The notes below the pieces were generated by a model. The model was not told where the DNA came from. It worked only from the letters and a program-made list of their open reading frames with translations, and did not search any database. The position numbers were made by a program, and so were the translations under genes. A DNA stretch of 64,000 nt from an uncultured cyanobacterium (GTDB taxonomy: Bacteria > Cyanobacteriota > Cyanobacteriia > Pseudanabaenales > Pseudanabaenaceae), in assembly GCA_963703315.1 (NCBI GenBank), contig OY969811.1:4128001-4192000 (forward strand), written 5' to 3'. Shown here piece by piece: positions 1-64,000 of this stretch. How positions within the stretch are numbered: the stretch's first letter is position 1; the number at the start of each line of letters is the position of its first letter.

Positions 1-56
1 ACAATCATCGGCTCAGTCATGGATGGGGCTAATTCTTGCATGGTGTTTGAGTGCTT

Positions 57-1850
57 TTATAAACTGTTTTGATGAATCACACGGGCATCAAGTCCGATCG
101 CCGATCGCACAATGACTTTTAAGACTTCAGCGCGATCGCGATCGGGATAGCCCTGTACCATAATGATATTCCCAAATCTTGAAGGAACTACTTTTGCCGA
201 AGGAACAGCGCTGCGTACACGATTAAGAACTTCACTGTCTGAAGATGGAATGATCACTAAATAGGGGGTAGTATCTTTCGCTGGAGGTGGCACTAGAGCG
301 GCAATTTTTGCATTGTAAGGAATTGGTTTGGTTACTACAGGAGTAGTTACTGCGGGAGGAGTTTGGACAGAGGTAGTAGGAATATTTGGTGAGGGTTGAT
401 TATTGGGAATAAACTGTGATTTCGGTAGATTAACTGGTGGTGTTACAGGAACAGGATCGCGATCAATGAGAACTTCATTAGGACTATTAGAAAAATTTGT
501 TGTTGAAGTCGTAGAATTATTAACGGGAGTAGCAGTCACCGTCTCAGTATTGGCAATGGAACTAGAATTGGGGTTGGTGATAGATTGAGGTACGTCTGGT
601 AATGGCTCTATAAAGATACTAGTCGGTGGTAAAACAGGTTTGGGCGTGGGTTGCTTCGCAATGGGTTGATTCGCAATGGGTTGATTAATTGTCGGTTGTG
701 GCGATCGCGTAATTTCGACAGTATTATTTGCGGTATTACTGGTGGTGTTGGTGGAAACAGGTGCTAATGGCGTAATCGCGACTTCAGGTAAAGGAGCAGT
801 TGGTGATGCTCCCACAAAAGCAATATCCCCTGCAATCTTTTTGGGATCGAGTTCATTCCCAACTGCAACTTGAGTAACTCCAGAATTATTGTTGAGGTCT
901 TTTTCCAGATTGTTCCGAAAGATGTTTTTGCCGAGACTATTAGAAGTCCCTAAATCTGGAGTGGGATAGCCTTTACGGTCTTTAAGAATTACAATCCCAC
1001 TGCGCTTATTATCGGCAATTACATTGTTGCGTAGCGTGGGAGCCGACAAGTTGGAAATGACGATTCCATCGGTATTATTGAGAATATTATTATTAGTGAT
1101 CTTCACCCGTGATTTCTGCCCGATCGCTAAGCCAAAACCTGTACTTTCAAAAATATTATTCCGAATTTCGCCCGTACTACTACCTACCGCCGAGAGTCCA
1201 TTTGCGCCATTTTTCTTAAACAGATTTTCGCTGATAGTCGCATCAGCCGTACCCGTGAGAAATACCCCTTCGCGATCGCTATTGGCAAAAGTATTATTCG
1301 CGATCGCCACGCGCTTACCTGACTCCACCCAAACCGCCGTACCTCTAGTATTAGGATTAGTGACAGTAATTCCTTCAATCCTCGCATTATTTTCAGCTAG
1401 TAGCGTAATATTTTGACTAGCAAAGCTGGGACTAATAAACTTGCCGCCGCCCTGAATCACCGTATTGACACCTCTGACGGTCGGTTCGCCTCGTAGTGTT
1501 ACTCCTGCGGGAATCCGAATCGGAAATGTTTCCCCTGTGTCTGCACTATAGACACCTTGCTGTAGCTGAATCACTGTTCCCGCCGCAGGTTTAGTCGCTA
1601 GCGCTGCCGTGATTGAGGGATAGGGATTATTGGGTGATCCATCTCCATTGGGATTAGGACGTGGAGACACATAGATTAATGAGGCTGTCTGTGGTAATTG
1701 GCTGATTTTCCAAGATGACTGGTGCGGCGGTCTTGTCAATGTCACAGGACTAGCTAACATTGCTGGAGCGATCGCCAGAATATTTGTGCATATTGCGATC
1801 GCACTGAAAAAACTAGGTTTGCACCGCATACGGAAGATCCTCTTAACCAA
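57..1850 (-). CDS. Secreted DUF1565/parallel beta-helix (pectin lyase-like) protein with Pro/Thr-rich linker and possible C-terminal SPOR-like domain
   Basis: Signal-peptide-like N-terminus; IYVSP..GDGSPNNPYPSITAAL..GETFPIRIPAGVTLRG motif; repeated I.NN.F..N beta-helix turns; low-complexity linker. Start codon uncertain. Confidence 0.75.
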   Translation of the reverse strand: MVKRIFRMRCKPSFFSAIAICTNILAIAPAMLASPVTLTRPPHQSSWKISQLPQTASLIYVSPRPNPNGDGSPNNPYPSITAALATKPAAGTVIQLQQGVYSADTGETFPIRIPAGVTLRGEPTVRGVNTVIQGGGKFISPSFASQNITLLAENNARIEGITVTNPNTRGTAVWVESGKRVAIANNTFANSDREGVFLTGTADATISENLFKKNGANGLSAVGSSTGEIRNNIFESTGFGLAIGQKSRVKITNNNILNNTDGIVISNLSAPTLRNNVIADNKRSGIVILKDRKGYPTPDLGTSNSLGKNIFRNNLEKDLNNNSGVTQVAVGNELDPKKIAGDIAFVGASPTAPLPEVAITPLAPVSTNTTSNTANNTVEITRSPQPTINQPIANQPIAKQPTPKPVLPPTSIFIEPLPDVPQSITNPNSSSIANTETVTATPVNNSTTSTTNFSNSPNEVLIDRDPVPVTPPVNLPKSQFIPNNQPSPNIPTTSVQTPPAVTTPVVTKPIPYNAKIAALVPPPAKDTTPYLVIIPSSDSEVLNRVRSAVPSAKVVPSRFGNIIMVQGYPDRDRAEVLKVIVRSAIGLDARVIHQNSL

Positions 1851-2091
1851 CGGACAAAATCAAATTAAAAGTGCATACTTTTGCCAATCAAAATACACGA
1901 AAATTCAACCACTTGCTTAAATTCTTTAAAAATAAAACGTGATACCTAGCCTAGTGATAGCAGACAAATATCAGAATTATAAGTGTGAAAACTCAAAGCT
2001 GTGGGGTTTTAGTTTTATTGCACAGTGCTACTTAGCATAAAATAGCTAGAGATTAACTTTTATTGAGCAGGGATATTTAAAGAGGCAACAC

Positions 2092-2799
2092 ATGGGGCAA
2101 ACACTCGAAGCTGTAGCGATTAATGATCAAATCAATTACCACACCGAAAAATATCGCGACGCTTACAGTCGGATCAATGCGATCGTCATTGAGGGAGAAG
2201 CTGAGGCAAACAGCAATTATCTGCAATTGGCAGAGCTAATGCCCAAATTTAAAGAAGATCTCATCAAGCTTGCCAAGATGGAGGAACGCCACAAGAAAGG
2301 ATTTACTGCCTGTGGTAAAAACCTCAGTGTTACCCCAGACATGGAATTTGCTGAGAAATTCTTTGCTGAACTGCATAGCAATTTCCAAAAAGCCTTTGCA
2401 AATGGGGATATTGTCACTTGCTTACTGATCCAATCACTTATCATTGAGTGCTTTGCGATCGCTGCTTACAACATCTATATTCCTGTTGCCGATCCTTTTG
2501 CTCGCAAGATTACAGAAGGTGTCATCAAAGACGAATATTTGCATCTTAACTTTGGCGAAGAATGGTTGCAAGATCATTTTGAACAGTCCAAAGCAACTTT
2601 GGAACAAGCCAACCGTCAAAACTTGCCGATCGTTTGGAAGATGCTGAACCAAGTCGAAACCGATGCCAAGGTTTTGGGTATGGAGAAAGAAGCTTTAGTC
2701 GAAGACTTCATGATCCAATATGGCGAAAGTCTGAATAAGATCGGTTTCAATACCCGCGACATCATGAAAATGTCAGCGATGGGCTTAGTCGCAGCTTAA
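2092..2799 (+). CDS. ado: Aldehyde-deformylating oxygenase (alkane biosynthesis)
   Basis: [20 protein letters not shown] and DEYLH di-iron EXXH motifs; adjacent to acyl-ACP reductase. Confidence 0.97.
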
Positions 2800-2902
2800 T
2801 GACTATTAGCAGTTAGCTAACTTCTAACTGCTAAAATAGCTGTTTAAAGAGCTGTTTAAAGAAATAATAATTTCTAAAAAAATTCTCAATATAAATAAAA
2901 AA

Positions 2903-2937
2903 GCTAATAGCTAATTGCTAATAGCTAATTGCTAATA
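2903..2937. repeat. Heptamer tandem repeat (GCTAATA/GCTAATT), STRR-like
   Basis: gctaata gctaatt gctaata gctaatt gctaata between ado and aar. Confidence 0.8.
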
Positions 2938-2958
2938 AAAAACTGGTAACTGTAATCG

Positions 2959-3978
2959 ATGTTTGGTCTCATTGGGCATTTGACAAGTCTTGAACACGCT
3001 CAGTCTGTAGCAAGGGAATTAGGCTATCCCGAATATGCCGATCAAGGTTTGGAATTTTGGTGTAGCGCTCCACCCCAAATTGTCGATCACATCAAAGTTA
3101 CGAGTGCCACAGGTCAGCAGATCGAAGGCTTATATGTAGAGTCATGCTTCCTGCCTGAAATGTTGGCAGGCAGCAAAATTAAAACTGCTATTCGTAAAAT
3201 TCTCAATGCGATGGCTCATGCCCAAAAAAATGATATTGATATCACGGCTTTGGGCGGGTTTTCATCGATTATTTTTGAAAATTTCAACTTGGCACAAATG
3301 TCCAGTGTGCGAAATATTCAACTAGAATTCAATCGCTTCACCACAGGTAATACGCATACCGCCTATATTATTTGCCGTCAGATCGAAGAGGCTAGCCGCA
3401 AATTTGGGATTGACTTAGCAAAAGCGACAGTCACGGTTTGTGGAGCAACGGGAGATATTGGTAGCGCTGTATGTCGTTGGCTGGACGCACGTACTAATAT
3501 CAAAGACTTATTGCTAGTCGCCCGCAATCAAGAACGCTTACAGGAATTACAAGCCCAACTTGGACGCGGTAAAGTCATGAGTATCGAGGAAGCTTTGCCC
3601 CAGTCCGATATTATTGTCTGGGTGGCAAGTATGGCAAAGGGCATGGCGATCGATGCAACTACCCTTAAGCGTCCTTGTATTTTGATCGATGGTGGCTATC
3701 CTAAAAATATGTCTACCCTCGTTCAAGAAGAAGGGATTCATGTCATTGATGGCGGCATCGTTGAGCATAGTCTCGATATTGACTGGAAGATCATGAAAAT
3801 TGTCAATATGACAGCGCCAGCCCGTCAGCTTTTTGCCTGTTTTGCCGAAGCGATGCTCTTAGAGTTTGAAGGTTGGCACACCAATTTCTCATGGGGACGC
3901 AATCAAATCAGCCTTGACAATATGGACAAAATTGGTGCAGTGTCTGTCAAACATGGATTCAGACCACTAATAAATTAA
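2959..3978 (+). CDS. aar: Long-chain acyl-ACP reductase
   Basis: [15 protein letters not shown] start, [36 protein letters not shown]. Confidence 0.97.
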
Positions 3979-3982
3979 TACA

Positions 3983-4025
3983 TTACACAGTAAAGGAGGC
4001 AAGATGAGCCTCCTTTACTGTGTAA
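3983..4025 (+). terminator. Stem-loop after aar
   Basis: ttacacagtaaaggaggc-aagatga-gcctcctttactgtgtaa, perfect 18-bp inverted repeat. Confidence 0.7.
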
Positions 4026-4113
4026 AATTTGGTTTCTAATTGTGCCGAGGTACTTAGAAAGGCAAGGCGCAAACCACTGTTGTAAATTTAGAGATTTCTT
4101 ATAAATTGCAAAT

Positions 4114-5016
4114 ATGACTCAAAAGATTGCATTTCTTGGCTTGGGGGTAATGGGTGGGGCAATGTCTGCCAACTTGGTGAAACGTGGTTATTCAGTGATT
4201 GGGTGGAATCGGACTAAAAATCGCCCCACGATCGCCCCATTTATTAATGCAGGGGGTACTTTAGCAGACTCTTTACAAGACGCAGTAAAAGACGCAACTG
4301 TAGTCTTTTCTTGCTTAGGTGATGTCCCTGATGTGACTGAAGTACTCATCGGTGAACAGGGGGCGATGAATTTTGCTAAGGCAAATACTTTATTTATTGA
4401 TGCTAGTACGATTGGCAATGAGGCGGCTAAATATATTGGTAATGCGTTAATCCATGATGGTTTACGCTTTTTAGATGCACCAGTTTCGGGTGGAGATGTG
4501 GGCGCACGTAATGGCACATTGACCTTTATGGTTGGTGGTAATCCAGAAGATTTGCAGGAATGTTTGCCTTTATTTGAGGCTATGGGTAGCAATATTAAAC
4601 ATTGTGGGGCGATCGGTAGCGGTCAAGCGGTGAAGATGTGCAATCAAACCCTAGTATCGGTGTATATGCTAGCGCTTTGTGAAACTATGCAAATGGCACA
4701 AAAAATGGGGATTGATCCGCAACTAATTGTTGATGTGTGTGGTAGTGGTGCGGCTGGCTCATGGGCGTTGACGAATCTGGGCATGAAGGTGGCGACGGGG
4801 GATTATCAAGCAGGATTTGCGATTAAACATATGCTTAAGGATTTACGTTTGGTACAAGAGATTAGTCAGGCGGATTGCCCCGATTCATCACCAGATTTTG
4901 CGGTAACTTTACCTGCGATCGCTTTAGCTATGCAAAAATTTCAACAAGTGAGTCAGCTTGATGATGGACAAGGTGCAGAGCAAGGCACACAAGCGATGAT
5001 TCGCGCTTACAAATAA
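4114..5016 (+). CDS. NAD(P)-dependent beta-hydroxyacid dehydrogenase (3-hydroxyisobutyrate/tartronate semialdehyde reductase family)
   Basis: FLGLGVMG, FLDAPVSGG, GSGQAVKMCNQ, KHMLKDL. Confidence 0.9.
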   Translation: MTQKIAFLGLGVMGGAMSANLVKRGYSVIGWNRTKNRPTIAPFINAGGTLADSLQDAVKDATVVFSCLGDVPDVTEVLIGEQGAMNFAKANTLFIDASTIGNEAAKYIGNALIHDGLRFLDAPVSGGDVGARNGTLTFMVGGNPEDLQECLPLFEAMGSNIKHCGAIGSGQAVKMCNQTLVSVYMLALCETMQMAQKMGIDPQLIVDVCGSGAAGSWALTNLGMKVATGDYQAGFAIKHMLKDLRLVQEISQADCPDSSPDFAVTLPAIALAMQKFQQVSQLDDGQGAEQGTQAMIRAYK

Positions 5017-5152
5017 ACAAAAGTACGCTTCGCGTACTTTTGTTTATTTGTGATAAATCTTAAATTGTTAAAAATCTAGCAAACTCAAGCAAGTATGCTT
5101 TGATACAATGCGAAGTTAATCCCGTAATGCTGCCTCCGCTCCTCCAGAAAAA

Positions 5153-6322
5153 ATGCAACTGGCAAAACGACTTCGTAATATTCAGCCTTCCTTAACTCTA
5201 GCGATCGACGCGAAAGCTAAGGCGATGAAGGCTAGTGGAATTGATATTTGTAGCTTTAGTGCTGGCGAACCAGACTTTGATACGCCCGATCACATTAAGG
5301 CTGCGGCAAAAACTGCCCTTGACCAAGGTAAAACCCGCTACACTGCGGCAGCAGGTATACCAGAACTCAAACAGGCGATCGCCTCTAAACTCCTAAAAGA
5401 TAATCAGCTAACCTATAAGCCCGAACAAATCATTGTCACTAATGGCGGTAAGCACTCGCTCTACAACCTGATGATGGCAATCCTTGATGAAGGTGATGAA
5501 GTAATTATTCCTGTGCCTTTTTGGGTGAGCTATCCCGAAATGGCAAAACTTGCTGAGGCAACACCAATATTTGTAGTCACTTCCGAAGAGAATGGCTACA
5601 AGATTACTCCTGAACAATTGGAAGCGGCGATTAATCCTAAAACCAAGTTATTTATTCTCAATTCTCCTTCTAATCCCACAGGGATGGTTTACTCGCCTGC
5701 GGAAATAAAAGCATTAGCTGAAGTTCTTGAGCGACATCCACAGGTTTATATCGTTTCTGATGAGATTTACGAAAAGATTCTCTACGATGGGGCAACTCAT
5801 CTCAGCATTGCTACGGTTAGTCAAGCTATGTACGATCGCACTTTGATTAGTAGTGGTTTTGCTAAGGCTTACTCGATGACGGGTTGGCGAGTTGGCTATT
5901 TGGCAGGTGCGTCCGAAATCATTAAGGCAGCCACGACAATTCAAGGACATAGCACCTCGAATATCTGTACCTTTGCTCAGTATGGTGCTGTCACTGCTCT
6001 GAATGATTCCCAAGAATGTGTGGAAACAATGCGAAAAGCTTTTGCTGAGCGTCGCGATGTTATGTATGACCTGTTAACTTCTATTTCAGGAATTACTTGT
6101 CCAAAACCTGATGGCGCATTCTATCTTTTCCCTAGCATCAAATCCTTTGGGATTCCTTCCCTTGATTTTTGCGATAAATTGCTAGAAGAATTCCAAGTTG
6201 CGGTGATTCCGGGGATTGCCTTCGGACTTGATCATTGCATTCGTCTTTCCTATGCTACTAATTTAGAAACGATTCGTGAAGGTTGCGATCGCATTCGTCA
6301 ATTCACTGCAAAACATTTTTAG
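5153..6322 (+). CDS. aspC: Class I PLP-dependent aminotransferase (aspartate aminotransferase type)
   Basis: [37 protein letters not shown]. Confidence 0.9.
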
Positions 6323-6341
6323 AGCCATGCTTGAGTGAATC

Positions 6342-6441
6342 CCCAAAAAGTTGATAGCGGCGCAAAGCGCCGCTATCAACTTTTTGGGACGCGCAGTAAA
6401 CTAAACTTTTGGTGGCGCGGCGAAGCCGCACCACCAAAAGT
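6342..6441. repeat. Two adjacent GC-cored palindromes of a dispersed intergenic hairpin family
   Basis: cccaaaaagttgatagcggcgc-aaa-gcgccgctatcaactttttggg and cttttggtggcgcggc-gaa-gccgcaccaccaaaag; relatives near 5010, 7646, 9474, 18031, 19429, 33173, 41774, 41883, 43457. Confidence 0.85.
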
Positions 6442-6469
6442 CTGAAATCTTAGGGCGGAAGATCAACTA

Positions 6470-7651
6470 GTGAGAGTGCTTCATATTATTCCTTCGGTAT
6501 CGCCAGTGCGTGGTGGTCCTAGCCAAGCAATCATCGAAATGGTAAAGGCTTTGCGATCGCAAGGTATTGATGCGGAGATTGTGACCACGAATGATAATGG
6601 CAAAGATGTACTGGATGTGCCGCTATGCGAACTTACCGATCAATTAGGGGAATATGCAAATGTGCCGATTCGATTTTTCCCCAGACTTTCACCAAATATC
6701 CATGCAGTGCGTGAGTTTGCCTATTCAGGCGCGATGACGGTTTGGCTATGGCAATATATTACGGATTACGACATCATTCATGTCCACGCGATTTTCTCCT
6801 ACACTTCCACGATCGCAATGGCGATCGCCCGTATTAAGCAAGTTCCCTATATCAATCGTCCCCTCGGACAGCTATGTGAATGGTCTTTACAACAAAGCCA
6901 ACTTCGCAAACACATTTATCTCAATTTAATTGAACGCTCTAATTTATTGCATAGTCAAGCTCTCCATTTTACGGCTGAGCAAGAACGCATAGAGTTTAAT
7001 CAACTAGGTTTAAAGATTCCCAACTTTGTTTTGCCTCATGGGGTTCACATTCCTAAGCTAATTCCCAATGCTCAGGAGCAATTACACAATATCCTCCAAG
7101 TTCCTGATCACATTCCCATTATTTTGTTTATGTCACGTATCCATCCCAAAAAAGGACTGGAATACTTGATTCCTGCGCTTGGTAAATTAAAAGATGATAA
7201 CTTTGTCTTCGCGATCGCAGGTAGTGGCGAACCAGACTATGTGCAGCAAATTAAAGAATTACTAGTAACTCATGGCATTAGCGATCTCACGCATCTAGTT
7301 GGCTTTGTTAAAGGTGAAACTAAAAATCTCTATTTGCAAGGTGCAGATTTATTTGTGCTGACTTCGCACTCGGAAAACTTTGGTATTGCTGTAATCGAAG
7401 CCTTAGCTTCAGCAACTCCTGTGTTAATTACTGAGGGTGTAGCGATCTCGCCAATAGTGAAAGAGCAGAAGATTGGTTATGTTACTAACCTTGATGTAGA
7501 AGCGATCTTTATTGCGCTCCAACAATTTTTGGAGCAGCCTCAACTTACTAAACAAATAGGCGATCGCGCCCAGCAATACATCACTGAAAATTATAGTTGG
7601 ACTCAAATAGCCCATAGCCTGATCGACATATATAGCAACCTAAACAAGTGA
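6470..7651 (+). CDS. Family 4 (GT-B) glycosyltransferase
   Basis: MRVLHIIP..GGP, SRIHPKKG, SHSENFGIAVIEALA (EX7E motif). Confidence 0.9.
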   Translation: MRVLHIIPSVSPVRGGPSQAIIEMVKALRSQGIDAEIVTTNDNGKDVLDVPLCELTDQLGEYANVPIRFFPRLSPNIHAVREFAYSGAMTVWLWQYITDYDIIHVHAIFSYTSTIAMAIARIKQVPYINRPLGQLCEWSLQQSQLRKHIYLNLIERSNLLHSQALHFTAEQERIEFNQLGLKIPNFVLPHGVHIPKLIPNAQEQLHNILQVPDHIPIILFMSRIHPKKGLEYLIPALGKLKDDNFVFAIAGSGEPDYVQQIKELLVTHGISDLTHLVGFVKGETKNLYLQGADLFVLTSHSENFGIAVIEALASATPVLITEGVAISPIVKEQKIGYVTNLDVEAIFIALQQFLEQPQLTKQIGDRAQQYITENYSWTQIAHSLIDIYSNLNK

Positions 7652-7682
7652 ATTGCGGCGCTTCGCGCCGCAATTCACTTAT

Positions 7683-9320
7683 TTAGACATTGGCTAACTC
7701 TTTCATCGGTGCGGCAAGAGCTTCTTCTAACGGGGCGCGTCCTAGACGCTCTTCGAGAATATTCATCACCGTGCGTCCGAAATCATCATCATCACGCTTC
7801 CATGCTTCCAAACAAACTTCGCCAAAGAAAGAACCAAGAGGTTCAGGATTCCAAAGTAGTTTCTTGGCAGTCCAAGGCATCATACTCATGGGGTTGTAGT
7901 CGGGTTTGAGTATGTTATTTTTGAAAGCATAATCTTCTAAATGGGTATGGGGTTGCAAACCAATGAAGAAGATTGCAGGTTCCACTTTGTCCGCACCAAA
8001 TATAGATTCTAATTCGCGGTGATAGGCGATCGTTTGACGCACGGTTTCTAGAGTTTCATCAATCACATTGAAGGAATAATTGACGGATACTAATTCATTA
8101 AAACCTGCGGCTCTAAGATCGCGACAGTTTTGTAAAACGGATTTGAGGTTATAGCCCATTCGCATTTTACGCACTAATTCTTGAGAGCCGCTAGTAATAC
8201 CGATCTCGAAGTAACTCATGCCTGTCTCGACCATCAACTGACAGAGGTAAGGTGTGAGATTGTCCGCCCGAATATAAGCCGCCCAATGGATGTCAGTCAT
8301 GCCCGATGCTTTGACTTTTTCAAGAAGTTCTACCGCATCATCAATGAATTTTTTGGCGGGAATGAACTGAGCATCGGTAAACCAGAAATTGCGAACGCCG
8401 CGATCGTAGAGTGTCCGCATTTCCTTAATTACTTCATCGGTAGGATTGATGCGAACTTGTTTTCCTTCGATGACGGTGTAGATGCAGTAGCAACAGTTAT
8501 GAGGACAGCCGCGCTTGGTTTGGACACCAATATAAAAGTCGCGATCGCGAAAATAGTAATTAAAATCTTCCCAAATTGATTCGATATATTCGTAATTACA
8601 AGCACTTTTTTCAATCGGTGCGGGTTGCTCATGGATAAGTCTGGCACGCGGTTTGGTTTCACCCACCACATAGCAGCGATCGCTGGCAATTTCCCGACCT
8701 TGTACCAAACGCTCTAGCAATGATTCACCTTCACCAACGGAAATAATCGTTCCCTTTGGCAAGATATTGCCGAGTTGCTCATAAAATACGCTCACCGCCC
8801 CACCCCCAATCACGGCTCTGGCTTCAGGATGATAGCGTCTAGCACGAGCTAAACCCCGTCTAATTAATTGAGAATTGCGCCAAAGCTCAGTGTAGTAAGA
8901 GGTAAATAACCTCAATCCATTTACGGCTCCGCGCAATTTCTTAAATGGATTTTTGGCATAGTAAAACTCAAAGGCATTTTGGAGAGGATTGCCACCGCGT
9001 CCGCCCACGGGTGCATAGATCTGGATATCACGCCATGAAAATACTAATAAGTTGGGTTGAAACTTGTCGATCGCCCGATCTAGAGCAGCATAAAAATCAA
9101 GAGGCGGTACTGTGCCTAAGTCAAAAATATTTTGCTGCACATGGGGCGCAACCTTATGAATATGATCGGATAAATAAACTACACCAATGGGAAAAATCGG
9201 GTTACAGGGTAGGCGAATGTAGAGAATGCGATCGCAACCCTTAGATACATCGTTAGATATAGCCGTAGATATGTCATCAGATGAGGTGCTGTCATTGATT
9301 TGGAGAGCATTGGTAGGCAT
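7683..9320 (-). CDS. B12-binding-type radical SAM protein, cyanobacterial Slr0320-like (PSII high-light acclimation)
   Basis: RGCPHNCCYC CX3CX2C motif; LYIRLPCNPIFPIG N-terminus; divergent from a DUF1830 gene. Confidence 0.85.
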   Translation of the reverse strand: MPTNALQINDSTSSDDISTAISNDVSKGCDRILYIRLPCNPIFPIGVVYLSDHIHKVAPHVQQNIFDLGTVPPLDFYAALDRAIDKFQPNLLVFSWRDIQIYAPVGGRGGNPLQNAFEFYYAKNPFKKLRGAVNGLRLFTSYYTELWRNSQLIRRGLARARRYHPEARAVIGGGAVSVFYEQLGNILPKGTIISVGEGESLLERLVQGREIASDRCYVVGETKPRARLIHEQPAPIEKSACNYEYIESIWEDFNYYFRDRDFYIGVQTKRGCPHNCCYCIYTVIEGKQVRINPTDEVIKEMRTLYDRGVRNFWFTDAQFIPAKKFIDDAVELLEKVKASGMTDIHWAAYIRADNLTPYLCQLMVETGMSYFEIGITSGSQELVRKMRMGYNLKSVLQNCRDLRAAGFNELVSVNYSFNVIDETLETVRQTIAYHRELESIFGADKVEPAIFFIGLQPHTHLEDYAFKNNILKPDYNPMSMMPWTAKKLLWNPEPLGSFFGEVCLEAWKRDDDDFGRTVMNILEERLGRAPLEEALAAPMKELANV

Positions 9321-9859
9321 GGAATTTTTATATGATTTTTGTATTAATTTTTTATTATTTTTGTAAATGGAGATTGGTTTCCCGTCGAGGTTGGGGATAT
9401 AGGCGCTAATAAAACTTTACATATCTTAATTGTATTCATTTTAACGTCAGTGCGATCGCCATGCCCTCTATTGCCCAAAAGAGAGAGGCGGCACTTTGCG
9501 CCGCCTCTCTCTTTTGGGTTAGATGTTATTTTTGCTAGTTTTTATACTTTTTATGAGTTGAATGTATCTCACAGCAAAATTTTCATAATTCCATGACAGG
9601 AATCAATCGGTCGGGGATCAAATTTGACACTTACTTAGTTAATAGTTGGTAGTAGTGTTTACAATCGCGAAGTAGTTTTGAGTGTTAGCTTTATATCTAG
9701 TTGAAATTGCGAAATTTTTATTCTTGTGAACTCCAAAGATATCGGCAGGGTTTATTTGGTTTAATTAAGAATATTTTTTTGTTTGTGACTAAATAGCGAT
9801 TAACAAAATCGCAAAAACTTACTACTTCTTAGCTTAGTAAACTTTATCTGAAAAACACT

Positions 9860-10231
9860 ATGTCTATATTTGACCCATTACCTGCTGATCTGCACGATAA
9901 AAAAATCATCTGCTCCTACGTCAATGCCACCAGCAAAATTCAAATTGCCCGCATCACCGATGTTCCCCAATGGTACTTTGAGCGTGTTGTCTTTCCGGGG
10001 CAGAACCTAATATTTGAAGCGATCGCCTCCGCTCATCTAGAGATTCACACAGGAATGATGGCAAGCTCCATACTTTCGGATACAATTCCCTGTGTCCAAT
10101 TACAGGTAGAAGAAGCTAGCTCCACCTTGCCAAGCTGGGTTCCCATCAAACAGATGGGGGATGATGATCCCTTTGATGGTTTAGAGGAGCTAGAGATAAG
10201 TTCTTTGCCTGCACCTGAAGCGGTCTCCTAA
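9860..10231 (+). CDS. DUF1830 family protein
   Basis: YVNATSKIQIARI..WYFERVVFPGQ.L.FEA..LEIH. Confidence 0.85.
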   Translation: MSIFDPLPADLHDKKIICSYVNATSKIQIARITDVPQWYFERVVFPGQNLIFEAIASAHLEIHTGMMASSILSDTIPCVQLQVEEASSTLPSWVPIKQMGDDDPFDGLEELEISSLPAPEAVS

Positions 10232-10233
10232 AA

Positions 10234-11736
10234 ATGGATTTTCTTGCCCAAGTTTATGCCCAGTCTGCCCAGTTTATTCTCGGCATAAAAATGGATTTTC
10301 TGTCTCTTGATTATGCCCAATTTCTGATCGGCACAACGCTCATTTATTGGCTAGTTCCCAATCTGCAAATGCGCTTGTTGGTTATTTTGACTGCAAGTTT
10401 AATGTTTTATTCATTTATTCAGGTGCAGTATGTCTGGCTATTGATTGTGATGTTAACGATCACCTTTTGGTTGGGGAGAGAAATCCGTAAAGGCGATCAG
10501 TTTTTAAAGCAGTGGTTGCTGTTTGTGGGGATATTTTTTAATGTACTGCTGCTATTTGGGTTTAAATATATTCCTTTCGTTGCAACGGCGATCGGTAATA
10601 TTACAGGCTTGCCTGTGGGGAGTTCGCTAGCGATCTGGGCAAAGGCGAATATTATTCCGCCGATTACCTTAAGTTTCTTTGTCTTTGAATTAATTGCCTA
10701 TCTGATCGATACCTATCGTGGCAACACACCCGCTAGAGATTTTCTCAGCTTTGCGGCTTACAAATTGTTTTTTGCCAAGTTGCTATCAGGTCCAATTACC
10801 CGCTATCAAGAATTTGCACCTCAACTGTTAACGCGATCGCGTCCTGTACTACCCGATATTGTTGAAGGTATATGGCTATTTGCCTGTGGCGCTGCCAAAA
10901 AAGGGCTCGTCGCTGACAATATGGCGCGGTTAGTAGATCTCAGTTTTCGGAATACTGAACGCGCAGGTTCTGTCGATCTCTGGTTGGCATTGCTTGCATA
11001 CGGGATTCAGATCTATTGCGACTTTAGTGGTTATATCGATATGGCGAGAGGTAGTGCCTTGTTATTCGGTTTCAAACTACCCCAAAATTTTGATTTCCCC
11101 TATTTCTCGGCGAGTATTTCTGATTTTTGGCGACGTTGGCACATGACCCTCGGTGCATGGATGCGAAATTATCTCTATATTCCTCTCGGTGGTTCTCGTG
11201 GTAGACTATGGCGCACCTGCCTAAACTTGATGATCATCATGGTTGTAGTTGGCATTTGGCATGGCGCAAACTGGGGCTTCATTATCTGGGGTGTATGGCA
11301 TGGAGCCGCCCTAGTCGCCCATCGCCTGTGGATGGAAGTTTGTTCTGTCTTCGAGGGATTACAAAAAATCTGGAAACCTCTACCTATGCAAATCTTGGCA
11401 ATTGTAATTACCCAGTTAGTCGTCTTTTTAGGATGGATTCCGTTTCGCTTGCCAAATATAGTGGATATGAATATGTTTATCAAAAGACTATGGGGCTACG
11501 AAAGTGATCCGCAGTTTGGCATCAAAATCTATGTTGAATCCCTCGGTATTACTGTGGGGCAAATTTCGCTCTTAATGTTGGGGATATTTGTTGTGTCACT
11601 GATTGCCTATCGTTGCGATCGCGCTAAGTGGCAATTAAATTGGCAAGTAAAATTATTCCTAGTCCCCGTCAGCCTATTTCTAGTTAGCATTCTTAGCCCT
11701 GACAAGAAATTACCCTTCATCTACTTTGATTTTTAG
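10234..11736 (+). CDS. MBOAT family O-acyltransferase (AlgI/DltB-like); true start may be 10291
   Basis: SFFVFELIAYLID, QIYCDFSGYIDMA, FWRRWHMTL, GIWHGANW. Confidence 0.9.
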   Translation: MDFLAQVYAQSAQFILGIKMDFLSLDYAQFLIGTTLIYWLVPNLQMRLLVILTASLMFYSFIQVQYVWLLIVMLTITFWLGREIRKGDQFLKQWLLFVGIFFNVLLLFGFKYIPFVATAIGNITGLPVGSSLAIWAKANIIPPITLSFFVFELIAYLIDTYRGNTPARDFLSFAAYKLFFAKLLSGPITRYQEFAPQLLTRSRPVLPDIVEGIWLFACGAAKKGLVADNMARLVDLSFRNTERAGSVDLWLALLAYGIQIYCDFSGYIDMARGSALLFGFKLPQNFDFPYFSASISDFWRRWHMTLGAWMRNYLYIPLGGSRGRLWRTCLNLMIIMVVVGIWHGANWGFIIWGVWHGAALVAHRLWMEVCSVFEGLQKIWKPLPMQILAIVITQLVVFLGWIPFRLPNIVDMNMFIKRLWGYESDPQFGIKIYVESLGITVGQISLLMLGIFVVSLIAYRCDRAKWQLNWQVKLFLVPVSLFLVSILSPDKKLPFIYFDF

Positions 11737-11763
11737 ATTGCGGAAAAGTTAGAGTTTTGGGCT

Positions 11764-12333
11764 TTAGCGATCGCCATTAGGTAATCCATAAGGCTCGATC
11801 CCGTTTTGTTTGAGTAGAGCCTCATAATAATCACGCTCACGACGAATTTCGTCATCGATCGCAAAGCCTTCACCCAAATTAGCAAGGGCTTTTTCAAGAG
11901 TTTTGATTTTTGCAGTAGTAGTCTCATTTCGCTCCTGCTCAGTGCGAATCACACCAAAAGCATCATCAAATCTGCGTTCTAGAGATTCAGACAGTAATGC
12001 CCAAACTAGCGCCAGAGCTTGTTGATTGCCCTGACTACTTTGATAAAGCCAATAAGCAGTTACAACGTCCAAGGGGAGAGCATTAAATCGGGTTTGTCCT
12101 CTTTTATCAGAGGGTGACTCAACCTCAATACTGTCGGGCGTATAACCTTCTCCCCGTATAGCATTGATGCTCTTTGAGGTCAAAAAGCGTCGGGCGTTAA
12201 TTTCATCTTTGCCTACAGTTTCCGCCGCCTGAGTTTGCGACATCCGATAACTGCCATCGGGTAACATGAACCCATCAACGATTAATGCTCCGATCGCTAC
12301 GGTGGCGCGGGTTGCTTTAATTGATTCACTCAT
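11764..12333 (-). CDS. Hypothetical protein, possibly DNA-binding, with C-terminal coiled coil
   Basis: 189-aa ATG ORF; DGFMLPDGSYRMSQTQAAE resembles small DNA-binding or antirepressor-like N-domains (weak). Confidence 0.55.
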   Translation of the reverse strand: MSESIKATRATVAIGALIVDGFMLPDGSYRMSQTQAAETVGKDEINARRFLTSKSINAIRGEGYTPDSIEVESPSDKRGQTRFNALPLDVVTAYWLYQSSQGNQQALALVWALLSESLERRFDDAFGVIRTEQERNETTTAKIKTLEKALANLGEGFAIDDEIRRERDYYEALLKQNGIEPYGLPNGDR

Positions 12334-12404
12334 AAATTTTAGCTTGGGTTATTTTTGGGGTGAGAGATCGCCAAGTTTACATTCAAGCGTTTTACTAAGC
12401 TTGT

Positions 12405-12626
12405 TTAGGCGCTTAATGGTTCAAGATCGATATATTCGCATAGGGTTTTTGGCTGTGGAATTAGCATCCCATCTTCTGCAAGAGACTCTAAATGAAAAGC
12501 GATCGCTTCTTGGATCAGAGTTCTGACTTCATCGACGGTTTCAGCTACAGCCACACAACCTAGTAAATCAGGAACATAAGCTCCGTAGCTGTTTTCGCCA
12601 GTTTCAATTACAACTGCATATTTCAT
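12405..12626 (-). CDS. hicB: HicB-family antitoxin (short form)
   Basis: MKYAVVIE..YGAYVPDLLGCVA..T.DE..IQEAI.FHLE.L..G..IP.P. Confidence 0.85.
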   Translation of the reverse strand: MKYAVVIETGENSYGAYVPDLLGCVAVAETVDEVRTLIQEAIAFHLESLAEDGMLIPQPKTLCEYIDLEPLSA

Positions 12627-12629
12627 AAC

Positions 12630-12950
12630 CTATTCCTCAATATATTCGGCAACTGCTTGCAAATCTGCTAATCCTCGATTGAGGCGATCGCGCATGACAT
12701 CATTGAGTTTAGGATTGTGCAATGCGACTTCTTGAATTGCTTCTAGCCATTTGGAGATTGGTACATGACGCACGGCTTCGCGGAGTCCCATGTTTGCCAA
12801 GATACCAAGATAGAAGCCTGTTAAGTCTTGCCCACCATAACCATAGAATCCACTCCATAGCTCTAGTTTTTCAGGTGTGTATTCAAAGTACTGATCGGAG
12901 GTGATTGGAGTGCGATCGAGTTGTGGTTGGGGGAATGGTGGTTGAGTCAT
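12630..12950 (-). CDS. Hypothetical protein
   Basis: 106-aa ORF ending 3 bp before the hicB start; contains TPEKLEL. Confidence 0.6.
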   Translation of the reverse strand: MTQPPFPQPQLDRTPITSDQYFEYTPEKLELWSGFYGYGGQDLTGFYLGILANMGLREAVRHVPISKWLEAIQEVALHNPKLNDVMRDRLNRGLADLQAVAEYIEE

Positions 12951-13214
12951 GATGTTTCCTGCACTTTTTTAAGCAATCAATAGTTCAAGAGCGACATAGG
13001 GGTGCTAGACAGTCAAAGCATGATCGGCGTATTTAGATTTTTTTTATGTTATGAAATTGGCGTTTCAGCAATTGTTCGTCATTAGCTGAGCAGTGCCTTA
13101 GAGATTCGATAAAACATTAATATTAATGTTAATTGAATTTTATAAGTGATTTAGCGGATGGCTTAAAAAGATTTTTTTATTACTCTTAATAATAAATACT
13201 TTTAAGGAAATAAT

Positions 13215-13451
13215 ATGACACCATATCCTGCAAATCAGCTACTTAAAAAATTTGGAAATGCTGTTACAGCATTATCTAAGAAGTTGCCGAAGAATGAAAG
13301 AGATAATGTAAATCAGTCATGGCAAGTGGTTGAAAGAGCTATTAAAGTTAATAGTGCTGATTTTGAGGCTTTAGCCGAATATAAATCTCTGATTATCTAT
13401 CTAAGAACATCTGGTTTAATAGATCCTAATGGTAGAGAATGGGAACCTTAA
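13215..13451 (+). CDS. Small hypothetical protein in AT-rich patch
   Basis: AAGGA Shine-Dalgarno upstream of ATG; 78 aa. Confidence 0.55.
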   Translation: MTPYPANQLLKKFGNAVTALSKKLPKNERDNVNQSWQVVERAIKVNSADFEALAEYKSLIIYLRTSGLIDPNGREWEP

Positions 13452-13482
13452 ATTTATCCAAACTAAGTGAAAACTCTATGTC

Positions 13483-14295
13483 TTAGAGCGTTTTTTGAAT
13501 CATTTCTATTAATTTGTCAAGATACTCCTTGATAATATTTATTGATTTATCACTTGGGATTAGTAAATTTTTGTTTTTACCACCTAAAATTGTATCTCTA
13601 ATATATCTTATAGCTTTTTTATGAGTATTGATATTTGCAGTAGAATCTAAAATCATTTCTACTGGCATATATCTTCTGTATTTAATACTACAAACAAGCC
13701 AAGCTCTTAAATATGCATAAATAGAATCAGACAATTCTGGATATCTATCATCATTATTTTTAATACTTAATCCTCTTGATAAGGTAGTTCTAACAACATC
13801 TTTGAGCTTATCTGTTTTATCAGCTTCTAATAGATCTTCTAAAGCTTGATCATAAAGTTCTTCTAATTCACCATCCTGTCTAACTTTTATATCAATTTCT
13901 AGTCTAGAGATTAGATATTCTTCATTAGATATTATATTGTCAAGGTTTAATGATTTTACGGATTGATAGATTTTCTGTAAAGTATATAAAAGATATAGTT
14001 CCTGTCTTTTTAAAATATCAACTATATCTTTATCAAACTCTTTTCTAGCATTTTCAGTGTCTGATTCTATCCATTCTTCAATGAGAGGCTTAACAAGCTT
14101 ATCGGACAGTAAATAAGTTGAAATTAAACCTACTAATATTGACAAAACAATCGGAGGTATCAATAAGGTTTGAGGAATAATTGAACTTACTGCGAATAAG
14201 CTTAATCCAAGGACAAAAGAGATTATATTAATTATTAATATCCGAATAATCGTTACATCTTTATTGATTTTTTTCTTCTTAGATTTGCTAGTCAT
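13483..14295 (-). CDS. Hypothetical two-TM membrane protein with helical soluble domain, AT-rich
   Basis: 270-aa ORF in very AT-rich DNA; two hydrophobic segments near the N-terminus. Confidence 0.65.
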   Translation of the reverse strand: MTSKSKKKKINKDVTIIRILIINIISFVLGLSLFAVSSIIPQTLLIPPIVLSILVGLISTYLLSDKLVKPLIEEWIESDTENARKEFDKDIVDILKRQELYLLYTLQKIYQSVKSLNLDNIISNEEYLISRLEIDIKVRQDGELEELYDQALEDLLEADKTDKLKDVVRTTLSRGLSIKNNDDRYPELSDSIYAYLRAWLVCSIKYRRYMPVEMILDSTANINTHKKAIRYIRDTILGGKNKNLLIPSDKSINIIKEYLDKLIEMIQKTL

Positions 14296-14724
14296 AATTA
14301 TTTATTCTGTTGTCAATATAAATTTTTTATGATTCTTTACTTACCAAGATTACTCTTCTAAAATATTTTTATGACTATAATCAACTCTGCTATTTATCTA
14401 TTAAGCTGATTGTGTATATCCTGATTGTGTATATAATTATCAACTTTAAGGTTTTATAAAGTAAATTCTTGCATTAATTTTACTTATATTGACATATAGC
14501 AAACTATTTTGTAAATCCCTATTTTTACCAATAATGATTACTCCACTTTTTTATATAAATACTAGATCAAGTCATATCAAGAGGATGTAATGATTTGTAA
14601 CAAAATAGCCAGTTATCTACTATTTTATTATGACCCTAAACACTTATTTGCGACTCAATCTACTTGCATTATCGAGTTTAGGATTTCGTAAATTAGCTTC
14701 TTGAATTGCTTCTAGCTATTGATA

Positions 14725-15666
14725 TCAATTTATCAAATAAGTTTGTCGATAACTTCTATCTGCCATATATAAAGCCTCTGATTCAGTCCATTGCTTCATC
14801 GGTTCCAAATCTGCAACCATCACAAACTGGCTTAAATATAAATTATCCCCTAGAACATTAGTGATAACTTTGGCGATCGCCTTGCAGCAACTTTGCGGAT
14901 AACGTACTACTTGCTCCTCACTAAAGCGAATCACAATCCAATTTTTATCAAGGAAAAAGTTATTCCGCTTGGTATCTTTGCTAGCCCCAACAAAGTGAGT
15001 AGGAACTTTGTTGTTATAGGCATAAGGCTCATCAATCTCTATGTCAATGTATAGATTTACAGACTTGTCGATATAGACAAAATCAGGACTGTAATGATGT
15101 TTAAAATTTGGAATATTGAGGGTAAGCCCGCGTTTTACTTTGTCCTTGAAATAGTGGTTGAGATATGCATAAAACTTAGCTTCTGAGAATCCTGTTGGAG
15201 CCTTACTATTTCCTCCATCATTGGGTTTGGTTTGCCTGAGTATCCGCAAAAGCTCTAATTTTCGATACGAAGCTATATTTTCGTGACTATGGATATGCTT
15301 GATCTGTTGCTCATATTCTCGTTTCGCCTGTTGATAGGACTGCAATAACTTTGGATATTTCTTTACTTCATCATCGTGCGCTCGCTTGCGCTGTGGAAAA
15401 CTCTGATTCATTGACCATGCGAGATAAGCGATCGCAACAGTGCTTAGGGCGATCGCGGCAATACCTAGCCAAATATGAAAAAATGCAAGCGCTAATGACG
15501 CGACAAAGCCAACAATCATCCATCTTGTTAATACCTTTCTGTCATAGATTTCTGGTAGTGAAGATGGTTTTTGTGGTGCTGTCTCTGTAAATACAGGTAC
15601 AGGTGGATTGATACTTTGGGCGCGTTGTATGGAGCTAGGAATTAAGATGATTGGATAGGTAGATAT
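14725..15666 (-). CDS. Membrane-anchored DUF559/Vsr-like PD-(D/E)xK nuclease-fold protein; frame open upstream of the called ATG (15519) to an ATA at 15666
   Basis: YSPDFVY..IDIEIDEPY..H..D.KRNNFFL.KNWIVIRFSEEQV; TM hairpin; in-frame extension ISTYPIILIPSSIQRAQ. Confidence 0.65.
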   Translation of the reverse strand: MSTYPIILIPSSIQRAQSINPPVPVFTETAPQKPSSLPEIYDRKVLTRWMIVGFVASLALAFFHIWLGIAAIALSTVAIAYLAWSMNQSFPQRKRAHDDEVKKYPKLLQSYQQAKREYEQQIKHIHSHENIASYRKLELLRILRQTKPNDGGNSKAPTGFSEAKFYAYLNHYFKDKVKRGLTLNIPNFKHHYSPDFVYIDKSVNLYIDIEIDEPYAYNNKVPTHFVGASKDTKRNNFFLDKNWIVIRFSEEQVVRYPQSCCKAIAKVITNVLGDNLYLSQFVMVADLEPMKQWTESEALYMADRSYRQTYLIN

Positions 15667-15819
15667 GATCTTCGGTTTTTATGTAGAAAGATTTAGGTTT
15701 TTTATAACAACATTGTGGGGCAACTTGCAGGATTTTGCTCAACTAGGCAAGCCTGTCAAAAAGATGTAATAATTTGTAACAGAATTAACAAGCGATCGCT
15801 TAGCCATGCGATCAAACTC

Positions 15820-16221
15820 ATGGAACCCGAATCAATAAATACGGAAACTTCTAACGCCGAAACTAAACCTGTACTCAATATAACCATAGTTGAGGAGTCT
15901 GAAGTCAAAGAAGAACCTCATCGTCATGAATGTGGCGTATGCGGCTATATATATGAACCTTCTATTGGTGATACCAAGCGGGATATTCCTGCGGGTACTC
16001 CCTTTGAAGAAATCTCCGAAGACTGGCGATGTCCTGTCTGCAACACCAAGAAAAAAGCTTTTGCAGATATTGGTGTCGCCGCCAAACCATCGGGCTTTAC
16101 CGAAAATCTTGGCTATGGTCTAGGCGTTAACGTCATGACCCCAAATCAAAAAAACTTACTGATATTTGGCTCTCTGGCTCTCGCAGTCATTTTCTTCTTG
16201 AGCTTGTACGCCCTCGATTAA
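15820..16221 (+). CDS. rubA: Membrane-anchored rubredoxin (photosystem assembly)
   Basis: CGVCGYIY and WRCPVC rubredoxin knuckles, GF.ENLGYGLGVN, C-terminal TM; ATG 15820 preferred over the longer ORF call. Confidence 0.93.
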   Translation: MEPESINTETSNAETKPVLNITIVEESEVKEEPHRHECGVCGYIYEPSIGDTKRDIPAGTPFEEISEDWRCPVCNTKKKAFADIGVAAKPSGFTENLGYGLGVNVMTPNQKNLLIFGSLALAVIFFLSLYALD

Positions 16222-16265
16222 CCCATTTATTTAGCATCATACTTTTATATATTTATCAGATTTTT

Positions 16266-17270
16266 ATGAATAAAAGCATAAAACGCTTACTTACCTCCTT
16301 CTCACTTTGCCTATTACTGATCTGTACAACCTTCTTTGGCAGTGCAATGCCCAGTGCTTCCGCCAATCATGGTAACTGGCACAAGGTCGAGCTACCTGTA
16401 GCCATCACTCCCCTCGATCTTTGGTTTGACAAATATGACCCTGATCACGGCTGGCTAGTGGGTACTGATGCCACTTTGCTGGAATCCACCGATGGCGGTA
16501 ATACATGGGAAGAGCGCAAACTCGATCTCGGTGATGGCATTTATCGCTTTTCATCGATTAGCTTCTCTGGAGATGAGGGTTGGATTACAGGACAACCTTC
16601 ACTCTTGCTACATACCACCGATAGCGGCAGATCTTGGTCACGCATTGGACTTAGCTCAAAACTCCCAGGCGATCCCTTTGCGATCGTCGCTCAAGGTCGC
16701 AATTCTGCGGAAATGGTCACCGACTTAGGCGCGATTTATCAGACTCAAGATGCTGGACAAAACTGGAAGGCTCTAGTTACCCAAGCTGTCGGCAATGCCC
16801 GTAACCTCAACCGTAGTGAAGATGGTCGTTATGTGGCAATCTCCGCCAATGGGAATTTTTATTCCACATGGCAACCAGGGGATATGACTTGGATTCAGCA
16901 CAATCGCAATAGCTCGCGCCGTGTGCAGAATATGGGCTACACTCCCGACAATCGCCTGTGGATGTTAAATCGTGGCGGTCAAGTTCAGTTTAGCGAAGTT
17001 GGCGAATTTGATACATGGGAGAAAAAACAAACTCCTAAGGAAGGCGGCGGCTTTGGTTTGCTAGATCTTGCCTATCAAGATGAAAATAACGTCTGGATTT
17101 CTGGTGGTAGTTCGAGACTACTCCATAGCGAAGATGGGGGCAAAACTTGGAAACGTGATGAGTCCGCAGCTAATGCAGGGGCGAACCTTTACAAGCTTTA
17201 CTTCTTTTCAAGCGATCGCGGTTTTGTAGTTGGACAAAACGGCACATTGCTAGCCTATACCCCAGACTAA
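16266..17270 (+). CDS. ycf48: Photosystem II assembly factor Ycf48/Hcf136
   Basis: BNR repeats (STDGGNTW, TQDAGQNW), HNRNSSRRVQNMG, position after rubA. Confidence 0.95.
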   Translation: MNKSIKRLLTSFSLCLLLICTTFFGSAMPSASANHGNWHKVELPVAITPLDLWFDKYDPDHGWLVGTDATLLESTDGGNTWEERKLDLGDGIYRFSSISFSGDEGWITGQPSLLLHTTDSGRSWSRIGLSSKLPGDPFAIVAQGRNSAEMVTDLGAIYQTQDAGQNWKALVTQAVGNARNLNRSEDGRYVAISANGNFYSTWQPGDMTWIQHNRNSSRRVQNMGYTPDNRLWMLNRGGQVQFSEVGEFDTWEKKQTPKEGGGFGLLDLAYQDENNVWISGGSSRLLHSEDGGKTWKRDESAANAGANLYKLYFFSSDRGFVVGQNGTLLAYTPD

Positions 17271-17299
17271 AAAAAGCCTCGCATTGCGAGGCTTTTTTT
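17268..17299. terminator. Bidirectional intrinsic terminator between convergent ycf48 and plsC
   Basis: aaaaaaagcctcgc-att-gcgaggcttttttt. Confidence 0.85.
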
Positions 17300-17969
17300 A
17301 TCTGCCTAATGCGTGGAGTGCGTTGATTGCATCCGCGCATTTTTGTGTGTATGCCTCAAGAGTTGCGCGATCGCCTGCTTCTGGCGCAGGAATTAACTCA
17401 CCGATCCTGACGGTCACTGGCTGAAATAACTTCGGAAATTTCGCACCCTTCGGCAGAATTGTCTCTGTACCCCATACACAGACTGGTAAAAAAGGAGCAT
17501 TAGTTTTTGAAGCAATCATGGCTGCCCCTAGCTTCGGTTCCGTAATCTTGCCGTCAAGGGTGCGTGTACCCTGCAAAAAAATACCTGTTGCCCAACCCTT
17601 ATTAATCGACTCGATCGCCGATCTAATGGCAGCGCGATCGCCTGCCCCTCGCTTGACTGGATAAGCCCCAAATGCCTGAATTGCTTGGCTCAAAACAGGT
17701 ATTTCAAATAATTCTTCCTTCGCCATAAAAGCAACGGGACGAGCCATACAACTACCAACGATCAAAGGATCAAAATCACTGGCATGGTTACTAACCACGA
17801 TTAGATTGCCAGTTAACGGCACATTTTCTGTACCATAAATGCGTTCTTGGTAAAACAAATACAGTAGTGGTCTTACCACTAGCCACTTGAACATCATATA
17901 TAGGATATGACTACCGCCTTTAGCCTTTTCGTTGTCTTTGGTAGTTATAGGGGTGGTATCGTTTGCCAT
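17298..17969 (-). CDS. plsC: 1-acyl-sn-glycerol-3-phosphate acyltransferase
   Basis: NHASDFD (NHX4D), FMAKEELF, GAYPVKRG, F.QGTR. Confidence 0.9.
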   Translation of the reverse strand: MANDTTPITTKDNEKAKGGSHILYMMFKWLVVRPLLYLFYQERIYGTENVPLTGNLIVVSNHASDFDPLIVGSCMARPVAFMAKEELFEIPVLSQAIQAFGAYPVKRGAGDRAAIRSAIESINKGWATGIFLQGTRTLDGKITEPKLGAAMIASKTNAPFLPVCVWGTETILPKGAKFPKLFQPVTVRIGELIPAPEAGDRATLEAYTQKCADAINALHALGR

Positions 17970-18082
17970 TTACCAATTTTCCAGAACATTGCTACTTAAA
18001 CTTAATACGAATTAGGCACATAAGGCTTCGGCTTTTTTGGGTGCGGCTTCGCCGCGCCCAAAAAAAGCTAGTTCTTAGGCTC

Positions 18083-18190
18083 TTAAAGCAGTTTTCGATC
18101 AAAAGGAACCATAAGAAACTTTTTAAAAGCGTTGCTTTGCAACGCTTTTAAAAAGTTTCTTGGTTTGGGTTTGAGCGCAAAGTGCTGTAA
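18083..18190. mobile_element. About 105-bp MITE-like palindromic element, copy 1, overlapping the bolA 3' end
   Basis: Shares cgatcaaa.gaacca.aagaa..aaagcgttgctt.gcaacgcttt..ttcttggtt.gggtttgagcgcaaagtgctgtaa with 29688-29793. Confidence 0.75.
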
Positions 18191-18471
18191 AGCTGTTGCC
18201 ATTGTTCTGGAGTATAGGTTTTAAGTGATAAGGCATGAATCGTGGTCTGCATCTGGTCAGCAAGGGCGGCATAGACCATCCGATGTTGCTGCATCATGGT
18301 TTTACCTGCAAAGCTGTCAGCAACGACGATCGCATCATAATGACCACTACCCACAGGTGCATTCATCCGTCCTTGATGATGTTTATGTAAATCACTACGA
18401 TCTTCTATCTCAATGATAGTTGCCCCAATTTTTGCTTGTAAAATACTTTTGATTGTGGCGATATTATCCAT
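18148..18471 (-). CDS. bolA: BolA family protein
   Basis: IEDRSDLH..GHY..IVV.DSFAGK..QQHRMVY.AL..IHALSLKT. Confidence 0.92.
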   Translation of the reverse strand: MDNIATIKSILQAKIGATIIEIEDRSDLHKHHQGRMNAPVGSGHYDAIVVADSFAGKTMMQQHRMVYAALADQMQTTIHALSLKTYTPEQWQQLYSTLRSNPNQETF

Positions 18472-18550
18472 TTTTAGTGACTGCTATTACTTCTATCTTT
18501 TTAATTTAACGTTTTAATTTAACGCTTAGTTGCGATAAAATTTCTGGGCT

Positions 18551-19261
18551 TTAAGAAGGTCTTTGTAAAGCAGCACATCTTGTAGACCTAATGCGTTGCT
18601 CCGATCGCGGATCGATTTTGAGATTAATGGTTTGATGCTTACTGCGATCAACTAAAGGAAACTGAGTTTGCCAATTGCTAATAATGTGAAAATAATTTTC
18701 AGCATCCTCTAGACAGTATTCATAGATTTCATTAAGAATTGTTTCATAACCCCTCTCTTTTCGTAAGACTTTAATGCCATTACGAAAAACATAATATCCT
18801 TTGATTCTTTTATCAATCGGAATTCCTAAATATGCAAATAGATTATTTAAGCCTTGATTGAGTCCTGTACGCTGGCTTGTTCTCTGTAAATCTAGAATTC
18901 TAATACTATCAATTTTAGGAATAAAGTCTAAAGCATCTATTCTTTGACGTAAACAAAACATATCGCTAGTTGACAAACCATATCCTACAAAATACTTACC
19001 CCGCAAGCTATGTAAGTCATGCAATATATCTTGAATTATTTTCTTCTCTTGTGTACTAGATTCAATAAATTGGATTTTGATGTATTGTTCATTACTATCT
19101 TCTAAAATGCGCGTAAGTGTGTAACCAAAAATCTTTTGTACTGAACCATTTTTCTGAAAGTCGCGACACCATTCTAAGTCTAAAAAAACAAGGTCGTAGA
19201 TTGAACCATCGTAAAAATTGTTTATATATTGACTTGGAATCTTAAATTCCTTTTTATACAT
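18551..19261 (-). CDS. RNase H-fold DEDDy-type 3'-5' exonuclease-like protein (RNase_H_2/YprB-like)
   Basis: ExoI FLDLEW, ExoII-like VGYG..SD, LDL, ExoIII YCLED; AT-rich. Confidence 0.65.
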   Translation of the reverse strand: MYKKEFKIPSQYINNFYDGSIYDLVFLDLEWCRDFQKNGSVQKIFGYTLTRILEDSNEQYIKIQFIESSTQEKKIIQDILHDLHSLRGKYFVGYGLSTSDMFCLRQRIDALDFIPKIDSIRILDLQRTSQRTGLNQGLNNLFAYLGIPIDKRIKGYYVFRNGIKVLRKERGYETILNEIYEYCLEDAENYFHIISNWQTQFPLVDRSKHQTINLKIDPRSEQRIRSTRCAALQRPS

Positions 19262-19499
19262 AGAGTTTGGCTTAGTGGAGGGCTAGGAGAAGGGCTAGCG
19301 AGTAGAATAAACTACTATCTATATATGTATACATCCTAACCGTAATATTCAGTTTGCGATCGCTCACGTTGCACAAATTAAAATCTCCAAAATAGTGACG
19401 ATACTTCACACTAGGATTCTGCGATTTCATCAAGAAAGTGGCACGGCTTCGCCGTGCCACTTTCTTGATTTGTGTCCTCTATGTTTACTTTAGGGGTTT

Positions 19500-20192
19500 C
19501 TAGATTTCAAAATTAAATCCATTTTGCTTGAGTTGAATATATTTAATCTCATCAAATTGATAAAGCTTTGCAGCACGATGGGCTACACCTTGCTCGACTT
19601 CGCCAGTATCGATCAGCAAATCCATATTCAAGATTTTTTTGCGAAAGTTACGTTTGTCAAGCTGGCGATCGCAGACAGTTTCATATAGTTTTTGCAGTTG
19701 TGACAGGGTGAAGTTTTTAGGTAATAACTCAAAACCAATTGGTTCATAACGGATTTTGCCCCGCAGTCGGGCGATCGCCTTTTGCAAAATCTGCTCATGG
19801 TCAAAAGCTAACTGGGGAATTTTGGCAATCGGAAACCATTCAGCTTCACGCGCATCGGTGGCGGCTTGAATTTTTTGATCTACCAAATTAATCAGGGCAT
19901 AATAGGCGACTGTAACCGTGCGATCGCGAGGATCTCGCCCCAAATCACCAAAGGTATATAGCTGCTCTAGATAAACATCCTGTATCCCTGTTTCCTCTTG
20001 CAGTTCTCGCAAAGCCGCCTGTTCCAAAGTTTCCTCCATTCGCACAAATCCCCCTGGGATCGCCCATTGTCCTTGAAATGGCGGAATATCGCGTTTAATC
20101 AGCATAATTTTCAGCTCTAGCTCCGCATCTAGTCCAAAAACGATGCAGTCAACAGTTAAGGCGGGTCGAGGGTATTCGTAGGTGTGGGACAT
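19500..20192 (-). CDS. nrtR: NrtR-family regulator (Nudix ADP-ribose sensor plus C-terminal winged HTH)
   Basis: [10 protein letters not shown], Nudix box [68 protein letters not shown]. Confidence 0.92.
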
Positions 20193-20244
20193 AGGTTTTC
20201 ATGTATGCAAAGTTGCTGCTACGCAGCAACTTTGCAAGTGATAG

Positions 20245-20273
20245 TTGACATAGTGTAAAAATAACACTATAGT
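20245..20273 (+). promoter_or_regulatory. Consensus sigma70 promoter for the PP2C-vWA operon
   Basis: TTGACA (20245-20250), 17-bp spacer, TATAGT (20268-20273). Confidence 0.8.
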
Positions 20274-20296
20274 AGTTTGTGTAGTTTATACACTAT
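20250..20296. promoter_or_regulatory. Two tandem 21-bp NrtR-type operators (GT-N7-AC)
   Basis: ATAGTGT-aaaaata-ACACTAT (20250-20270, perfect arms) and TTTGTGT-agtttat-ACACTAT (20276-20296). Confidence 0.8.
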
Positions 20297-20302
20297 ATCG
20301 CT

Positions 20303-21184
20303 ATGCAAGGACAAGTAGACATTCTCGATGAGCGATCGCTAGAAAGTTCTGACTTCCCTAGTCAGGACTTAGTAAATCAAGCTTTAGCAAATCAAGCTTT
20401 AGCAAATCAATTTGAATATGCAAGCGGTTCAATCATCGGGAGGAATCATGTTCTCGCTGGCAAAAATAATCAGGATGCTTATCAAATTTCTGTAAATAAG
20501 AGATTTATTACTGCGGTGGTGTGCGATGGCTGCGGCAGTGGTAAACATAGCGAAGTTGGTGCAAAGTTAGGCGCAAAGTTAGTGATTGGGGCAATTAGCA
20601 ATCTTCTTAATCAAGATGCTGAAAACCTATCTAATCCTGAGTTCTGGGATCTTGTTAAGCTTAATTTGTTGCAGAAGTTAAAGGATTTTGTAGCGCTTAC
20701 CAATGGTGATATGGAATTTGTAAATAATTATTTGTTGTTTACGATTCTTGGTGCAGTAATTACAGAACGCGAAACGATCGCTTTCTCAATGGGTGATGGC
20801 GCGATCGCTATTAATGGCAAACTAAATCAAATTCCTGCCTATCCTGACAATGCACCGCCCTATCTTGCCTACGGATTGTATAAACCTGAAGCAATTAATT
20901 TCGAGATACGCGATCGCCTCCCCACTTGCGAATTAGAATCCCTTCTCATCGCTACCGATGGAATTGATGATTTAATCGCAGTTGAAGATATCGCCCAGTT
21001 CTGGCAAAAAGATCGCTATTTCAAAAATCCTGACGCAGTGCGAAGAAAACTAGCCATGCTCAATCGGGAGGAAGTCAAACCTGATTGGAATAGAAAAGAG
21101 TTAACTAAGCGATCGGGCGTACTTTCTGATGATACGAGTTTGGTGGTGATACGAAGACCCTCACCCCCAGCCCCTCTCCCATAG
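20303..21184 (+). CDS. PP2C-like protein phosphatase (YegK/PphC-like)
   Basis: G.NH..NNQDA, VCDGCGSG, GDG, IATDG, DDTSLVV. Confidence 0.88.
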   Translation: MQGQVDILDERSLESSDFPSQDLVNQALANQALANQFEYASGSIIGRNHVLAGKNNQDAYQISVNKRFITAVVCDGCGSGKHSEVGAKLGAKLVIGAISNLLNQDAENLSNPEFWDLVKLNLLQKLKDFVALTNGDMEFVNNYLLFTILGAVITERETIAFSMGDGAIAINGKLNQIPAYPDNAPPYLAYGLYKPEAINFEIRDRLPTCELESLLIATDGIDDLIAVEDIAQFWQKDRYFKNPDAVRRKLAMLNREEVKPDWNRKELTKRSGVLSDDTSLVVIRRPSPPAPLP

Positions 21185-21200
21185 GGCGAGGGGAGCAAGA
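21155..21200 (+). repeat. 46-bp dispersed hairpin repeat, copy 1; supplies the PP2C C-terminus and stop codon
   Basis: agaccctcacccccagcccctctcccatagggcgaggggagcaaga; 42/46 identical to 23745-23790 by eye. Confidence 0.85.
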
Positions 21201-21224
21201 ATATTTTTACTTTTACCTTTTTAC

Positions 21225-22007
21225 TTGAAAACTATGTTAGGCGCAATTGTCGGTGATATTGTCGGTTCCATTTACGAGTTTAATAATCATCGCTCAAAAG
21301 ACTTCCCTCTCTTTGGTGAAGGATGTGATTTTACAGATGATACGGTTTTGACTGTGGCAGTTGCTGATTGCTTGTTGAATCAAGGTAATTATGCAGAATA
21401 CATCAAAAACTATGCTCGCAAATATCCCAATCGTGGCTATGGTGGACGCTTTGCTCAATGGATACGCTTTGAAAGTATGGAACCATACAATAGCTGGGGT
21501 AATGGCTCAGCCATGCGCGTCAGTGCCGTAGGATTTGCCTACAATGATTTGGAAGCCGTGATGAATGAGGCAAAGCGATCGGCAGAAGTCACTCACAATC
21601 ATCCCGAAGGAATTAAGGGAGCTCAGGCAACGGCTGTCGCGATTTATATGGCGCGTCAAGGTCAGAGCAAAGAGCAAATAAAAACAGCGATCGCTAAGTC
21701 TTTTAAATATGATTTAGATAGAACCTTAGACGAGATTCGTCCCATTTATAAGTTTAATGAATCATGTCAAGCAACCGTACCCGAAGCAATTATTGCCTTT
21801 TTAGAATCAACGGATTTTGAAGATGCGATTCGGAATGGAATTTCTCTAGGTGGTGATAGCGATACCCTGACTTGTATCACGGGCGGCATAGCTGAAGCTT
21901 TTTATGGTGGTGTACCAAAAGATATTGCTGACAAAGCTTTGAGTTATTTGCCACCACTCATTCGTGAAGTAGTTGAAGAATTTAGAACGAGGTATAACTT
22001 ATGTTAG
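21225..22007 (+). CDS. ADP-ribosylglycohydrolase (DraG/ARH family), paralog 1; ATG 21234 is the probable start
   Basis: GAIVGDIVGSIYE, TDDT, SWGNGSAMR, THNHPEG, GGDSDT. Confidence 0.92.
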   Translation: MKTMLGAIVGDIVGSIYEFNNHRSKDFPLFGEGCDFTDDTVLTVAVADCLLNQGNYAEYIKNYARKYPNRGYGGRFAQWIRFESMEPYNSWGNGSAMRVSAVGFAYNDLEAVMNEAKRSAEVTHNHPEGIKGAQATAVAIYMARQGQSKEQIKTAIAKSFKYDLDRTLDEIRPIYKFNESCQATVPEAIIAFLESTDFEDAIRNGISLGGDSDTLTCITGGIAEAFYGGVPKDIADKALSYLPPLIREVVEEFRTRYNLC

Positions 22008-22789
22008 GCGCGATCGCTGGTGATATTATCGGTTCGATTTACGAAGTTATTCCCATGAAGCGGAAGAACTTTAAACTATTCTCTTTTGGTAGTCATTTTA
22101 GCGATGATACCGTTCTTACTTATGCCGTTGCTCATTCCATTCTCACGGGAACCAGCTATGCGGGTAACTTCAAAAAATGTTTTTGGCGCTATCCCTTAGC
22201 AGGATTTGGACAGAGGTTTACTTGCTGGGCAATGCGAAATGGCAAGGAAGGCTATAACAGTTGGGGTAATGGTGCAGCGATGCGGGTGAGTCCGATCTCA
22301 TGGGCTTATGATAATCTCGAAGATGTCCTCAAGGAAGCCGAACGCTGCACCGCCACAACTCACAATCATCCTGAAGGTATTAAAGGTGGACAGGCAACGG
22401 CGGCGGCAATTTTCCTAGCCCGTCAGGGCAGAACTAAGACAGAAATCCGCGACTATATCGAGCAAACTTTCCATTACGATTTGCATCGCACTATCGATGA
22501 AATTCGCCCCAATTATAAGTTTGAGGTTTCCTGTCAAAAAAGTGTTCCTGAAGCAATCATCGCCTTTTTAGAATCAATAGATTTTGAAGATGCAATTCGC
22601 AATGCCGTATCTCTCGGTGGTGATAGCGACACGATCGCCGCAATTACAGGAAGCATTGCTGAAGCCTTTTATGGGGGTGTGCCTCATGCGATCGCGGTAC
22701 AGGTGTGGAAGAAACTAGATCGGCGAATTAGGAACACAGTGCTTGAGTTTAGTGGAACTTACAATTTGCCTTGCTATTTGAAATATTAG
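22001..22789 (+). CDS. ADP-ribosylglycohydrolase (DraG/ARH family), paralog 2
   Basis: GAIAGDIIGSIYE, SDDT, SWGNGAAMR, THNHPEG, GGDSDT; overlaps paralog 1 by 7 nt. Confidence 0.92.
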   Translation: MLGAIAGDIIGSIYEVIPMKRKNFKLFSFGSHFSDDTVLTYAVAHSILTGTSYAGNFKKCFWRYPLAGFGQRFTCWAMRNGKEGYNSWGNGAAMRVSPISWAYDNLEDVLKEAERCTATTHNHPEGIKGGQATAAAIFLARQGRTKTEIRDYIEQTFHYDLHRTIDEIRPNYKFEVSCQKSVPEAIIAFLESIDFEDAIRNAVSLGGDSDTIAAITGSIAEAFYGGVPHAIAVQVWKKLDRRIRNTVLEFSGTYNLPCYLKY

Positions 22790-22799
22790 GCGCAAAATC

Positions 22800-24656
22800 A
22801 TGGATATCTATCTCAATCAAAAGCGGATTAAAATCAATCCTAAAAATGCGATCGGCAAGGGTGGCGAAGCAGATATCTATGACCTCAAAAACGGCAAGGT
22901 TCTCAAACTCTTCAAAACCGCCGATCATCCAGATTATCAATTACTGCCACAGGAACAATTAGCGGCAAAATCGAGATTAGCGCTCCATCAGCAAAAATTA
23001 CCTGTTTTCCCGCAAAATCTGCCAGTAAGAGTGATTAAACCCGAAACTTTAGCAACAGATCAACAGGGCGCAATACTGGGCTATGCAATGCCTTTTTTGC
23101 AAAATACAGTACCACTTTTGAAATATAGCGATCGCAATTATCGCCAAACTAACGCTATCTCGCAGCAATCTGTAACTAATCTATTTCAAGATCTCCATGA
23201 ATCAGTTCTGAAAATCCATCAAGCAAATGTCACAATTGGTGATTTCAATGATTTGAATTTGCTGGTTTCTCAAAATCAAGTTTATTTGATTGATGCTGAT
23301 TCTTTCCAATTTGGACAGTTCCCTTGTCAGGTATTTACAGCAAGGTTTGTTGATCCGATATTGTGCGATCGCAGTGCTAATCAACCCATCCTCACCAGTT
23401 CTCACAATCCTGATTCCGATTGGTACGCCTTCACCGTGATGCTGATGCAGAGCCTTCTCTACGTCGATCCCTATGGCGGCGTATATAAGCCCAAATCGCA
23501 ATCTTCGCAAATCCCTCATAGTGCCAGACCTTTGCAAAGAATTACGATTTTCCATCCTGATGTCCGTTATCCCAAACCTGCCATTTCCTACAAAGTTCTA
23601 TCCGATGATTTGTTACATCACTTTCATAATTGCTTTGAAAAAGACTGGCGTGGAGATTTTCCCAAACCTCTGCTCGAATCAATGCGTTGGACAAAATGTA
23701 ACCAATGTGGAATCGAACATTTAAGGACTACCTGCCCAATTTGTAGACCCTCACCCCTAGCCCCTCTCCCACAGGGAGAGGGGAACAAGATGGGGAAAAC
23801 GTCTTGTAAGGTTTTGCAAGTCTTCCAAACTGAAGGCATAATCCTTCAAGTCACTTTACAAAACAATTCTCTCAATTATCTCTATCACGCTAACCACGAA
23901 TTCAAACGCGAAGACAACACAGTTTTATTATCAGGAGAACTCGATGCTAATACTCAATTTGCAATCTTTGGTAAGTCCACAATCGTTACTAAGCAAGGTA
24001 AAGCAATTACTCTCACGCAAGGACAACCGCAAGCGATCGCCACCGAGCTAATCCGAACCAATTCTTTCTCTCGTTACTGGATTGATCAAGGTCAATTACT
24101 CCGCGATGGCAAGCTAGGGAATGAATATATCGGCGATATTCTCGAAGGACAAACTCAGTTCTGGGTTGGTGAAACTTTCGGCTTTGGCTTTTATCGGGCA
24201 GGTGCGCTTAGCGTCGCTTTTACCTTTGATGCTAAGCGTGCAGGAATTTGCGATCGCCTAAATCTCCCCCCAATCCAAGGAGAGCTAATCGATGCAAATT
24301 GCACCTTTAGTAATGACCTCTGCTGGTTCTTCACCATCACTCAAGAGCAAGGTAGCATCATCCATCGAGTTTCCGTATTGCGTCCAACTGGCGAGTTAGT
24401 AGCAACTCATGCCGCACCGAAAGGGAATCTGGCATGGTTGACGAATATTCATGGTGGCAGTGCGATCGCTAATTGGCTATTCGTTCCCACCGATGAAGGT
24501 ATTGCTAGAGTTGAGGCACAAAATGGACAAATTATGATTACGAAAACTTTTCCCGAAACGGAACCCTATGTAGATAGCGGCTGTTCTCTAATCGTTAACT
24601 CACAAGGTATCTATGTGATTCACTCACAGAAGATTTTACAGTTACAATTGTCCTAG
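22800..24656 (+). CDS. YegI-like Ser/Thr kinase-fold protein with Zn ribbon and beta-rich C-terminal domain
   Basis: IGKGGEADIY Gly loop, VLKLF, IGDFNDLNLLV, IDADSFQF, CNQC..CPIC. Confidence 0.82.
   Translation: MDIYLNQKRIKINPKNAIGKGGEADIYDLKNGKVLKLFKTADHPDYQLLPQEQLAAKSRLALHQQKLPVFPQNLPVRVIKPETLATDQQGAILGYAMPFLQNTVPLLKYSDRNYRQTNAISQQSVTNLFQDLHESVLKIHQANVTIGDFNDLNLLVSQNQVYLIDADSFQFGQFPCQVFTARFVDPILCDRSANQPILTSSHNPDSDWYAFTVMLMQSLLYVDPYGGVYKPKSQSSQIPHSARPLQRITIFHPDVRYPKPAISYKVLSDDLLHHFHNCFEKDWRGDFPKPLLESMRWTKCNQCGIEHLRTTCPICRPSPLAPLPQGEGNKMGKTSCKVLQVFQTEGIILQVTLQNNSLNYLYHANHEFKREDNTVLLSGELDANTQFAIFGKSTIVTKQGKAITLTQGQPQAIATELIRTNSFSRYWIDQGQLLRDGKLGNEYIGDILEGQTQFWVGETFGFGFYRAGALSVAFTFDAKRAGICDRLNLPPIQGELIDANCTFSNDLCWFFTITQEQGSIIHRVSVLRPTGELVATHAAPKGNLAWLTNIHGGSAIANWLFVPTDEGIARVEAQNGQIMITKTFPETEPYVDSGCSLIVNSQGIYVIHSQKILQLQLS
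23745..23790 (+). repeat. 46-bp dispersed hairpin repeat, copy 2, in frame inside the kinase
   Basis: agaccctcacccctagcccctctcccacagggagaggggaacaaga translated as RPSPLAPLPQGEGNK. Confidence 0.85.
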
Positions 24657-24690
24657 CAATATTTTTAGCAATATATTCAGGTGATCTGCC

Positions 24691-25287
24691 ATGTCCTATA
24701 GCGAATTTACCTTAGAGTCAGTTCAGACAGCCTTTGACCTCACGATTGCTGAACGTGCCAATTTACTAAACGATTCCCCTTTAGCAGAATCCAGTGAATT
24801 TCTCAAACAACTTCTCGAAGAATTTGTGCCATTAGCGCTGGCAATGAATACCGAAAAAGCGCGATCAGAATTAATCATTGCGCCGATTTTAGTAGAAGTT
24901 CGCAAAAAATACTTAGACAAAGCAAGTTTATTCTCAGGTGTGGAACTCAACATTGATCGCGATTCTGGATTAAATGGTGTTTGTGACTTCTTATTAAGCC
25001 GATCGCCTTCACAACTAATGCTCAAAGCACCTGTTGTAGTTGTAGTTGAGGCAAAAAAGGAGAATATCAACGGAGCATTAGGACAATGTATTGCCGAAAT
25101 GTGGGCAGCGAAACTTTTCAATCAGCAACATGAGAATGATATTTCTGTAATTTATGGAGCCGCCACCACTGGCAACGATTGGAAGTTTTTACGCCTAAGC
25201 GATCGCCTTGTAGAGATTGATTTAACTGAGTATCAACTCAGTAATATAGACAAAATTCTAGGTATTCTTTCTCTCTCTTTTCAATAA
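24691..25287 (+). CDS. Cyanobacterial protein with restriction-endonuclease-like (HsdR_N-like PD-(D/E)xK) motifs
   Basis: GVCDFLL..VVVEAKK..GQCIAEM..YGAATTGNDWKF. Confidence 0.65.
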   Translation: MSYSEFTLESVQTAFDLTIAERANLLNDSPLAESSEFLKQLLEEFVPLALAMNTEKARSELIIAPILVEVRKKYLDKASLFSGVELNIDRDSGLNGVCDFLLSRSPSQLMLKAPVVVVVEAKKENINGALGQCIAEMWAAKLFNQQHENDISVIYGAATTGNDWKFLRLSDRLVEIDLTEYQLSNIDKILGILSLSFQ

Positions 25288-25311
25288 TTTTAAAACTGGA
25301 GAAACATTAAA

Positions 25312-26364
25312 ATGACTACTCAAATTGTTACACAACTTCCCATTCCTGCTTTTTTCGATCGCCACAAAGTCGGATCAGTATGGCGTGTCCCTTACCAAGA
25401 CCGCGCTAACCAAGCTGAAGCATGGGCTAAACAACATGGTATTGTCCCTGCCGCAAAGGATCGTAAGAAAATTTGTTTAATGGCGATCGATGTACAGAAT
25501 ACCTTTTGTATTCCCGATCATGAGCTATTTGTAGGTGGGCGTTCTGGTACTGGTGCGATCGAGGATAATGTGCGGCTGTGCGAGTTTATCTATCGTAACT
25601 TGCACCACATCAGCGAGATTGCGCCCACGATGGATACTCATACCGCCATGCAAATTTTCCATCCCATCTTTTGGGTGAATGATTCAGGAGAACATCCGAT
25701 TCCCAATGCTACTTCCATCACTTTAGAAGATGTGCAGCAAGGCAAGTGGAAAGTAAATCCTGCGATCGCCTATAGTCTTGCTAAAGGTAACTACATGGCA
25801 ATCCAGCGTCACGCATTGCATTATGTGCAGAAGCTTAGCGATGAAGGTAAGTTTCCACTTACGGTTTGGGCATATCACTCCATGCTCGGCGGTATCGGTC
25901 ATGCGCTAGTTTCTTCCGTCGAAGAAGCGATGTTCTTTCACAATATTGCGCGGCATAGTCAGACTAATTTCGAGATTAAAGGCGGTAATCCTCTCACTGA
26001 GAACTATTCTGTATTGCGTCCTGAAGTGATGGATGGAGCCGACGGCAGACCGATCGCACAGAAGAATACGCGCTTCTTGCAAAGACTATTGGAATTTGAC
26101 GCTGTAATTATTGCAGGTCAAGCCAAGAGTCATTGCGTTGCATGGACAATTCAAGATTTGCTCAGCGAAATCCTTGCCCATGATCCTAAACTCGCAAAGA
26201 AAGTCTATCTGTTGGAAGATTGTACTTCGCCAGTGGTTGTTCCGAATGTGGTCGATTACACCGATCAAGCAGATGCTGCCTTTCAGCGATTTGCTGATGC
26301 AGGTATGCACTTGGTCAAATCCACTGATGCAATGGAAAGTTGGGCGGATCTCAATCTCTCTTAA
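25312..26364 (+). CDS. Isochorismatase-superfamily cysteine hydrolase, nicotinamidase (PncA)-like, long form
   Basis: [21 protein letters not shown] catalytic Cys, LLEDCTSPV; NrtR context. Confidence 0.8.
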
Positions 26365-26374
26365 ATTTATCTCC

Positions 26375-26555
26375 GTAGGGGCAGAGCATTCCTGCCACAA
26401 TTTATAAATTTTTAGATTCGCTCAATTTGGGAATGCTCTGCCCAACACCTAACAACGCAGGGACAATTTATCGGCAAAAGCAAGAGGGTTGAGCATTTGC
26501 GAATCGAGGTTTCTGTGGTGTGTTCCAAATTGTGACGCAAATGCTCAACCCCTAC
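26375..26555. repeat. REP/REPIN-like doublet with GTAG..CTAC ends
   Basis: GTAGgggcagagcattcc..ggaatgctctgccc and gggttgagcatttgcg..cgcaaatgctcaacccCTAC. Confidence 0.7.
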
Positions 26556-26571
26556 AGATCAAATGCATATC

Positions 26572-26616
26572 ACCAATTACCAATTACCAATTACCTATTA
26601 CCAATTACCTATTACC
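26572..26616. repeat. Heptamer tandem repeat (CCAATTA/CCTATTA, about 6 units), STRR-like
   Basis: accaattaccaattaccaattacctattaccaattacctattacc directly before ATG 26617. Confidence 0.85.
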
Positions 26617-27390
26617 ATGACTAACATTAATGATCTCTTTCAATCTGCTTTAGATGATGGAACCCTTTCCAATGAATCTTTACAAGCACTCACTGTTTAT
26701 GACCTCGGCGCACAAATCCAAGCAGGGCTTGGCATTCATGTTGATGATGTCATGTCTAGCGAAGTTGTGCTAGTAACGATTATGCCCGATGACTCTGGCT
26801 CGATCCAGTACTCAGGAAATGCTCAGGCAGTACGCGGCGGACATAACTCCGTAATTGATGCACTAATATCTTCGCAGCAACAGGACAATATTCTCATTCA
26901 CAATCGCTATTTAAATGGAAATGTTCTCTATCCCTACTGCCCGATCGCACAGGCAATCAGGATGGATTCCAAAAACTACACCCCAAATCAAGGTACACCA
27001 CTTTATGATCAGACGGTAGTGCTACTGGGGACAGTTTTAGCCAAAGCTCAAGAATTTTCGGATAATGGTGTACCAGTTCGCACTGTGACCCTGATTATTA
27101 CCGATGGTGATGATTGCCATTCGATGCGTCATACCGCTAAGGATGTGGCAGCGATCGCCCATGATATGTTGCGGATGGAAAACCATGTGATCGCTGCGAT
27201 GGGTATTGATGATGGCTCTACAAATTTCCGCCAAGTGTTTAAAGATATGGGAATTCGTGATGAATGGATTCTCACACCTGCGAATAGCGATGGCGAAATT
27301 CGCAAGGCTTTTCAGGTATTCTCGCAGTCAGCAATGCGTGTGAGTCAGAGTGCGGCTAACTTTAATTCACTAGGTGGATTTGGTGGTTAG
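26617..27390 (+). CDS. vWA domain protein (TerY/YegL-like)
   Basis: MIDAS DDSGS, GTPLYD, IITDGDD; start moved past the heptamer repeat. Confidence 0.85.
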   Translation: MTNINDLFQSALDDGTLSNESLQALTVYDLGAQIQAGLGIHVDDVMSSEVVLVTIMPDDSGSIQYSGNAQAVRGGHNSVIDALISSQQQDNILIHNRYLNGNVLYPYCPIAQAIRMDSKNYTPNQGTPLYDQTVVLLGTVLAKAQEFSDNGVPVRTVTLIITDGDDCHSMRHTAKDVAAIAHDMLRMENHVIAAMGIDDGSTNFRQVFKDMGIRDEWILTPANSDGEIRKAFQVFSQSAMRVSQSAANFNSLGGFGG

Positions 27391-27416
27391 CAACAAGGGG
27401 CATACGCCCCTTGTTG

Positions 27417-28904
27417 CTAGTCGATCTCGTTCGCAAAAACTGCCGTGATCGCCTGTTTCGCATCGGTGCGAAATTCCATAACATTCACACGGCTCAGGAA
27501 AAATACTGCTAGTAGCATTACTGCGGCTTCACAGATAAATACAAAGCTATAGGCAAAGGTACTGGACTCGCTACATATCTTTTTGCCAATATCTAGCACT
27601 ACGCCGCCTGAGACAGTGGCAAGACCTCTGGCGATCGCTTGAGATAGTCCCCAAGCACCGATAAAGGTTCCCGCAGTTTCTGCCGCCGTGAGGTCAAGCA
27701 TCAAACTCAAAGCTCCTGAAGTGGTAATTCCAGAAGCAAATCCAAATAGAGTTAAAGCAGCTTGTAAGACTGGAATTTTTTGGGTAAATCCTGCAATTAA
27801 TAATAAGGCACAACTACCCGCAACTAAGTAACAACCTAGTTTGGTGGAATTTTGCTTGCCAAGGCGCGGCACAATCAGGAATCCTGAAGAACTCAACCCA
27901 ATTAAGGTTCCTGTGCCAAAAGCGGCGTTAAGCTGTGTGGTTTTGCAAATGCTCATCCCAAATACAGCACCGCCAAAGGGTTCCATAATTGCATCTTGCA
28001 TGAAAATGCCAATGGTCATCATTAACAAGAATGAGAAGAATAAACCTGTTTGTTTGCTTGCCGTCAATACCCGTAAAGCTTTGCCAAGACTAAGTTTATC
28101 CTCTGTAGCGGTGGTTCCATTGAGAATGTGATTTTCAGCAACGCGCAACTTATAACGAGAATACTTCTGCTCAATGCCATAGGTAGCAAACAGAGATAAA
28201 CCAACTACCGCCGCAGGAATGACTATGAAGACAAAATTAAGTGTTTTTTGTAACTGGGCAAGGCGATCGCCATCAGCATAAATAGAAATATTACTAGGCG
28301 GTGCTTCTGAACATTGCAACAGCTTAGAAACCACGATTGCACCAATCACAATCCCCACCATCAACATCGACCAGACGATTCCCACTAGTTTAGAGCGATC
28401 CTCTTCGTCGGAAACATCCACTAACATCGCGGCAAAAGGTGTGGAACTCAGGCTAATTGACATTCCATACAGCCCGAACATCGCGCCCAAGGCGATCGCC
28501 CAGCCATAGGTGACACCATTCCAGCCAATCTCATGCACACTGCGTCCCAATTGCCACATGACCTGTGTTGTGAAAAAGGCGATGATCGCGAAGATCACGG
28601 CTCCAATCCAGACATAGCCTGAGCGATGGGTTCCAAATATCGTTTTGGCATCGGAGGTCTGCCCAAACCAAACTCGCGTCGGGGATGACACAAACAGAGG
28701 CAGCGCAATCAGCATAGCAGTTAGGGTAGCAGGAATCGCTAGTTCGTTGATCATCACACGGTTCAGCAGCCCTGCGGTCAGCAAAGACATGATTCCTAAA
28801 CCCATCTGAAATAGACCGATCCGAAACATTTGGATCAGTGGCAGTTTAGGCGGGTGTTGTGGTTGAGACTCATCTAAATCTGCGGTATCGATTTGGTTAT
28901 TCAT
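27417..28904 (-). CDS. PucC/BCD-family MFS (chlorophyll delivery) transporter
   Basis: FRIGLFQMGLGIMSLL..LNRVMINEL, R.WFGQ.SD, QDAIMEPFGG.VF, AGTFIGAWG. Confidence 0.9.
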   Translation of the reverse strand: MNNQIDTADLDESQPQHPPKLPLIQMFRIGLFQMGLGIMSLLTAGLLNRVMINELAIPATLTAMLIALPLFVSSPTRVWFGQTSDAKTIFGTHRSGYVWIGAVIFAIIAFFTTQVMWQLGRSVHEIGWNGVTYGWAIALGAMFGLYGMSISLSSTPFAAMLVDVSDEEDRSKLVGIVWSMLMVGIVIGAIVVSKLLQCSEAPPSNISIYADGDRLAQLQKTLNFVFIVIPAAVVGLSLFATYGIEQKYSRYKLRVAENHILNGTTATEDKLSLGKALRVLTASKQTGLFFSFLLMMTIGIFMQDAIMEPFGGAVFGMSICKTTQLNAAFGTGTLIGLSSSGFLIVPRLGKQNSTKLGCYLVAGSCALLLIAGFTQKIPVLQAALTLFGFASGITTSGALSLMLDLTAAETAGTFIGAWGLSQAIARGLATVSGGVVLDIGKKICSESSTFAYSFVFICEAAVMLLAVFFLSRVNVMEFRTDAKQAITAVFANEID

Positions 28905-29032
28905 CGGTTGAGATTATGCATTAAAAAATCAGTCAAAACGCTATTATCCCAAACTTCCGCAGAATTGCGCTAGCCGATCGCTAAACAAGTTCATAGACTC
29001 GAAATCAATTCTTATGCAATGGGGATAGATCT

Positions 29033-29590
29033 ATGAATTCTTTTATTAATTGTTTATTTAGAAGCTCAAGTCTTTTATTAGCATTAGGTTTAGCCCTTAG
29101 TCTTAGTAAAAACGTTTATGCAGAAAATCTATCGTCTAATATTCAACTAAAACAGCCAATCAAGACTCAAGTTAAACAGACAAAAACTAAGCAAAACCCC
29201 AATACACAATTACTAAACGCTCAATTACTCATAGCTGCTCAAAATGGCAATGCTAAAGAAGTGCGATCGCTAATTTCTCAAGCAACCGATGTTAATGTCC
29301 GTGATGAATATGGTTGGACACCGATTCTATGGGCGGCGATGAATGGACATACGGATGTAGTGCGGGTTTTATTAGCAGCAGGAGCTAATCCGAATACGCG
29401 CAATAAATACGGCTGGACTCCTCTGATGTGGGCAGCAGGTCAAGGCTATGGTGAAATCGTGCGATCGCTGATTGCATCAGGGGCGCGACTAAATGCACAG
29501 GATCGCAATGGTTGGACAGCGATGATGTGGGCATGGGATGGCAATCATCAAGAAACGGTGGCGATTTTACGCAACGTCGCTAAGGATTAA
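29033..29590 (+). CDS. Secreted ankyrin-repeat protein
   Basis: Signal peptide (VYA/E); repeats GWTPILWAA..GH, GWTPLMWAA..G, GWTAMMWA. Confidence 0.9.
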   Translation: MNSFINCLFRSSSLLLALGLALSLSKNVYAENLSSNIQLKQPIKTQVKQTKTKQNPNTQLLNAQLLIAAQNGNAKEVRSLISQATDVNVRDEYGWTPILWAAMNGHTDVVRVLLAAGANPNTRNKYGWTPLMWAAGQGYGEIVRSLIASGARLNAQDRNGWTAMMWAWDGNHQETVAILRNVAKD

Positions 29591-29687
29591 CAAGAGCGGC
29601 GCTCTTGTTCGTTGCTATATTCTGCAAAGCCGAGATTTTGTAAATCAAAACAGACTTCGCTGAATGGGGTTTGCGGTGGATGACTTC

Positions 29688-29793
29688 TACAGCCATTTCC
29701 GATCAAACGAACCACAAGAATAAATTTGAAAGCGTTGCTTCGCAACGCTTTCAAATTTATTCTTGGTTCGGGTTTGAGCGCAAAGTGCTGTAA
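29688..29793. mobile_element. About 105-bp MITE-like palindromic element, copy 2
   Basis: Ends tacagc..gctgta; central hairpin agaataaatttgaaagcgttgc-ttc-gcaacgctttcaaatttattct; homologous to 18083-18190. Confidence 0.75.
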
Positions 29794-30076
29794 CTTAAAT
29801 TCCGTCATTCATTAGGAAGATATTTGAGAAGTTTTTTAGAATCTCCAAATATTTTTAGATAGATATTCTAAACTAGAAACGTAGAAATAATATCTTATAT
29901 TTTTATAGCTATAGCCAGTAATGTTAGGACAAAAACAAAGTCCAATAGAGAGTTGCGCCGCAACTCTCTATTGAGCTTTATGTTATGACTGGAGTGGCTG
30001 TAGCTATAGTCTACTTTTATGAAGTGTTATTTGGAGAATTGTGCAAATCTGTTGTACTTTAAACTTAGATTAACTA

Positions 30077-32215
30077 ATGATGTCCAACAAAACCCCCAAA
30101 CCATTATATATTCTGCTTATTAGCATTCATGGATTGATTAGAGGTCATAATCTAGAATTGGGTCGAGACGCAGATACGGGAGGTCAAACAAAATATGTTG
30201 TGGAATTGGCTAAAGCTCTTGCTAAACAGCCCCATGTAGAGCGCGTTGATTTGGTTACAAGACTGATCATTGATGCTGCTGTCGATGCTGACTATGGCTT
30301 AGAGACGGAATCTTTAGCCGAAAATGCTCAGATCGTGCGGATTGAAGCAGGGTCTGAAGGCTACATTCCTAAAGAAGAATTATGGAGTCATCTGGATGGC
30401 TTTACCGATCGCCTGTTTGCTTGGTTGCTTGAGCAGCCACGTTTGCCTGATGTAATCCACAGCCACTATGCCGACGCGGGATATGTGGGCGTGCGACTTT
30501 CCCATTTAACAGGTTTACCCCTAATCCATACGGGACATTCATTAGGACGGGATAAGATGCGAAGATTGCTGGGGTCAGGAATGCCCCTAGAACAGATCGA
30601 AGAACGCTATCATATGCTCCAGAGGGTCAGTGCTGAAGAAGATACCTTAAGTAATGCGGACTTGGTGATTACTAGCACGCGCAATGAAATTGAAGATCAG
30701 TATGAACTTTACGACTATTACACGCCTGAAAAAATGGCGATCATCCCCCCAGGGACAGATTTAGAGCAGTTCCATCCCCTGACTGATGATCAGAAAGCGA
30801 TCGCTTTTCAAGAGGTTCTCGCCAAGTTTCTCAATAATCCTGAGAAGCCGATTATTTTGGCGTTATCACGCCCCGATCAGCGTAAAAATATCGTTACTCT
30901 TCTGGAAGCCTATGGTCAATCGCCTCGTTTACAAGAATTAGCTAATCTAGTGATTGTGGCAGGTAATCGAGAGGATATTCGGGAACTCAATGAGGGAGCG
31001 CAAAATGTTTTAACAGAATTATTGCTGGTGATGGATTGCTATGATCTGTATGGTTTGGTAGCTTTGCCGAAGCACCATAGTTCTGGTGAAGTTGCCGATA
31101 TTTATCGATTAGCGGCTAAGTTCAAGGGTGTGTTTGTGAATCCTGCTCTCACTGAGCCTTTTGGATTAACATTATTGGAGGCGGCGGCAAGTGGATTGCC
31201 ATTAGTTGCCACCGAAAATGGGGGGCCAGTGGATATTATTGGTAATTGTCAGAATGGATTACTAGTTGATCCTTTGAATGAGAATGCGATCGCCGAGGCT
31301 TTATTGCAGATTCTGGAAGATGCAGATCTATGGCAGCAATTTTCCGAAAATGGATTAAAAAATGTTGCCAAATTCTATTCATGGGAGGCTCACGCTCAAA
31401 CCTATTTGCAAAAAATTCAACCGCTCATATTACAACAGGAACCTTTACCAAAGCCAACATTCTCCGCAAAAGCAGGACAATATCGTAAGCGGGCGATTTT
31501 CACGGCGATCGACAATACCTTATTGGGGGATGCGGAGGCATTGGCGCAATTTATCCAACTTGTCCGCCAACAGCATCGGAGATTTCTATTTGGCATCGCC
31601 ACAGGTCGGCGTTTAGATTCAGTTCTCAAGATTTTAAAAACCTATGGGATTCCCACCCCCAATGTTTTGATTACCAGTTTAGGCACAGAGGTTTATTATC
31701 CTCCTCTATACAATGCGGATATTGCGTGGAATCACCATATCGATCACGGGTGGACACCGCAAGTATTACGGCGTATTATCGATTCCTTACCAGGGATTAC
31801 CCCACAGTCGAAGGATCAGCAGAGTCGGTTTAAGGTTTCCTATTACTACGATGCCAATATTGCCCCGTCAATGGAGGAGATTTTGACCCTAGTGCGTCAA
31901 CAGGAATTGTCTGTGAATACAACGCTCTCCTTTGGTCAATATCTGGACTTTGTGCCTGCCAGAGCCTCTAAGGGGCTTGCTCTTCGCTATGTTGCTAGAC
32001 AGTGGAACATTCCTCTAGAGCAGGTTTTGGTGAATGGTGGATCGGGTGGCGATGAAGATATGCTGCGTGGCAATACTTTGGGCGTGGTCGTTGATAATCG
32101 TCACCGTGAAGAGCTATTGAATTTGAGTGATAGCGATCGCGTATATTTTGCCGATAGCGCTCATGCTGGCGGCATTTTAGAGGCGATCGCCCACTATGAT
32201 TTCTTTAATTTATAG
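30077..32215 (+). CDS. sps: Sucrose-phosphate synthase, bidomain (GT4 plus degenerate HAD)
   Basis: LISIHGLIRGHNLELGRDADTGGQTKYV, HSHYADAG, TGHSLGR, NPALTEPFGLTLLEA. Confidence 0.95.
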   Translation: MMSNKTPKPLYILLISIHGLIRGHNLELGRDADTGGQTKYVVELAKALAKQPHVERVDLVTRLIIDAAVDADYGLETESLAENAQIVRIEAGSEGYIPKEELWSHLDGFTDRLFAWLLEQPRLPDVIHSHYADAGYVGVRLSHLTGLPLIHTGHSLGRDKMRRLLGSGMPLEQIEERYHMLQRVSAEEDTLSNADLVITSTRNEIEDQYELYDYYTPEKMAIIPPGTDLEQFHPLTDDQKAIAFQEVLAKFLNNPEKPIILALSRPDQRKNIVTLLEAYGQSPRLQELANLVIVAGNREDIRELNEGAQNVLTELLLVMDCYDLYGLVALPKHHSSGEVADIYRLAAKFKGVFVNPALTEPFGLTLLEAAASGLPLVATENGGPVDIIGNCQNGLLVDPLNENAIAEALLQILEDADLWQQFSENGLKNVAKFYSWEAHAQTYLQKIQPLILQQEPLPKPTFSAKAGQYRKRAIFTAIDNTLLGDAEALAQFIQLVRQQHRRFLFGIATGRRLDSVLKILKTYGIPTPNVLITSLGTEVYYPPLYNADIAWNHHIDHGWTPQVLRRIIDSLPGITPQSKDQQSRFKVSYYYDANIAPSMEEILTLVRQQELSVNTTLSFGQYLDFVPARASKGLALRYVARQWNIPLEQVLVNGGSGGDEDMLRGNTLGVVVDNRHREELLNLSDSDRVYFADSAHAGGILEAIAHYDFFNL

Positions 32216-32335
32216 CGTTTCTTAGCCTAGAGCAGATGTTTGCCCACCAAAGGCGGGCAAACATCTGCTCTAGGCTGAAAGTTTCCCCTCTTTGGGTGGG
32301 GAAACTTTCCCCACTAACTAATACAATTGTGACCT

Positions 32336-33181
32336 ATGCAGAAATTATTGATTTGTACTGACCTTGACCGTACTCTATTACCCAATGGAACTCAACCAGA
32401 ATCTCCTGAAGCGCGAACCATATTTACCCGTTTAGTCAGCCGCCCCGAAGTCTGCTTAGTATATGTGAGCGGTAGAAATCTTACATTAGTTCAAGAAGCA
32501 ATCCAAGAATATGATTTGCCAGCACCGCATTGGATAGTTGGTGATGTCGGTAGCACGATGTATCAATTTGATGGCGATCGCTGGAAATCTTGGCAAAGCT
32601 GGACACAGCAGATTGCGGTTGATTGGCGTGGTTTAAGCGCTGTAGATTTAGAGCCTTGGTTTAGCGATTTAGCGGAAATATCGCATTTAGTCTTGCAAGA
32701 ACCCGATCAACAAAGCCGTTTTAAACTTAGTTACTATCTGCCATTGGATATGGAAAAAGATGCTTTGCAGCAGTACATTAGCGATCGCCTTGAAGAACAA
32801 AATATTGCTGCAAGTTTGATTTATAGCGTTGATGAAGCTAAGGAAATTGGACTACTAGATATCTTGCCAGCCCATGCCACCAAACTCCATGCAGTGGAAT
32901 TTCTGATGGATCAATTGGATTTTGATCACACTAATACAGTTTTTGCAGGTGACAGTGGTAATGATCTACCATTACTGATTAGTCCTGTGCCTTCTATTTT
33001 GGTCGCCAATGCCCATTTCGATGTAATTGCTCAATCTCAACAACAAGCTAAAGAACTAGGAAACACGCATAGATTATATTTGGCTGAGGGTGGCTTTTTG
33101 GGGATGAATGGGAATTACAGCGCAGGGATTTTAGAAGGAATTGTCCATTATTATCCAGACACACAAAAATGGATAGAATGA
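32336..33181 (+). CDS. spp: Sucrose-phosphate phosphatase (HAD-IIB)
   Basis: TDLDRTLL, YVSGR, K.SYY, LLDILP, FAGDSGND; follows sps. Confidence 0.85.
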   Translation: MQKLLICTDLDRTLLPNGTQPESPEARTIFTRLVSRPEVCLVYVSGRNLTLVQEAIQEYDLPAPHWIVGDVGSTMYQFDGDRWKSWQSWTQQIAVDWRGLSAVDLEPWFSDLAEISHLVLQEPDQQSRFKLSYYLPLDMEKDALQQYISDRLEEQNIAASLIYSVDEAKEIGLLDILPAHATKLHAVEFLMDQLDFDHTNTVFAGDSGNDLPLLISPVPSILVANAHFDVIAQSQQQAKELGNTHRLYLAEGGFLGMNGNYSAGILEGIVHYYPDTQKWIE

Positions 33182-33239
33182 TGTGCCGCGCAAAGCGCGG
33201 CACATCATTCTATAAGCAAACATATTTTAGGAAAACTCC

Positions 33240-35192
33240 ATGTACGAACAAATCTCTCATTCCCTTTTAAATTCTATTCTTGATGATTTAAAGCCCGAAA
33301 TTCGCCGTCAAGACTTGCGACATTTTTATACGCGACTAGGAGCTAATTTTTATGCAATCCATTCGCTGTTTTATACGCTGTACGGACATCGTAATGATTT
33401 TAAATTACAAATGTTGCGTCTCGTGGAAACAATGGCGAAGGGATATATAGAACGCTCTGCGGAATTGGAGCGTTTGGATATTCTGCGCGAACAGGATCAT
33501 AACTGGTTTTTGTCCCAACAGTGGGTGGGGATGGCGCTCTATTCCAATGGGTTTGCGAATAATTTAAAAGATCTTGCCGATAAATCCAGCTATTTTCAAG
33601 AATTAGGCATCAATTTAGTGCATATTATGCCAATTTTGAAATGTCCTGAAGGTAAAAGTGATGGCGGCTATGCAATCAGTGATTTTCGGCAAATTGATGA
33701 GCGTGTGGGTGATCTAGAAGATATTCGCCACATTGCCGCCGACTTCCGCAAACGCGATATTTTATTAGTCCTCGATATTGTTCTCAATCATACTTCTGAT
33801 GAACATGAATGGGCTAAGAAAGCGATTAAAGGCGATCGCCGCTTTCAGGAATATTACTATATTTTTGAAGGGCGAGAAGTCCCTGATATGTTTGAGCAGA
33901 ATATGCCAGAGATATTTCCTGAAACTTCCCCAGGGAATTTTACTTGGAATCCTGAAATGCAGAAATGGGTAATGACAGTTTTCCATGATTATCAATGGGA
34001 TTTGAACTACAGCAACCCTAATGTATTTATTGAAATGCTGGACATTATTCTGTTTTGGGCAAATCAAGGTGTGGATATTTTGCGTCTTGATGCGGTGGCT
34101 TTTTTGTGGAAGAAGATCGGTACTTCCTGTCAAAACGAACGCAAAGCGCATTTGATTTTGCAGTTAATGAAGGACTGTTGCCAAGTAACCGCTCCAGGAG
34201 TGCTATTTATTGCCGAAGCGATCGTTGCTCCTGTGGAAGTGATTAAGTATTTTGGAGAAGATGCGATCGCTGCTAAAGAATGTGAAATTGCCTATAACGC
34301 AACTTTAATGGCGCTGCTCTGGGATAGCGTGGCAACTAAAAATACAAAACTCCTCAGCCAAGGGATCAAAAGCTTACCCAATAAACTGGAACGGGCAACT
34401 TGGCTAAATTATGTCCGCTGTCACGATGACATTGGTTTTGGCTTTGACGACAACGATATTCGCCTAGCGGGTTATGAACCCTATTCCCACAGACGCTTTT
34501 TAATTGACTACTTTAGCGGCAAGTATGATGGCTTAGCTAGAGGCTTAGAGTTTATGCATAATGAATCCACAGGCGATGGAAGAGTTTGTGGCTCCCTAGC
34601 TTCTTTAGTCGGTTTAGAATCGGCTCTAGAGACGCAAGACAAAAGTTTAATTGCCGCCGCTATTGATAGAATTCTCTTGCTTCATGGCATTATTCTCTCC
34701 TTCGGTGGAATCCCTCTAATTTATAACGGTGATGCCTTGGGTGTATTGAATGATTACAGTTTTTATGAAGATCCCAGCAAAGCCAATGATGCTCGCTGGG
34801 TGCATCGTCCCAAAATCGATTGGGAAAAAGCAGAATTACGCAAAAAACAAGGCACACCTCAATACGCAATTTTTACTGCTATGAAAAAGATGATTGCGAT
34901 CCGTAAAGAAATCTCGGCTTTTGCCGATTTTAATAATCGTGAACTGCTCCATCTAGATAATGAACATTTGCTTGGTTTTATAAGGTTTGATCATCAGCGT
35001 CCATCAGAAAAAGTGTTAGTACTGGCTAATTTTGATGTCAATCCCCAATATTTAGACTTATCAGCTTTAGGCAATACAGGTTTTAACATTTATACTCAAT
35101 TTATTGATTTATATAGTGGTAAAAAGCCTTCTCAACATGATGAACGCATTGTTCTTCAGGGTTATCAGTTTTACTGGCTGACAGCAACATAA
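33240..35192 (+). CDS. Amylosucrase/sucrose hydrolase (GH13)
   Basis: SDGGYAISD, NHTSDEHEWA, QWDLNY, LRLDAVAFLWK, AEAIV, YVRCHDDIG, RWVHRP. Confidence 0.88.
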   Translation: MYEQISHSLLNSILDDLKPEIRRQDLRHFYTRLGANFYAIHSLFYTLYGHRNDFKLQMLRLVETMAKGYIERSAELERLDILREQDHNWFLSQQWVGMALYSNGFANNLKDLADKSSYFQELGINLVHIMPILKCPEGKSDGGYAISDFRQIDERVGDLEDIRHIAADFRKRDILLVLDIVLNHTSDEHEWAKKAIKGDRRFQEYYYIFEGREVPDMFEQNMPEIFPETSPGNFTWNPEMQKWVMTVFHDYQWDLNYSNPNVFIEMLDIILFWANQGVDILRLDAVAFLWKKIGTSCQNERKAHLILQLMKDCCQVTAPGVLFIAEAIVAPVEVIKYFGEDAIAAKECEIAYNATLMALLWDSVATKNTKLLSQGIKSLPNKLERATWLNYVRCHDDIGFGFDDNDIRLAGYEPYSHRRFLIDYFSGKYDGLARGLEFMHNESTGDGRVCGSLASLVGLESALETQDKSLIAAAIDRILLLHGIILSFGGIPLIYNGDALGVLNDYSFYEDPSKANDARWVHRPKIDWEKAELRKKQGTPQYAIFTAMKKMIAIRKEISAFADFNNRELLHLDNEHLLGFIRFDHQRPSEKVLVLANFDVNPQYLDLSALGNTGFNIYTQFIDLYSGKKPSQHDERIVLQGYQFYWLTAT

Positions 35193-35230
35193 TACCGAAA
35201 CGAATGCGATCGCCGATCTTGTAGAGTTCG

Positions 35231-35373
35231 TTACGCAACAGCCCTGTAATAAATTACGGGCTAAAAGCTTAAACCCGTTGAAACGGGCTAATCATAGGAG
35301 TGTTTTAGTCTGCTTTAGCTGACTTTAGCTTTCAGCCAAGAACTTGAGTTCTTGGTTAGTTTGCGTAAGTCCT
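35231..35373. mobile_element. MITE-like remnant with terminal TTACGCAA..TTGCGTAA and internal hairpins
   Basis: Terminal inverted octamer; internal agccc..gggct, cccgtt-ga-aacggg, ccaagaac..gttcttgg. Confidence 0.5.
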
Positions 35374-35444
35374 ATACTTAATGCTAATAGTTTGTGCGTT
35401 ACAGCTTCTTGATGCTTCAAGGGATACAAAAAAACTTTTTGCTA

Positions 35445-36593
35445 TTACTTTGAGGATAATTTATCGGCTATTCCGATCAAAGCTGACTCCATTTTGGAAG
35501 ACATCTCTACCTTGCCCGATCGCAAATGGAGATCACGCTGCGGAAAAGGAATCTCGATTTGATTTTGGTTAAGAACTTCATAGATCAGAAAATATAAATC
35601 ACTTTTGAGCAAAAATTGTTTATCTGGTTCCGCTGTCCAAACTAATAACTCAAAATCTAAGGAGCTATCACCAAACCCTTTAAATAATAGGCTAGGAGCA
35701 GGTGATGCTAATACCTTGGGATGTTCGCTAGCAGCTTCTATCAACACTGTCCGCACGTGCTGGGGATCGGAGCCATAGGCAACGCCCAAGGGCAAATGTA
35801 ACCGCGAGATCGGGTTGCCATGACTCCAATTAATCACTTCACTATCGAGAAATCGTGAATTCGGCACAATAATGGAGACACGATCTAAGGTGCGAATCTC
35901 TGTACTCCTTGCCCCAATTCTTTCTACAGTTCCATTCAAATCTCCGACTTCGATAAAATCCCCCACTTGAATCGGACGCTCAAACACCAGAATTAAGCCG
36001 CTACCAAAGTTTTTGGCAATATTCTGTAAGCCAATACCTAAACCAATACTCAAGGCACTAGCCAAAATTGTGAGCGAACTCAAGTCTAGTCCCCAGATCT
36101 GCAATAAAACTAATGTACCAATAAAGATCAGGGTGTACTGCACAATTACCGCGATCGCTTCCTGTGCGCCACGGTTTAGCCCCGCAATACTAAGCACGCG
36201 GTCTTTAAAGATATCGATAATGGCTCTAACGAGAAGGATTAAGCCAAATAGCAATGCGCCTAAAATCGATAGATTGATGATTGAATAAGAGCTTTTGCCA
36301 AGGGTCAAAACTGGTGCGTTAAAACTAGATATTAGAACATCGCGAATTTGTTGGCTGATGGCGCGAGAATCTGGGAAAAGATCAGCAATATAGAGTATCC
36401 CCGCCACCCAAACGGAGATCCGAGCGATCGATAAAATTACTGTAAAAAATAAATCTAATCCCTTGGTAATTGACTCGCGTTCTGTACCTGCTAACTTTTG
36501 TTTGAGGGTACGCGATAAGTACCGCCGCAACATTCCTAAGCCCCAAGAAATGGCGATCGCACCCACAATAATTACAATTGACAAAATAATCAT
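35445..36593 (-). CDS. MscS-family mechanosensitive channel
   Basis: GLGIGLQNIAKNFGSGLIL.FERPIQVGD, IIVPNS, GVAYGSD, IPFPQRDLH. Confidence 0.92.
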   Translation of the reverse strand: MIILSIVIIVGAIAISWGLGMLRRYLSRTLKQKLAGTERESITKGLDLFFTVILSIARISVWVAGILYIADLFPDSRAISQQIRDVLISSFNAPVLTLGKSSYSIINLSILGALLFGLILLVRAIIDIFKDRVLSIAGLNRGAQEAIAVIVQYTLIFIGTLVLLQIWGLDLSSLTILASALSIGLGIGLQNIAKNFGSGLILVFERPIQVGDFIEVGDLNGTVERIGARSTEIRTLDRVSIIVPNSRFLDSEVINWSHGNPISRLHLPLGVAYGSDPQHVRTVLIEAASEHPKVLASPAPSLLFKGFGDSSLDFELLVWTAEPDKQFLLKSDLYFLIYEVLNQNQIEIPFPQRDLHLRSGKVEMSSKMESALIGIADKLSSK

Positions 36594-36619
36594 AAAGTTA
36601 AGTTCGGTGGTTATTGCCC

Positions 36620-38308
36620 TTAGCTATGTTGGCTATTTTCAGGATTGAGCGTAAAAGTGTTTTCTAGCAAAAAAGCCTGTTGAGGAATACCGATCGCAAT
36701 GTTTTCTTGTTCCAAAACTAACTTGAGGCGACGACGAAACTCGCGTGCCACAGCCCATTGCTGAAGCGGTTGGGTTTTAATCCAAAGGCGGATTAGCATC
36801 CCTGAATGCTGCAAATCATCAATACCTAAAACTTCAGGTGGTTCCATAATCTTCGCTCGCCAAATCTGCTCTTGATAAATCTCTTGCGCTAATTTCCGTA
36901 GGATATCTAAGGCATGATCGGGATTAGTATCATAGGCAACCCGAATGCTCAGATCCACTCGCGCCCAGTCTTTAGAAAGATTCTGCACGATCGCGATCGC
37001 ACTATTTGGGATTGTAATCAATTGACCTTCATTATTCCGAACTTGCGTGATCCGCAGATTCATATTTTCGACTAAGCCACCTAATTCGCCCACGATAATT
37101 ACATCACCTACCGCATATTGATCTTCTAAAATAATCAGAAATCCATTAATTACATCTTTAATCAACCCCTGAGCCGCAAAGGATATCGCAATTCCCACGA
37201 TTCCCGCCCCTGCTAACAGTGGAATTAAGTCAAATCCGATCGCTGAGAGGATCGCTAAAGTTCCTAATCCAGCTAACACGATCGCGGTAATATTGCGGAG
37301 AACTTGCGAAACCGTCGATACTCGCAAATCCAAGCGTTGATAGGGCTTCAGCATTGCAAAATCCCTAGCTTTTAAGAAGCCTGAAAAGCGTTCGATTAAC
37401 AAGTTGCTGATCCGAATTAACAAATAAGTCACAAAGGCGATCGCTACAACTTGCAGAGGAGTCGATAGCAAGAAAGATTGCAACCAACGACTATAGGGAA
37501 ATAGTCCCAAAACAATGAAGATCCCACATCCCAAAATCCCTACATAGCCTAGTTCCAAAGCACGTCGTTGCAGATCACTCAGATTTGCTTTTTGCTGCTG
37601 TGCCAGTTGTTGCTGTAAGTCAATTACCGCAATAGACTCAAGGTAAGGCGGGGCTTCATGTTCAATATTCGCCTTAATCGTGTCTTTCTGTAACTTTAAA
37701 CGCCCCTGCCAGTAAGTAATCAACCGAAGCACGATCAACATCACCGTAATGATCCAAGCCGCAATTAATCCCTGACGGATTAAAGCTTGTGGTTGGCGCT
37801 CTTGTTTAGCCCTAGTCAAAGCCTCACGCAGTATTAATGTGATTTGATTTGCCCAACCTTGCGGATCACGTCCTTGCAGTTGAGCATCCATCGTCGTTAC
37901 GGTCATCAAGTAGCGATCGCCAATCGCAATCACAGGCTGTCCACTTTGCTCATCAATATTTGCCGTTACCTGCAAACTAGCGGGGTCAAAGTTGCTATTG
38001 GCAATGCGATGAAGCTCTTCTTCAATGCCCTGTACCCGTTGTTCCAGTGGAAATCGTTGATTAACCGTTGGGGCGGCTAGCACAAACAATCTATAGCCAT
38101 CAAGTTTAACCTCAGCATGATCGATGCTGGACACATTGGTATTGCTTTGTCTCGTTAACCAACTTAGTTTTAAAAGTTCAGCTTGCCCCCAAGCACTTTG
38201 GTTATGAGAAAGAAGGAATGTTAAAGCGATCGCGGTCACGCATAAAACAGCAGCACGAAACCACTTCTTCCAAAAGTGGATTTTGGTTTGGATTAAACGA
38301 TTGAACAT
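36620..38308 (-). CDS. MscS-family mechanosensitive channel (long, YbiO-like)
   Basis: AGAGIVGIAISFAAQGLIKDVING..EDQYAVGD, G.VE.MNLRITQVR, IPNS. Confidence 0.92.
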   Translation of the reverse strand: MFNRLIQTKIHFWKKWFRAAVLCVTAIALTFLLSHNQSAWGQAELLKLSWLTRQSNTNVSSIDHAEVKLDGYRLFVLAAPTVNQRFPLEQRVQGIEEELHRIANSNFDPASLQVTANIDEQSGQPVIAIGDRYLMTVTTMDAQLQGRDPQGWANQITLILREALTRAKQERQPQALIRQGLIAAWIITVMLIVLRLITYWQGRLKLQKDTIKANIEHEAPPYLESIAVIDLQQQLAQQQKANLSDLQRRALELGYVGILGCGIFIVLGLFPYSRWLQSFLLSTPLQVVAIAFVTYLLIRISNLLIERFSGFLKARDFAMLKPYQRLDLRVSTVSQVLRNITAIVLAGLGTLAILSAIGFDLIPLLAGAGIVGIAISFAAQGLIKDVINGFLIILEDQYAVGDVIIVGELGGLVENMNLRITQVRNNEGQLITIPNSAIAIVQNLSKDWARVDLSIRVAYDTNPDHALDILRKLAQEIYQEQIWRAKIMEPPEVLGIDDLQHSGMLIRLWIKTQPLQQWAVAREFRRRLKLVLEQENIAIGIPQQAFLLENTFTLNPENSQHS

Positions 38309-38314
38309 ATTTTT

Positions 38315-39661
38315 CTATTTTGCAAACACTAGGAACCTAACACTGATGAAAATAGCTGCTCCCAGAATTTGTAAAGCGGCTATAGGAATACCGTATTTAG
38401 CGAATCTACTAAAAGAAATAGGTTTGCCATGAATTTCAGAAATACCTGCGCCAACGATATTCGCTGAAGCTCCTACAACAGTTGCATTCCCCCCTAGAGT
38501 GGCTCCAAACATCATGGCGTAGAAAAGTGGTAAAACCGCATCGGGAAATTGTCCGTTAAAGTTGGTAACGAGAATCCATGATGGTGCTAGATCTACATTT
38601 ACAAGGTATTCCTTCATCATCGGAACCATTGCGACCACAAGGGGAATATTTGGAATAACAGTAGAAATTAGAGCTACGGATATCAAAATTACGATTGCTC
38701 CTAGCGCAATATTTGTTCCTAATGCAAATGCAAATAAATTAGAAGCTTGGGCAATTAAACCTGTTTTTTGTAATCCTCCAATTAAAACAAAAGTTGACAT
38801 AAAAAATAGCAACGTACTCCAATCTACATCTCGTAAAACATGATTAATCGAGTCAATCTTGTTATGATGAGAAAGAAATAAAGCCAATCCAGCTCCTAAT
38901 AAAGCAACTGCGGCAGGGGAAATTGGTGTAGGTAAAGAGTCGCCAATCACAAATAAGACTAGTACAAATAAAGCAATGACACCGCCGAGAATTAAAGTGC
39001 GGGGATGATTGATTTTAGGAACTTCGATGCGATCGCTAATTTCTATATTCTTACGCCAGATTTTGCCAAACAAAAATGGCAAAGTACATACAACGATCAC
39101 AATGAAAATAACTCCCCCCAAACTTAAACGCGTTAGGTAGTCGGCAAAGCTGATATTAATCGCATTACCAACAATAAACGTTGCAGGATCACCCACAAGC
39201 GTTAAGAGTCCTGCACTATTCGAGACAACTACCATCAAAATGATCAAGGGGACAAAATCTATGCCGATAATTTTTGCCAAGGGTGGAATCATCGGAGCCA
39301 AAAGCATTATGGTTGTGGCATTGGGCAGTACAGCACATACCAGAGACGTAATCCCCACAATTGCTAGCAGTAATCGACTCCCTTTACCTTTAGCAAGCAG
39401 CACCATCTGCACAGCTAAGTAATCAAATACTTTGGTTGGCTCAAAAGCCCGTACGATAACCATTACACCAAATAGCAAACTGATAGTGGCATAACTTTTA
39501 CCGATATATCTTGTTGCTTCTTCTAAAGTCATAATTTTGGCGGCAACTAATAGTAAGGCTCCCAAAAAAGCGGCGATCGTTAAATGCACTTTCTCAGTAA
39601 CAATTAGAACAATTACTACTACAAAGGTCACGCCTGTAAAAATAGCTTGCCAATTATCCAT
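38315..39661 (-). CDS. ArsB/NhaD/SLC13-type ion transporter
   Basis: PNATTIML, NSAGLLTLVGDPAT, DWSTLLFF, PNIPLV, GGNATVVGASANIV. Confidence 0.85.
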   Translation of the reverse strand: MDNWQAIFTGVTFVVVIVLIVTEKVHLTIAAFLGALLLVAAKIMTLEEATRYIGKSYATISLLFGVMVIVRAFEPTKVFDYLAVQMVLLAKGKGSRLLLAIVGITSLVCAVLPNATTIMLLAPMIPPLAKIIGIDFVPLIILMVVVSNSAGLLTLVGDPATFIVGNAINISFADYLTRLSLGGVIFIVIVVCTLPFLFGKIWRKNIEISDRIEVPKINHPRTLILGGVIALFVLVLFVIGDSLPTPISPAAVALLGAGLALFLSHHNKIDSINHVLRDVDWSTLLFFMSTFVLIGGLQKTGLIAQASNLFAFALGTNIALGAIVILISVALISTVIPNIPLVVAMVPMMKEYLVNVDLAPSWILVTNFNGQFPDAVLPLFYAMMFGATLGGNATVVGASANIVGAGISEIHGKPISFSRFAKYGIPIAALQILGAAIFISVRFLVFAK

Positions 39662-39713
39662 AGGTAATAATTAAGTAATAATTTTGACTTTAGTAGTTTA
39701 GAATAATTCAAGA

Positions 39714-40400
39714 TTAAAATTGCTTGAGCCTATAGCCCAAGCCATGTACAGTCTCAATAAGATCGTCAGGAGCATCGATCATTCTAAATTTTTGGCGGAG
39801 ACTGCGGATATGAGACTTGACAGCTTCCTCACTGGGTGGATCATCCAGTGACCAGAGACGCTCAATAATACCCGGACGACTGAGAACCCGTCTCCCACTG
39901 GAAACTAATAGCTCTAAGAGTTGATATTCTTTCGGAGTTAGTGACAATGGCTCACCATCGTAAGTAACTTCATAGGTACTAATATTAAGAGCCAAGGCTC
40001 CCCATGACAGCATCGAACTATTGCTCTTGCCACCCCGTCGAATTAGCGCTCGCACCTGAGCCATGAGTTCACCCATATCAAAGGGTTTAACCATATAGAC
40101 ATCGGCTCCTGCATCTAGTCCAAAAATTTTGTCAGCGATCGTATCCCTAGCCGTCAGCATTAACACAGGAGTATTAGCGTTATTCTGAAGATTACTTTCG
40201 CGCAATTTATGACAAAGGCGTAACCCATCCATTTTTGGCAAAGTCACATCCAAAATCACCAGATCGTATTCCAGCGTTTCTAAACAATGCCATGCCATAT
40301 CACCATCATTAGCAACATCAACCACAAATTGTTGATTGGTCAGGGCTTCGGTTAGCATATCGGCTAACTGCATATCATCTTCGACTACTAATATTCTCAT
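39714..40400 (-). CDS. OmpR-family response regulator
   Basis: ILVVEDD, ILDVTLP, LTA, KPF, LTPKEY, ETVHGLGY. Confidence 0.93.
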   Translation of the reverse strand: MRILVVEDDMQLADMLTEALTNQQFVVDVANDGDMAWHCLETLEYDLVILDVTLPKMDGLRLCHKLRESNLQNNANTPVLMLTARDTIADKIFGLDAGADVYMVKPFDMGELMAQVRALIRRGGKSNSSMLSWGALALNISTYEVTYDGEPLSLTPKEYQLLELLVSSGRRVLSRPGIIERLWSLDDPPSEEAVKSHIRSLRQKFRMIDAPDDLIETVHGLGYRLKQF

Positions 40401-40403
40401 ATT

Positions 40404-41777
40404 ATGAAATGGAACTTAGAAAAACATTTGGTTGCTGGAGGCTTGTGTGCGGCTCTATTACTGCTAGCAACAATTAGTTTTGTTTCTTATCAAAATGCGA
40501 TTCAATTAATTAAAAGTACCGAGCGCATTAAAGGAACTTATTCCACTTTAGAGCATCTTGCCGAAATTCAGGCAACTCTTAATGAAGCAGAGTCAGAAAG
40601 GCGTGGCTATCTGTTATTTGGCTCACAAATTGAGTTGGATCGGTATAATTTAGCGATCGCCAGATTGGTTAAAGCTCTTGACACTCTAGAGCAGTCTATC
40701 GAAACAAACACCTTACAAAGCGAGCGGTTACACCAACTGCGATCGCTAATTGAACAACGAAATCAACTATATCAACAATCGAATATTTTATTTTGGTTCA
40801 GTCTCAGTGAATTATCTGCCAATCATCCAATAGTTATTGCTAGCAACCAAAATCGTGCAAATCTAAGACAAATATTCGTCGCTATACAAGCAGAAGAACA
40901 GCGTTTGTTAGAGCTTTGGATTCAAATTTCTAGCAGACATATGCAGTATCGGATCGTGATTGAGAGTACTAGCACATTACTTAGCTTCACCGTTTTCTTA
41001 ACGCTTTATATCGTCTTATATCAGCAATTGTTAAAGCGACAAGAAGCAGAAAGAATGCAGCAAAAGTTTGCTCAAGAGAAAGAATTAAGTGAACTCAAAT
41101 TAGAATTTTTAGCCCTAGTATCCCATGAATTTCGGACTCCTTTAAGTGTAATTTTAGGTTCGGCACAATTGCTCAAAGATACGCTTGCCGACAAAGTTGA
41201 GCGATCGCGTTTACGCAGTTTGACCCGCATTGAATCCTCAGCCAAAGCAATGAAGCAGATGTTTGCAGATGTCCTGACGATCGCCCGTGCCGATGCAGGA
41301 AAATTGGAATATCAACCCAGTTGGCTAGAACTGCAATCTTTTTGTTTGAATTTGGTGGAAGATATGCAGTTAAGTGAGCAGCAAGATCTCGTAATTAAGC
41401 TGATTGATTTAGGCGATCGCACTCATGGCTGGTTAGATGAAGCATTGATCTATTCAGCTTTAAGTAATTTGCTGTCCAATGCGATTAAGTATGCACCTTT
41501 AGGCAGCCATATCGACTTTATTCTCGATGGTAAAATTGATATGATCACCTTCCAAGTTAAAGATCAAGGTATGGGTATTTCACTAGAGGAACAAGCCACT
41601 TTATTTGAACCATTTACGCGAGGTGTAAATGTCAAAAATATTATTGGTACTGGATTAGGACTAGCTCTAGTAAAGCGCTGTATTGATTTGCATCAAGGTA
41701 ATATTTTGGTTGATAGTGATGTAGGCGAGGGAACAACTTTTACAATTCAAATTCCCCAAACTCGACAGGTTTCATAA
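40404..41777 (+). CDS. Sensor histidine kinase with CHASE3-like periplasmic domain
   Basis: TM, AESERRGYLL, TM; SHEFRTPL, NLLSNAIKY, DQGMGI, GTGLGL. Confidence 0.92.
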   Translation: MKWNLEKHLVAGGLCAALLLLATISFVSYQNAIQLIKSTERIKGTYSTLEHLAEIQATLNEAESERRGYLLFGSQIELDRYNLAIARLVKALDTLEQSIETNTLQSERLHQLRSLIEQRNQLYQQSNILFWFSLSELSANHPIVIASNQNRANLRQIFVAIQAEEQRLLELWIQISSRHMQYRIVIESTSTLLSFTVFLTLYIVLYQQLLKRQEAERMQQKFAQEKELSELKLEFLALVSHEFRTPLSVILGSAQLLKDTLADKVERSRLRSLTRIESSAKAMKQMFADVLTIARADAGKLEYQPSWLELQSFCLNLVEDMQLSEQQDLVIKLIDLGDRTHGWLDEALIYSALSNLLSNAIKYAPLGSHIDFILDGKIDMITFQVKDQGMGISLEEQATLFEPFTRGVNVKNIIGTGLGLALVKRCIDLHQGNILVDSDVGEGTTFTIQIPQTRQVS

Positions 41778-41936
41778 CAACCAGAAGATGAGTTGCGGCA
41801 CGAAGTGCCGCAACTCATCTTCTGGTTGTTATGTCCTAAGCAAAACTGGCATTGCTATATAGCATTTCACACGAGGTACAGAGGATTGTTTCCCCCGCCG
41901 AAGGCGGGGGAAACAATCCTGCAAGTTGATATAGCT

Positions 41937-43304
41937 TTAAGCGCTAAATAATCCTAATGGCACTTGCTTTTCAGACGGAGAGAACCTCTTGCGAGAAATT
42001 AGAGACTCATACAGATAATGAATTTTTTCTGCAACTGCACTTTGACTATAGAGAGAATGCACTCGACGATAGCCTGAAGCTCCCATAGCTTGAGCCATTT
42101 GGGGATCTTCCAGTAACTTAGCGATCGCCTCAGCCAAAGCTTCTGGATCACGGATTGGCACTAATAAGCCAGTTAAACCATCTAGCACTGTTTCCTTCAA
42201 TCCACCGACTTTACTGGCAATTACAGGGGTTCCTGCTGCCATTGCCTCGATCGCCACTAACCCAAAAGGCTCATAATAGCTAGGAATCACACACATATCC
42301 GCCGCTGCATAGTAAGCAGGGATATCGGTTTGGTCGATCGCACCTGTAAAAGTGGCGATCGCATTTAAGCCCAGTTCATTCACTAAGCCACGAATGCGTT
42401 GTTGCTCTTCCGTATCGACACCACCTTGACGGCTACCACCAACAAAATAGATTTGGCATTGGTTTTTAAGTACCGATGGCAGTTGAGCGCAAGCTCTGAC
42501 TAAGGTTTCGATGCCCTTACGCTCATCAAAGCGACCTACATATAGAATCATTTTTGTGTTTTCGGCAATGCCCAACTGGTTGCGAGCAGAGGCTTGATCA
42601 ACTTGAGAGAAATGCTGAATATCGACACTGCAAGGAATGATCTGAATGTTGCCGTGCGGGGATACCAACTCACGAAGATCTTGCTGCTCTTGTAAACTAG
42701 TCGCAATCACACAGTCAGTCTGTTCTAGACAAGCCCATTCCACTCCTAAGCGCGAAAGTGCAATCTCTGGCAGTGGCTGATGATGATTCATCTCCTTGTA
42801 CTTAACGGCTCCCACCGAGTGATAAGTATGCACTTGAGGAATGTCCAGTCGCGATCGCAGTTGCATCCCAACCCATCCTGATAACCAATAATTAGAATGA
42901 ATCAGATTGTAAGTAAGTCTATTCTGCCGTTGAAAGTTGAGCCATGCTTCCACAAATGCGGGTAGATAGGGAAATAACTGGTCACGGTGAATAAATTCAG
43001 TAGGTCCAGCAGTGAGGCGGATTGTCCTACATCCATTGTTGTGTTGCACAATCTTAGGCTGTTCAGGATCTTCGCGACGGGTGAACATATCAACCTGACA
43101 GCCGCGTTTTGCTAGTGATAAGCCTAAAGATTTAACGTAGAGGTTTTGACCACCTGCACCATCCTTGCCAAGTTGGGCAGCAGGATCTCCATGTACTGAG
43201 ATTAGAGCATAACGATGTGGTGGGATAATTGGGATAGATAGACTTCGCTCTAAGATTTCAGTTTTCCATTTGGGCTGTGTAAATAGTTTGCTAGTCATAA
43301 TCAC
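41937..43304 (-). CDS. GT4 glycosyltransferase resembling single-domain cyanobacterial sucrose-phosphate synthase (MshA-like clade)
   Basis: ALISVHGDP..G..GAGGQNLYV, HSNYWLSG, HTYHS.GAVKY, VGRFDERKGIETL, YEPFGLVAIEAMA. Confidence 0.7.
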   Translation of the reverse strand: MIMTSKLFTQPKWKTEILERSLSIPIIPPHRYALISVHGDPAAQLGKDGAGGQNLYVKSLGLSLAKRGCQVDMFTRREDPEQPKIVQHNNGCRTIRLTAGPTEFIHRDQLFPYLPAFVEAWLNFQRQNRLTYNLIHSNYWLSGWVGMQLRSRLDIPQVHTYHSVGAVKYKEMNHHQPLPEIALSRLGVEWACLEQTDCVIATSLQEQQDLRELVSPHGNIQIIPCSVDIQHFSQVDQASARNQLGIAENTKMILYVGRFDERKGIETLVRACAQLPSVLKNQCQIYFVGGSRQGGVDTEEQQRIRGLVNELGLNAIATFTGAIDQTDIPAYYAAADMCVIPSYYEPFGLVAIEAMAAGTPVIASKVGGLKETVLDGLTGLLVPIRDPEALAEAIAKLLEDPQMAQAMGASGYRRVHSLYSQSAVAEKIHYLYESLISRKRFSPSEKQVPLGLFSA

Positions 43305-43377
43305 ATCTCGATTAACGATGTGCTTAAACTAAGTTCTTTCTAGTTAGGAAAATGAGGTTGAAACGGGGATAATTCGG

Positions 43378-43437
43378 GAGTCTGTCTAAAGAGATAGAAT
43401 TAAATTCTCTCTCAAGAGTCTGTCTAAAGAGATAGAA
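43378..43437. repeat. 22-bp direct repeat x2 upstream of the GT4 gene
   Basis: gagtctgtctaaagagatagaa at 43378-43399 and 43416-43437. Confidence 0.85.
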
Positions 43438-43527
43438 CAAAGCGATTGCTTCAACCCAAAACTAGAGCTTGTGCCGCCCGCTACGCGGGCGGCACAAGCT
43501 CTAGTTTTAGGTTTACGACTTAGAGTT

Positions 43528-44121
43528 TTAAATTCTTCTCAAAACAAATAGATTACCTTCATTGCCTCTACCAATTCGCAGATCTTGATCAAGATAGGTT
43601 GTCTCTAACCAACCTTTTTGATCTTCGCGTTTAATTTGGAAGTCGATCGCCAATAACTTCTTAGGCGATCGCAAAGTATCAATAAAACTATTCACATCCT
43701 GATAGCCCACCAAAGTTTGAGAGCCAGCTACTAAACGCTCAAAATTCACCTTGACTCGTTTCTCATTTACTACGGAGAAATTGGCACAGACGCTTACTAA
43801 TCCACCTAGTAGTGGCAAACCCTTAATTTCGGCAATATTGAAAATTTTGCCTTCAGTTACCCGCAAACATTGATAGATATTGCCTAGTTTATAAAATGGA
43901 AAGCGATCTATTCCTAAAAGCTCTTGACTGGTGGTAAATAGCAATAGCCAATTTCCATCTAATAACTCAGGGCTTTGTGTCGGTGCAGGGGTAGGATTTA
44001 GCTCTTCGAGATAGGCAACCGCCGAAAAAATTGCCTTGCGCTGATCCTCAGTCATATTCAAGCCGCGATTCACAGGGGCGATCGCCTGAAGGAGATTTGC
44101 TTTGCGAGTAGTACTAGTCAT
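43528..44121 (-). CDS. PAP/fibrillin family protein
   Basis: LEELNPTPAP, LLDGNWLLLFTTS, GWLETTYLD.DLRIGRGNEGNLFVL. Confidence 0.92.
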   Translation of the reverse strand: MTSTTRKANLLQAIAPVNRGLNMTEDQRKAIFSAVAYLEELNPTPAPTQSPELLDGNWLLLFTTSQELLGIDRFPFYKLGNIYQCLRVTEGKIFNIAEIKGLPLLGGLVSVCANFSVVNEKRVKVNFERLVAGSQTLVGYQDVNSFIDTLRSPKKLLAIDFQIKREDQKGWLETTYLDQDLRIGRGNEGNLFVLRRI

Positions 44122-44718
44122 AGCCTTGTTTTTACGATATTTCTGCGTATTTCTCAGGTATAAAAACTAAAAACTGTAAAGCGCAGCGTGCGTTACAGTT
44201 TTTAGTTCTGATTTTTAATTATGTCCAGCTACTTATGACCAACTCGGCTCTCAGGATTATAAAAAATTAACAACCACAACATTGCGCTCACTAAAGAGCA
44301 TAATGTATGATATAGAATGTATTGGCAATAAAACAATATAAGCTTTAGATGTTGTAGATCTAAAGGCTCTTCTGGGTTCATGGAAATAAGCGCAGCTAAT
44401 AGTAGCCAGAAGCATTTCTGAGCAACAGTTATAGCTTTATCACGCCGCCAATTCTAGTGACTACGCTAATCAAACGTTAGCGATAGGTTTTTACTGCTTG
44501 GACATAGGTTCGCTTGAAATTGATTCAGAATCTACTTTGTAACTAAATAAATTTGATTTTCCTTAATCATAGTCTTAACCAACATTCTCAAATATATTAG
44601 TCAAGTTTTAGCTAAAAGTCAAGTCTTGATAGCTCGCTGCTATCAAAACCATGGAAATGTTTCAACATTTCCTCTAGAGAAACACGTCATCGCTTTTTAG
44701 TGAGGAAAATCGGAATTC

Positions 44719-47355
44719 ATGCCTAATCATAGTAAAAAAACTAACTCAAGGTCTTCATCCTATCGGTTGATAGCAGCGACATTGACAATGAGTGGGGTGT
44801 CATCTTTACTACCATACCTTGCGATCGCTCAAGTTGTGCCACCAACGCCAGCAGGTGTCCAAATCCTCAACCGTGCATCAGGTACTTATAGAGACCCAAA
44901 TAATCCTAATGACGAGATTAACGCCACTTCCAACACCGTCACCGTTACCGTCGCAGAGGTAGCAGGGATCACCAATGTGCCTGCGGGAATTATCGATGTC
45001 AACGGTGGTAGTGTATCCGTCAACGATGTAATTAACTTTGACTTTTTAGTTACGAATACAGGAAATGCTCCTACCAATATTGTTTTCCCCGCAATTGGTA
45101 ATATTACTACCCAAGGCTTAAACGCTGGTACATTGCAGTATCAATTAGACCTCAACAATGATGGAGATTTTCTTGATGCTGGTGAAGGCTTGCAGACAGG
45201 TACATTTACCACCACCACCCCAATTCCTGCGGGTAGCTCTGTGCGTGTCAGAGTTGTTGGCACAGTAACTGCCACAAACGCAGGTGATACCGTCAGTGTT
45301 CAACTAGGTAATACAGGATTAAATAACAACTCGGCTGGAACTCAAAATCAGCCAGACTCAGGGGCTGAGCCTCCTGCCGCAGGTGGTGAAGGTAGTAATG
45401 CTAATGAGGTTCGTACCGTCAACTTTGGTCCTGATTTACCCGTTAATGGTGAACGTGAAGCTTCAGCAATTCAATCAACGACAGTGGCTACGGCTGTTCG
45501 TAATATTGCCTTAGCCACTGTTCTAAAAACTAGAGCAGCTTACGATGCGGGGGTGGCAAATACAGTAGTAGATGATCGCCTCACCTATCGACTTAATTTA
45601 AGAGTTGCAGGGACATCTCCTGCTCCTGCCCAATTCACTCCAGCTAACCTCGAAGGAACTACAGTTAATGTTGATGGTTCTAGCGCAACTCCCCGCATCT
45701 TAATTTCTGACGTGATTCCCGCAGGAACCAGAATTGATGAAACATTTAATGCGGCTGCAAATTTACCTGCGGGTTGGCAAGCCGTCTATCAATATACTGG
45801 AACCGCCGCCGCTACTACACCTGTCGGCAGCGCTCCTCCAGCAGTAGCATGGTCAACTACCGCACCAACTGCTGGAACTGCACCAAATGTTGTCCGCGTT
45901 GGCTATATTTTTACAGGAACACTTGCTCCGGGCTTTAGTACTGAATTAGTTGCGAATGCTTTCCAATTCAGAGTGGTCACATCAGGATTGCCAGCTACAG
46001 GTGGGGTGATTAATAACATTGCTCAGGTATTTGGGGAAACCGTAGGCGATCCTACCAATCGCGTGGTCTATGACGAATCAGGCGACCAAAATCCCAATAA
46101 CTTTGAAGGAGCTACTCCGCCTGCTCCTGAAGGTACACTATATACACCTGCTACAGATACTGGTGTACCCGATCCTGCGGTACAAAATACTGACCCAAAT
46201 AACAACAACACAGGTACAGGACCTGGCGGGGAAGTCAACATTTTCCCAATTGTGCAAGCAGGTGGCATTCTGAATGGAACCAATAATGTTCCGGGGGCGA
46301 TCGGACGAAGTAATACCAACCAAGATGACTTTACTAACCGTTCTACACCTTTGATTGCCGCAGAATCAGTGCCTGGGCAAACAACTGCGTTTAATCCGCC
46401 ACCAATTATTTTTAACAACACCTTCCAAAACCCACCCAGCAACACGACTAACCTAGATACAGTAAGGTTGCTACCATTACCTCCTAATAATCCCTCTGTA
46501 CCTGGAGTGTCACAACAACCAGATGCAGACATTCCCATTGGTACAAGGGTGACAATTACTTTTGGTACACAGATCGCCGTGTATGACTATACAGCAGTAG
46601 GTGTTTATACCTTTAATGCAGGAGCAAGCTCTGGACTTCCTGTTGGTTCGACAAGCGTATTAGTCAATGGTTTAGCGCCCAACGTGCTGAATAACTATAC
46701 TGTCACGCTTGATTTGCCATCAGGTAATCAGAATACACTTCTATCTGTAGATCGTTTCTTGGCAAATGGAGCCGATCGTGCAGGTTTTAATGTACCGATT
46801 GTTGCTTTTGTGGATAACGACAATAATGGAGCCTTCGTTGCCGCGAATGATCCAATCTATAACATCACAATCGATCGCGGTTACACAGGTTATGTAAGGT
46901 TGCGGAAACAGTCTCAAGTCTTGCAAGGTACTAGTCCGCGCCCTGTCACTCCAGCCACAAATGGAGTGCTTGATGAAACGGCTAAGACCGCAGAACCGGG
47001 CAATATAATTCGCTATGTGATTGAGTACGTCAACTTCTCAACGCCTCTAACTGCGGCTGGTGCTGGTAGCGTAGTTCTAGATGCGGCAACCTTGGTGATT
47101 ACCGAAAATGGCGCAACTGCACCTAATAACTGGGCAGGCGTGTCATTACACTTTAACAATCCCGCCGTAGTTGGTGGATTTGCTCAAAATACTTTTGCTT
47201 CCCAAGGCACTGTTACTTTTAATGGCGCTGCAATCCCAGATCCAGCGACAGGAGCAGCTATCACGACTTATGTAAATAATGTCGGCACAATTCAGCCTGC
47301 AACAAATCCAGCCACCTTCCAAGGGTCTTTCCGTTTCCATCGTCAGTTGCAATAA
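44719..47355 (+). CDS. Secreted DUF11/Ig-like protein; putative major fibre (shaft) subunit
   Basis: Signal peptide (AIA/Q); N-terminal TPAGVQILNRASGTY..SNTVTVTV; internal K..D.IP..N domain; C-terminal LRK..PGNIIRYVIEYVN..FRFHRQLQ-stop. Confidence 0.75.
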   Translation: MPNHSKKTNSRSSSYRLIAATLTMSGVSSLLPYLAIAQVVPPTPAGVQILNRASGTYRDPNNPNDEINATSNTVTVTVAEVAGITNVPAGIIDVNGGSVSVNDVINFDFLVTNTGNAPTNIVFPAIGNITTQGLNAGTLQYQLDLNNDGDFLDAGEGLQTGTFTTTTPIPAGSSVRVRVVGTVTATNAGDTVSVQLGNTGLNNNSAGTQNQPDSGAEPPAAGGEGSNANEVRTVNFGPDLPVNGEREASAIQSTTVATAVRNIALATVLKTRAAYDAGVANTVVDDRLTYRLNLRVAGTSPAPAQFTPANLEGTTVNVDGSSATPRILISDVIPAGTRIDETFNAAANLPAGWQAVYQYTGTAAATTPVGSAPPAVAWSTTAPTAGTAPNVVRVGYIFTGTLAPGFSTELVANAFQFRVVTSGLPATGGVINNIAQVFGETVGDPTNRVVYDESGDQNPNNFEGATPPAPEGTLYTPATDTGVPDPAVQNTDPNNNNTGTGPGGEVNIFPIVQAGGILNGTNNVPGAIGRSNTNQDDFTNRSTPLIAAESVPGQTTAFNPPPIIFNNTFQNPPSNTTNLDTVRLLPLPPNNPSVPGVSQQPDADIPIGTRVTITFGTQIAVYDYTAVGVYTFNAGASSGLPVGSTSVLVNGLAPNVLNNYTVTLDLPSGNQNTLLSVDRFLANGADRAGFNVPIVAFVDNDNNGAFVAANDPIYNITIDRGYTGYVRLRKQSQVLQGTSPRPVTPATNGVLDETAKTAEPGNIIRYVIEYVNFSTPLTAAGAGSVVLDAATLVITENGATAPNNWAGVSLHFNNPAVVGGFAQNTFASQGTVTFNGAAIPDPATGAAITTYVNNVGTIQPATNPATFQGSFRFHRQLQ

Positions 47356-47371
47356 CAATCCTAGTCTATCA

Positions 47372-47407
47372 GGATTTTCCAATGAGCATATACTCATTGG
47401 AAAATCC
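47372..47407 (+). terminator. Strong stem-loop after the first operon gene (partial terminator or mRNA stabiliser)
   Basis: ggattttccaatgag-catata-ctcattggaaaatcc, 15-bp perfect stem without a U tract. Confidence 0.65.
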
Positions 47408-47501
47408 CCAAAGGTTGACTTAGCGAGGCTTTCGCCTTTTCAATTTACTAGACACAATTGAACAAGAATGCAAAACAGTCTAATTAAATTTTATTGAGGT
47501 T

Positions 47502-48095
47502 TTGGAATCAATCATGAAAAAATTTGAAATTAAATCATTGTATCTAGCGGTTGGTGCGGTGGTGCTACCGATGTTGCTATTGTCTACCGCGATCGCTAGC
47601 AATACTAGTTCTACTAATTCTGCTGTTCAAGATCTACGAGTCGCCCAAAAACAGCAGCCTGTAGAATTATTACTAGCAGCCGAAAAGCGTCAAATCAGCC
47701 GTGATGAGTCAGGGAAAGACAAGATTTCTTGGAATGCACTTCCTTCTAATTCGCAAGTGATTCCCGGTAGTGTTTTGCGCTATACAGTAATTGCCAAAAA
47801 CAACACTAGTCGGAATATGCGTAACCTTACGGTAATTCAACCGATTCCTAATGGCATGGTGTACATCATTGCATCGGCAACTGCTTTAAATACATCAGGC
47901 GCTAAATTGGAATTTAGTATTGATGGCGGTAAAACTTTTAGCGTTAACCCAATTATTCGCGTGCGGGGTCGTGATGGCAAGATCGAAGAGCGTCCTGCTC
48001 CTGCTGATGCTTATACCCATGTGCGTTGGAACTTTGGGGAGAGTTTACCAGCAAATTCTCAGTTAACAGTTGCTTATCAGGTTCGCGTTAAGTAG
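47502..48095 (+). CDS. Small secreted single-DUF11-domain protein; ATG 47514 is the probable start
   Basis: Signal peptide; AEK..PGSVLRYTVIAKN..NLTVIQPIPNGMVY..FSIDGGKTF..YTHVRW..VAYQVRVK-stop. Confidence 0.8.
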   Translation: MESIMKKFEIKSLYLAVGAVVLPMLLLSTAIASNTSSTNSAVQDLRVAQKQQPVELLLAAEKRQISRDESGKDKISWNALPSNSQVIPGSVLRYTVIAKNNTSRNMRNLTVIQPIPNGMVYIIASATALNTSGAKLEFSIDGGKTFSVNPIIRVRGRDGKIEERPAPADAYTHVRWNFGESLPANSQLTVAYQVRVK

Positions 48096-48205
48096 TTGAT
48101 GTAATGATGCACTGTGTCAAGCACAGTGCATCATTAACCATGATTAAAACTGATTCATTGATTAAAACTGATTCATTCCGTTTGAATATCTAGAGTGATA
48201 GAACT

Positions 48206-49711
48206 TTGATGAATATGCGATCGCTTAAAATAATAGTAAAGCGATATGCTTTCTTTTTCTGGCTGTGGCTGGGAAGTTTAGCGTTATGTCTTTGTCTGAT
48301 GAATAGTAGTGCTTACGGTCAAGCACGAAATTTTGAAGTGCGTAACCAAGCAAGTGGTAGCTATAACACTATAGGTGTAACTGATTCAGTTCAAACTTCT
48401 TCAACACAAACCAGTATTAATGGCGATCGCCTCATCGATCCTCTAGGTCAGATTCTCGATTGCGGAGGTAATGAGTTTGAGGATTACACTGGGTTTACGG
48501 TGGGATTATATCAAGCAGTTGGTAGCAATGGTGAAATTGGTGCTCCCATTGCTTTACCCCCAACCAATCCGCCAAACACGACTTCGCCGATAGGTATTGC
48601 TCCCAATATTGCCAACATTAATCCCTATGCAATCACTAATGTCGCAGTAAACGCTAGACGTGGTGTATATAACTTTCTGTTAAATACTAGTCAGACAACT
48701 TCAGGAAGTACCTACATCTTAGTTGTTAATCCACCTGCGAGCCTTGCTCTTGGACAGAGGCGCATTCGCATTGTCATTGGCACTCTTAATGGTATTCGTT
48801 TACCCTATACCGCAACAGCCGTAGATGGTAGACCAATTGGAGTGAACGGACTTTTTTCAGTTACTGATTCTGTCGTGGTTAACAATGCTGATGAAAATGC
48901 TTTATCCCTAGTTGCGATGCAACTGAATGCAGCTATATCTGTATGTGAAGCCCGCGAGATTCAAATTATCAAAACAGGCGATCGCGCTGCTGCTGAACCG
49001 GGAGATATTCCTTCCTATCGACTGACGATCAAAAATCTCACCAATACAACATTAAGCAATCTAGTGGCTACAGATTCTCTACCGATCGGATTGCGCTATG
49101 TGCAGAATTCCGCGAGAGCTTCTGTTAATGGCAACTTAGTTCCTGTTGCGGTTCAGGAAAATGGGAATAATTTAATCTTTGCGATCCAAGGACAAATACC
49201 TGCTGGAAAGGTAAGTGCTTTGGTTGCCTATGCGGTCACAGTCACTCCCGATGCCATCAGAGGGACTGGTAGGAATTCGGCTTCAGCCTCTGCCGTCAGA
49301 GTGGACAACAATTACACAGTTCGGGATGGTCCCGCTATTTTTACGATGCGAATTCGTCCTGGCATTGTTACTGATTGCGCTACTTTAATTGGCAGAGTCT
49401 TTGTAGATAAGAATTTTGATGGAGAGCAGCAGGATGGCGAACCGGGAGTTCCCAATGCTGTGGTGTTTATGGACGATGGTAATCGCATTGTTACCGATGC
49501 CAATGGATTATATTCTATTGCCAATGTGATTCCGGGCGATCGCACTGTGGTCTTAGATTTAAGTTCTTTGTCTGGATATACCTTAGCCCCCAACTTGTAC
49601 TTTATCGAACGAAACACTCAGTCTCGGCTGGTGCGTCTATCACCAGGTGGTTTAGCTAGGGCTAATTTTGCGGTAACTCCAACGTTTAGGGGTCTGGCAG
49701 GGCAACAATAA
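48206..49711 (+). CDS. Secreted DUF11 protein with C-terminal SdrD-B-like domain
   Basis: Signal peptide (AYG/Q); VRNQASGSY; IIKTGD..EPGD..YRLTIKN..TDSLPIGLRY..GRNSASA; GRVFVDKNFDGEQQDGEPGVPNA. Confidence 0.8.
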   Translation: MMNMRSLKIIVKRYAFFFWLWLGSLALCLCLMNSSAYGQARNFEVRNQASGSYNTIGVTDSVQTSSTQTSINGDRLIDPLGQILDCGGNEFEDYTGFTVGLYQAVGSNGEIGAPIALPPTNPPNTTSPIGIAPNIANINPYAITNVAVNARRGVYNFLLNTSQTTSGSTYILVVNPPASLALGQRRIRIVIGTLNGIRLPYTATAVDGRPIGVNGLFSVTDSVVVNNADENALSLVAMQLNAAISVCEAREIQIIKTGDRAAAEPGDIPSYRLTIKNLTNTTLSNLVATDSLPIGLRYVQNSARASVNGNLVPVAVQENGNNLIFAIQGQIPAGKVSALVAYAVTVTPDAIRGTGRNSASASAVRVDNNYTVRDGPAIFTMRIRPGIVTDCATLIGRVFVDKNFDGEQQDGEPGVPNAVVFMDDGNRIVTDANGLYSIANVIPGDRTVVLDLSSLSGYTLAPNLYFIERNTQSRLVRLSPGGLARANFAVTPTFRGLAGQQ

Positions 49712-52700
49712 TGAAATATCTATTAAAAACCAATTTAAAGTCTCAATTGTGGTTACATTTACTTGGTTTTATCAGTTTGTGGCTAGGAATGACTGCATCT
49801 AGTGCGATCGCCTCCAACGCCATCAGCGATTCACAAGCATCTTCGCTTGCAACCGATCAACTATCTTTAACGCCAGATTCTCATCATGCCAATGCTGAGC
49901 CTACAGTACAAATCGCCGTCCAAACCACTCAACCAGAAAGTTCATCAAATCAACCACCAAATCAACCACCAAATCAACCACCAAATCAACCAGAGAATAA
50001 TGTAACATCACCGAAATTACCGACTGTAAACAAAGATCAATCTGCTTCGCAAGTCACCATTCTTTTTCCTGTGAACACATCCTTAATGGATGTACCTGCA
50101 ACTGCGGTGATCTTACGCATTCCCGTTGGCAGAGAAGTAGAACTATCAGTTAATGGTAGAAAGGTTAATCCTAATGCGATCGGTCGTTCTGAGGTGGACA
50201 CTAACGCGGGCGTCGTCACCCAAACTTGGTATGGTGTGACCCTAGATGAAGGTGAGAATAAAATTACCGCGAAGTTAGCTGGTAGTGATGCGAGTCAAAG
50301 TGTGATTGTGCGCCTGCGTAGTGCGGCTGCCAAAATTCAGGTCAGTACTCTAGAGTCAAGTATTCCTGCCGATGGTCGTACCACTGCGACAGTGCAGGGT
50401 TTACTGTTGGATGAAAAAGGCGATCGCTCTAATCGGAGTGCTTTTATCACACTCACTACCAGCGAAGGTGAGTTCATTGGCAATGATGCTCAGCCCGATC
50501 AACCCGGTTTTCAGGTAGAAGCAAGAGAAGGTAAATTTTCTGCAACCCTGCGTTCTGGACTCACTTCTGGCAATGTTCGTATTCGCGCTAGTTCCGTCAT
50601 TAATAATCGTGAGATTGAAGCCTTTACCCGAATTCAACTCGAAACTAATCTTCGTCCTTCGATCCTCACAGGAGTGGTTAGCTTACGGATAGGCGCAAGA
50701 GGAACTGATTACTATCGTAGTTTTCGTGATTTTCTGCCCACTGATGGCAATAACTCTAGCAATGTCGATTTTTATGCGGCGGCTTTTGGCACAGGTCGAG
50801 TTGGTGAGTGGTTAATCACAGGAGCATTTAATACCCGTCGGACTCTTAACGAAGATTGCGAAGGTAGAAGCCGTCTATTTCGAGATGTTCAATTTTGCCA
50901 GCAAGTCTATCCTGTCTATGGGGATAGTTCCACCTTAACCACTGAGACTCCTTCTCTAACTAGTGTGTTTTTACGAGCAGAGCGAACTTCTCCCGTTCCC
51001 AGAGCAGGTACTGATTTCTTGATGTGGGGAGATTTTCGCACTGAAGAATTTGCCAGTCGTTCTCAAGAGTTTACAGCATTTACTCGACAGTTAAATGGAT
51101 TGAAGTTTAACTATAATTTTGGCGACTTACAAGCCACAGGGTTGTATAGCAATAATACACGCGGATTTCAGCGCGATATTATTCCTCCCGATGGTACGAG
51201 TGGATTCTTTTTTCTCTCACGGCGGTTAGTCACCCCCGGTAGCGAAAATGTATTTGTGGAATCAGAAGAACTACTCCGTCCTGGTAATATTGTCCGCCGT
51301 GTCAAGCTCGATCGCAGTCAAGACTATGAGATTGATTACGATCGCGGTTCTCTGCAATTTCGTCAGCCAATCCTCCAAACAGATATCGGTACAGGTGGTG
51401 AAACCCTTGTGAGACGTATTATCGTTTCCTACGAATACGACAATGAAGGCGGCACTAGCAACGGTAGTAACAACAATAGTATTTATGCAGCCCAATTGCG
51501 CTATCACTTCAATCGCGAGATTGGGGCGGAAAGCTGGTTAGGAGCTAATTATTTTAAAGAAAATCAAGGAGCGCGGGACTTTCAACTCTATGGAGCTAAT
51601 GCTCTAATTTCCTTTGGCAAAAGTTCTTATATCATTGCCGAATATGCGCGATCGCAAAATAACTCCAGTGATTTACCCGCACCAGTTACAGGTTCGGCTT
51701 TTCGTTTTGAAGCCGTTAGCGAATTTATACAGGGAATTACGGCTAAGGCTTTCTATCGCCAAGCGGATACAGGCTTTGTGAATAATGCCACAATTAGCTT
51801 TGTACCCGGCCAGACAAGGTTGGGCGTTAGTCTGGATGCTAAGCTATCCGATGCTACTACACTCAGGGCAAGCTATGAGCGTGAAGAAAATCGCGGTATT
51901 GCCCCTCAACCATTTACGCTGACTAACTTTCTGGAGCTTAATCCTCAATCTCCAGCAGGAACTCCCGTTGACAATCGACTCAGCACTTTTACTGTGGGCT
52001 TCTTGCAAAAATTGGGGGCAGCCACTGCTGAACTTGATTTTCTGATGCGCGATCGCCAAGATAACTTAAACTCAACATTTTCTGGTGCTTCTAGTCAATT
52101 GCGATCGCGCTTCACCCTGCCAATTCTCGACAACTTAAAATTTATTGCTCAAAATGAGATCAGTCTATCGAATGCTCCTGATACTATTCTGCCCGATCGC
52201 ACAGCCCTAGTTTTAGATTGGCAAGTAATGGATGGTATTAGTTTGCGTCTAGGACAGCAGTGGTTTAGTAGTGGCGTACTTGCGGGTAGCACCTTTACTA
52301 CTGGGGAAGTTGTGGGCAATTACAAACTATTTCCTGACACCACACTTTTAGGACGATACACATTGGTGGGCGGCGCAAATACCACTAGCACCCAAGGAGC
52401 GATCGGCTTCAATCAACGCTGGGTAATTTCCCCCGGACTAAGAGTTGATTTTGGCTATGAAAGGATTTTTGGGAATGACCAAGTTAGAAATTCCGCAGGT
52501 GTTACGCAGGTGTTACAGCCTCTGACCACTGGCTCCAACACTTCTACCCTTGCACTTCAAAGTGGTGATAACTACAATATTGGCTTTGAATATACCGATA
52601 ATCCTGATTTTAAAGCAAGTGCGCGTTATGAATATCGCAACTCTTCGGCAGGGGCAAACTCAGTGATTAATGCCTCTGCGCTCGGTAAGATCACCCCTGC

Positions 52701-54699
52701 GCTCACAGGGCTATTGCGCTATCAGCGATCGGGTATTGCTAACCAAACGATCAATAATTTTGGTGATACCTCTAGTCTACGTTTGGGACTCGCCTATCGC
52801 GATCCTGCCAATGATGCGTTTAATGCCCTATTGCGCTATGAGTATCGCCAGAACCCTAGCATTATTCCTGAAAGCTTTATAGGAGGAATTGGTTCAGGAA
52901 CTGAAGAACAAGTCCTCGCTCTTGAAGCAATCTATTCACCAAACTGGCAATGGGAATTTTACGGAAAATATGCTCTTCGCAATAATACTTCTTACTTGGC
53001 GAAGGACTTAATTGGAACTTCGTCAATTAATTTGGCACAGCTACGAGCGACCTATCGCCTTGGCTATAACTTCGATCTCACGGCTGAAGGTAGAATGATC
53101 AACCAGCCCACAGCAGGATTTAATGAAGTTGGCTTTGTCGCGGAGCTAGGCTATTATGCTACACCCAACTTGCGCCTAGCTGCGGGCTATAGTTCGGGTA
53201 CGGTCAATAACGATCGCGACTTTAGTGGTACACGCTCAGCAGGTGGACTGTATGCAGCAATTACATTTAAACTCAATGAGCTATTTGATGGATTTGGGTT
53301 ACAAAAAATTGCACCACCACAGCAAAAGGAACCACTCGATCCTACTACTCCCATTGAGTTACCTAATGCTAAAAAATCTGGTGTGACAACGGCTGCGCTT
53401 CCTAGCAATATGTCTGAGGTGGTGAGAGTTTCCCTTGCTCAGACTGTGGAATTCCCCACGGCGCAAGTTGATTTATCACCTATTAACCAAGTGGTTTTAG
53501 ATAATTTGGTTACGGTCTTACGCGAATATCCTGCCCTGAATATTGATGTCCAAGGTCGTTTGGCATCGCTCACAGAAGTTACGACTAACAGTCCTGATGC
53601 TCAACGACTTGGTAAGGTGCGAGCGTACCTACTCAAGCGTGGGGTTGATGGTAGTCGGATTACCATGCGATCGCTTGGTGCTATAGAAACTGCCGATAAG
53701 CCTCAAGTTCTACTAGCCCTTGGTGGGACAAGAGAGACTTTTACGCAAATATCGAATCGGATCAAGGAGGGCAATGGCAGTAGCATTCTTCAGAATGTTT
53801 TGCCTAGTGACTTGTCCAATGTATCTTCTAATTCACCCATTGCGGCTGCACCTCTTCGAGTTCAAGCGATTTCACAACGGATTGAGTTTGCTCCTATTGG
53901 TAAAATGACTGATCCGAGCAATGCCAATTTGGATTTGTTAATCAGTCTGATTGTTGATACCCCAGAGGTTGTAATCGAGTTACAAGGTAATCTGGATGGC
54001 TCAGAACTTGAGGTCAATCGCTTGATGGGACTACGCAGTTATCTGCTGCAAAAGGGCATTGCTAGCGATCGCATTTTGATTAGTCCAGCCAATAGCAATA
54101 TTGCTAATAGTGATACCGCTAATAGCATTACACTCACCCTTGCAAACTTGGAAGGATTGCCGATCGCCCAATTGCCTAACGATTCTGCACCTGCGAAACC
54201 GATCGCCCAGCAAGGTAATGGTAATCGCCTGAGCTTAAATCTCCCGAATTTGGAAATAACGCCATCTTCTTTACTCAGTCAGCTTCTCGACTCTGAAAAC
54301 TATAGCCGTCAGGTTTTGGGATTATTGCCTAGTCCACAACTGCTAACGATGCTTTTAGAGCCACAAACTCAACCAACTCTGCTATCAACTAACTTCTCCA
54401 CGCTCCTATCGGGCTTCCCGTCACCTGAAAATGCACCGCGTTGGTCATCGATACCTGCAACCCAAATTTTATCTCTCCTATTGCCTGATCCAAATGCAGC
54501 ACCAGAGAGACAGCCAGACTTGATTGCCGAAGATTCTCAGCGTGACTTGAGTACTCGCCGCTTAGTATCAGCCTTGAACTTCCTGTTAAGTCGCGATCGC
54601 GATGTGCTGACAGCTTTGTTGCGATCGCTCAATGAGTCGCAACCTGAACTACGCGGCGAAGTCATCCGACCTGAATTATTTGAAGAGGGACAACCATGA
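49711..54699 (+). CDS. Large outer-membrane beta-barrel-like protein with N-terminal Ig-like domains and two degenerate OmpA-like C-terminal domains
   Basis: Signal peptide; IPADGRTTATV invasin-like Ig motif; long run of amphipathic beta strands; LDNLV..L..YP...I.VQG..VRAYLLKRGVDGSRI and a second similar unit; TAATG overlap with the upstream gene. Confidence 0.72.
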   Translation: MKYLLKTNLKSQLWLHLLGFISLWLGMTASSAIASNAISDSQASSLATDQLSLTPDSHHANAEPTVQIAVQTTQPESSSNQPPNQPPNQPPNQPENNVTSPKLPTVNKDQSASQVTILFPVNTSLMDVPATAVILRIPVGREVELSVNGRKVNPNAIGRSEVDTNAGVVTQTWYGVTLDEGENKITAKLAGSDASQSVIVRLRSAAAKIQVSTLESSIPADGRTTATVQGLLLDEKGDRSNRSAFITLTTSEGEFIGNDAQPDQPGFQVEAREGKFSATLRSGLTSGNVRIRASSVINNREIEAFTRIQLETNLRPSILTGVVSLRIGARGTDYYRSFRDFLPTDGNNSSNVDFYAAAFGTGRVGEWLITGAFNTRRTLNEDCEGRSRLFRDVQFCQQVYPVYGDSSTLTTETPSLTSVFLRAERTSPVPRAGTDFLMWGDFRTEEFASRSQEFTAFTRQLNGLKFNYNFGDLQATGLYSNNTRGFQRDIIPPDGTSGFFFLSRRLVTPGSENVFVESEELLRPGNIVRRVKLDRSQDYEIDYDRGSLQFRQPILQTDIGTGGETLVRRIIVSYEYDNEGGTSNGSNNNSIYAAQLRYHFNREIGAESWLGANYFKENQGARDFQLYGANALISFGKSSYIIAEYARSQNNSSDLPAPVTGSAFRFEAVSEFIQGITAKAFYRQADTGFVNNATISFVPGQTRLGVSLDAKLSDATTLRASYEREENRGIAPQPFTLTNFLELNPQSPAGTPVDNRLSTFTVGFLQKLGAATAELDFLMRDRQDNLNSTFSGASSQLRSRFTLPILDNLKFIAQNEISLSNAPDTILPDRTALVLDWQVMDGISLRLGQQWFSSGVLAGSTFTTGEVVGNYKLFPDTTLLGRYTLVGGANTTSTQGAIGFNQRWVISPGLRVDFGYERIFGNDQVRNSAGVTQVLQPLTTGSNTSTLALQSGDNYNIGFEYTDNPDFKASARYEYRNSSAGANSVINASALGKITPALTGLLRYQRSGIANQTINNFGDTSSLRLGLAYRDPANDAFNALLRYEYRQNPSIIPESFIGGIGSGTEEQVLALEAIYSPNWQWEFYGKYALRNNTSYLAKDLIGTSSINLAQLRATYRLGYNFDLTAEGRMINQPTAGFNEVGFVAELGYYATPNLRLAAGYSSGTVNNDRDFSGTRSAGGLYAAITFKLNELFDGFGLQKIAPPQQKEPLDPTTPIELPNAKKSGVTTAALPSNMSEVVRVSLAQTVEFPTAQVDLSPINQVVLDNLVTVLREYPALNIDVQGRLASLTEVTTNSPDAQRLGKVRAYLLKRGVDGSRITMRSLGAIETADKPQVLLALGGTRETFTQISNRIKEGNGSSILQNVLPSDLSNVSSNSPIAAAPLRVQAISQRIEFAPIGKMTDPSNANLDLLISLIVDTPEVVIELQGNLDGSELEVNRLMGLRSYLLQKGIASDRILISPANSNIANSDTANSITLTLANLEGLPIAQLPNDSAPAKPIAQQGNGNRLSLNLPNLEITPSSLLSQLLDSENYSRQVLGLLPSPQLLTMLLEPQTQPTLLSTNFSTLLSGFPSPENAPRWSSIPATQILSLLLPDPNAAPERQPDLIAEDSQRDLSTRRLVSALNFLLSRDRDVLTALLRSLNESQPELRGEVIRPELFEEGQP

Positions 54700-54756
54700 A
54701 CCAAAGATTTACCCTCGTTATTTTAATGATGGCAGAGTTTCTAGCATTGTCTCTTA

Positions 54757-57700
54757 ATGAGCGATCGCTTATGTCAACGTAATCATCACCATAAACATCA
54801 CCATAAACATCCTCAGTACAACTTAGAAAGTCGAACATATATGAAAAGCAACGTTAAAGCCATAGTGCAGTCGATATTGCGCTTGGGTCGGAGAATACAG
54901 CGATCTTTTATTTTAATAGGACAACCATTAGGTCAAATTTTCCCGAACCGACAATATCGTTTGAGTGCGGTTTTATTTGGATTGTCTTTTCTCATGGCAT
55001 TGGGATTTTCGCTAACCAATCAACCCAATCCTGCCTATGCAGCAGCAGCAGTATCGAAAGTATTTGCGCCCAACGTAGTTAATCCTGGGGAAAAGTCTCG
55101 AGCCACCATCACAATTACAAATAACAATAATTTTGATCTAACCAATGCAGGTATTACTGATGCCATGCCTAGTGCAATCAAAATTTATAATCCCGCTAGT
55201 GCTACGACCACTTGCGGGGCTGGAATTGTCACAGCAACACCTGGTGGGAGTACTGTAACCTTAAGCAGTGGTACAGTCCCAGCCACCGTAGGAGCAACAA
55301 CTGGTACTTGTACGATTAGCTTTGATGTCTATTCCAATGCCTCTGGAACTACTCAAAATAGTAATATCCCCGCAGGTAGTTTAACGAATACTCAAAATGA
55401 TACTAACGGCAACCTTGACGTTACTTTAACCATTCGTCCCATTACCTACTCTTCCGTAACTGGATCTAAATCCTTCGCACCAGCTTCATTTGCTGCAACG
55501 GGATCTAGTACTGCCACCATTACCCTAACTAACCCTAATGCCGTAGCTATGGATGGGGCAACTTTAATTGATGACCTCAACTTAGTTGGCGCAGGTTTAA
55601 CCGTACAGGGTAGTCCTAGTTCTACTTGTTTAGGAACTAATGGCACTGTCAGTAATACTGCTACTACAGTCACATTAAATAATGGGCGCATTCCTGCTAA
55701 CAGTAGCTGTACAATCACCTTCAGTGTGACGGGGACAATTCCCGCTACCTACACTAATAGGATTCCCGCTAATGCTCTAAGTACGTTTCAAGGGGCAACT
55801 AATAATGCTCAATTCGAACAAAATGTAACTATTACCGAGCCTGTGTCCCTTGCAAAATCATTTTCTGTTAGTCCGATCAAGCAAGGAGATATCAGCCGCG
55901 CCACCGTCACCATCACCAACAACAGCACATCGCAACTTACAAATTTAACTGTCCCTGATAACCTTGCTAGTCCAGGTTCAGGACTACTATATCGCAGTGA
56001 CCTAGCCCCCTCAACAACCTGCACAGGCGGATCAGTAGCTGTTACTGGTGCTTCAGGCACAGCCGCAACGATCACCCTCCAGAATGCAACTCTAAACGCA
56101 GGGGCTTCTTGTGCCTTCAGTTTTGACGTGACCTCAAATAGCCTCGGTAATCGCACTAATACAGTTTTAGCAACTGCTGTTAATAACAATCTAGCTCTCA
56201 GACCAGTAAATAACGGCACGGCAACCCTCGTAGTCAATCCGTTGCTCACAATCAATAAGTCTTACAGCGCAACTGTGCCAAGCAGCAATACCACCGTATC
56301 TGTTGGTGAAACGACTAATCTCTTCATCGACATTACTAATCCCCCTACCAGTAATGTTGATCCCGTCAATATCACTAGTATGACCGATGCTTTTAATACC
56401 TCTGGACGAGTTGTTCTAGTCACTACAGGGGTTGGCGCGGGGACTTCAAGTTGCGGCGGCACAATTACTGGCACAAGTTCCAATGCCTTTACTTTTAGTG
56501 GTGGTGCGATCGCCAGAGGCGCAACCTGTAGACTCACAATTCCCATTCGTGGAAGTACTTCTGGCTCAACCACTAACGACATCCCTGCAAACAATATAAC
56601 CAGTACTCAAGGAGTAAGTAACGTTGCTTCCAACACTCCTACAATTACAGTTAACTCACCTTTCACAGTGCAGAAGGTATACGGAACTCCTGCCCCCAGA
56701 CAGGGTGATCCCACTTTACTGACTATTACCCTCAGAAATCGCAGTACTCTACCAGCAACAAACGTCAGCCTCACTGATACCTTAGACTCACGGTTACGGA
56801 TCGTCTCACCCGCAACACCTGGTTTGATTACTACTGGCGTAGTAACTGCCCCCGCTACCACCTGTGGTGGCATATTAACTGCTCCTCTGAATACTGGCGG
56901 TCCTACAATTTCTCTGACTGGCGGCACTATTCCCGCAGGGACAGCAAGCACTCCCACTTCTTGTACGATCACCTTCTATGTCCAGACTGATGTACTCCCC
57001 GTCGATGCGACAGTCCCACCCCTAGCAACCGCAGGTACATATCGCAACACAATTCCTTTAGCAACGACAACCGCCGACTATGGCAGTGGACCAAGCCCTG
57101 CTGTAGTGGAATCGGCTAACTCCAACCGCGCCGACCTAACACCAACAGGAGCGTTGGATATTAGCAATAAGCAGGTTGCTAACTCTCCCTACACCACTTT
57201 TGTCGGCAACGTTACAACCAACATTAATACTCCTATTGCGGTTCGAATCACTTTACGAAATAGATCAGCAAACTTAAATCTCGCAGGATTAAATTTGACT
57301 GACAGCTTTCCGACCGCAGCCAATGGTGGGGGATTTGTGTTGTATCGACCTGGTGCAGCACCTTTCGAGCCTAGCACTACCTGTAATTACTTGAGTACCC
57401 CCGTATTCACTGGTACTAATGGCGGCACGAGCTTGGCAATGGCATCGGGGGGATTACAGAGTGCCGCTTCTATTGGTGGTAACAGAACTTGTACGATTAC
57501 TTTTTATGTAATCGCTACCCAAGAAGGTGGGACTACAGGGACTGCTTATAACAATACGTTACCCATTGGCAGCGTCAAAGCCACCAACACTAGTGTGGTC
57601 ACAGGTCAAGCCGACAATATTTACAGTACTGATACTGCCCCCGATACGGCTTCAGCTACAGCCAACTCACCGCTAACCATTGGGAAAGCCTTCAGTGTCG

Positions 57701-60700
57701 CCAGTACTTCCATTAACACTAATGCCACAGCTACTATCACCTTAACCAACAACTATGCAGCTATCGCAGTAGCTCCCAACGCTAATAGTTTAACTAATCT
57801 AGGATTCACAGATACTTTACCTGCTAACCTCAGAGCCGTAGCAGGTACTACTGGAGGTACTTGTGTAACAGCCAGAGGCGGTACAGCAGACATCATCAAA
57901 GACGTTGCTCTTAATCAAGATCGCGTCACTTTGACTGGTACAACCCTCCCCCAAGGACAAAGCTGTACAGTCACCTTCACAGTCACATCTAGCAATGTTG
58001 CCGCTTTTACCAATACCATCAACCGCAGCACCGAAGTTACTAACGCTCAATCTTTACCAGCACAGGCAAATGCCACCGCCAATATTAGTTTTATTGCGGG
58101 TCTAAGTGTCACCAAAACCTTTGACAATCTGGCTTCGCAAACTATTCTTGCAGGGCAAACCTCAGTATTGAGAATCGCGATTAATAACACCAGTGGTCAA
58201 AACCTAGCCGCCGTTAGTCTAGATGATAATCTTCCTGCCAATGTCCTGATTGCCTCACCCGCCAATGCTTCGGCTACAGCCGCTTGTGGCTCACCCACCC
58301 TGACCGCAGATCCCAACACCAATCTTGTGCGGATCACCAATGCCTCAATTAACAATACTCAAACCTGTACGGTAGCGGTAACAGTCATTAGCAGCGTCAC
58401 CAGTACTGGCTATGTAAATACTATTCCTGCCAATGCCGTCAATACGGGAGTAGGCGTAACTAATACCAGCCCTGCCACAGCTACCCTAATTGTCACAAGT
58501 CCTCTAAGTATCACAAAATCCTTTAACTCTTCTACGATTGGAGGAAATGGAACTTCTACGGTTACATTGACCATTGCGAACCGATTCCCTGGAGTAGTAG
58601 ATTTCACCAGTACTCCTGTTGGTCTGACAGATACTTGGGCAGCAGCAAACATCCAAATTGCCAATCCTCCCAATGCTTCGACAACTTGTGCAGGTGGTAC
58701 GGTTAATGCGATCGCAGGTCAAAAGACTGTCACCTTAAGCGGTGGACAAATTCTGGCAGGCTCAGTAACTACTCCTAGCACTTGTTTAGTGCAGTTTGAT
58801 GTAGTTGCTACTGCGGCTACTCCCACTCCCTTCACAAATACAATTCCTGCTAACAACCTCAGTACAGTTCAAGGCTTTACCAATAGCACAGCCGCCACAG
58901 CTAACCTCACAATAACTAGCTATAACCTGATTGTTGGTAAATCCTTTAACCCATCGACCGTTGATGGTGGTACACCCACAGTTCTCAAAATTGATATTGA
59001 AAATCCTAGTACTGGTATTCCCCTCACTAACTTGAGATTTGTAGACAATATGCCTGCGGGGATGATTGTTTACTCAGTCCCCAATCCGATTGTGTCCGCG
59101 AACTGTCCAGGGGGTGTAGTCAGCGCGACCCCTGGGGCTGGAAGCTTTAGCTTTAGCGGTGGTTCTTTAGCTCCCAATCAAACCTGTACGATTACACTTA
59201 ATGTGACATCAGTACAGCAAGGAACTTTAACCAACTCGATTCCACCTTCTAACTTTGGTACTAATCAAGGCATTCTCACCAAGGAAGGTATTGGCTATCC
59301 ATCCACAGTGGCGGCTAACTTCTCTGTGTTGCCATCAGCAGAGTTTTCTAAAGAGTTTGATCTACCTAGTATTCCCCCTGGTGGTGTAAGCACACTAAAA
59401 ATTAGTGTGGCTAATACTGCCATTTCGGTCAATCTGACAGGAATGAATTTCCAAGACAATTTACCTACTGGTTTGATTGTTGCTCCTATTCCAAACATTC
59501 AGAATAATGGTTGTAATGGCACGATTACTGCTAATGCTGGCTCTAGCTTGATTCAGTTGGCAGGAGGTTCACTTCTTGCTAGTTCGAGTTGTTCAATTCA
59601 GGTAGATGTTACAGCCGCTAGTTCTGGTATATACAACAACACTATTCCTTCTGGCAATTTACAAACTACTCAGAACATTACCAATAAACAACCTGCAACT
59701 ACTTTATTCCCAGTACAGCCACAGCCCAATATTGCTAAGATTTTTAATCCTAGTACTTCACCTGTTGGTGGAACATCGCAAATGACAATTACAATTACCA
59801 ATCCGCATACGGCTGGTTTAGTAAATGTCAATCTCGATGACAATTTACCAGCTAACTTGGTCATTGCTCCGACAGCAGGAGCGACAACTACCTGCGGTGG
59901 TTCCCTTACTGCTGTAAGTAATACATCCCTAGTTCGATTGACTAACGGTAGTATCACCGCTAATAACAGTTGTACAATTCAAGTGAATGTGACTTCTGGA
60001 GTTGGTGGTAGCTATACAAATACGATTCCAGCTAGGGCTTTAACTTCATCAGTGGTCAATGGTGCGAATCCCCCAATACCAGGTCCTAGCAATGCAAATC
60101 CTGCGAGTGCTACGTTAGTTTTTGGAACAACTTCAATTAGTAAGTCATTTGCTCCTACCACGATTAGTCAGAATGGAATTTCTACGCTGACACTGCAACT
60201 GAACAACAACACTGGGGTGACGTTGACTTTGACAAGCGCCTTGGTGGATACCTTGCCCTCTAATGTATTAGTGGCAGCGACACCTAACATTGGCGGAACT
60301 TGCACAACTGCTAATGTGGTTGCTAATGCTAATGGCAATACCATTACTTACAACAATGGCTCAACAATCCCAAATGGAGGTTGTACGATCTCGGTACAGG
60401 TTACGTCGGCAACTAATGGAGTATATGTAAATACAATACCTGCCAATGGATTGCAGACCACAGGTGGTAACAACCCCTCCTCTGCTACTGCCTCGTTAAC
60501 AGTTCAAGGTGGAGCACCAAACGTGGTTTTGGTAAAACGAATCACGCGCATTAATGGTAATGATTTTAATGTTTACGAGAATGATCCCCTTACCACGAAT
60601 GATGACAATACGAACAACTGGCCGACACCTCTAAGTGATTCCCTAAGGGGTGTAATCTCGCAAACCAATGTTCGTCCGCAAGATGAGGTAGAGTACACGA

Positions 60701-61140
60701 TTTACTATCTCAATATTGGTTTAAATTATGCAGAGAGCTTAAGGATCTGTGACCCTGTGCCTACTAATACCAGCTATATCGCCAATGCTTTTAATGGCTC
60801 TACACCTACCGATGGTGGGTTGCCTGCGGATTTGGGTATTGCTTTACAAACAGGTACAACTGTAGCCGATCGCCGATTCCTCACGGGGATAAATGATGGC
60901 GATCGCGGTCGATATTACGATCCTCTATTGAGTGAAGTACCCGCAGGATTACCTCCAGAGCGCTGTGTTGATCCGAACAATACATCGGTGGCGATCTCTA
61001 GCAATCCCAATGGCATCGTGGCAGTTAATGTCACACGTACTACAGGTACGCCAACTTTTCCCTCGGTTCCCAATGCCACAGGTGCAGGTGTTCCACCTAG
61101 TTCCTATGGATTTGTGAGATTTAGAGTACGAGTACGTTAG
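54757..61140 (+). CDS. Giant secreted adhesin-like protein: 13 disulfide-containing DUF11-like repeats plus a distinct terminal domain; start may be 54841
   Basis: Signal cleavage PAYA/AAA; repeats K.F..G..T.TITN..D.LP..C..C...V..NTIP; last domain LVKRIT..YTIYYLN..ICDPVP..YGFVRFRVRVR-stop. Confidence 0.8.
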   Translation: MSDRLCQRNHHHKHHHKHPQYNLESRTYMKSNVKAIVQSILRLGRRIQRSFILIGQPLGQIFPNRQYRLSAVLFGLSFLMALGFSLTNQPNPAYAAAAVSKVFAPNVVNPGEKSRATITITNNNNFDLTNAGITDAMPSAIKIYNPASATTTCGAGIVTATPGGSTVTLSSGTVPATVGATTGTCTISFDVYSNASGTTQNSNIPAGSLTNTQNDTNGNLDVTLTIRPITYSSVTGSKSFAPASFAATGSSTATITLTNPNAVAMDGATLIDDLNLVGAGLTVQGSPSSTCLGTNGTVSNTATTVTLNNGRIPANSSCTITFSVTGTIPATYTNRIPANALSTFQGATNNAQFEQNVTITEPVSLAKSFSVSPIKQGDISRATVTITNNSTSQLTNLTVPDNLASPGSGLLYRSDLAPSTTCTGGSVAVTGASGTAATITLQNATLNAGASCAFSFDVTSNSLGNRTNTVLATAVNNNLALRPVNNGTATLVVNPLLTINKSYSATVPSSNTTVSVGETTNLFIDITNPPTSNVDPVNITSMTDAFNTSGRVVLVTTGVGAGTSSCGGTITGTSSNAFTFSGGAIARGATCRLTIPIRGSTSGSTTNDIPANNITSTQGVSNVASNTPTITVNSPFTVQKVYGTPAPRQGDPTLLTITLRNRSTLPATNVSLTDTLDSRLRIVSPATPGLITTGVVTAPATTCGGILTAPLNTGGPTISLTGGTIPAGTASTPTSCTITFYVQTDVLPVDATVPPLATAGTYRNTIPLATTTADYGSGPSPAVVESANSNRADLTPTGALDISNKQVANSPYTTFVGNVTTNINTPIAVRITLRNRSANLNLAGLNLTDSFPTAANGGGFVLYRPGAAPFEPSTTCNYLSTPVFTGTNGGTSLAMASGGLQSAASIGGNRTCTITFYVIATQEGGTTGTAYNNTLPIGSVKATNTSVVTGQADNIYSTDTAPDTASATANSPLTIGKAFSVASTSINTNATATITLTNNYAAIAVAPNANSLTNLGFTDTLPANLRAVAGTTGGTCVTARGGTADIIKDVALNQDRVTLTGTTLPQGQSCTVTFTVTSSNVAAFTNTINRSTEVTNAQSLPAQANATANISFIAGLSVTKTFDNLASQTILAGQTSVLRIAINNTSGQNLAAVSLDDNLPANVLIASPANASATAACGSPTLTADPNTNLVRITNASINNTQTCTVAVTVISSVTSTGYVNTIPANAVNTGVGVTNTSPATATLIVTSPLSITKSFNSSTIGGNGTSTVTLTIANRFPGVVDFTSTPVGLTDTWAAANIQIANPPNASTTCAGGTVNAIAGQKTVTLSGGQILAGSVTTPSTCLVQFDVVATAATPTPFTNTIPANNLSTVQGFTNSTAATANLTITSYNLIVGKSFNPSTVDGGTPTVLKIDIENPSTGIPLTNLRFVDNMPAGMIVYSVPNPIVSANCPGGVVSATPGAGSFSFSGGSLAPNQTCTITLNVTSVQQGTLTNSIPPSNFGTNQGILTKEGIGYPSTVAANFSVLPSAEFSKEFDLPSIPPGGVSTLKISVANTAISVNLTGMNFQDNLPTGLIVAPIPNIQNNGCNGTITANAGSSLIQLAGGSLLASSSCSIQVDVTAASSGIYNNTIPSGNLQTTQNITNKQPATTLFPVQPQPNIAKIFNPSTSPVGGTSQMTITITNPHTAGLVNVNLDDNLPANLVIAPTAGATTTCGGSLTAVSNTSLVRLTNGSITANNSCTIQVNVTSGVGGSYTNTIPARALTSSVVNGANPPIPGPSNANPASATLVFGTTSISKSFAPTTISQNGISTLTLQLNNNTGVTLTLTSALVDTLPSNVLVAATPNIGGTCTTANVVANANGNTITYNNGSTIPNGGCTISVQVTSATNGVYVNTIPANGLQTTGGNNPSSATASLTVQGGAPNVVLVKRITRINGNDFNVYENDPLTTNDDNTNNWPTPLSDSLRGVISQTNVRPQDEVEYTIYYLNIGLNYAESLRICDPVPTNTSYIANAFNGSTPTDGGLPADLGIALQTGTTVADRRFLTGINDGDRGRYYDPLLSEVPAGLPPERCVDPNNTSVAISSNPNGIVAVNVTRTTGTPTFPSVPNATGAGVPPSSYGFVRFRVRVR

Positions 61141-61162
61141 TCTAGGTCGGCTCTATGACAAG

Positions 61163-61207
61163 AAAAAGCCCACCATAATAATTAATTATGGTGGGCTTTT
61201 TCTTTTT
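61163..61207 (+). terminator. Intrinsic terminator closing the DUF11 operon
   Basis: aaaaagcccaccataat-aatta-attatggtgggcttttt followed by cttttt. Confidence 0.8.
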
Positions 61208-61573
61208 GATAAATAACGACAAGTCGTTGATTATCCTTGACGAGCTTTGAACTTTGGGTTTGTCTTACAAATGACATATATTCTGCCGCGACGACGTACA
61301 ACTTTGCAGTCTTTATGGCGAGTTTTTGCCGATCTGAGGGAGCTAACAACTTTCATGGATTAATCCCTAACGCTTACTTATGCTAAAAATTTTCACACGG
61401 CTTTTAATTCTAACATGATTATTGACCAGACATTAAAGCCAATTTAAAGATAGCGCTTAGCACTATCTTTAGATTGGCTTTTAAATTGGCTTTAATGGTT
61501 GTGTTTAGCCAATCCAATGCTATGCTTGCAAGCATAAATTTGCCCAATCCCAATAATCAATTTTATTTCTGTA

Positions 61574-62677
61574 ATGCTGCACCCAACCGCCATTCCTTAC
61601 TTGGTCGCCTTTGCAGTATCTGCGATCGTGGTGTGGCTAAGTACACCGATTATTCGTTATTTTGGACTGAAAGCAGGATTAGTAGACAAGCCCAATGGTC
61701 GCAAGATGCATACAACGCCTGTGGTGCGTGTTGGTGGCGTAGCAATTTTTTTGGGTAGCGTCAGTGCTTTATTACTGGTCTGGGCGGGAGGATACTTTGG
61801 GATTTTACCGCCAACTAGAGAATATGAGGTTTGGGGCGTAACCATTGGCGGAGCAGCTTTCTTCTTAATCGGATTTGCCGACGATCTTTTCAACTTACCA
61901 CCATTACCCCGCTTAATCGCTCAATTAGCAGTATCTGCTGCCGCTTGGCGCGTTGGTGTCAGAATTGACTTTATCTCAGTACCATTTATCGGCATCATCA
62001 AATTTGGTTGGTTTAGTTTACCGATTACGATGGTATGGCTATCGGGCATGGCAAATGCCATTAACTGGCTGGATGGACTGGATGGACTCGCAGCAGGGGT
62101 AACCACGATCGCTGCTGCCGTCATTTTAGTTACCAGCCTATTTATGAAGCAACCCGCCGCCGCCCTGATTGCTGCGGCTCTAGCGGGTGGATGTCTAGGG
62201 TTTCTCCGCTATAACTTCAAGCCTAAGAGTTCTGCCGAAATCTTTATGGGTGATGGTGGGGCGTACTTTTTGGGATTTACCCTTGCAGGGGTGAGTGTAA
62301 TCGGACTAGTCAAAGCCGTTGCAACTGTTGCCCTGATTATGCCTTACTTAATTTTGGCAGTGCCGATTGTGGATGCGACGGCGGTAATTTTGCAGCGTCT
62401 GGGTAGAGGTGAATCGCCCATGACGGCGGGTAAACACCATTTACACCATCGTCTAGTCCAAGCAGGTGTCTCCAAACGCCTCACGGTTTTGTTTATCTAT
62501 GCTTTGACTCTATGGGTGGGTAGTATTGCGATGGCAGTGTCAGGAATGCCTGCGGGGGGGACTTACGCTGCCATCAGTACATTATTGATGGGTTACGCTT
62601 GTTTTAAAGTCTGGCAACGCATTAGAGCTAAGGAATTGCGATCGCAAAAAGAGCAGTCCTCTCATCTGAGTGAATAA
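61574..62677 (+). CDS. MraY/WecA-family undecaprenyl-phosphate GlcNAc-1-phosphate transferase
   Basis: VDKPNGRKMH..P..GGVAI, GFADD, NAINWLDGLDGLA, IFMGDGG, HLHHRL. Confidence 0.92.
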   Translation: MLHPTAIPYLVAFAVSAIVVWLSTPIIRYFGLKAGLVDKPNGRKMHTTPVVRVGGVAIFLGSVSALLLVWAGGYFGILPPTREYEVWGVTIGGAAFFLIGFADDLFNLPPLPRLIAQLAVSAAAWRVGVRIDFISVPFIGIIKFGWFSLPITMVWLSGMANAINWLDGLDGLAAGVTTIAAAVILVTSLFMKQPAAALIAAALAGGCLGFLRYNFKPKSSAEIFMGDGGAYFLGFTLAGVSVIGLVKAVATVALIMPYLILAVPIVDATAVILQRLGRGESPMTAGKHHLHHRLVQAGVSKRLTVLFIYALTLWVGSIAMAVSGMPAGGTYAAISTLLMGYACFKVWQRIRAKELRSQKEQSSHLSE

Positions 62678-62945
62678 TACCAATTCACAAAAGTGTTGTC
62701 ACACTTTTGTGAATTAAAAATTAAATCTAGTAATGGTTTTAAAAGCTAAAAATGGTGTTGCCATTTTTAGCTTTTGTATAAAGGACAGTGCAAAACGCTG
62801 CCTTTTATTATAATTTCAGGAATAGCTGTACTCTGAATCTGTGATAAATTAGTGTACTGCAAACATTTTAGAAATATTTTTGGCAACGAGCAAAAGCCTC
62901 GCTCCTCAAAATGTTGCCCTAGACAGTCCCAATAAGTTTATTAAT

Positions 62946-63572
62946 ATGGCAGAAATCACTACCCAACAAATTCAAGAACTGCGTGCAAGAACTGGCGCAG
63001 GTATCAAAGACTGTAAAGCAGCACTCGTCGATTCTGAAGGCGATTTTACTAAGGCTACCGAATACCTTAGACAAAAAGGACTAGCTTCTGCTGTCAAAAA
63101 AGCAAGCCGTGCTGCCTCTGAAGGAATCGTCCATAGTTATATTCACTTTGGTAGCCGCATTGGTGTGCTAGTCGAAGTTAACTGCGAAACCGATTTTGTG
63201 GCACGTCGTGAAGAACTCAAAGAACTAGCTGACAGCGTAGCCAAGCAAATCGCCGCTTGCCCTAATGTGGAATATGTCAGTGTTGCTGATATTCCTGCCG
63301 CTTTTGTAGAAAATGAAAAGCAAATCGAAGCAGGTAAAGATGACTTAGCCAGCAAGCCTGCGGCTATTCGTGACAAGATCGTCCTTGGACGTATCGAAAA
63401 GCGTTTGAAAGAATTGTGCTTGCTCGATCAGCCTTACATTAAAGATCAAAGCATTACCGTTGATGAGTTGGTAAAACTAACTGGTACTAAGCTTAGTGAA
63501 AATGTTAAGGTTCGTCGCTTTGTGCGCTTTGTGGTCGGTGAAGAAGTTGCTTCTGAAACTCCCGCAGCATAG
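62946..63572 (+). CDS. tsf: Translation elongation factor Ts (short cyanobacterial form)
   Basis: ELRARTGAG..DCK.AL, LRQKGLASA.KK, LVEVNCETDFVAR, LLDQPYIKD, VRRFVRF; ATG 62946 preferred. Confidence 0.96.
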   Translation: MAEITTQQIQELRARTGAGIKDCKAALVDSEGDFTKATEYLRQKGLASAVKKASRAASEGIVHSYIHFGSRIGVLVEVNCETDFVARREELKELADSVAKQIAACPNVEYVSVADIPAAFVENEKQIEAGKDDLASKPAAIRDKIVLGRIEKRLKELCLLDQPYIKDQSITVDELVKLTGTKLSENVKVRRFVRFVVGEEVASETPAA

Positions 63573-63654
63573 TTTAGTTAAATAATATGGGTGGTGTAAA
63601 AAACCACCCATACTCATGTTTATACGGCAAGAACAAGAAATAGTGTGAACTCGG

Positions 63655-64000
63655 ATGCTGGTGCGTATTGATCAAGATATTCGCAATATTCAACAGGCGA
63701 TCGCTGATGTGATTAGTCGGATTGATGCCATTCATCTGGAGTACTCACAGGCGATCTCGATCGCTGTGCAGCAACAGATTTTGCTGACCGTATTTAAGTT
63801 CTGCACCCAAAAATGTCCTGATGCATTTCTGGCGCTATCCCTTTCAGAGCGTCAAAAACTGCAAGAAGCGCTGCGAAAAACGATCAAATTGCTCTGCGAT
63901 CAGATGCAAAAAAGCTTAGAAGAATGCGATCGCGACAGTCGCACCAATCAAGAAAATCTCGATAATCTGCTCAGTAAGCTCCTCAATGAAAGTATTGATC
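63655..64000 (+). CDS. Cyanobacterial hypothetical protein downstream of tsf, truncated by the window end
   Basis: Open frame MLVRIDQDIRNIQQAIADV..FCTQKCPDAFLALSLSERQKLQ running off the window; absent from the ORF track. Confidence 0.7.
   Translation, partial: MLVRIDQDIRNIQQAIADVISRIDAIHLEYSQAISIAVQQQILLTVFKFCTQKCPDAFLALSLSERQKLQEALRKTIKLLCDQMQKSLEECDRDSRTNQENLDNLLSKLLNESID

Follow-up and report, generated by a model that had tools for sequence, protein, structure and literature searches.

Organization of the locus

We propose, with a probability of roughly 0.55, that this cyanobacterial operon is an ADP-ribose-inducible nicotinamide salvage system with an optional phosphorylation switch. 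Its conserved core is four genes: a PP2C phosphatase, a kinase with a Zn ribbon and a beta-propeller, a putative long-form nicotinamidase and a TerY-like vWA protein. This four-gene unit appears to add a hitherto undescribed layer of control to NAD recycling rather than to act as a simple anti-phage weapon. We found no description of the four-gene module in the open literature, whose coverage here was incomplete.

The locus spans positions 19500-27390 of the window, the whole 64,000 nt stretch from an uncultured cyanobacterium that was analysed (GCA_963703315.1 OY969811.1:4128001-4192000). All genes lie where the initial annotation had placed them. A regulator gene on the minus strand is followed by PP2C, two ADP-ribosylglycohydrolase (ARH), kinase, PD-(D/E)xK, amidase and vWA genes, all on the plus strand:

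19500..20192, minus: nrtR2, NrtR paralog (Nudix plus winged helix; Pfam NUDIX and NrtR_WHD), Nudix signature intact
20245..20273, plus: predicted sigma-70 promoter (-35 at 20245-20250, 17 nt spacer, -10 at 20268-20273)
20250..20270, no strand: predicted operator 1, 21-bp palindrome GTGT-N7-ACAC, in the promoter spacer
20276..20296, no strand: predicted operator 2, second palindrome, spanning the predicted transcription start
20303..21184, plus: PP2C-type Ser/Thr phosphatase, PphC (YegK) homologue, core (PP2C_2, E 3.8e-20)
21234..22007, plus: ADP-ribosylglycohydrolase 1, short ARH, accessory (PF03747; TDDT and GDSDT motifs)
22001..22789, plus: ADP-ribosylglycohydrolase 2, tandem duplicate, accessory (PF03747; 59% identical to ARH 1)
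22800..24656, plus: YegI-type Ser/Thr kinase, Zn ribbon (C300-C315), linker and beta-propeller, core
24691..25287, plus: PD-(D/E)xK-fold protein of a multicopy family, accessory (PADLOC PDLC01472)
25312..26364, plus: putative long-form nicotinamidase, PncA-like, 350 aa, core (profile matches; missed by PF00857)
26379..26551, no strand: two inverted repeats in the spacer before the vWA gene, common cyanobacterial intergenic repeats
26560-26615, no strand: heptamer repeat in the same spacer, a common cyanobacterial intergenic repeat
26617..27390, plus: TerY/YegL-like vWA protein, core (intact MIDAS; hhalign to YegL 94.6%)
27388..27419, no strand: 14-bp perfect hairpin between the vWA gene and a convergent pucC-like gene

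Intergenic gaps range from -7 to 49 nt as far as the amidase gene, and 252 nt separate the amidase and vWA genes. Pfam recognises NUDIX and NrtR_WHD, PP2C_2 and two ADP_ribosyl_GH domains. Catalytic motifs are intact, and the GC content of the locus is the same as that of its flanks. The likely start codons are the ATG at 26617 for the vWA gene, downstream of a heptamer-repeat leader, and the ATG at 21234 for ARH 1. The hairpin, which is absent from the output of a terminator scan, is the likely end of the operon.

The putative nicotinamidase

The amidase has no relevant match in Pfam or NCBIfam. PF00857 is not reached at E 0.1, and only some relatives score against it, weakly. Compared with the PDB, the family profile finds five named nicotinamidases among its best six matches, led by yeast Pnc1, Acinetobacter PncA and Mycobacterium PncA. 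D60, K223 and C275, which we take to be the Asp-Lys-Cys catalytic triad of nicotinamidases, align with Pnc1/PncA and are conserved in 71-72 of the 73 rows; D108, H110 and H189 (D-x-H, W-P-x-H) are kept in 70, 72 and 73. The profile matches and the conserved catalytic and metal residues back the earlier assignment. We strongly infer from sequence that the protein is a divergent long-form nicotinamidase, which would convert nicotinamide to nicotinate. The same genome also carries two PF00857 proteins, further candidate nicotinamidases.

Among 401 Cyanobacteriota genomes, the long-form enzyme is present in 111 and PncB in 132; both occur in 108 and neither in 266, and 24 have PncB with no match to the enzyme. 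Since these genomes are related, 108/111 exaggerates independence. The long-form enzyme probably serves cyanobacteria as their usual PncA, to which the triad of kinase, phosphatase and vWA protein is probably an optional add-on. In one genome (G255) pncB and the nicotinamidase gene are divergent neighbours. The initial annotation had noted that nadM, pncB and nadE are missing from the locus. This is correct, but pncB, nadD and nadE are encoded elsewhere in the same genome. Its conclusion that this is not a simple salvage operon fits poorly with an enzyme that tracks PncB in 108 of its 111 genomes, and with other genomes in which the four genes are embedded within PncB/Prs/NadE/NadK operons.

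Predicted control by NrtR

The regulator nrtR2 is 39% identical to the nadD-linked NrtR paralog and scores 179 bits against the NCBIfam equivalog NF050029, under its 400-bit cut-off. The Nudix box is intact in 40 of 42 operon-linked nrtR2 copies and not intact in the nadD-linked paralog.

Two tandem GT-N7-AC palindromes overlap the best-scoring sigma-70 promoter. This promoter matches the consensus at 11/12 positions and is the best of 18 matches within 19300-27500, a total that equals the shuffle mean, so the match is informative by position only. When the genome was scanned with an operator matrix trained on 46 sites, all from other genomes, operator 1 was the best match (26.0 bits) and operator 2 the second best (23.4 bits); the third reached only 17.0. 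Operator 1 is conserved in related loci and agrees with the published NrtR site core, GT-N7-AC. The predicted GTGT-N7-ACAC operator differs from the site ahead of pncB. Predicted operators are also found upstream of both halves of the operon in three genomes in which it is split (G317, G764, G765), at all five Patescibacteria loci and at 1 of 78 viral loci.

Control of the operon by NrtR is strongly predicted, because the palindromes cover the promoter, rank at the top of the matrix scan and recur ahead of each half where the operon is split. The initial annotation had proposed such control and is supported by two conserved predicted operators that it had missed. Judging from gene linkage, the controlling regulator is probably nrtR2, the second paralog, and not the nadD-linked one. 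According to the available text of PMC2330246, other NrtRs leave the DNA in response to ADP-ribose, which arises from NAD+ cleavage; pentose genes are described as targets of some NrtRs.

A TerY-P triad

As in the definition of TerY-P in the available text of PMC11090510, the locus holds a TerY-like vWA protein with a MIDAS, a PP2C-like phosphatase and a Ser/Thr kinase fused to a Zn ribbon. Homology to YegL, PphC and YegI (hhalign 94.6, 96.4 and 99.3%, the last including the Zn ribbon) bears out the triad recognised earlier.

The kinase scores under the Pfam cut-off; its profile and AF2 model (pLDDT 90.6) show a kinase and a beta-propeller. The C-terminal half of the model is all-beta, and its best Foldseek matches are kinase+WD40 proteins. 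K36, D148, N153, D165 and S168 are kept in 39-40 of 40 rows, and the serine whose autophosphorylation YegI requires is retained. In the phosphatase D58, D75-G76, D219-G220 and D276-D277 are invariant (39 rows). The vWA protein has no relevant match in Pfam or NCBIfam; its profile and AF2 model both match vWA domains, and the MIDAS residues D58, S60, S62, T127 and D163 are invariant (40 rows). Three further serines (S236, S238, S243), also present in YegL, are near-invariant (97-100% of rows) and sit in a C-terminal helix, 225-244, of the model (pLDDT 91.1).

Distribution and linkage

The kinase is patchy across the phylum (9/401 Cyanobacteriota genomes). All nine genomes hold the nicotinamidase, adjacent to the kinase in eight, and 102 of the 111 genomes with the enzyme have no kinase match. 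Within the genus 32 of 36 genomes carry the kinase, and the flanking genes are the same in most fetched loci. Outside Cyanobacteriota, 5 of 301 Patescibacteria genomes and 21 of 25 viral lineages possess the four genes, often next to PncB or NadE. One genome (G088) has a full PP2C-kinase-nicotinamidase-vWA-NrtR-PncB-Prs-NadE operon. Neighbourhood conservation, which the initial annotation had named as a check, holds: the four genes, divergent from nrtR, recur in distant cyanobacteria and Patescibacteria. Hence the arrangement is not due to chance.

In either gene order, no other core gene comes between nicotinamidase and vWA. Some operons are split into PP2C-kinase and nicotinamidase-vWA halves, and where the latter pair stands alone the kinase is located elsewhere in 3/3 genomes. 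Across 24 viral rows, the pairwise identities of each of the four proteins correlate with those of the others (Spearman 0.73-0.85, inflated by relatedness). One genome (L282) has a kinase without an adjacent PP2C, and another (G444) has a stop within the kinase. No nicotinamidase residue clearly marks triad-linked copies; six differing columns appear lineage-driven. No plasmid match was found among 72,556 records.

Large phages carry the four-gene cassette together with PncB and NadE. Three of four smaller viral records tested have no PncB match; salvage is therefore not self-contained there. In 47 viral loci of one group the cassette adjoins portal and capsid genes, and viral copies often lie among genes for RNA ligases, PNKP, RlaP, poly(A)/CCA polymerase, TROVE-like vWA and PARP-WGR proteins.

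Accessory genes

The best PDB matches of ARH 1 are ARH3. Both ARHs fit PF03747 with S/T-D-D and D-x-D-T motifs, presumably metal motifs, and fall far under the DraG and Tri1 equivalog cut-offs. One, two or three ARH copies occur in 18, 11 and 2 of 31 ARH-bearing loci, and an ARH adjoins the kinase in 4 of 9 kinase-bearing Cyanobacteriota genomes. ARHs are found in 4 of 46 more distant genome loci (L035-L080). Their absence from the other 42, from all 79 viral loci and from all 5 Patescibacteria loci argues against the core role that they had been given in the circuit. The PD-(D/E)xK protein matches PADLOC PDLC01472 (E 5.6e-49), and its family has nine further tblastn copies in the genome. The gene occurs in 20 of 34 close loci and in 2 of 46 others, outside the operon there; it is probably a passenger. 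No ADP-ribosyltransferase or sirtuin is among the Pfam-scanned genes of the locus.

Possible mechanism and alternatives

In the salvage-switch model, NAD+ cleavage would yield ADP-ribose, which would free NrtR from the two promoter operators and induce the operon. The nicotinamidase would convert the other cleavage product, nicotinamide, to nicotinate, from which PncB, NadD and NadE, encoded elsewhere in the genome, would rebuild NAD+. As an accessory arm, the ARHs may strip ADP-ribose off proteins and feed the inducer, and the intact Nudix box of nrtR2 may hydrolyse ADP-ribose and reset the loop. The most speculative step is that the triad regulates this salvage arm. The vWA MIDAS would bind a client, most simply the neighbouring nicotinamidase; the kinase, with its propeller as likely docking or sensing part, would phosphorylate the S-x-S-x4-S C-terminal helix of the vWA protein and/or the client, and PP2C would reverse this. 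Because most cyanobacteria carry the enzyme without the triad, the switch would be dispensable for catalysis. The triad was found beside the enzyme in none of 80 metagenome loci (14 of them with full flanks), nor in most cyanobacteria, and the client could differ.

Alternatively, the operon could be a conflict system induced by NAD+ cleavage or ADP-ribosylation by phages or toxins. ARH would repair proteins, the nicotinamidase would remove the nicotinamide that phage NARP1 and NARP2 both use, the kinase would be a growth-arrest effector checked by PP2C, and phage copies would act against competing phages. PMC11090510 reports, citing Gao 2020, that TerY-P-like modules with a kinase-OB fusion act against phages on their own, and neighbourhoods of ARH, Nudix regulator, vWA and REase are predicted to counter viral ADP-ribosylation (PMC9503650, section 3.8). 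The patchy distribution in the phylum, the varying ARH copy number and the cassettes beside portal and capsid genes also fit. However, the window proteins have no match to the PADLOC PP2C or STK_OB models (E 0.1 / 0.01), a result that excludes this subtype only, because E. coli YegL, PphC and YegI miss the same models. The kinase is kept in most of the genus at a site fixed in the fetched loci and with GC like the flanks, it is not seen on plasmids, and it can occur without PP2C alongside. ARH and nuclease are accessory, and large phages themselves pair the cassette with enzymes that rebuild NAD+. The anti-phage leaning of the initial annotation thus loses ground; we regard defence as possible but doubtful, and less likely than the salvage switch.

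It is clearly unlikely that the triad is a general stress phospho-switch whose targets lie elsewhere, for instance among translation or RNA-repair proteins, and that the value of ADP-ribose as a damage cue is the sole reason for the shared operon. The RNA-repair-type viral neighbours, the split operons, the lack of a triad-specific residue in the enzyme and the occurrence of TerY-P triads elsewhere without nicotinamidase favour this explanation. Yet linkage of the nicotinamidase holds for either gene order, in cells as in viruses, with identities of 33-50%; every kinase genome retains it; and the linkage persists in viral loci almost devoid of operators, which co-regulation by NrtR alone would not predict. 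Still less credible is another amidase substrate, such as NMN, nicotinamide riboside or a modified pyridine signal, which would make the four genes a small-molecule signalling device. The amidase is long (350 aa against about 180-235 in the best-matching solved nicotinamidases), misses PF00857 and is fused in six proteins to a 230-aa domain with invariant Arg and Glu. But the residues of its metal site and catalytic centre specifically match those of nicotinamidases, it follows the distribution of PncB, an enzyme dependent on nicotinate, and it is found in PncB-NadE operons.

A bolder version of the salvage switch, tentative and on balance rather unlikely, sees the four genes as a phosphorylation-gated nicotinamide valve on both sides of an NAD+ arms race, with the invariant C-terminal vWA serines as the switch. 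In phages the cassette, together with PncB, NadD and NadE, would be a fourth, deamidating route of NAD+ reconstitution. In cells the ADP-ribose-induced unit would divert nicotinamide from phage NARP1/NARP2 into the host route, and ADP-ribose too, via ARH and the Nudix box. If true, this would name the first substrate and the first client for any TerY-P triad.

Comparison with known systems

Clustered phage-borne NAD+ salvage genes are known from NARP1-3 and from the jumbo-phage Preiss-Handler clusters, reported as pncB-nadD-nadE (PMC13464706, 10.64898/2026.01.28.702374, PMC11662467). The available text of these papers names no phage nicotinamidase step for the pncB-nadD-nadE clusters and no kinase, phosphatase or vWA module, and the NARP1-3 routes that it describes work without nicotinamide deamidation.

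NrtR regulons include nrtR-pncA-pncB, the cyanobacterial pncB-nadD-nrtR-nadE and the Streptomyces nrtR1-draG (Rodionov et al. 2008, PMC2330246). Like our locus, they combine, in the accessible parts of that paper, a Nudix and winged-helix regulator, 21-bp GT-N7-AC palindromes over the promoter, and nicotinamidase and ARH among the targets. In Table 1, as available, the targets include neither a kinase nor a phosphatase nor a vWA gene, and pncA is not listed for cyanobacteria. Our locus differs in that its regulator is a second paralog, whose Nudix box is intact, and in that its operator, GTGT-N7-ACAC, is a distinct one.

The ARG-centred systems (Iyer et al. 2022, PMC9503650) share with the locus an ARH/ARG without adjacent ADP-ribosyltransferase, a Nudix-HTH regulator, a vWA and an REase-fold gene. 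In our locus, in contrast, ARH is accessory and not the centre, and the phosphatase is a PP2C, outside the types listed there. Main text and supplement do not mention nicotinamidase, PP2C, TerY or isochorismatase; the systems described there include neither kinase nor nicotinamidase.

With E. coli yegL-pphC(yegK)-yegI and TerY-P the locus has in common a vWA protein with MIDAS, a PP2C, and a Ser/Thr kinase that continues into a Zn ribbon; the activation serine of YegI is kept as well. Unlike the anti-phage kinase-OB type, the C-terminal half of our kinase is modelled as a beta-propeller and not as an OB fold. The loci examined here show no tie to Ter, restriction or secretion genes. The triad stands behind predicted NrtR-type operators, with a nicotinamidase as its fixed fourth gene.

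Core and accessory genes of the operon

The locus is real and conserved, and is best read as a nicotinamidase operon that carries an optional kinase switch. The gene positions given by the initial annotation are borne out in the window sequence, and its parts list holds:

19500..27390, operon: nrtR (minus strand), divergent from the genes for PP2C, ARH1, ARH2, kinase, PD-(D/E)xK, nicotinamidase and vWA (plus strand)
20250..20270, operator 1, in front of the PP2C gene
20276..20296, operator 2, in front of the PP2C gene
25312..26364, plus strand, long-form nicotinamidase

Loci were collected around nicotinamidase matches, taking the best 80 of 435 in genomes, the best 80 of 583 in metagenomes and all 79 in viruses. 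The triad profiles used to scan these loci were built from the loci themselves. The full TerY-P triad (PP2C, kinase and vWA) stands beside the nicotinamidase in 26 of 34 close loci (20 of the 21 with full flanks), in 16 of the 46 other loci among the best 80 genome matches, in 70 of 79 viral loci and in none of the best 80 metagenome loci, only 14 of which have full flanks. Grouped at 80% identity, the viral loci form 25 lineages, 21 of them with the triad; a single lineage comprises 47 loci.

ARH genes are found in 27/34 close, 4/46 other genome, 0/80 metagenome and 0/79 viral loci, and these counts reject ARH as a core gene. One to three copies occur, at three different positions among loci. 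The ARH family is present in 36 of 401 Cyanobacteriota genomes and adjoins the kinase in four (coordinates compared by eye). Hence ARH is a recurrent accessory. The PD-(D/E)xK protein has nine further copies in the genome and is not retained beyond close relatives. It is probably a passenger; a dedicated effector is rejected because the family is multicopy and not conserved in the operon. From the distribution of triad, ARH and PD-(D/E)xK over the loci, the core consists of four genes (triad plus nicotinamidase) and NrtR. A recent mobile island is rejected as well: GC content is like that of the flanks, the site is fixed in the collected loci and the plasmid records searched contain no match.

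Some loci deviate from this layout. Locus L039 (8222..11017) has nrtR divergent from ARH and nicotinamidase genes; its operators are in tandem, and the triad is absent from it. The two NAD-product enzymes can thus persist without the switch. L282 (genome G023) has nrtR divergent from kinase, nicotinamidase and vWA genes without an adjacent PP2C gene, and in L285 (genome G444) a stop codon interrupts the kinase gene. Both are natural variants bearing on kinase toxicity.

Identity of the proteins

In a sequence search the window amidase is 94–99% identical to Pseudanabaena copies; judged by sequence, the source of the window is a Pseudanabaena-like cyanobacterium. Pfam recognises NrtR, PP2C and the two ARHs and matches the kinase weakly. 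The amidase and the vWA protein have neither a Pfam nor an NCBIfam assignment. As a single sequence the amidase has no match in PDB, Pfam, NCBIfam or PHROGs; only an alignment profile succeeded. The profile (73 rows) finds yeast Pnc1 (E 1e-9), Acinetobacter PncA and Mycobacterium PncA as top matches in the PDB, and residues D60, D108, H110, H189, K223 and C275 are retained in 70–73 of the 73 rows.

The MIDAS of the vWA protein is invariant in the alignment, and both profile and predicted model match vWA domains. In the model of the kinase (pLDDT 90.6), the kinase and Zn ribbon are joined through a loose linker to an all-beta half, which structure comparison matches best to kinase+WD40 proteins. 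E. coli YegL, PphC and YegI can be aligned with the window vWA, PP2C and kinase, respectively. A 46-nt repeat (91% identical) lies at the end of the PP2C gene (21155..21200) and in the kinase linker (23745..23790), giving both proteins the same short Pro-rich peptide.

Operators and NrtR

The divergent spacer of 110 nt contains two GTGT-N7-ACAC palindromes. This pattern has eight matches in the 4.57-Mb genome, and in the window only these two. Scored with a matrix trained on 46 sites, all from other genomes, they are the two highest-ranking sites of the genome (26.0 and 23.4; the next site scores 17.0). Operator 1 occupies the spacer of the region's best sigma-70 match and operator 2 lies over the predicted start, a layout that agrees with the NrtR core and repressor geometry in the available text of PMC2330246. 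The NrtR link claimed by the initial annotation is upheld by these ranks and by the overlap with the predicted promoter.

A site scoring at least 14 precedes the unit in 55/74 genome loci (a circular count for those used in matrix training), 0/67 metagenome loci and 1/78 viral loci. Where the operon is split, a site stands before each half (genomes G317, G764 and G765); in G766 the contig ends inside one of the halves. The Nudix box is intact in 40 of 42 copies of operon-linked NrtR. A second nrtR, 39% identical to that of the operon, lies beside nadD. The site upstream of pncB (L083:900-935, in G000:C1, the window's own genome) is an imperfect, different GT-N7-AC palindrome with a matrix score below zero, and is probably the site of this nadD-linked paralog.

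Direction of dependence

In one draw of 401 Cyanobacteriota genomes, where relatives are not independent and the long query may lose 2–3% of weak matches, the kinase occurs in 9 genomes, the nicotinamidase in 111 (including a few partial or broken copies) and PncB in 132. Matched by hand, 108 genomes have both nicotinamidase and PncB, 3 nicotinamidase only, 24 PncB only and 266 neither; 15 of the 24 PncB-only genomes fall outside the window's class. All nine kinase-bearing genomes have the nicotinamidase, and no triad without it was seen in this draw. By its distribution, the nicotinamidase behaves as the ordinary cyanobacterial partner of PncB, and would work without the triad. That it is always encoded with the triad is contradicted by the 111 genomes against 9. 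Within the window's genus, the kinase is present in 32 of 36 genomes.

Among Patescibacteria, 5 of 301 genomes (centre genome included) have the nicotinamidase. All five carry the complete four-gene set together with the operator; nrtR adjoins it in four, and genes for NadE, NAD kinase or PncB-like proteins are neighbours in three. Genome G088 carries a single run of PP2C-Kin-Nic-vWA-NrtR-PncB-Prs-NadE. The window's genome encodes pncB, nadD and nadE away from the operon; nadE (G000:C1:4120022-4121662) lies ~6 kb before the window start and ~26 kb from the operon. The same genome encodes two PF00857 proteins, which may be biuret-hydrolase-like.

Because triad-less nicotinamidases are nested among triad-bearing ones in a quick tree (76 rows), the sequences suggest that the triad was lost repeatedly. 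This tree was rooted at its midpoint, its viral branches are long and its sampling is uneven, and we claim no direction of transfer from it. A comparison of 41 triad-linked with 104 other rows gave no convincing residue that marks the triad-linked enzymes.

Viral copies

In one large viral group the cassette lies less than 10 kb from portal, Mu-F and capsid genes. Record G454, which is 436 kb long, has terminal repeats and is rated complete, encodes PncB as well as the four genes with a NadD-like neighbour. Pfam Terminase_6N and Gp23 exceed the cut-off in none of the five large viral records. Among 85 sampled ORFs, PHROGs confirm G454 as a phage (terminase large subunit, clamp loader, tail fibre), and RIIB supports G455; neither these Pfam families nor the sampled ORFs confirm G453, G456 and G457. 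Since three large records are not confirmed as phages, some viral records may be cellular fragments.

Counted from neighbour clusters in which one member each was annotated, 9 viral loci have NadE and 6 have PncB. PncB is found in 4 of the 5 large records and 1 of the 4 others, and RNA-repair genes are common neighbours. GenBank phages yield four nicotinamidase matches. Kinase clusters in the Atlas come mainly from Cyanobacteriota, Myxococcota and viruses. In a 436-kb phage record a major-vault-protein-like gene (L171:2840-5446; Pfam MVP_shoulder, Vault_3) lies ~1 kb upstream of the cassette. L212 (1099..2307) and L180, from large viral records, carry a WGR-PARP fusion, and RNA ligases, PNKP, RlaP and NadE surround the cassette.

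A domain of ~230 aa without annotation precedes some long-form nicotinamidases (L171:9248-9985; proteins P0003, P0007, P0008, P0009, P0017, P0031, P0151-P0201). It also stands alone, with 51 matches that include records named Lokiarchaeota and Obscuribacterales. Profile searches of ESM Atlas, Pfam and PDB gave no assignment. Arg24, Arg43, Arg173, Gly188-x-Gly190 and Glu203 are invariant. The domain is possibly an enzyme. From the Arg/Glu pattern we would guess an ADP-ribosyltransferase, an unsupported assumption of ours. Protein P0103 has two tandem long-form nicotinamidase domains, each a weak PF00857 match.

Other features of the window

An RNase_H_2 (DEDD-like) gene (18551..19261) lies downstream of nrtR and is linked to the locus only in Pseudanabaena loci. 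The stretch 13000..15500 has a GC content of 0.28–0.30 against ~0.44 and looks acquired; it encodes two membrane-anchored ORFs, one with a C-terminal DUF559-like nuclease domain (weak match). The region 44719..61140 contains four to five large ORFs in the same orientation (878, 501, 1662 and 2127 aa) with DUF7925, DUF7933 repeats and DUF11, and is probably a locus for a surface adhesin or for export. Of three genes at 30077..35192, the third has an Alpha-amylase match and is amylosucrase-like; the first two resemble sucrose-phosphate synthase and phosphatase.

Proposed mechanism and alternatives

In equivalent last helices of integrin vWA domains, the helix shifts once MIDAS binds ligand. The last helix of the vWA protein has S236, S238 and S243 in 97–100% of 40 rows, a pattern shared with YegL. 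These serines are, speculatively, the best candidate kinase sites, and helix movement on MIDAS binding might tie client binding to phosphorylation. S168 of the window kinase, invariant in 40 rows, corresponds to the serine after the DFG-like motif at which YegI requires autophosphorylation, according to 10.1101/819920. NrtR is released from DNA by ADP-ribose, as the accessible part of PMC2330246 describes. NAD+ cleavage would yield ADP-ribose and nicotinamide. ADP-ribose would then induce the predicted operon, the nicotinamidase would channel nicotinamide into PncB-NadD-NadE, and ARH, where present, would contribute a protein-repair arm.

Other readings of the operon were weighed. The initial annotation leaned towards an anti-phage circuit centred on the ARHs; with ARH being accessory, we shift the emphasis to the nicotinamidase, the kinase switch being optional, and regard a defence role as rather unlikely. 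Triad and nicotinamidase could instead share only their regulation. Two gene orders exist, PP2C-Kin-Nic-vWA and Nic-vWA-PP2C-Kin, and the nicotinamidase and vWA genes are successive core genes in each; a predicted complex of the two proteins scored 0.00, in a run without controls that counts neither for nor against binding. Mere co-regulation seems to us improbable, somewhat more so than defence. An amidase acting on another substrate, set beside the Pnc1 and PncA matches and the overlap with PncB, is the reading to which we give very little credit. The nicotinamidase operon with its optional kinase switch is, in our view, slightly more likely than not.

Relation to known systems

TerY-P triads are widespread, yet 10.1101/819920, the paper on YegI, names substrate and stimulus as open questions. 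For the window variant there is a predicted inducer, ADP-ribose, along with an easily assayed candidate client, the nicotinamidase, and candidate phospho-sites (S236/S238/S243). Hence the question of substrate and stimulus becomes directly testable. Moreover, this Pfam-invisible nicotinamidase family would provide nicotinate to the cyanobacterial pncB-nadD-nadE route and to phage Preiss-Handler clusters. This matters for the ways in which phages restore NAD+ once host NADases have acted.

As far as the consulted portions of the literature describe these systems, the window system qualifies as a TerY-P triad by all three defining parts, but is not a member of the kinase-OB anti-phage subtype. 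Its operon would work like an NrtR salvage regulon. Some of its parts also occur in the ARG-centred systems of PMC9503650; ARH, however, does not form its centre. In the open literature searched, no paper connects TerY-P triads with a nicotinamidase; the neighbourhood may already be mentioned by Anantharaman 2012 or by de Souza and Aravind 2012. The triad, NrtR regulation and ARG-type parts are known from these systems.

What the first reader, a model, noticed from the sequence alone, without database searches (positions are those of the whole stretch)
44719..61140. Candidate new fibre/pilus system: DUF11 subunits with complementary donor strands and truncated acceptor domains plus an outer-membrane barrel
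Seen: complete repeats in the 2127-aa protein run Lys (K.F), then D.LP, then an F/V.V strand, then an Asn hairpin (yTNTIP..TA.L.V). Three proteins END at the F.V strand and lack the Asn hairpin: 878 aa (GSFRFHRQLQ), 197 aa (VAYQVRVK) and 2127 aa (GFVRFRVRVR). Two proteins BEGIN, just after the signal peptide, with an orphan Asn hairpin: 878 aa (ILNRASGTY..SNTVTVTV) and 501 aa (VRNQASGSY..SSTQTSI). Established: CnaA/CnaB-type Ig domains form autocatalytic Lys-Asn isopeptide bonds using an Asp/Glu, and chaperone-usher pili polymerise by donor-strand complementation. Inference: 2127 aa is the tip (acceptor only), 878 aa the shaft (donor plus acceptor, self-polymerising), 501 aa the base (donor only, translationally coupled to the barrel), 1662 aa an usher-like pore and 197 aa a chaperone. 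The product would be a sortase-independent, covalently linked fibre in a diderm phototroph.
Basis: partly seen in the sequence, partly recalled or inferred. Interest (0 to 1): 0.92.

Follow-up and report, generated by a model that had tools for sequence, protein, structure and literature searches.

The report
Split-domain snap-together surface fibre operon
Five neighbouring genes of a filamentous cyanobacterium encode surface proteins in which one self-crosslinking domain is cut in two, so that the proteins probably plug head to tail, and perhaps lock chemically, into an adhesive stalk or fibre rooted at a giant outer-membrane barrel.

Summary
The five + strand genes exist as described. In 80 related cyanobacterial loci, the 878-, 197- and 2127-aa families stop at the same beta-strand. 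The 878- and 501-aa families start, right after the signal peptide, with an orphan Asn hairpin.

Lys and Asp/Glu are invariant in the truncated end domains (71 of 71; 73 of 73). Asn is invariant in the hairpins (73 of 73; 76 of 76).

A complex prediction places the 501-aa hairpin in the 2127-aa end domain. The score was 0.83 against a best control of 0.02. This is a prediction only.

The fibre roles are only partly supported:
- The barrel is real and very large but shows no usher homology.
- The 197-aa protein is an acceptor with Gln at the catalytic position (75 of 76). It is not a PapD-like chaperone.
- Self-polymerisation of the 878-aa protein was not tested.
- Minimal loci with only base, barrel and adhesin exist.

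My literature searches found no description in print. This scan's earlier AI notes record the same system on other genomes.

The parts
44719..47355 (+). Gene A (878 aa). Layout: signal peptide, donor hairpin, Ig-like domains including DUF7925 (residues 265-462), then a truncated acceptor end domain. It is the only protein of the operon with both halves.
   Evidence: DUF7925, E 2.3e-57. Present in 72 of 80 related loci. AlphaFold model: pLDDT 79.2, pTM 0.57.
44854..44952 (+). Donor hairpin of A (residues 46-78, GVQILNRASGTY..SNTVTVTV) with Asn51. It runs straight into the first strand of the next domain (AEVAGITNV).
   Evidence: Asn is invariant in 73 of 73 (column N14 of the mature protein).
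46861..47352 (+). Truncated acceptor end domain of A, with Lys730 and Glu796. It ends ..GSFRFHRQLQ.
   Evidence: K693 and E759 of the mature protein invariant in 73 of 73. 71 of 73 end at this strand.
47502..48095 (+). Gene B (197 aa; the likelier start is the ATG at 47514). Signal peptide plus a single truncated DUF11-like acceptor domain. Lys62 is present, but Gln113 sits where the catalytic Asp would be. It ends ..VAYQVRVK.
   Evidence: (DUF11, 23.2 bits, just under the cut-off). (TIGR01451, 27.4 bits, over the cut-off). Gln in 75 of 76 and Lys in 65 of 76. Found in 74 of 80 loci.
48206..49711 (+). Gene C (501 aa). Layout: signal peptide, donor hairpin, middle domains, one complete DUF11 domain (252-370; K256, D290, N357), an SdrD_B-like domain (397-460), then a conserved NFAVTP tail. 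It has no acceptor domain. Its stop overlaps the barrel's start codon (TAATG).
   Evidence: Found in 74 of 80 loci.
48323..48424 (+). Donor hairpin of C (residues 40-73, ARNFEVRNQASGSY..SSTQTSI) with Asn47.
   Evidence: Asn is the only invariant column, 76 of 76. It is predicted to insert into the end domain of E.
49711..54699 (+). Gene D (1662 aa). Layout: signal peptide, PPNQ repeats, two Ig-like (intimin/invasin-like) domains (about residues 111-314), a very large beta-barrel (about residues 315-1188), two OmpA-like regions (1233-1329 and about 1398-1455), and a low-complexity tail.
   Evidence: Barrel 57-58% identical across cyanobacterial orders. Model: pLDDT 70.6, about 38 strand elements between model residues 214 and 1084. 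Fold searches.
54757..61140 (+). Gene E (2127 aa). Layout: long N-terminal leader, 13 complete DUF7933 repeats (residues 96-1921), then a truncated acceptor end domain. It has no donor hairpin.
   Evidence: (DUF7933, E 5.8e-196, 13 stretches).
60499..61137 (+). Truncated acceptor end domain of E (residues 1915-2127), with Lys1927, Cys1998 and Asp1999. It ends ..YGFVRFRVRVR.
   Evidence: K, C and D invariant in 71 of 71. DUF11 profile positions 8-65, E 0.0013. Always C-terminal in 114 of 114 full matches. Complex prediction.

Best explanation
The operon encodes a modular surface stalk or fibre of a Pseudanabaena-like cyanobacterium. Its parts join head to tail by trans-complementation of a split CLIPPER (DUF11) domain.

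How the parts join. The last domain of the 2127-aa adhesin (E) and of the 878-aa protein (A) carries the Lys strand and the catalytic Asp/Glu, but stops before the final two strands. Those two strands, with the Asn, sit directly after the signal peptide of A and of the 501-aa protein (C). Insertion of a hairpin completes the sandwich and recreates an ordinary tandem-domain junction.

Order of the chain. The chain reads E (distal, acceptor only), then A (optional extender, one or several copies), then C (proximal, donor only).

Base and barrel. C is made together with the 1662-aa protein (D). D is a giant outer-membrane barrel with periplasmic Ig-like domains and peptidoglycan-binding OmpA-like domains. 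It holds the base and may also be the export pore.

The lock. The junction is probably fixed by an autocatalytic Lys-Asn isopeptide bond.

Protein B. The 197-aa protein (B) is an acceptor that has Gln instead of the acid. It most likely binds donor hairpins reversibly, either as a periplasmic hairpin cap that prevents premature joining or as an end cap.

Shown here: the anatomy, its conservation, and a passing complex prediction for the E-C pair. Inferred: the covalent bond, the order of the chain, whether A forms a homopolymer, the export route, and B's role.
For: 1. The anatomy is exactly as described.

2. The gene order A-B-C-barrel-(beta-helix/OmpA protein)-adhesin recurs in the 80 best loci kept from 565 relatives found in genome contigs. 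A is in 72 loci, B in 74, C in 74 and adhesins in 61.

3. All three acceptor families stop at the same strand: 71 of 73, 75 of 76 and 71 of 71. The adhesin end domain is C-terminal in 114 of 114 full matches among the 150 best hits from 1.84 billion representatives.

4. The triad is invariant but split between chains. Lys1927 and Asp1999 are invariant in 71 of 71. Lys730 and Glu796 are invariant in 73 of 73. Donor Asn is invariant in 73 of 73 and 76 of 76, and it is the only invariant column of the C hairpin. The 13 intact repeats carry the same triad in cis.

5. Complex prediction of the E end domain with the C hairpin.
- Score 0.83 (runs 0.83, 0.87, 0.73); best of 3 controls 0.02. That mark was reached by 116 of 157 solved complexes and by 2 of 215 mismatched pairs.
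- The runs agree in at least 86% of contacts, and the partner pLDDT is at least 65.
- The interface holds chain 1 residues 9-15 (Lys13) and 76-86 (Asp85), and chain 2 residues 6-18 (Asn8) and 22-36.

6. Minimal loci consist of a hairpin-bearing base, a barrel and an adhesin, without A or B. One lies in this genome and 5 of 8 further second loci are of this type. The hairpin N.A motif is present in 4 of the 4 short bases whose N-terminus could be read. So the C-to-E joint is the core of the system.

7. Some Nostoc adhesins with the E-type end domain also carry an A-type donor hairpin (4 genes). These are further two-ended subunits, as a chain-builder needs.

8. B has Gln at the acid position in 75 of 76 and a less conserved Lys, 65 of 76.

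9. The genome has no sortase and no usher.

10. Pieces identical to all five genes occur in contigs of one freshwater RNA library, at depth 2-9. This is weak, because DNA carry-over is not excluded.
Against: - Everything rests on sequence and prediction. No bond, fibre or localisation has been observed.
- The complex tool returns no coordinates, so the Lys-Asn-Asp geometry could not be measured. The best-supported contacts of Lys13 and Asp85 are with hairpin residues 10-11, not with Asn8 itself.
- The pass may reflect the model's memory of intact CnaA/CLIPPER folds. The alignments were my own, so the calibration holds only roughly.
- The end domain keeps a pLDDT of 82-85 in the two controls where the hairpin was replaced by an unrelated protein. 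A stable stand-alone fold is therefore not excluded.
- Sequence-profile tests were weak. hhalign of the intact repeats against the end domain gave E 0.047. Against the hairpin it gave nothing. Pfam found nothing in the hairpins or in A's end domain. A local HMM of the intact domain gave no significant hairpin hits.
- In the monomer model of A the hairpin has pLDDT 67-73, so it may pack in cis. I could not inspect the model.
- A-A, A-E, C-A and B-hairpin pairs were not predicted.
- The barrel has no detectable kinship to any translocon.
- The barrel model is only moderately confident (pLDDT 70.6, pTM 0.46).
Confidence: 0.6

Rival explanations
1. Snap-fastener anchor, not a fibre. The split domain only tethers single adhesin molecules to the outer-membrane base. 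The product is an E-C heterodimer or an E-A-C heterotrimer. A never self-polymerises, and it may even close on itself in cis or be a second cargo.
For: - Minimal loci have only base, barrel and adhesin.
- The one pair predicted, and passed, is E with C.
- A is an 840-residue multidomain protein, unlike typical small shaft pilins.
- E alone is already a 13-repeat stalk.
- A's hairpin is moderately confident in the monomer model (pLDDT 67-73), which is compatible with cis packing.
Against: - A carries both halves in 72 of 80 loci.
- Its hairpin leads without a linker into its first domain, like a tandem-repeat junction. Cis closure would therefore bend a multidomain rod into a ring.
- Extra two-ended subunits exist in multi-adhesin loci.
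- A dedicated non-crosslinking hairpin binder (B) co-occurs with A, which makes most sense if uncontrolled joining is a risk.
Confidence: 0.22
2. Sorting-signal reading. The conserved C-terminal domains are export or recognition signals for the barrel, working like the C-terminal domains of type IX secretion cargo. The N-terminal hairpins are unrelated structural elements.
For: - The end domain sits on very diverse passengers and is always C-terminal, 114 of 114.
- Several adhesin genes can share one barrel.
- SprA, the type IX translocon, gives the longest barrel alignment (641 residues, Z 12.1).
Against: - It does not explain why the signal is a CLIPPER domain cut exactly before its Asn hairpin.
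- It does not explain why Lys and Asp are invariant there, or why the missing hairpin with an invariant Asn opens two partner proteins.
- It does not explain the predicted fit.
- No type IX secretion family was found, apart from a weak PorE-like match in the OmpA-like part of D (30.2 bits against a cut-off of 600).
- The two readings are not exclusive.
Confidence: 0.1
3. Ordinary fibrillar adhesins beside an unrelated large outer-membrane protein. The terminal features are family quirks without any interaction in trans.
For: DUF11-type repeat proteins are common stalks of adhesins, and some DUF11 domains lack the triad (passages of PMC12617251 read). The sequence-profile support for the hairpins is weak.
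Against: - Gene order is strictly conserved and the C and D genes overlap.
- The termini are complementary and invariant across families.
- Donors and acceptors are confined to these loci in the genome.
- The complex prediction passed with controls at 0.00-0.02.
Confidence: 0.06

Closest known systems
Chaperone-usher pili (type 1 and P pili: FimH/PapG tip, FimA/PapA rod, PapH terminator, FimD/PapC usher, FimC/PapD chaperone). Recalled knowledge, plus passages quoted in PMC11821415.
   Same: - An incomplete Ig-like fold is completed by an N-terminal segment of the next, more proximal subunit.
- The tip is acceptor-only, the middle subunits have both halves, and the terminator is donor-competent.
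- Assembly takes place at an outer-membrane barrel that has periplasmic Ig-like domains.
- No ATP and no sortase are involved.
   Different: - No homology. There is no Usher or PapD family hit, and PapC and FimD rank below porins in the fold search.
- Two strands (a hairpin) are donated instead of one.
- The junction carries an isopeptide triad.
- The small accessory protein is an acceptor that would bind donors, whereas PapD is a strand-donating chaperone.
- The barrel region is about 870 residues with about 38 predicted strand elements. It carries OmpA-like domains.
BsaA fibres of Clostridium perfringens (TasA family), 'donor-strand exchange and lock' (PMC11580942; passages read).
   Same: An N-terminal segment of one subunit inserts into the sheet of the next. 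An Asn of the donor is bonded to a Lys of the acceptor, catalysed by an acidic residue of the acceptor (N35, K74, E56). Alanine variants in that paper abolished oligomers.
   Different: It is a Gram-positive matrix protein of the TasA fold, forming a homopolymer, with no outer membrane and no barrel. The proteins here gave no TasA-family hit. Here the split domain is CLIPPER/CnaA-like and the system is heteromeric.
Thread filaments of Sulfolobus acidocaldarius (PMC9715654 and bioRxiv 10.1101/2022.04.26.489512). Only the search listing, title and start of the abstract were seen.
   Same: By its title, donor-strand complementation is combined with isopeptide bonds between subunits of a very stable surface filament.
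   Different: It is archaeal, with a single small subunit and no outer membrane. No family relationship was tested here.
CLIPPER (DUF11, PF01345) and the DUF7933 and DUF7925 intramolecular isopeptide domains (PMC12617251; crystal structure 9IFR with Lys715, Asp748, Asn806; passages and one supplement table read).
   Same: - The same domain families are present.
- The 13 repeats of E and the internal domains of A and C carry the usual triad in cis.
- DUF7925 was seeded from a Nostoc protein of this A family.
   Different: That survey treats bonds within one chain. The passages I searched contain no mention of split or truncated domains. Here the terminal copy is divided between two polypeptides, so the bond would be intermolecular.
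SpyTag/SpyCatcher, the engineered split of a CnaB2 domain (recalled; no call).
   Same: A peptide carrying one reactive residue docks as the missing strand into a truncated Ig-like domain that carries the partner residue and the catalytic acid, and then bonds spontaneously. An acid-to-Gln variant binds without reacting (recalled), like B here.
   Different: It is man-made, donates one strand, has a CnaB fold and forms a Lys-Asp bond. The system here would be a natural CnaA/CLIPPER-type split with a two-strand hairpin donor.

Membership tests
Chaperone-usher pili | Usher of the FimD/PapC family (Pfam PF00577 with PapC_N and PapC_C) | tested here: not met
   The 1662-aa protein has no Usher hit and the 99.67%-complete genome has none (the control rang in E. 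coli). A profile of the barrel against PDB sequences gave 0 hits. At fold level the result is inconclusive: PapC Z 11.0 and FimD Z 9.8, below porins at about Z 14.
Chaperone-usher pili | PapD-like periplasmic chaperone that donates a strand to the subunits | tested here: not met
   Among the ten proteins scanned in and beside the operon, none has a PapD-family hit. The 197-aa protein is a truncated DUF11-like acceptor.
Chaperone-usher pili | Subunits with an incomplete Ig-like fold completed by the N-terminal segment of the neighbouring subunit | tested here: met
   Met by prediction only. E end domain with the C hairpin scored 0.83 against a best control of 0.02. The donor is a two-strand hairpin, not one strand.
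CLIPPER / DUF11-type intramolecular isopeptide domains | Match to PF01345, TIGR01451 or sister families | tested here: met
   C: DUF11, 32.1 bits. E: DUF7933, 640 bits, and DUF11, 81.3 bits. A: DUF7925, 194 bits. B: TIGR01451, 27.4 bits against a cut-off of 24.
CLIPPER / DUF11-type intramolecular isopeptide domains | Lys, Asp/Glu and Asn of the triad within one domain of one chain | tested here: not met
   Met for the 13 internal repeats of E. Not met for the terminal domains of A, B and E, which end before the Asn hairpin. The Asn lies on A and C.
Sortase-assembled pili | Sortase gene and LPXTG-type sorting signals | tested here: not met
   No Sortase family match in the genome (the control rang in Bacillus, Corynebacterium and Lactococcus). 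The five proteins end in the beta-strand or tail sequences shown, with no LPXTG followed by a membrane anchor.
TasA/BsaA donor-strand-exchange-and-lock fibres | TasA-family fold or sequence | tested here: not met
   No TasA or camelysin family hit in any of the five proteins.
TasA/BsaA donor-strand-exchange-and-lock fibres | Asn on the donor segment, with Lys and acid on the acceptor, conserved | tested here: met
   Invariant columns. The chemistry itself cannot be tested with these tools.
Type IX secretion cargo (C-terminal sorting domain) | Type IX C-terminal domain family on the cargo and SprA/PorV-type machinery | tested here: not met
   No type IX C-terminal domain family hit in E or A. 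The only related hit is a sub-threshold PorE-like match in the OmpA-like part of D (30.2 bits, cut-off 600). The SprA fold match is generic (Z 12.1).
Inverse autotransporters (intimin/invasin) | 12-strand barrel followed by C-terminal Big-domain passenger | tested here: not met
   D's two Ig-like domains resemble intimin D00-D1 (Z 12.3, rmsd 2.3 over 95 residues). They lie N-terminal to a far larger barrel. The Invasin_D3 hit is under its cut-off (24.4 against 33).

The most novel reading that the evidence does not exclude
This is a new class of pilus or adhesin-assembly pathway of two-membrane bacteria. Subunits are natural tag-and-catcher pairs made by cutting a CLIPPER isopeptide domain in two. 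They polymerise by hairpin complementation and lock covalently without any enzyme. A dedicated giant barrel extrudes and anchors them, and a catalytically dead 'catcher' (B) keeps the donor hairpins silent in the periplasm. The system would be widespread in cyanobacteria and, according to this scan's earlier unchecked notes, in other phyla.
Probability: 0.4. Interest if true: 0.93.

Novelty: new variant of a known kind. Interest (0 to 1): 0.85.

Why it matters
If the joints form as predicted, this is a further way for two-membrane bacteria to build surface fibres. It uses the logic of chaperone-usher pili and the chemistry of Gram-positive pilins, but with unrelated proteins and no sortase.

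It would also show that nature already uses split isopeptide domains as protein 'superglue'. That would offer a family of orthogonal tag-and-catcher pairs, and a natural non-reactive catcher.

The operon occurs in 44 of 301 sampled genomes of the phylum and in 33 of 134 genera. Its passengers are highly variable. It is therefore a candidate determinant of adhesion, mat and aggregate formation in filamentous cyanobacteria.

The barrel is strongly conserved (57-58% identity across orders) and unusually large for an outer-membrane protein. It has no assigned function.

Tried and rejected
- Sequence-profile proof of the split. hhalign of the 13 intact repeats against the end domain aligned only the core up to the Asp (E 0.047). 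Against the hairpin it gave nothing. Pfam at E up to 10 found no family in either hairpin or in A's end domain. A local HMM of the intact domain of the C family hit B significantly (73 of 75) but gave no hairpin hit under E 0.01. The hairpins are too short and divergent, so this neither supports nor refutes the split.
- Cis or trans packing of A's hairpin. The model was obtained, but no coordinates reach the script box. Foldseek on the whole model returned only generic strings of Ig domains such as integrin alpha, PrgB and antigen I/II.
- Kinship of the barrel. There were 0 PDB sequence hits. Foldseek gave MtrB, Deinococcus SlpA, SprA and LptD at TM about 0.2. VIA-align gave porins, SprA, TamA, PapC and FimD at Z 10-15, with nothing standing out. 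No family can be named.
- Expression. A single RNA run with a 0.10 share of words was found. Its short contigs are identical to parts of all five genes at depth 2-9. Contigs cannot show strand or level, and DNA may be present in the library. Parts of the operon without cover mean nothing.
- Promoter and terminator scan. Promoter-like sites were fewer than in shuffles (26 against 33.1). No convincing terminator follows E.
- ESM Atlas look-ups gave only DUF11-like clusters from Cyanobacteriota and Pseudomonadota, which are leads and no more.
- An artefact reading (truncated or mis-called genes) is rejected, because the same stops recur in 71-76 orthologues per family.
- The scan's earlier AI notes repeat the same idea on other genomes. 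They are not independent evidence.

Full report
WHAT IS THERE. The window comes from a complete 4.57-Mb genome. The organism is a Pseudanabaena-like cyanobacterium: the barrel protein is 90% identical to proteins of Pseudanabaena assemblies. Five + strand genes lie between a divergent PAP-fibrillin gene and a WecA/MraY-family glycosyl-phosphate transferase gene.
- A: 878 aa, 44719-47355.
- B: 197 aa, 47502-48095.
- C: 501 aa, 48206-49711.
- D: 1662 aa, 49711-54699.
- E: 2127 aa, 54757-61140.
The stop codon of C and the start codon of D share one base (TAATG).

Pfam and NCBIfam give these assignments:
- A: DUF7925 (E 2.3e-57).
- B: a marginal DUF11/TIGR01451 match.
- C: DUF11 plus an SdrD_B-like domain.
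- E: 13 DUF7933 stretches plus DUF11.
- D: only sub-threshold Invasin_D3 and OmpA-like matches.
These DUF families were created in a 2025 survey of intramolecular isopeptide domains. That survey renamed DUF11 'CLIPPER' and solved structure 9IFR (Lys715, Asp748, Asn806). It seeded DUF7925 on a Nostoc protein (PMC12617251; passages read, one supplement table).

A, B and E end at the strand that precedes the Asn hairpin. A and C begin, right after their signal peptides, with such a hairpin. C also contains one intact DUF11 domain. That domain shows what is missing: its ..LVAYAVTV strand is followed by a loop and then GRNSASASA..IFTMRI. B stops at ..LTVAYQVRVK, and C's N-terminus supplies ..VRNQASGSY..STQTSI.

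IT IS NOT CHANCE. A profile of the barrel found 565 relatives in genome contigs, and the best 80 loci were kept. All 80 are cyanobacterial: Pseudanabaena, Nostoc, Leptolyngbya, Stenomitos, Calothrix, Tolypothrix and others. ORF calling and BLAST gave a fixed gene order: A (72 of 80 loci), B (74), C (74), barrel (80), sometimes a beta-helix/OmpA protein (16), then one to three adhesins with E's end domain (69 genes in 61 loci). Loci that lack a member often sit at contig ends.

The termini are conserved as follows:
- The A family ends at ..TFTFQRKVN in 71 of 73. The two exceptions have tails of 10-12 residues.
- The B family ends at ..YQTQVR in 75 of 76 by my pattern. The remaining one stops at the same place.
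- All 71 adhesin end domains stop 5-6 residues after G[FY].RF.

The invariant columns are:
- Lys1927, Cys1998 and Asp1999 in E's end domain, 71 of 71.
- Lys730 and Glu796 in A's end domain, and Asn51 in A's hairpin, 73 of 73.
- Asn47 in C's hairpin, 76 of 76. It is the only invariant column in an alignment with a mean column identity of 35%.

A profile of E's end domain was run over 1.84 billion representative proteins. It found 6925 proteins at E up to 0.001 and 1159 at E up to 1e-30. Of the 150 best listed, 36 are giant repeat proteins that match only the generic core. The other 114 match the whole profile, and all 114 end within 5 residues of their C-terminus. Within this genome the end domain occurs only twice. 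Post-signal-peptide hairpins occur only three times; a loose pattern matched 17 of 3153 ORFs, and the other 14 are unrelated proteins.

THE FIT. I spent the one complex job on the pair that every locus type possesses: E's end domain (213 residues, 71-row alignment) with C's hairpin (39 residues, 75 rows in the job). Results:
- The score was 0.83 (runs 0.83, 0.87, 0.73), with a best control of 0.02. That mark was reached by 116 of 157 solved complexes and by 2 of 215 mismatched pairs.
- The runs agree in at least 86% of contacts, and the partner pLDDT is at least 65.
- Because my own alignments were used, the calibration holds only roughly.
- The interface holds the Lys strand (residues 9-15), the Asp strand (76-86) and both hairpin strands (6-18 and 22-36).
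- The lowest-error contacts place hairpin residues 10-14 against residues 78-85 on one side and 9-13 on the other.
So the first donor strand lies beside the Lys strand and the Asp strand. This is a prediction and may draw on the model's knowledge of intact domains of this fold. No coordinates were returned, so I could not measure the Lys-Asn distance.

WHAT THE COMPARISONS ADD.

(a) A paralogous locus in the same genome, outside the window at G000:C1:3370898-3381179 on the minus strand, has only four genes: a C-like base (520 aa, hairpin ISNTATGTYEDP), a barrel (1208 aa), a beta-helix/OmpA protein (706 aa) and an adhesin (955 aa, ending ..YGFVRFAVTVN). It has no A and no B. I fetched eight further loci from other genomes of the phylum, six of them second copies. 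Five of the eight are of this minimal type. Their short bases (about 310-360 aa) consist of signal peptide, hairpin, intact DUF11 and an SdrD_B-like domain. The N.A hairpin is present in the 4 whose N-terminus could be read. The core is therefore base plus barrel plus adhesin, and A and B form an add-on module.

(b) In some Nostoc loci, proteins with the E-type end domain also carry an A-type donor hairpin (4 genes). Two-ended subunits are thus not restricted to A.

(c) B has Gln at the position of the catalytic Asp in 75 of 76, and its Lys is less conserved at 65 of 76. By analogy with the acid-to-Gln variants of engineered catcher domains (recalled), B should bind a hairpin without bonding to it.

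(d) A's hairpin runs without a linker into its first domain (..TVTVAEVAGITNV), just as the last strand of one tandem repeat runs into the next. A hairpin inserted in trans would therefore continue the string of beads. This is an inference.

THE BARREL. The region 330-1200 of D is 57-58% identical between cyanobacterial orders. 1389 proteins scored E up to 0.001 among the 7999 candidates scored. Databases often label them 'TonB-dependent receptor', but no Pfam or NCBIfam family supports that label for this protein.

The AlphaFold model of residues 105-1210 is of moderate confidence (pLDDT 70.6, pTM 0.46). It shows two Ig-like domains followed by about 38 strand elements. The Ig-like domains resemble intimin D00-D1 and invasin (Z 11-12). 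The barrel aligns about equally with porins, SprA (641 residues aligned, Z 12.1), TamA, PapC (Z 11.0) and FimD (Z 9.8), so no kinship can be named. It has no PDB sequence match.

In this copy two OmpA-like regions follow the barrel. In other loci that module is a separate gene. With an even number of strands, the Ig-like and OmpA-like parts would both be periplasmic, as in ushers. That is an analogy, not a homology. The genome has neither a usher nor a sortase. In a sample of 301 genomes of the phylum, the barrel was found in 44 genomes and in 33 of 134 genera. This includes weaker matches in another class of the phylum. One of those loci (L099) again has proteins ending ..GEVRFRVQIN.

MECHANISM I COMMIT TO (confidence 0.6). 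E, A and C join head to tail by hairpin complementation of a split CLIPPER domain. E is distal. C is proximal and held at D. A is an optional extender. The joint is probably locked by a Lys-Asn isopeptide bond. B reversibly masks donor hairpins.
- Shown here: the anatomy, its conservation, and one passing predicted pair.
- Inferred: the bond, the order of the chain, the number of A copies, the export route, and B's role.
The main rival (0.22) keeps the snap-fastener but denies a polymer. The sorting-signal reading (0.10) and the no-interaction reading (0.06) explain much less.

COMPARISON WITH WHAT IS KNOWN. The system works like chaperone-usher pili in polarity and in being energy-free. It works like BsaA 'donor-strand exchange and lock' fibres of Clostridium perfringens in its chemistry (PMC11580942; passages read). 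Judging from title and abstract start alone, it also resembles archaeal threads. It fails the family tests for all of them; see the membership table.

I ran six full-text searches:
- DUF7925 / DUF7933 / DUF7927.
- DUF11 + isopeptide + donor strand.
- Intermolecular isopeptide + cyanobacteri + outer membrane.
- CLIPPER domain / DUF11 / strand complementation / pilus / cyanobacteri.
- Q8YS00.
- Isopeptide / donor strand / diderm / outer membrane / pilus / Asn.
None returned a paper describing a split DUF11 domain or this operon. The isopeptide survey does not contain the words 'split' or 'truncated'. A 2026 review of bacterial surfaces does not contain 'DUF11' or 'CLIPPER' in the 300,000 characters held. 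bioRxiv supplements and subscription journals were not searchable.

This scan's own earlier AI notes describe the same kind of operon on at least ten other windows, from cyanobacteria and from soil and anaerobic two-membrane bacteria. They reach the same reading. They are unchecked and not independent. So the scan has found this before on other DNA.

VERDICT. This is a new variant of a known kind: donor-strand-complemented, possibly isopeptide-locked surface fibres. It is built from protein families unrelated to any described pilus machinery. Interest 0.85.

Noticed in passing
outside the window: G000:C1:3370898-3381179 (minus strand; locus L090): A paralogous minimal system lies in the same genome: a 520-aa hairpin-bearing base, a 1208-aa barrel (start and stop overlap), a 706-aa beta-helix (NosD-like) plus OmpA protein, and a 955-aa adhesin ending ..YGFVRFAVTVN. 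It has no A-like or B-like gene.
   Followed up: yes
window 54699-54757 compared with loci L010-L017: The closest Pseudanabaena relatives have a beta-helix/OmpA gene (about 690-700 aa) between the barrel and the adhesin. This window has only 57 bases there. The barrel here and in those relatives also carries fused OmpA-like regions.
   Followed up: partly
window 54757-55041 (E residues 1-95): E starts with a long leader before the hydrophobic signal segment, including a His/Lys-rich run (HHHKHHHKH). The true start may be the Met at residue 29. Other adhesins of the family, and the 955-aa paralogue, also have unusually long N-terminal regions.
   Followed up: no
window 49590-49708 (C residues about 463-501): The C family shares a conserved tail (..RLVRL.PG..ARANFAVTP..) about 10 residues before the stop. 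It is kept even in the short bases of minimal loci. It may be the part that docks to the barrel or to its Ig-like domains.
   Followed up: no
window 49930-50010 and 54080-54696 (D residues about 74-100 and 1460-1662): D has a PPNQ tandem repeat near its N-terminus and a 200-residue Leu/Ser/Pro-rich tail after the OmpA-like regions. The tail matches no family and is absent from the 1200-1300-aa barrels of Nostoc.
   Followed up: no
loci L033 (16205-18340), L034 (6932-10783), L052 (18030-20843), L058 (17827-19962): These Nostoc adhesins combine an A-type N-terminus (signal peptide plus donor hairpin ..VIDNQATGSF..SNTVKVTVAEVAGI) with the E-type end domain. They are additional two-ended subunits.
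   Followed up: partly
window 43462-43504: A perfect 20-bp inverted repeat (14 G-C pairs, 3-base loop) with T-runs on both strands lies between the convergent glycosyltransferase and PAP-fibrillin genes. It looks like a bidirectional terminator.
   Followed up: no
window 54000-60000: GC skew is strongly negative (-0.14 to -0.18) exactly over gene E. This is most simply a coding bias of its Thr/Asn/Ser/Ala-rich repeats rather than a replication signal.
   Followed up: no
window 47423-47438: A weak stem-loop followed by T-rich sequence lies 70 bases after the stop of gene A. It is a possible attenuator between A and the downstream genes. It is only 5 pairs, so it may be chance.
   Followed up: no
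locus L099 (G130:C6:13000-32900): A low-GC member of another class of the phylum has a split or diverged version of the cluster: the barrel in two frames, a C-like fragment, and proteins ending ..GEVRFRVQIN and ..GEVSFSVMIQ. The ORFs look fragmented.
   Followed up: partly
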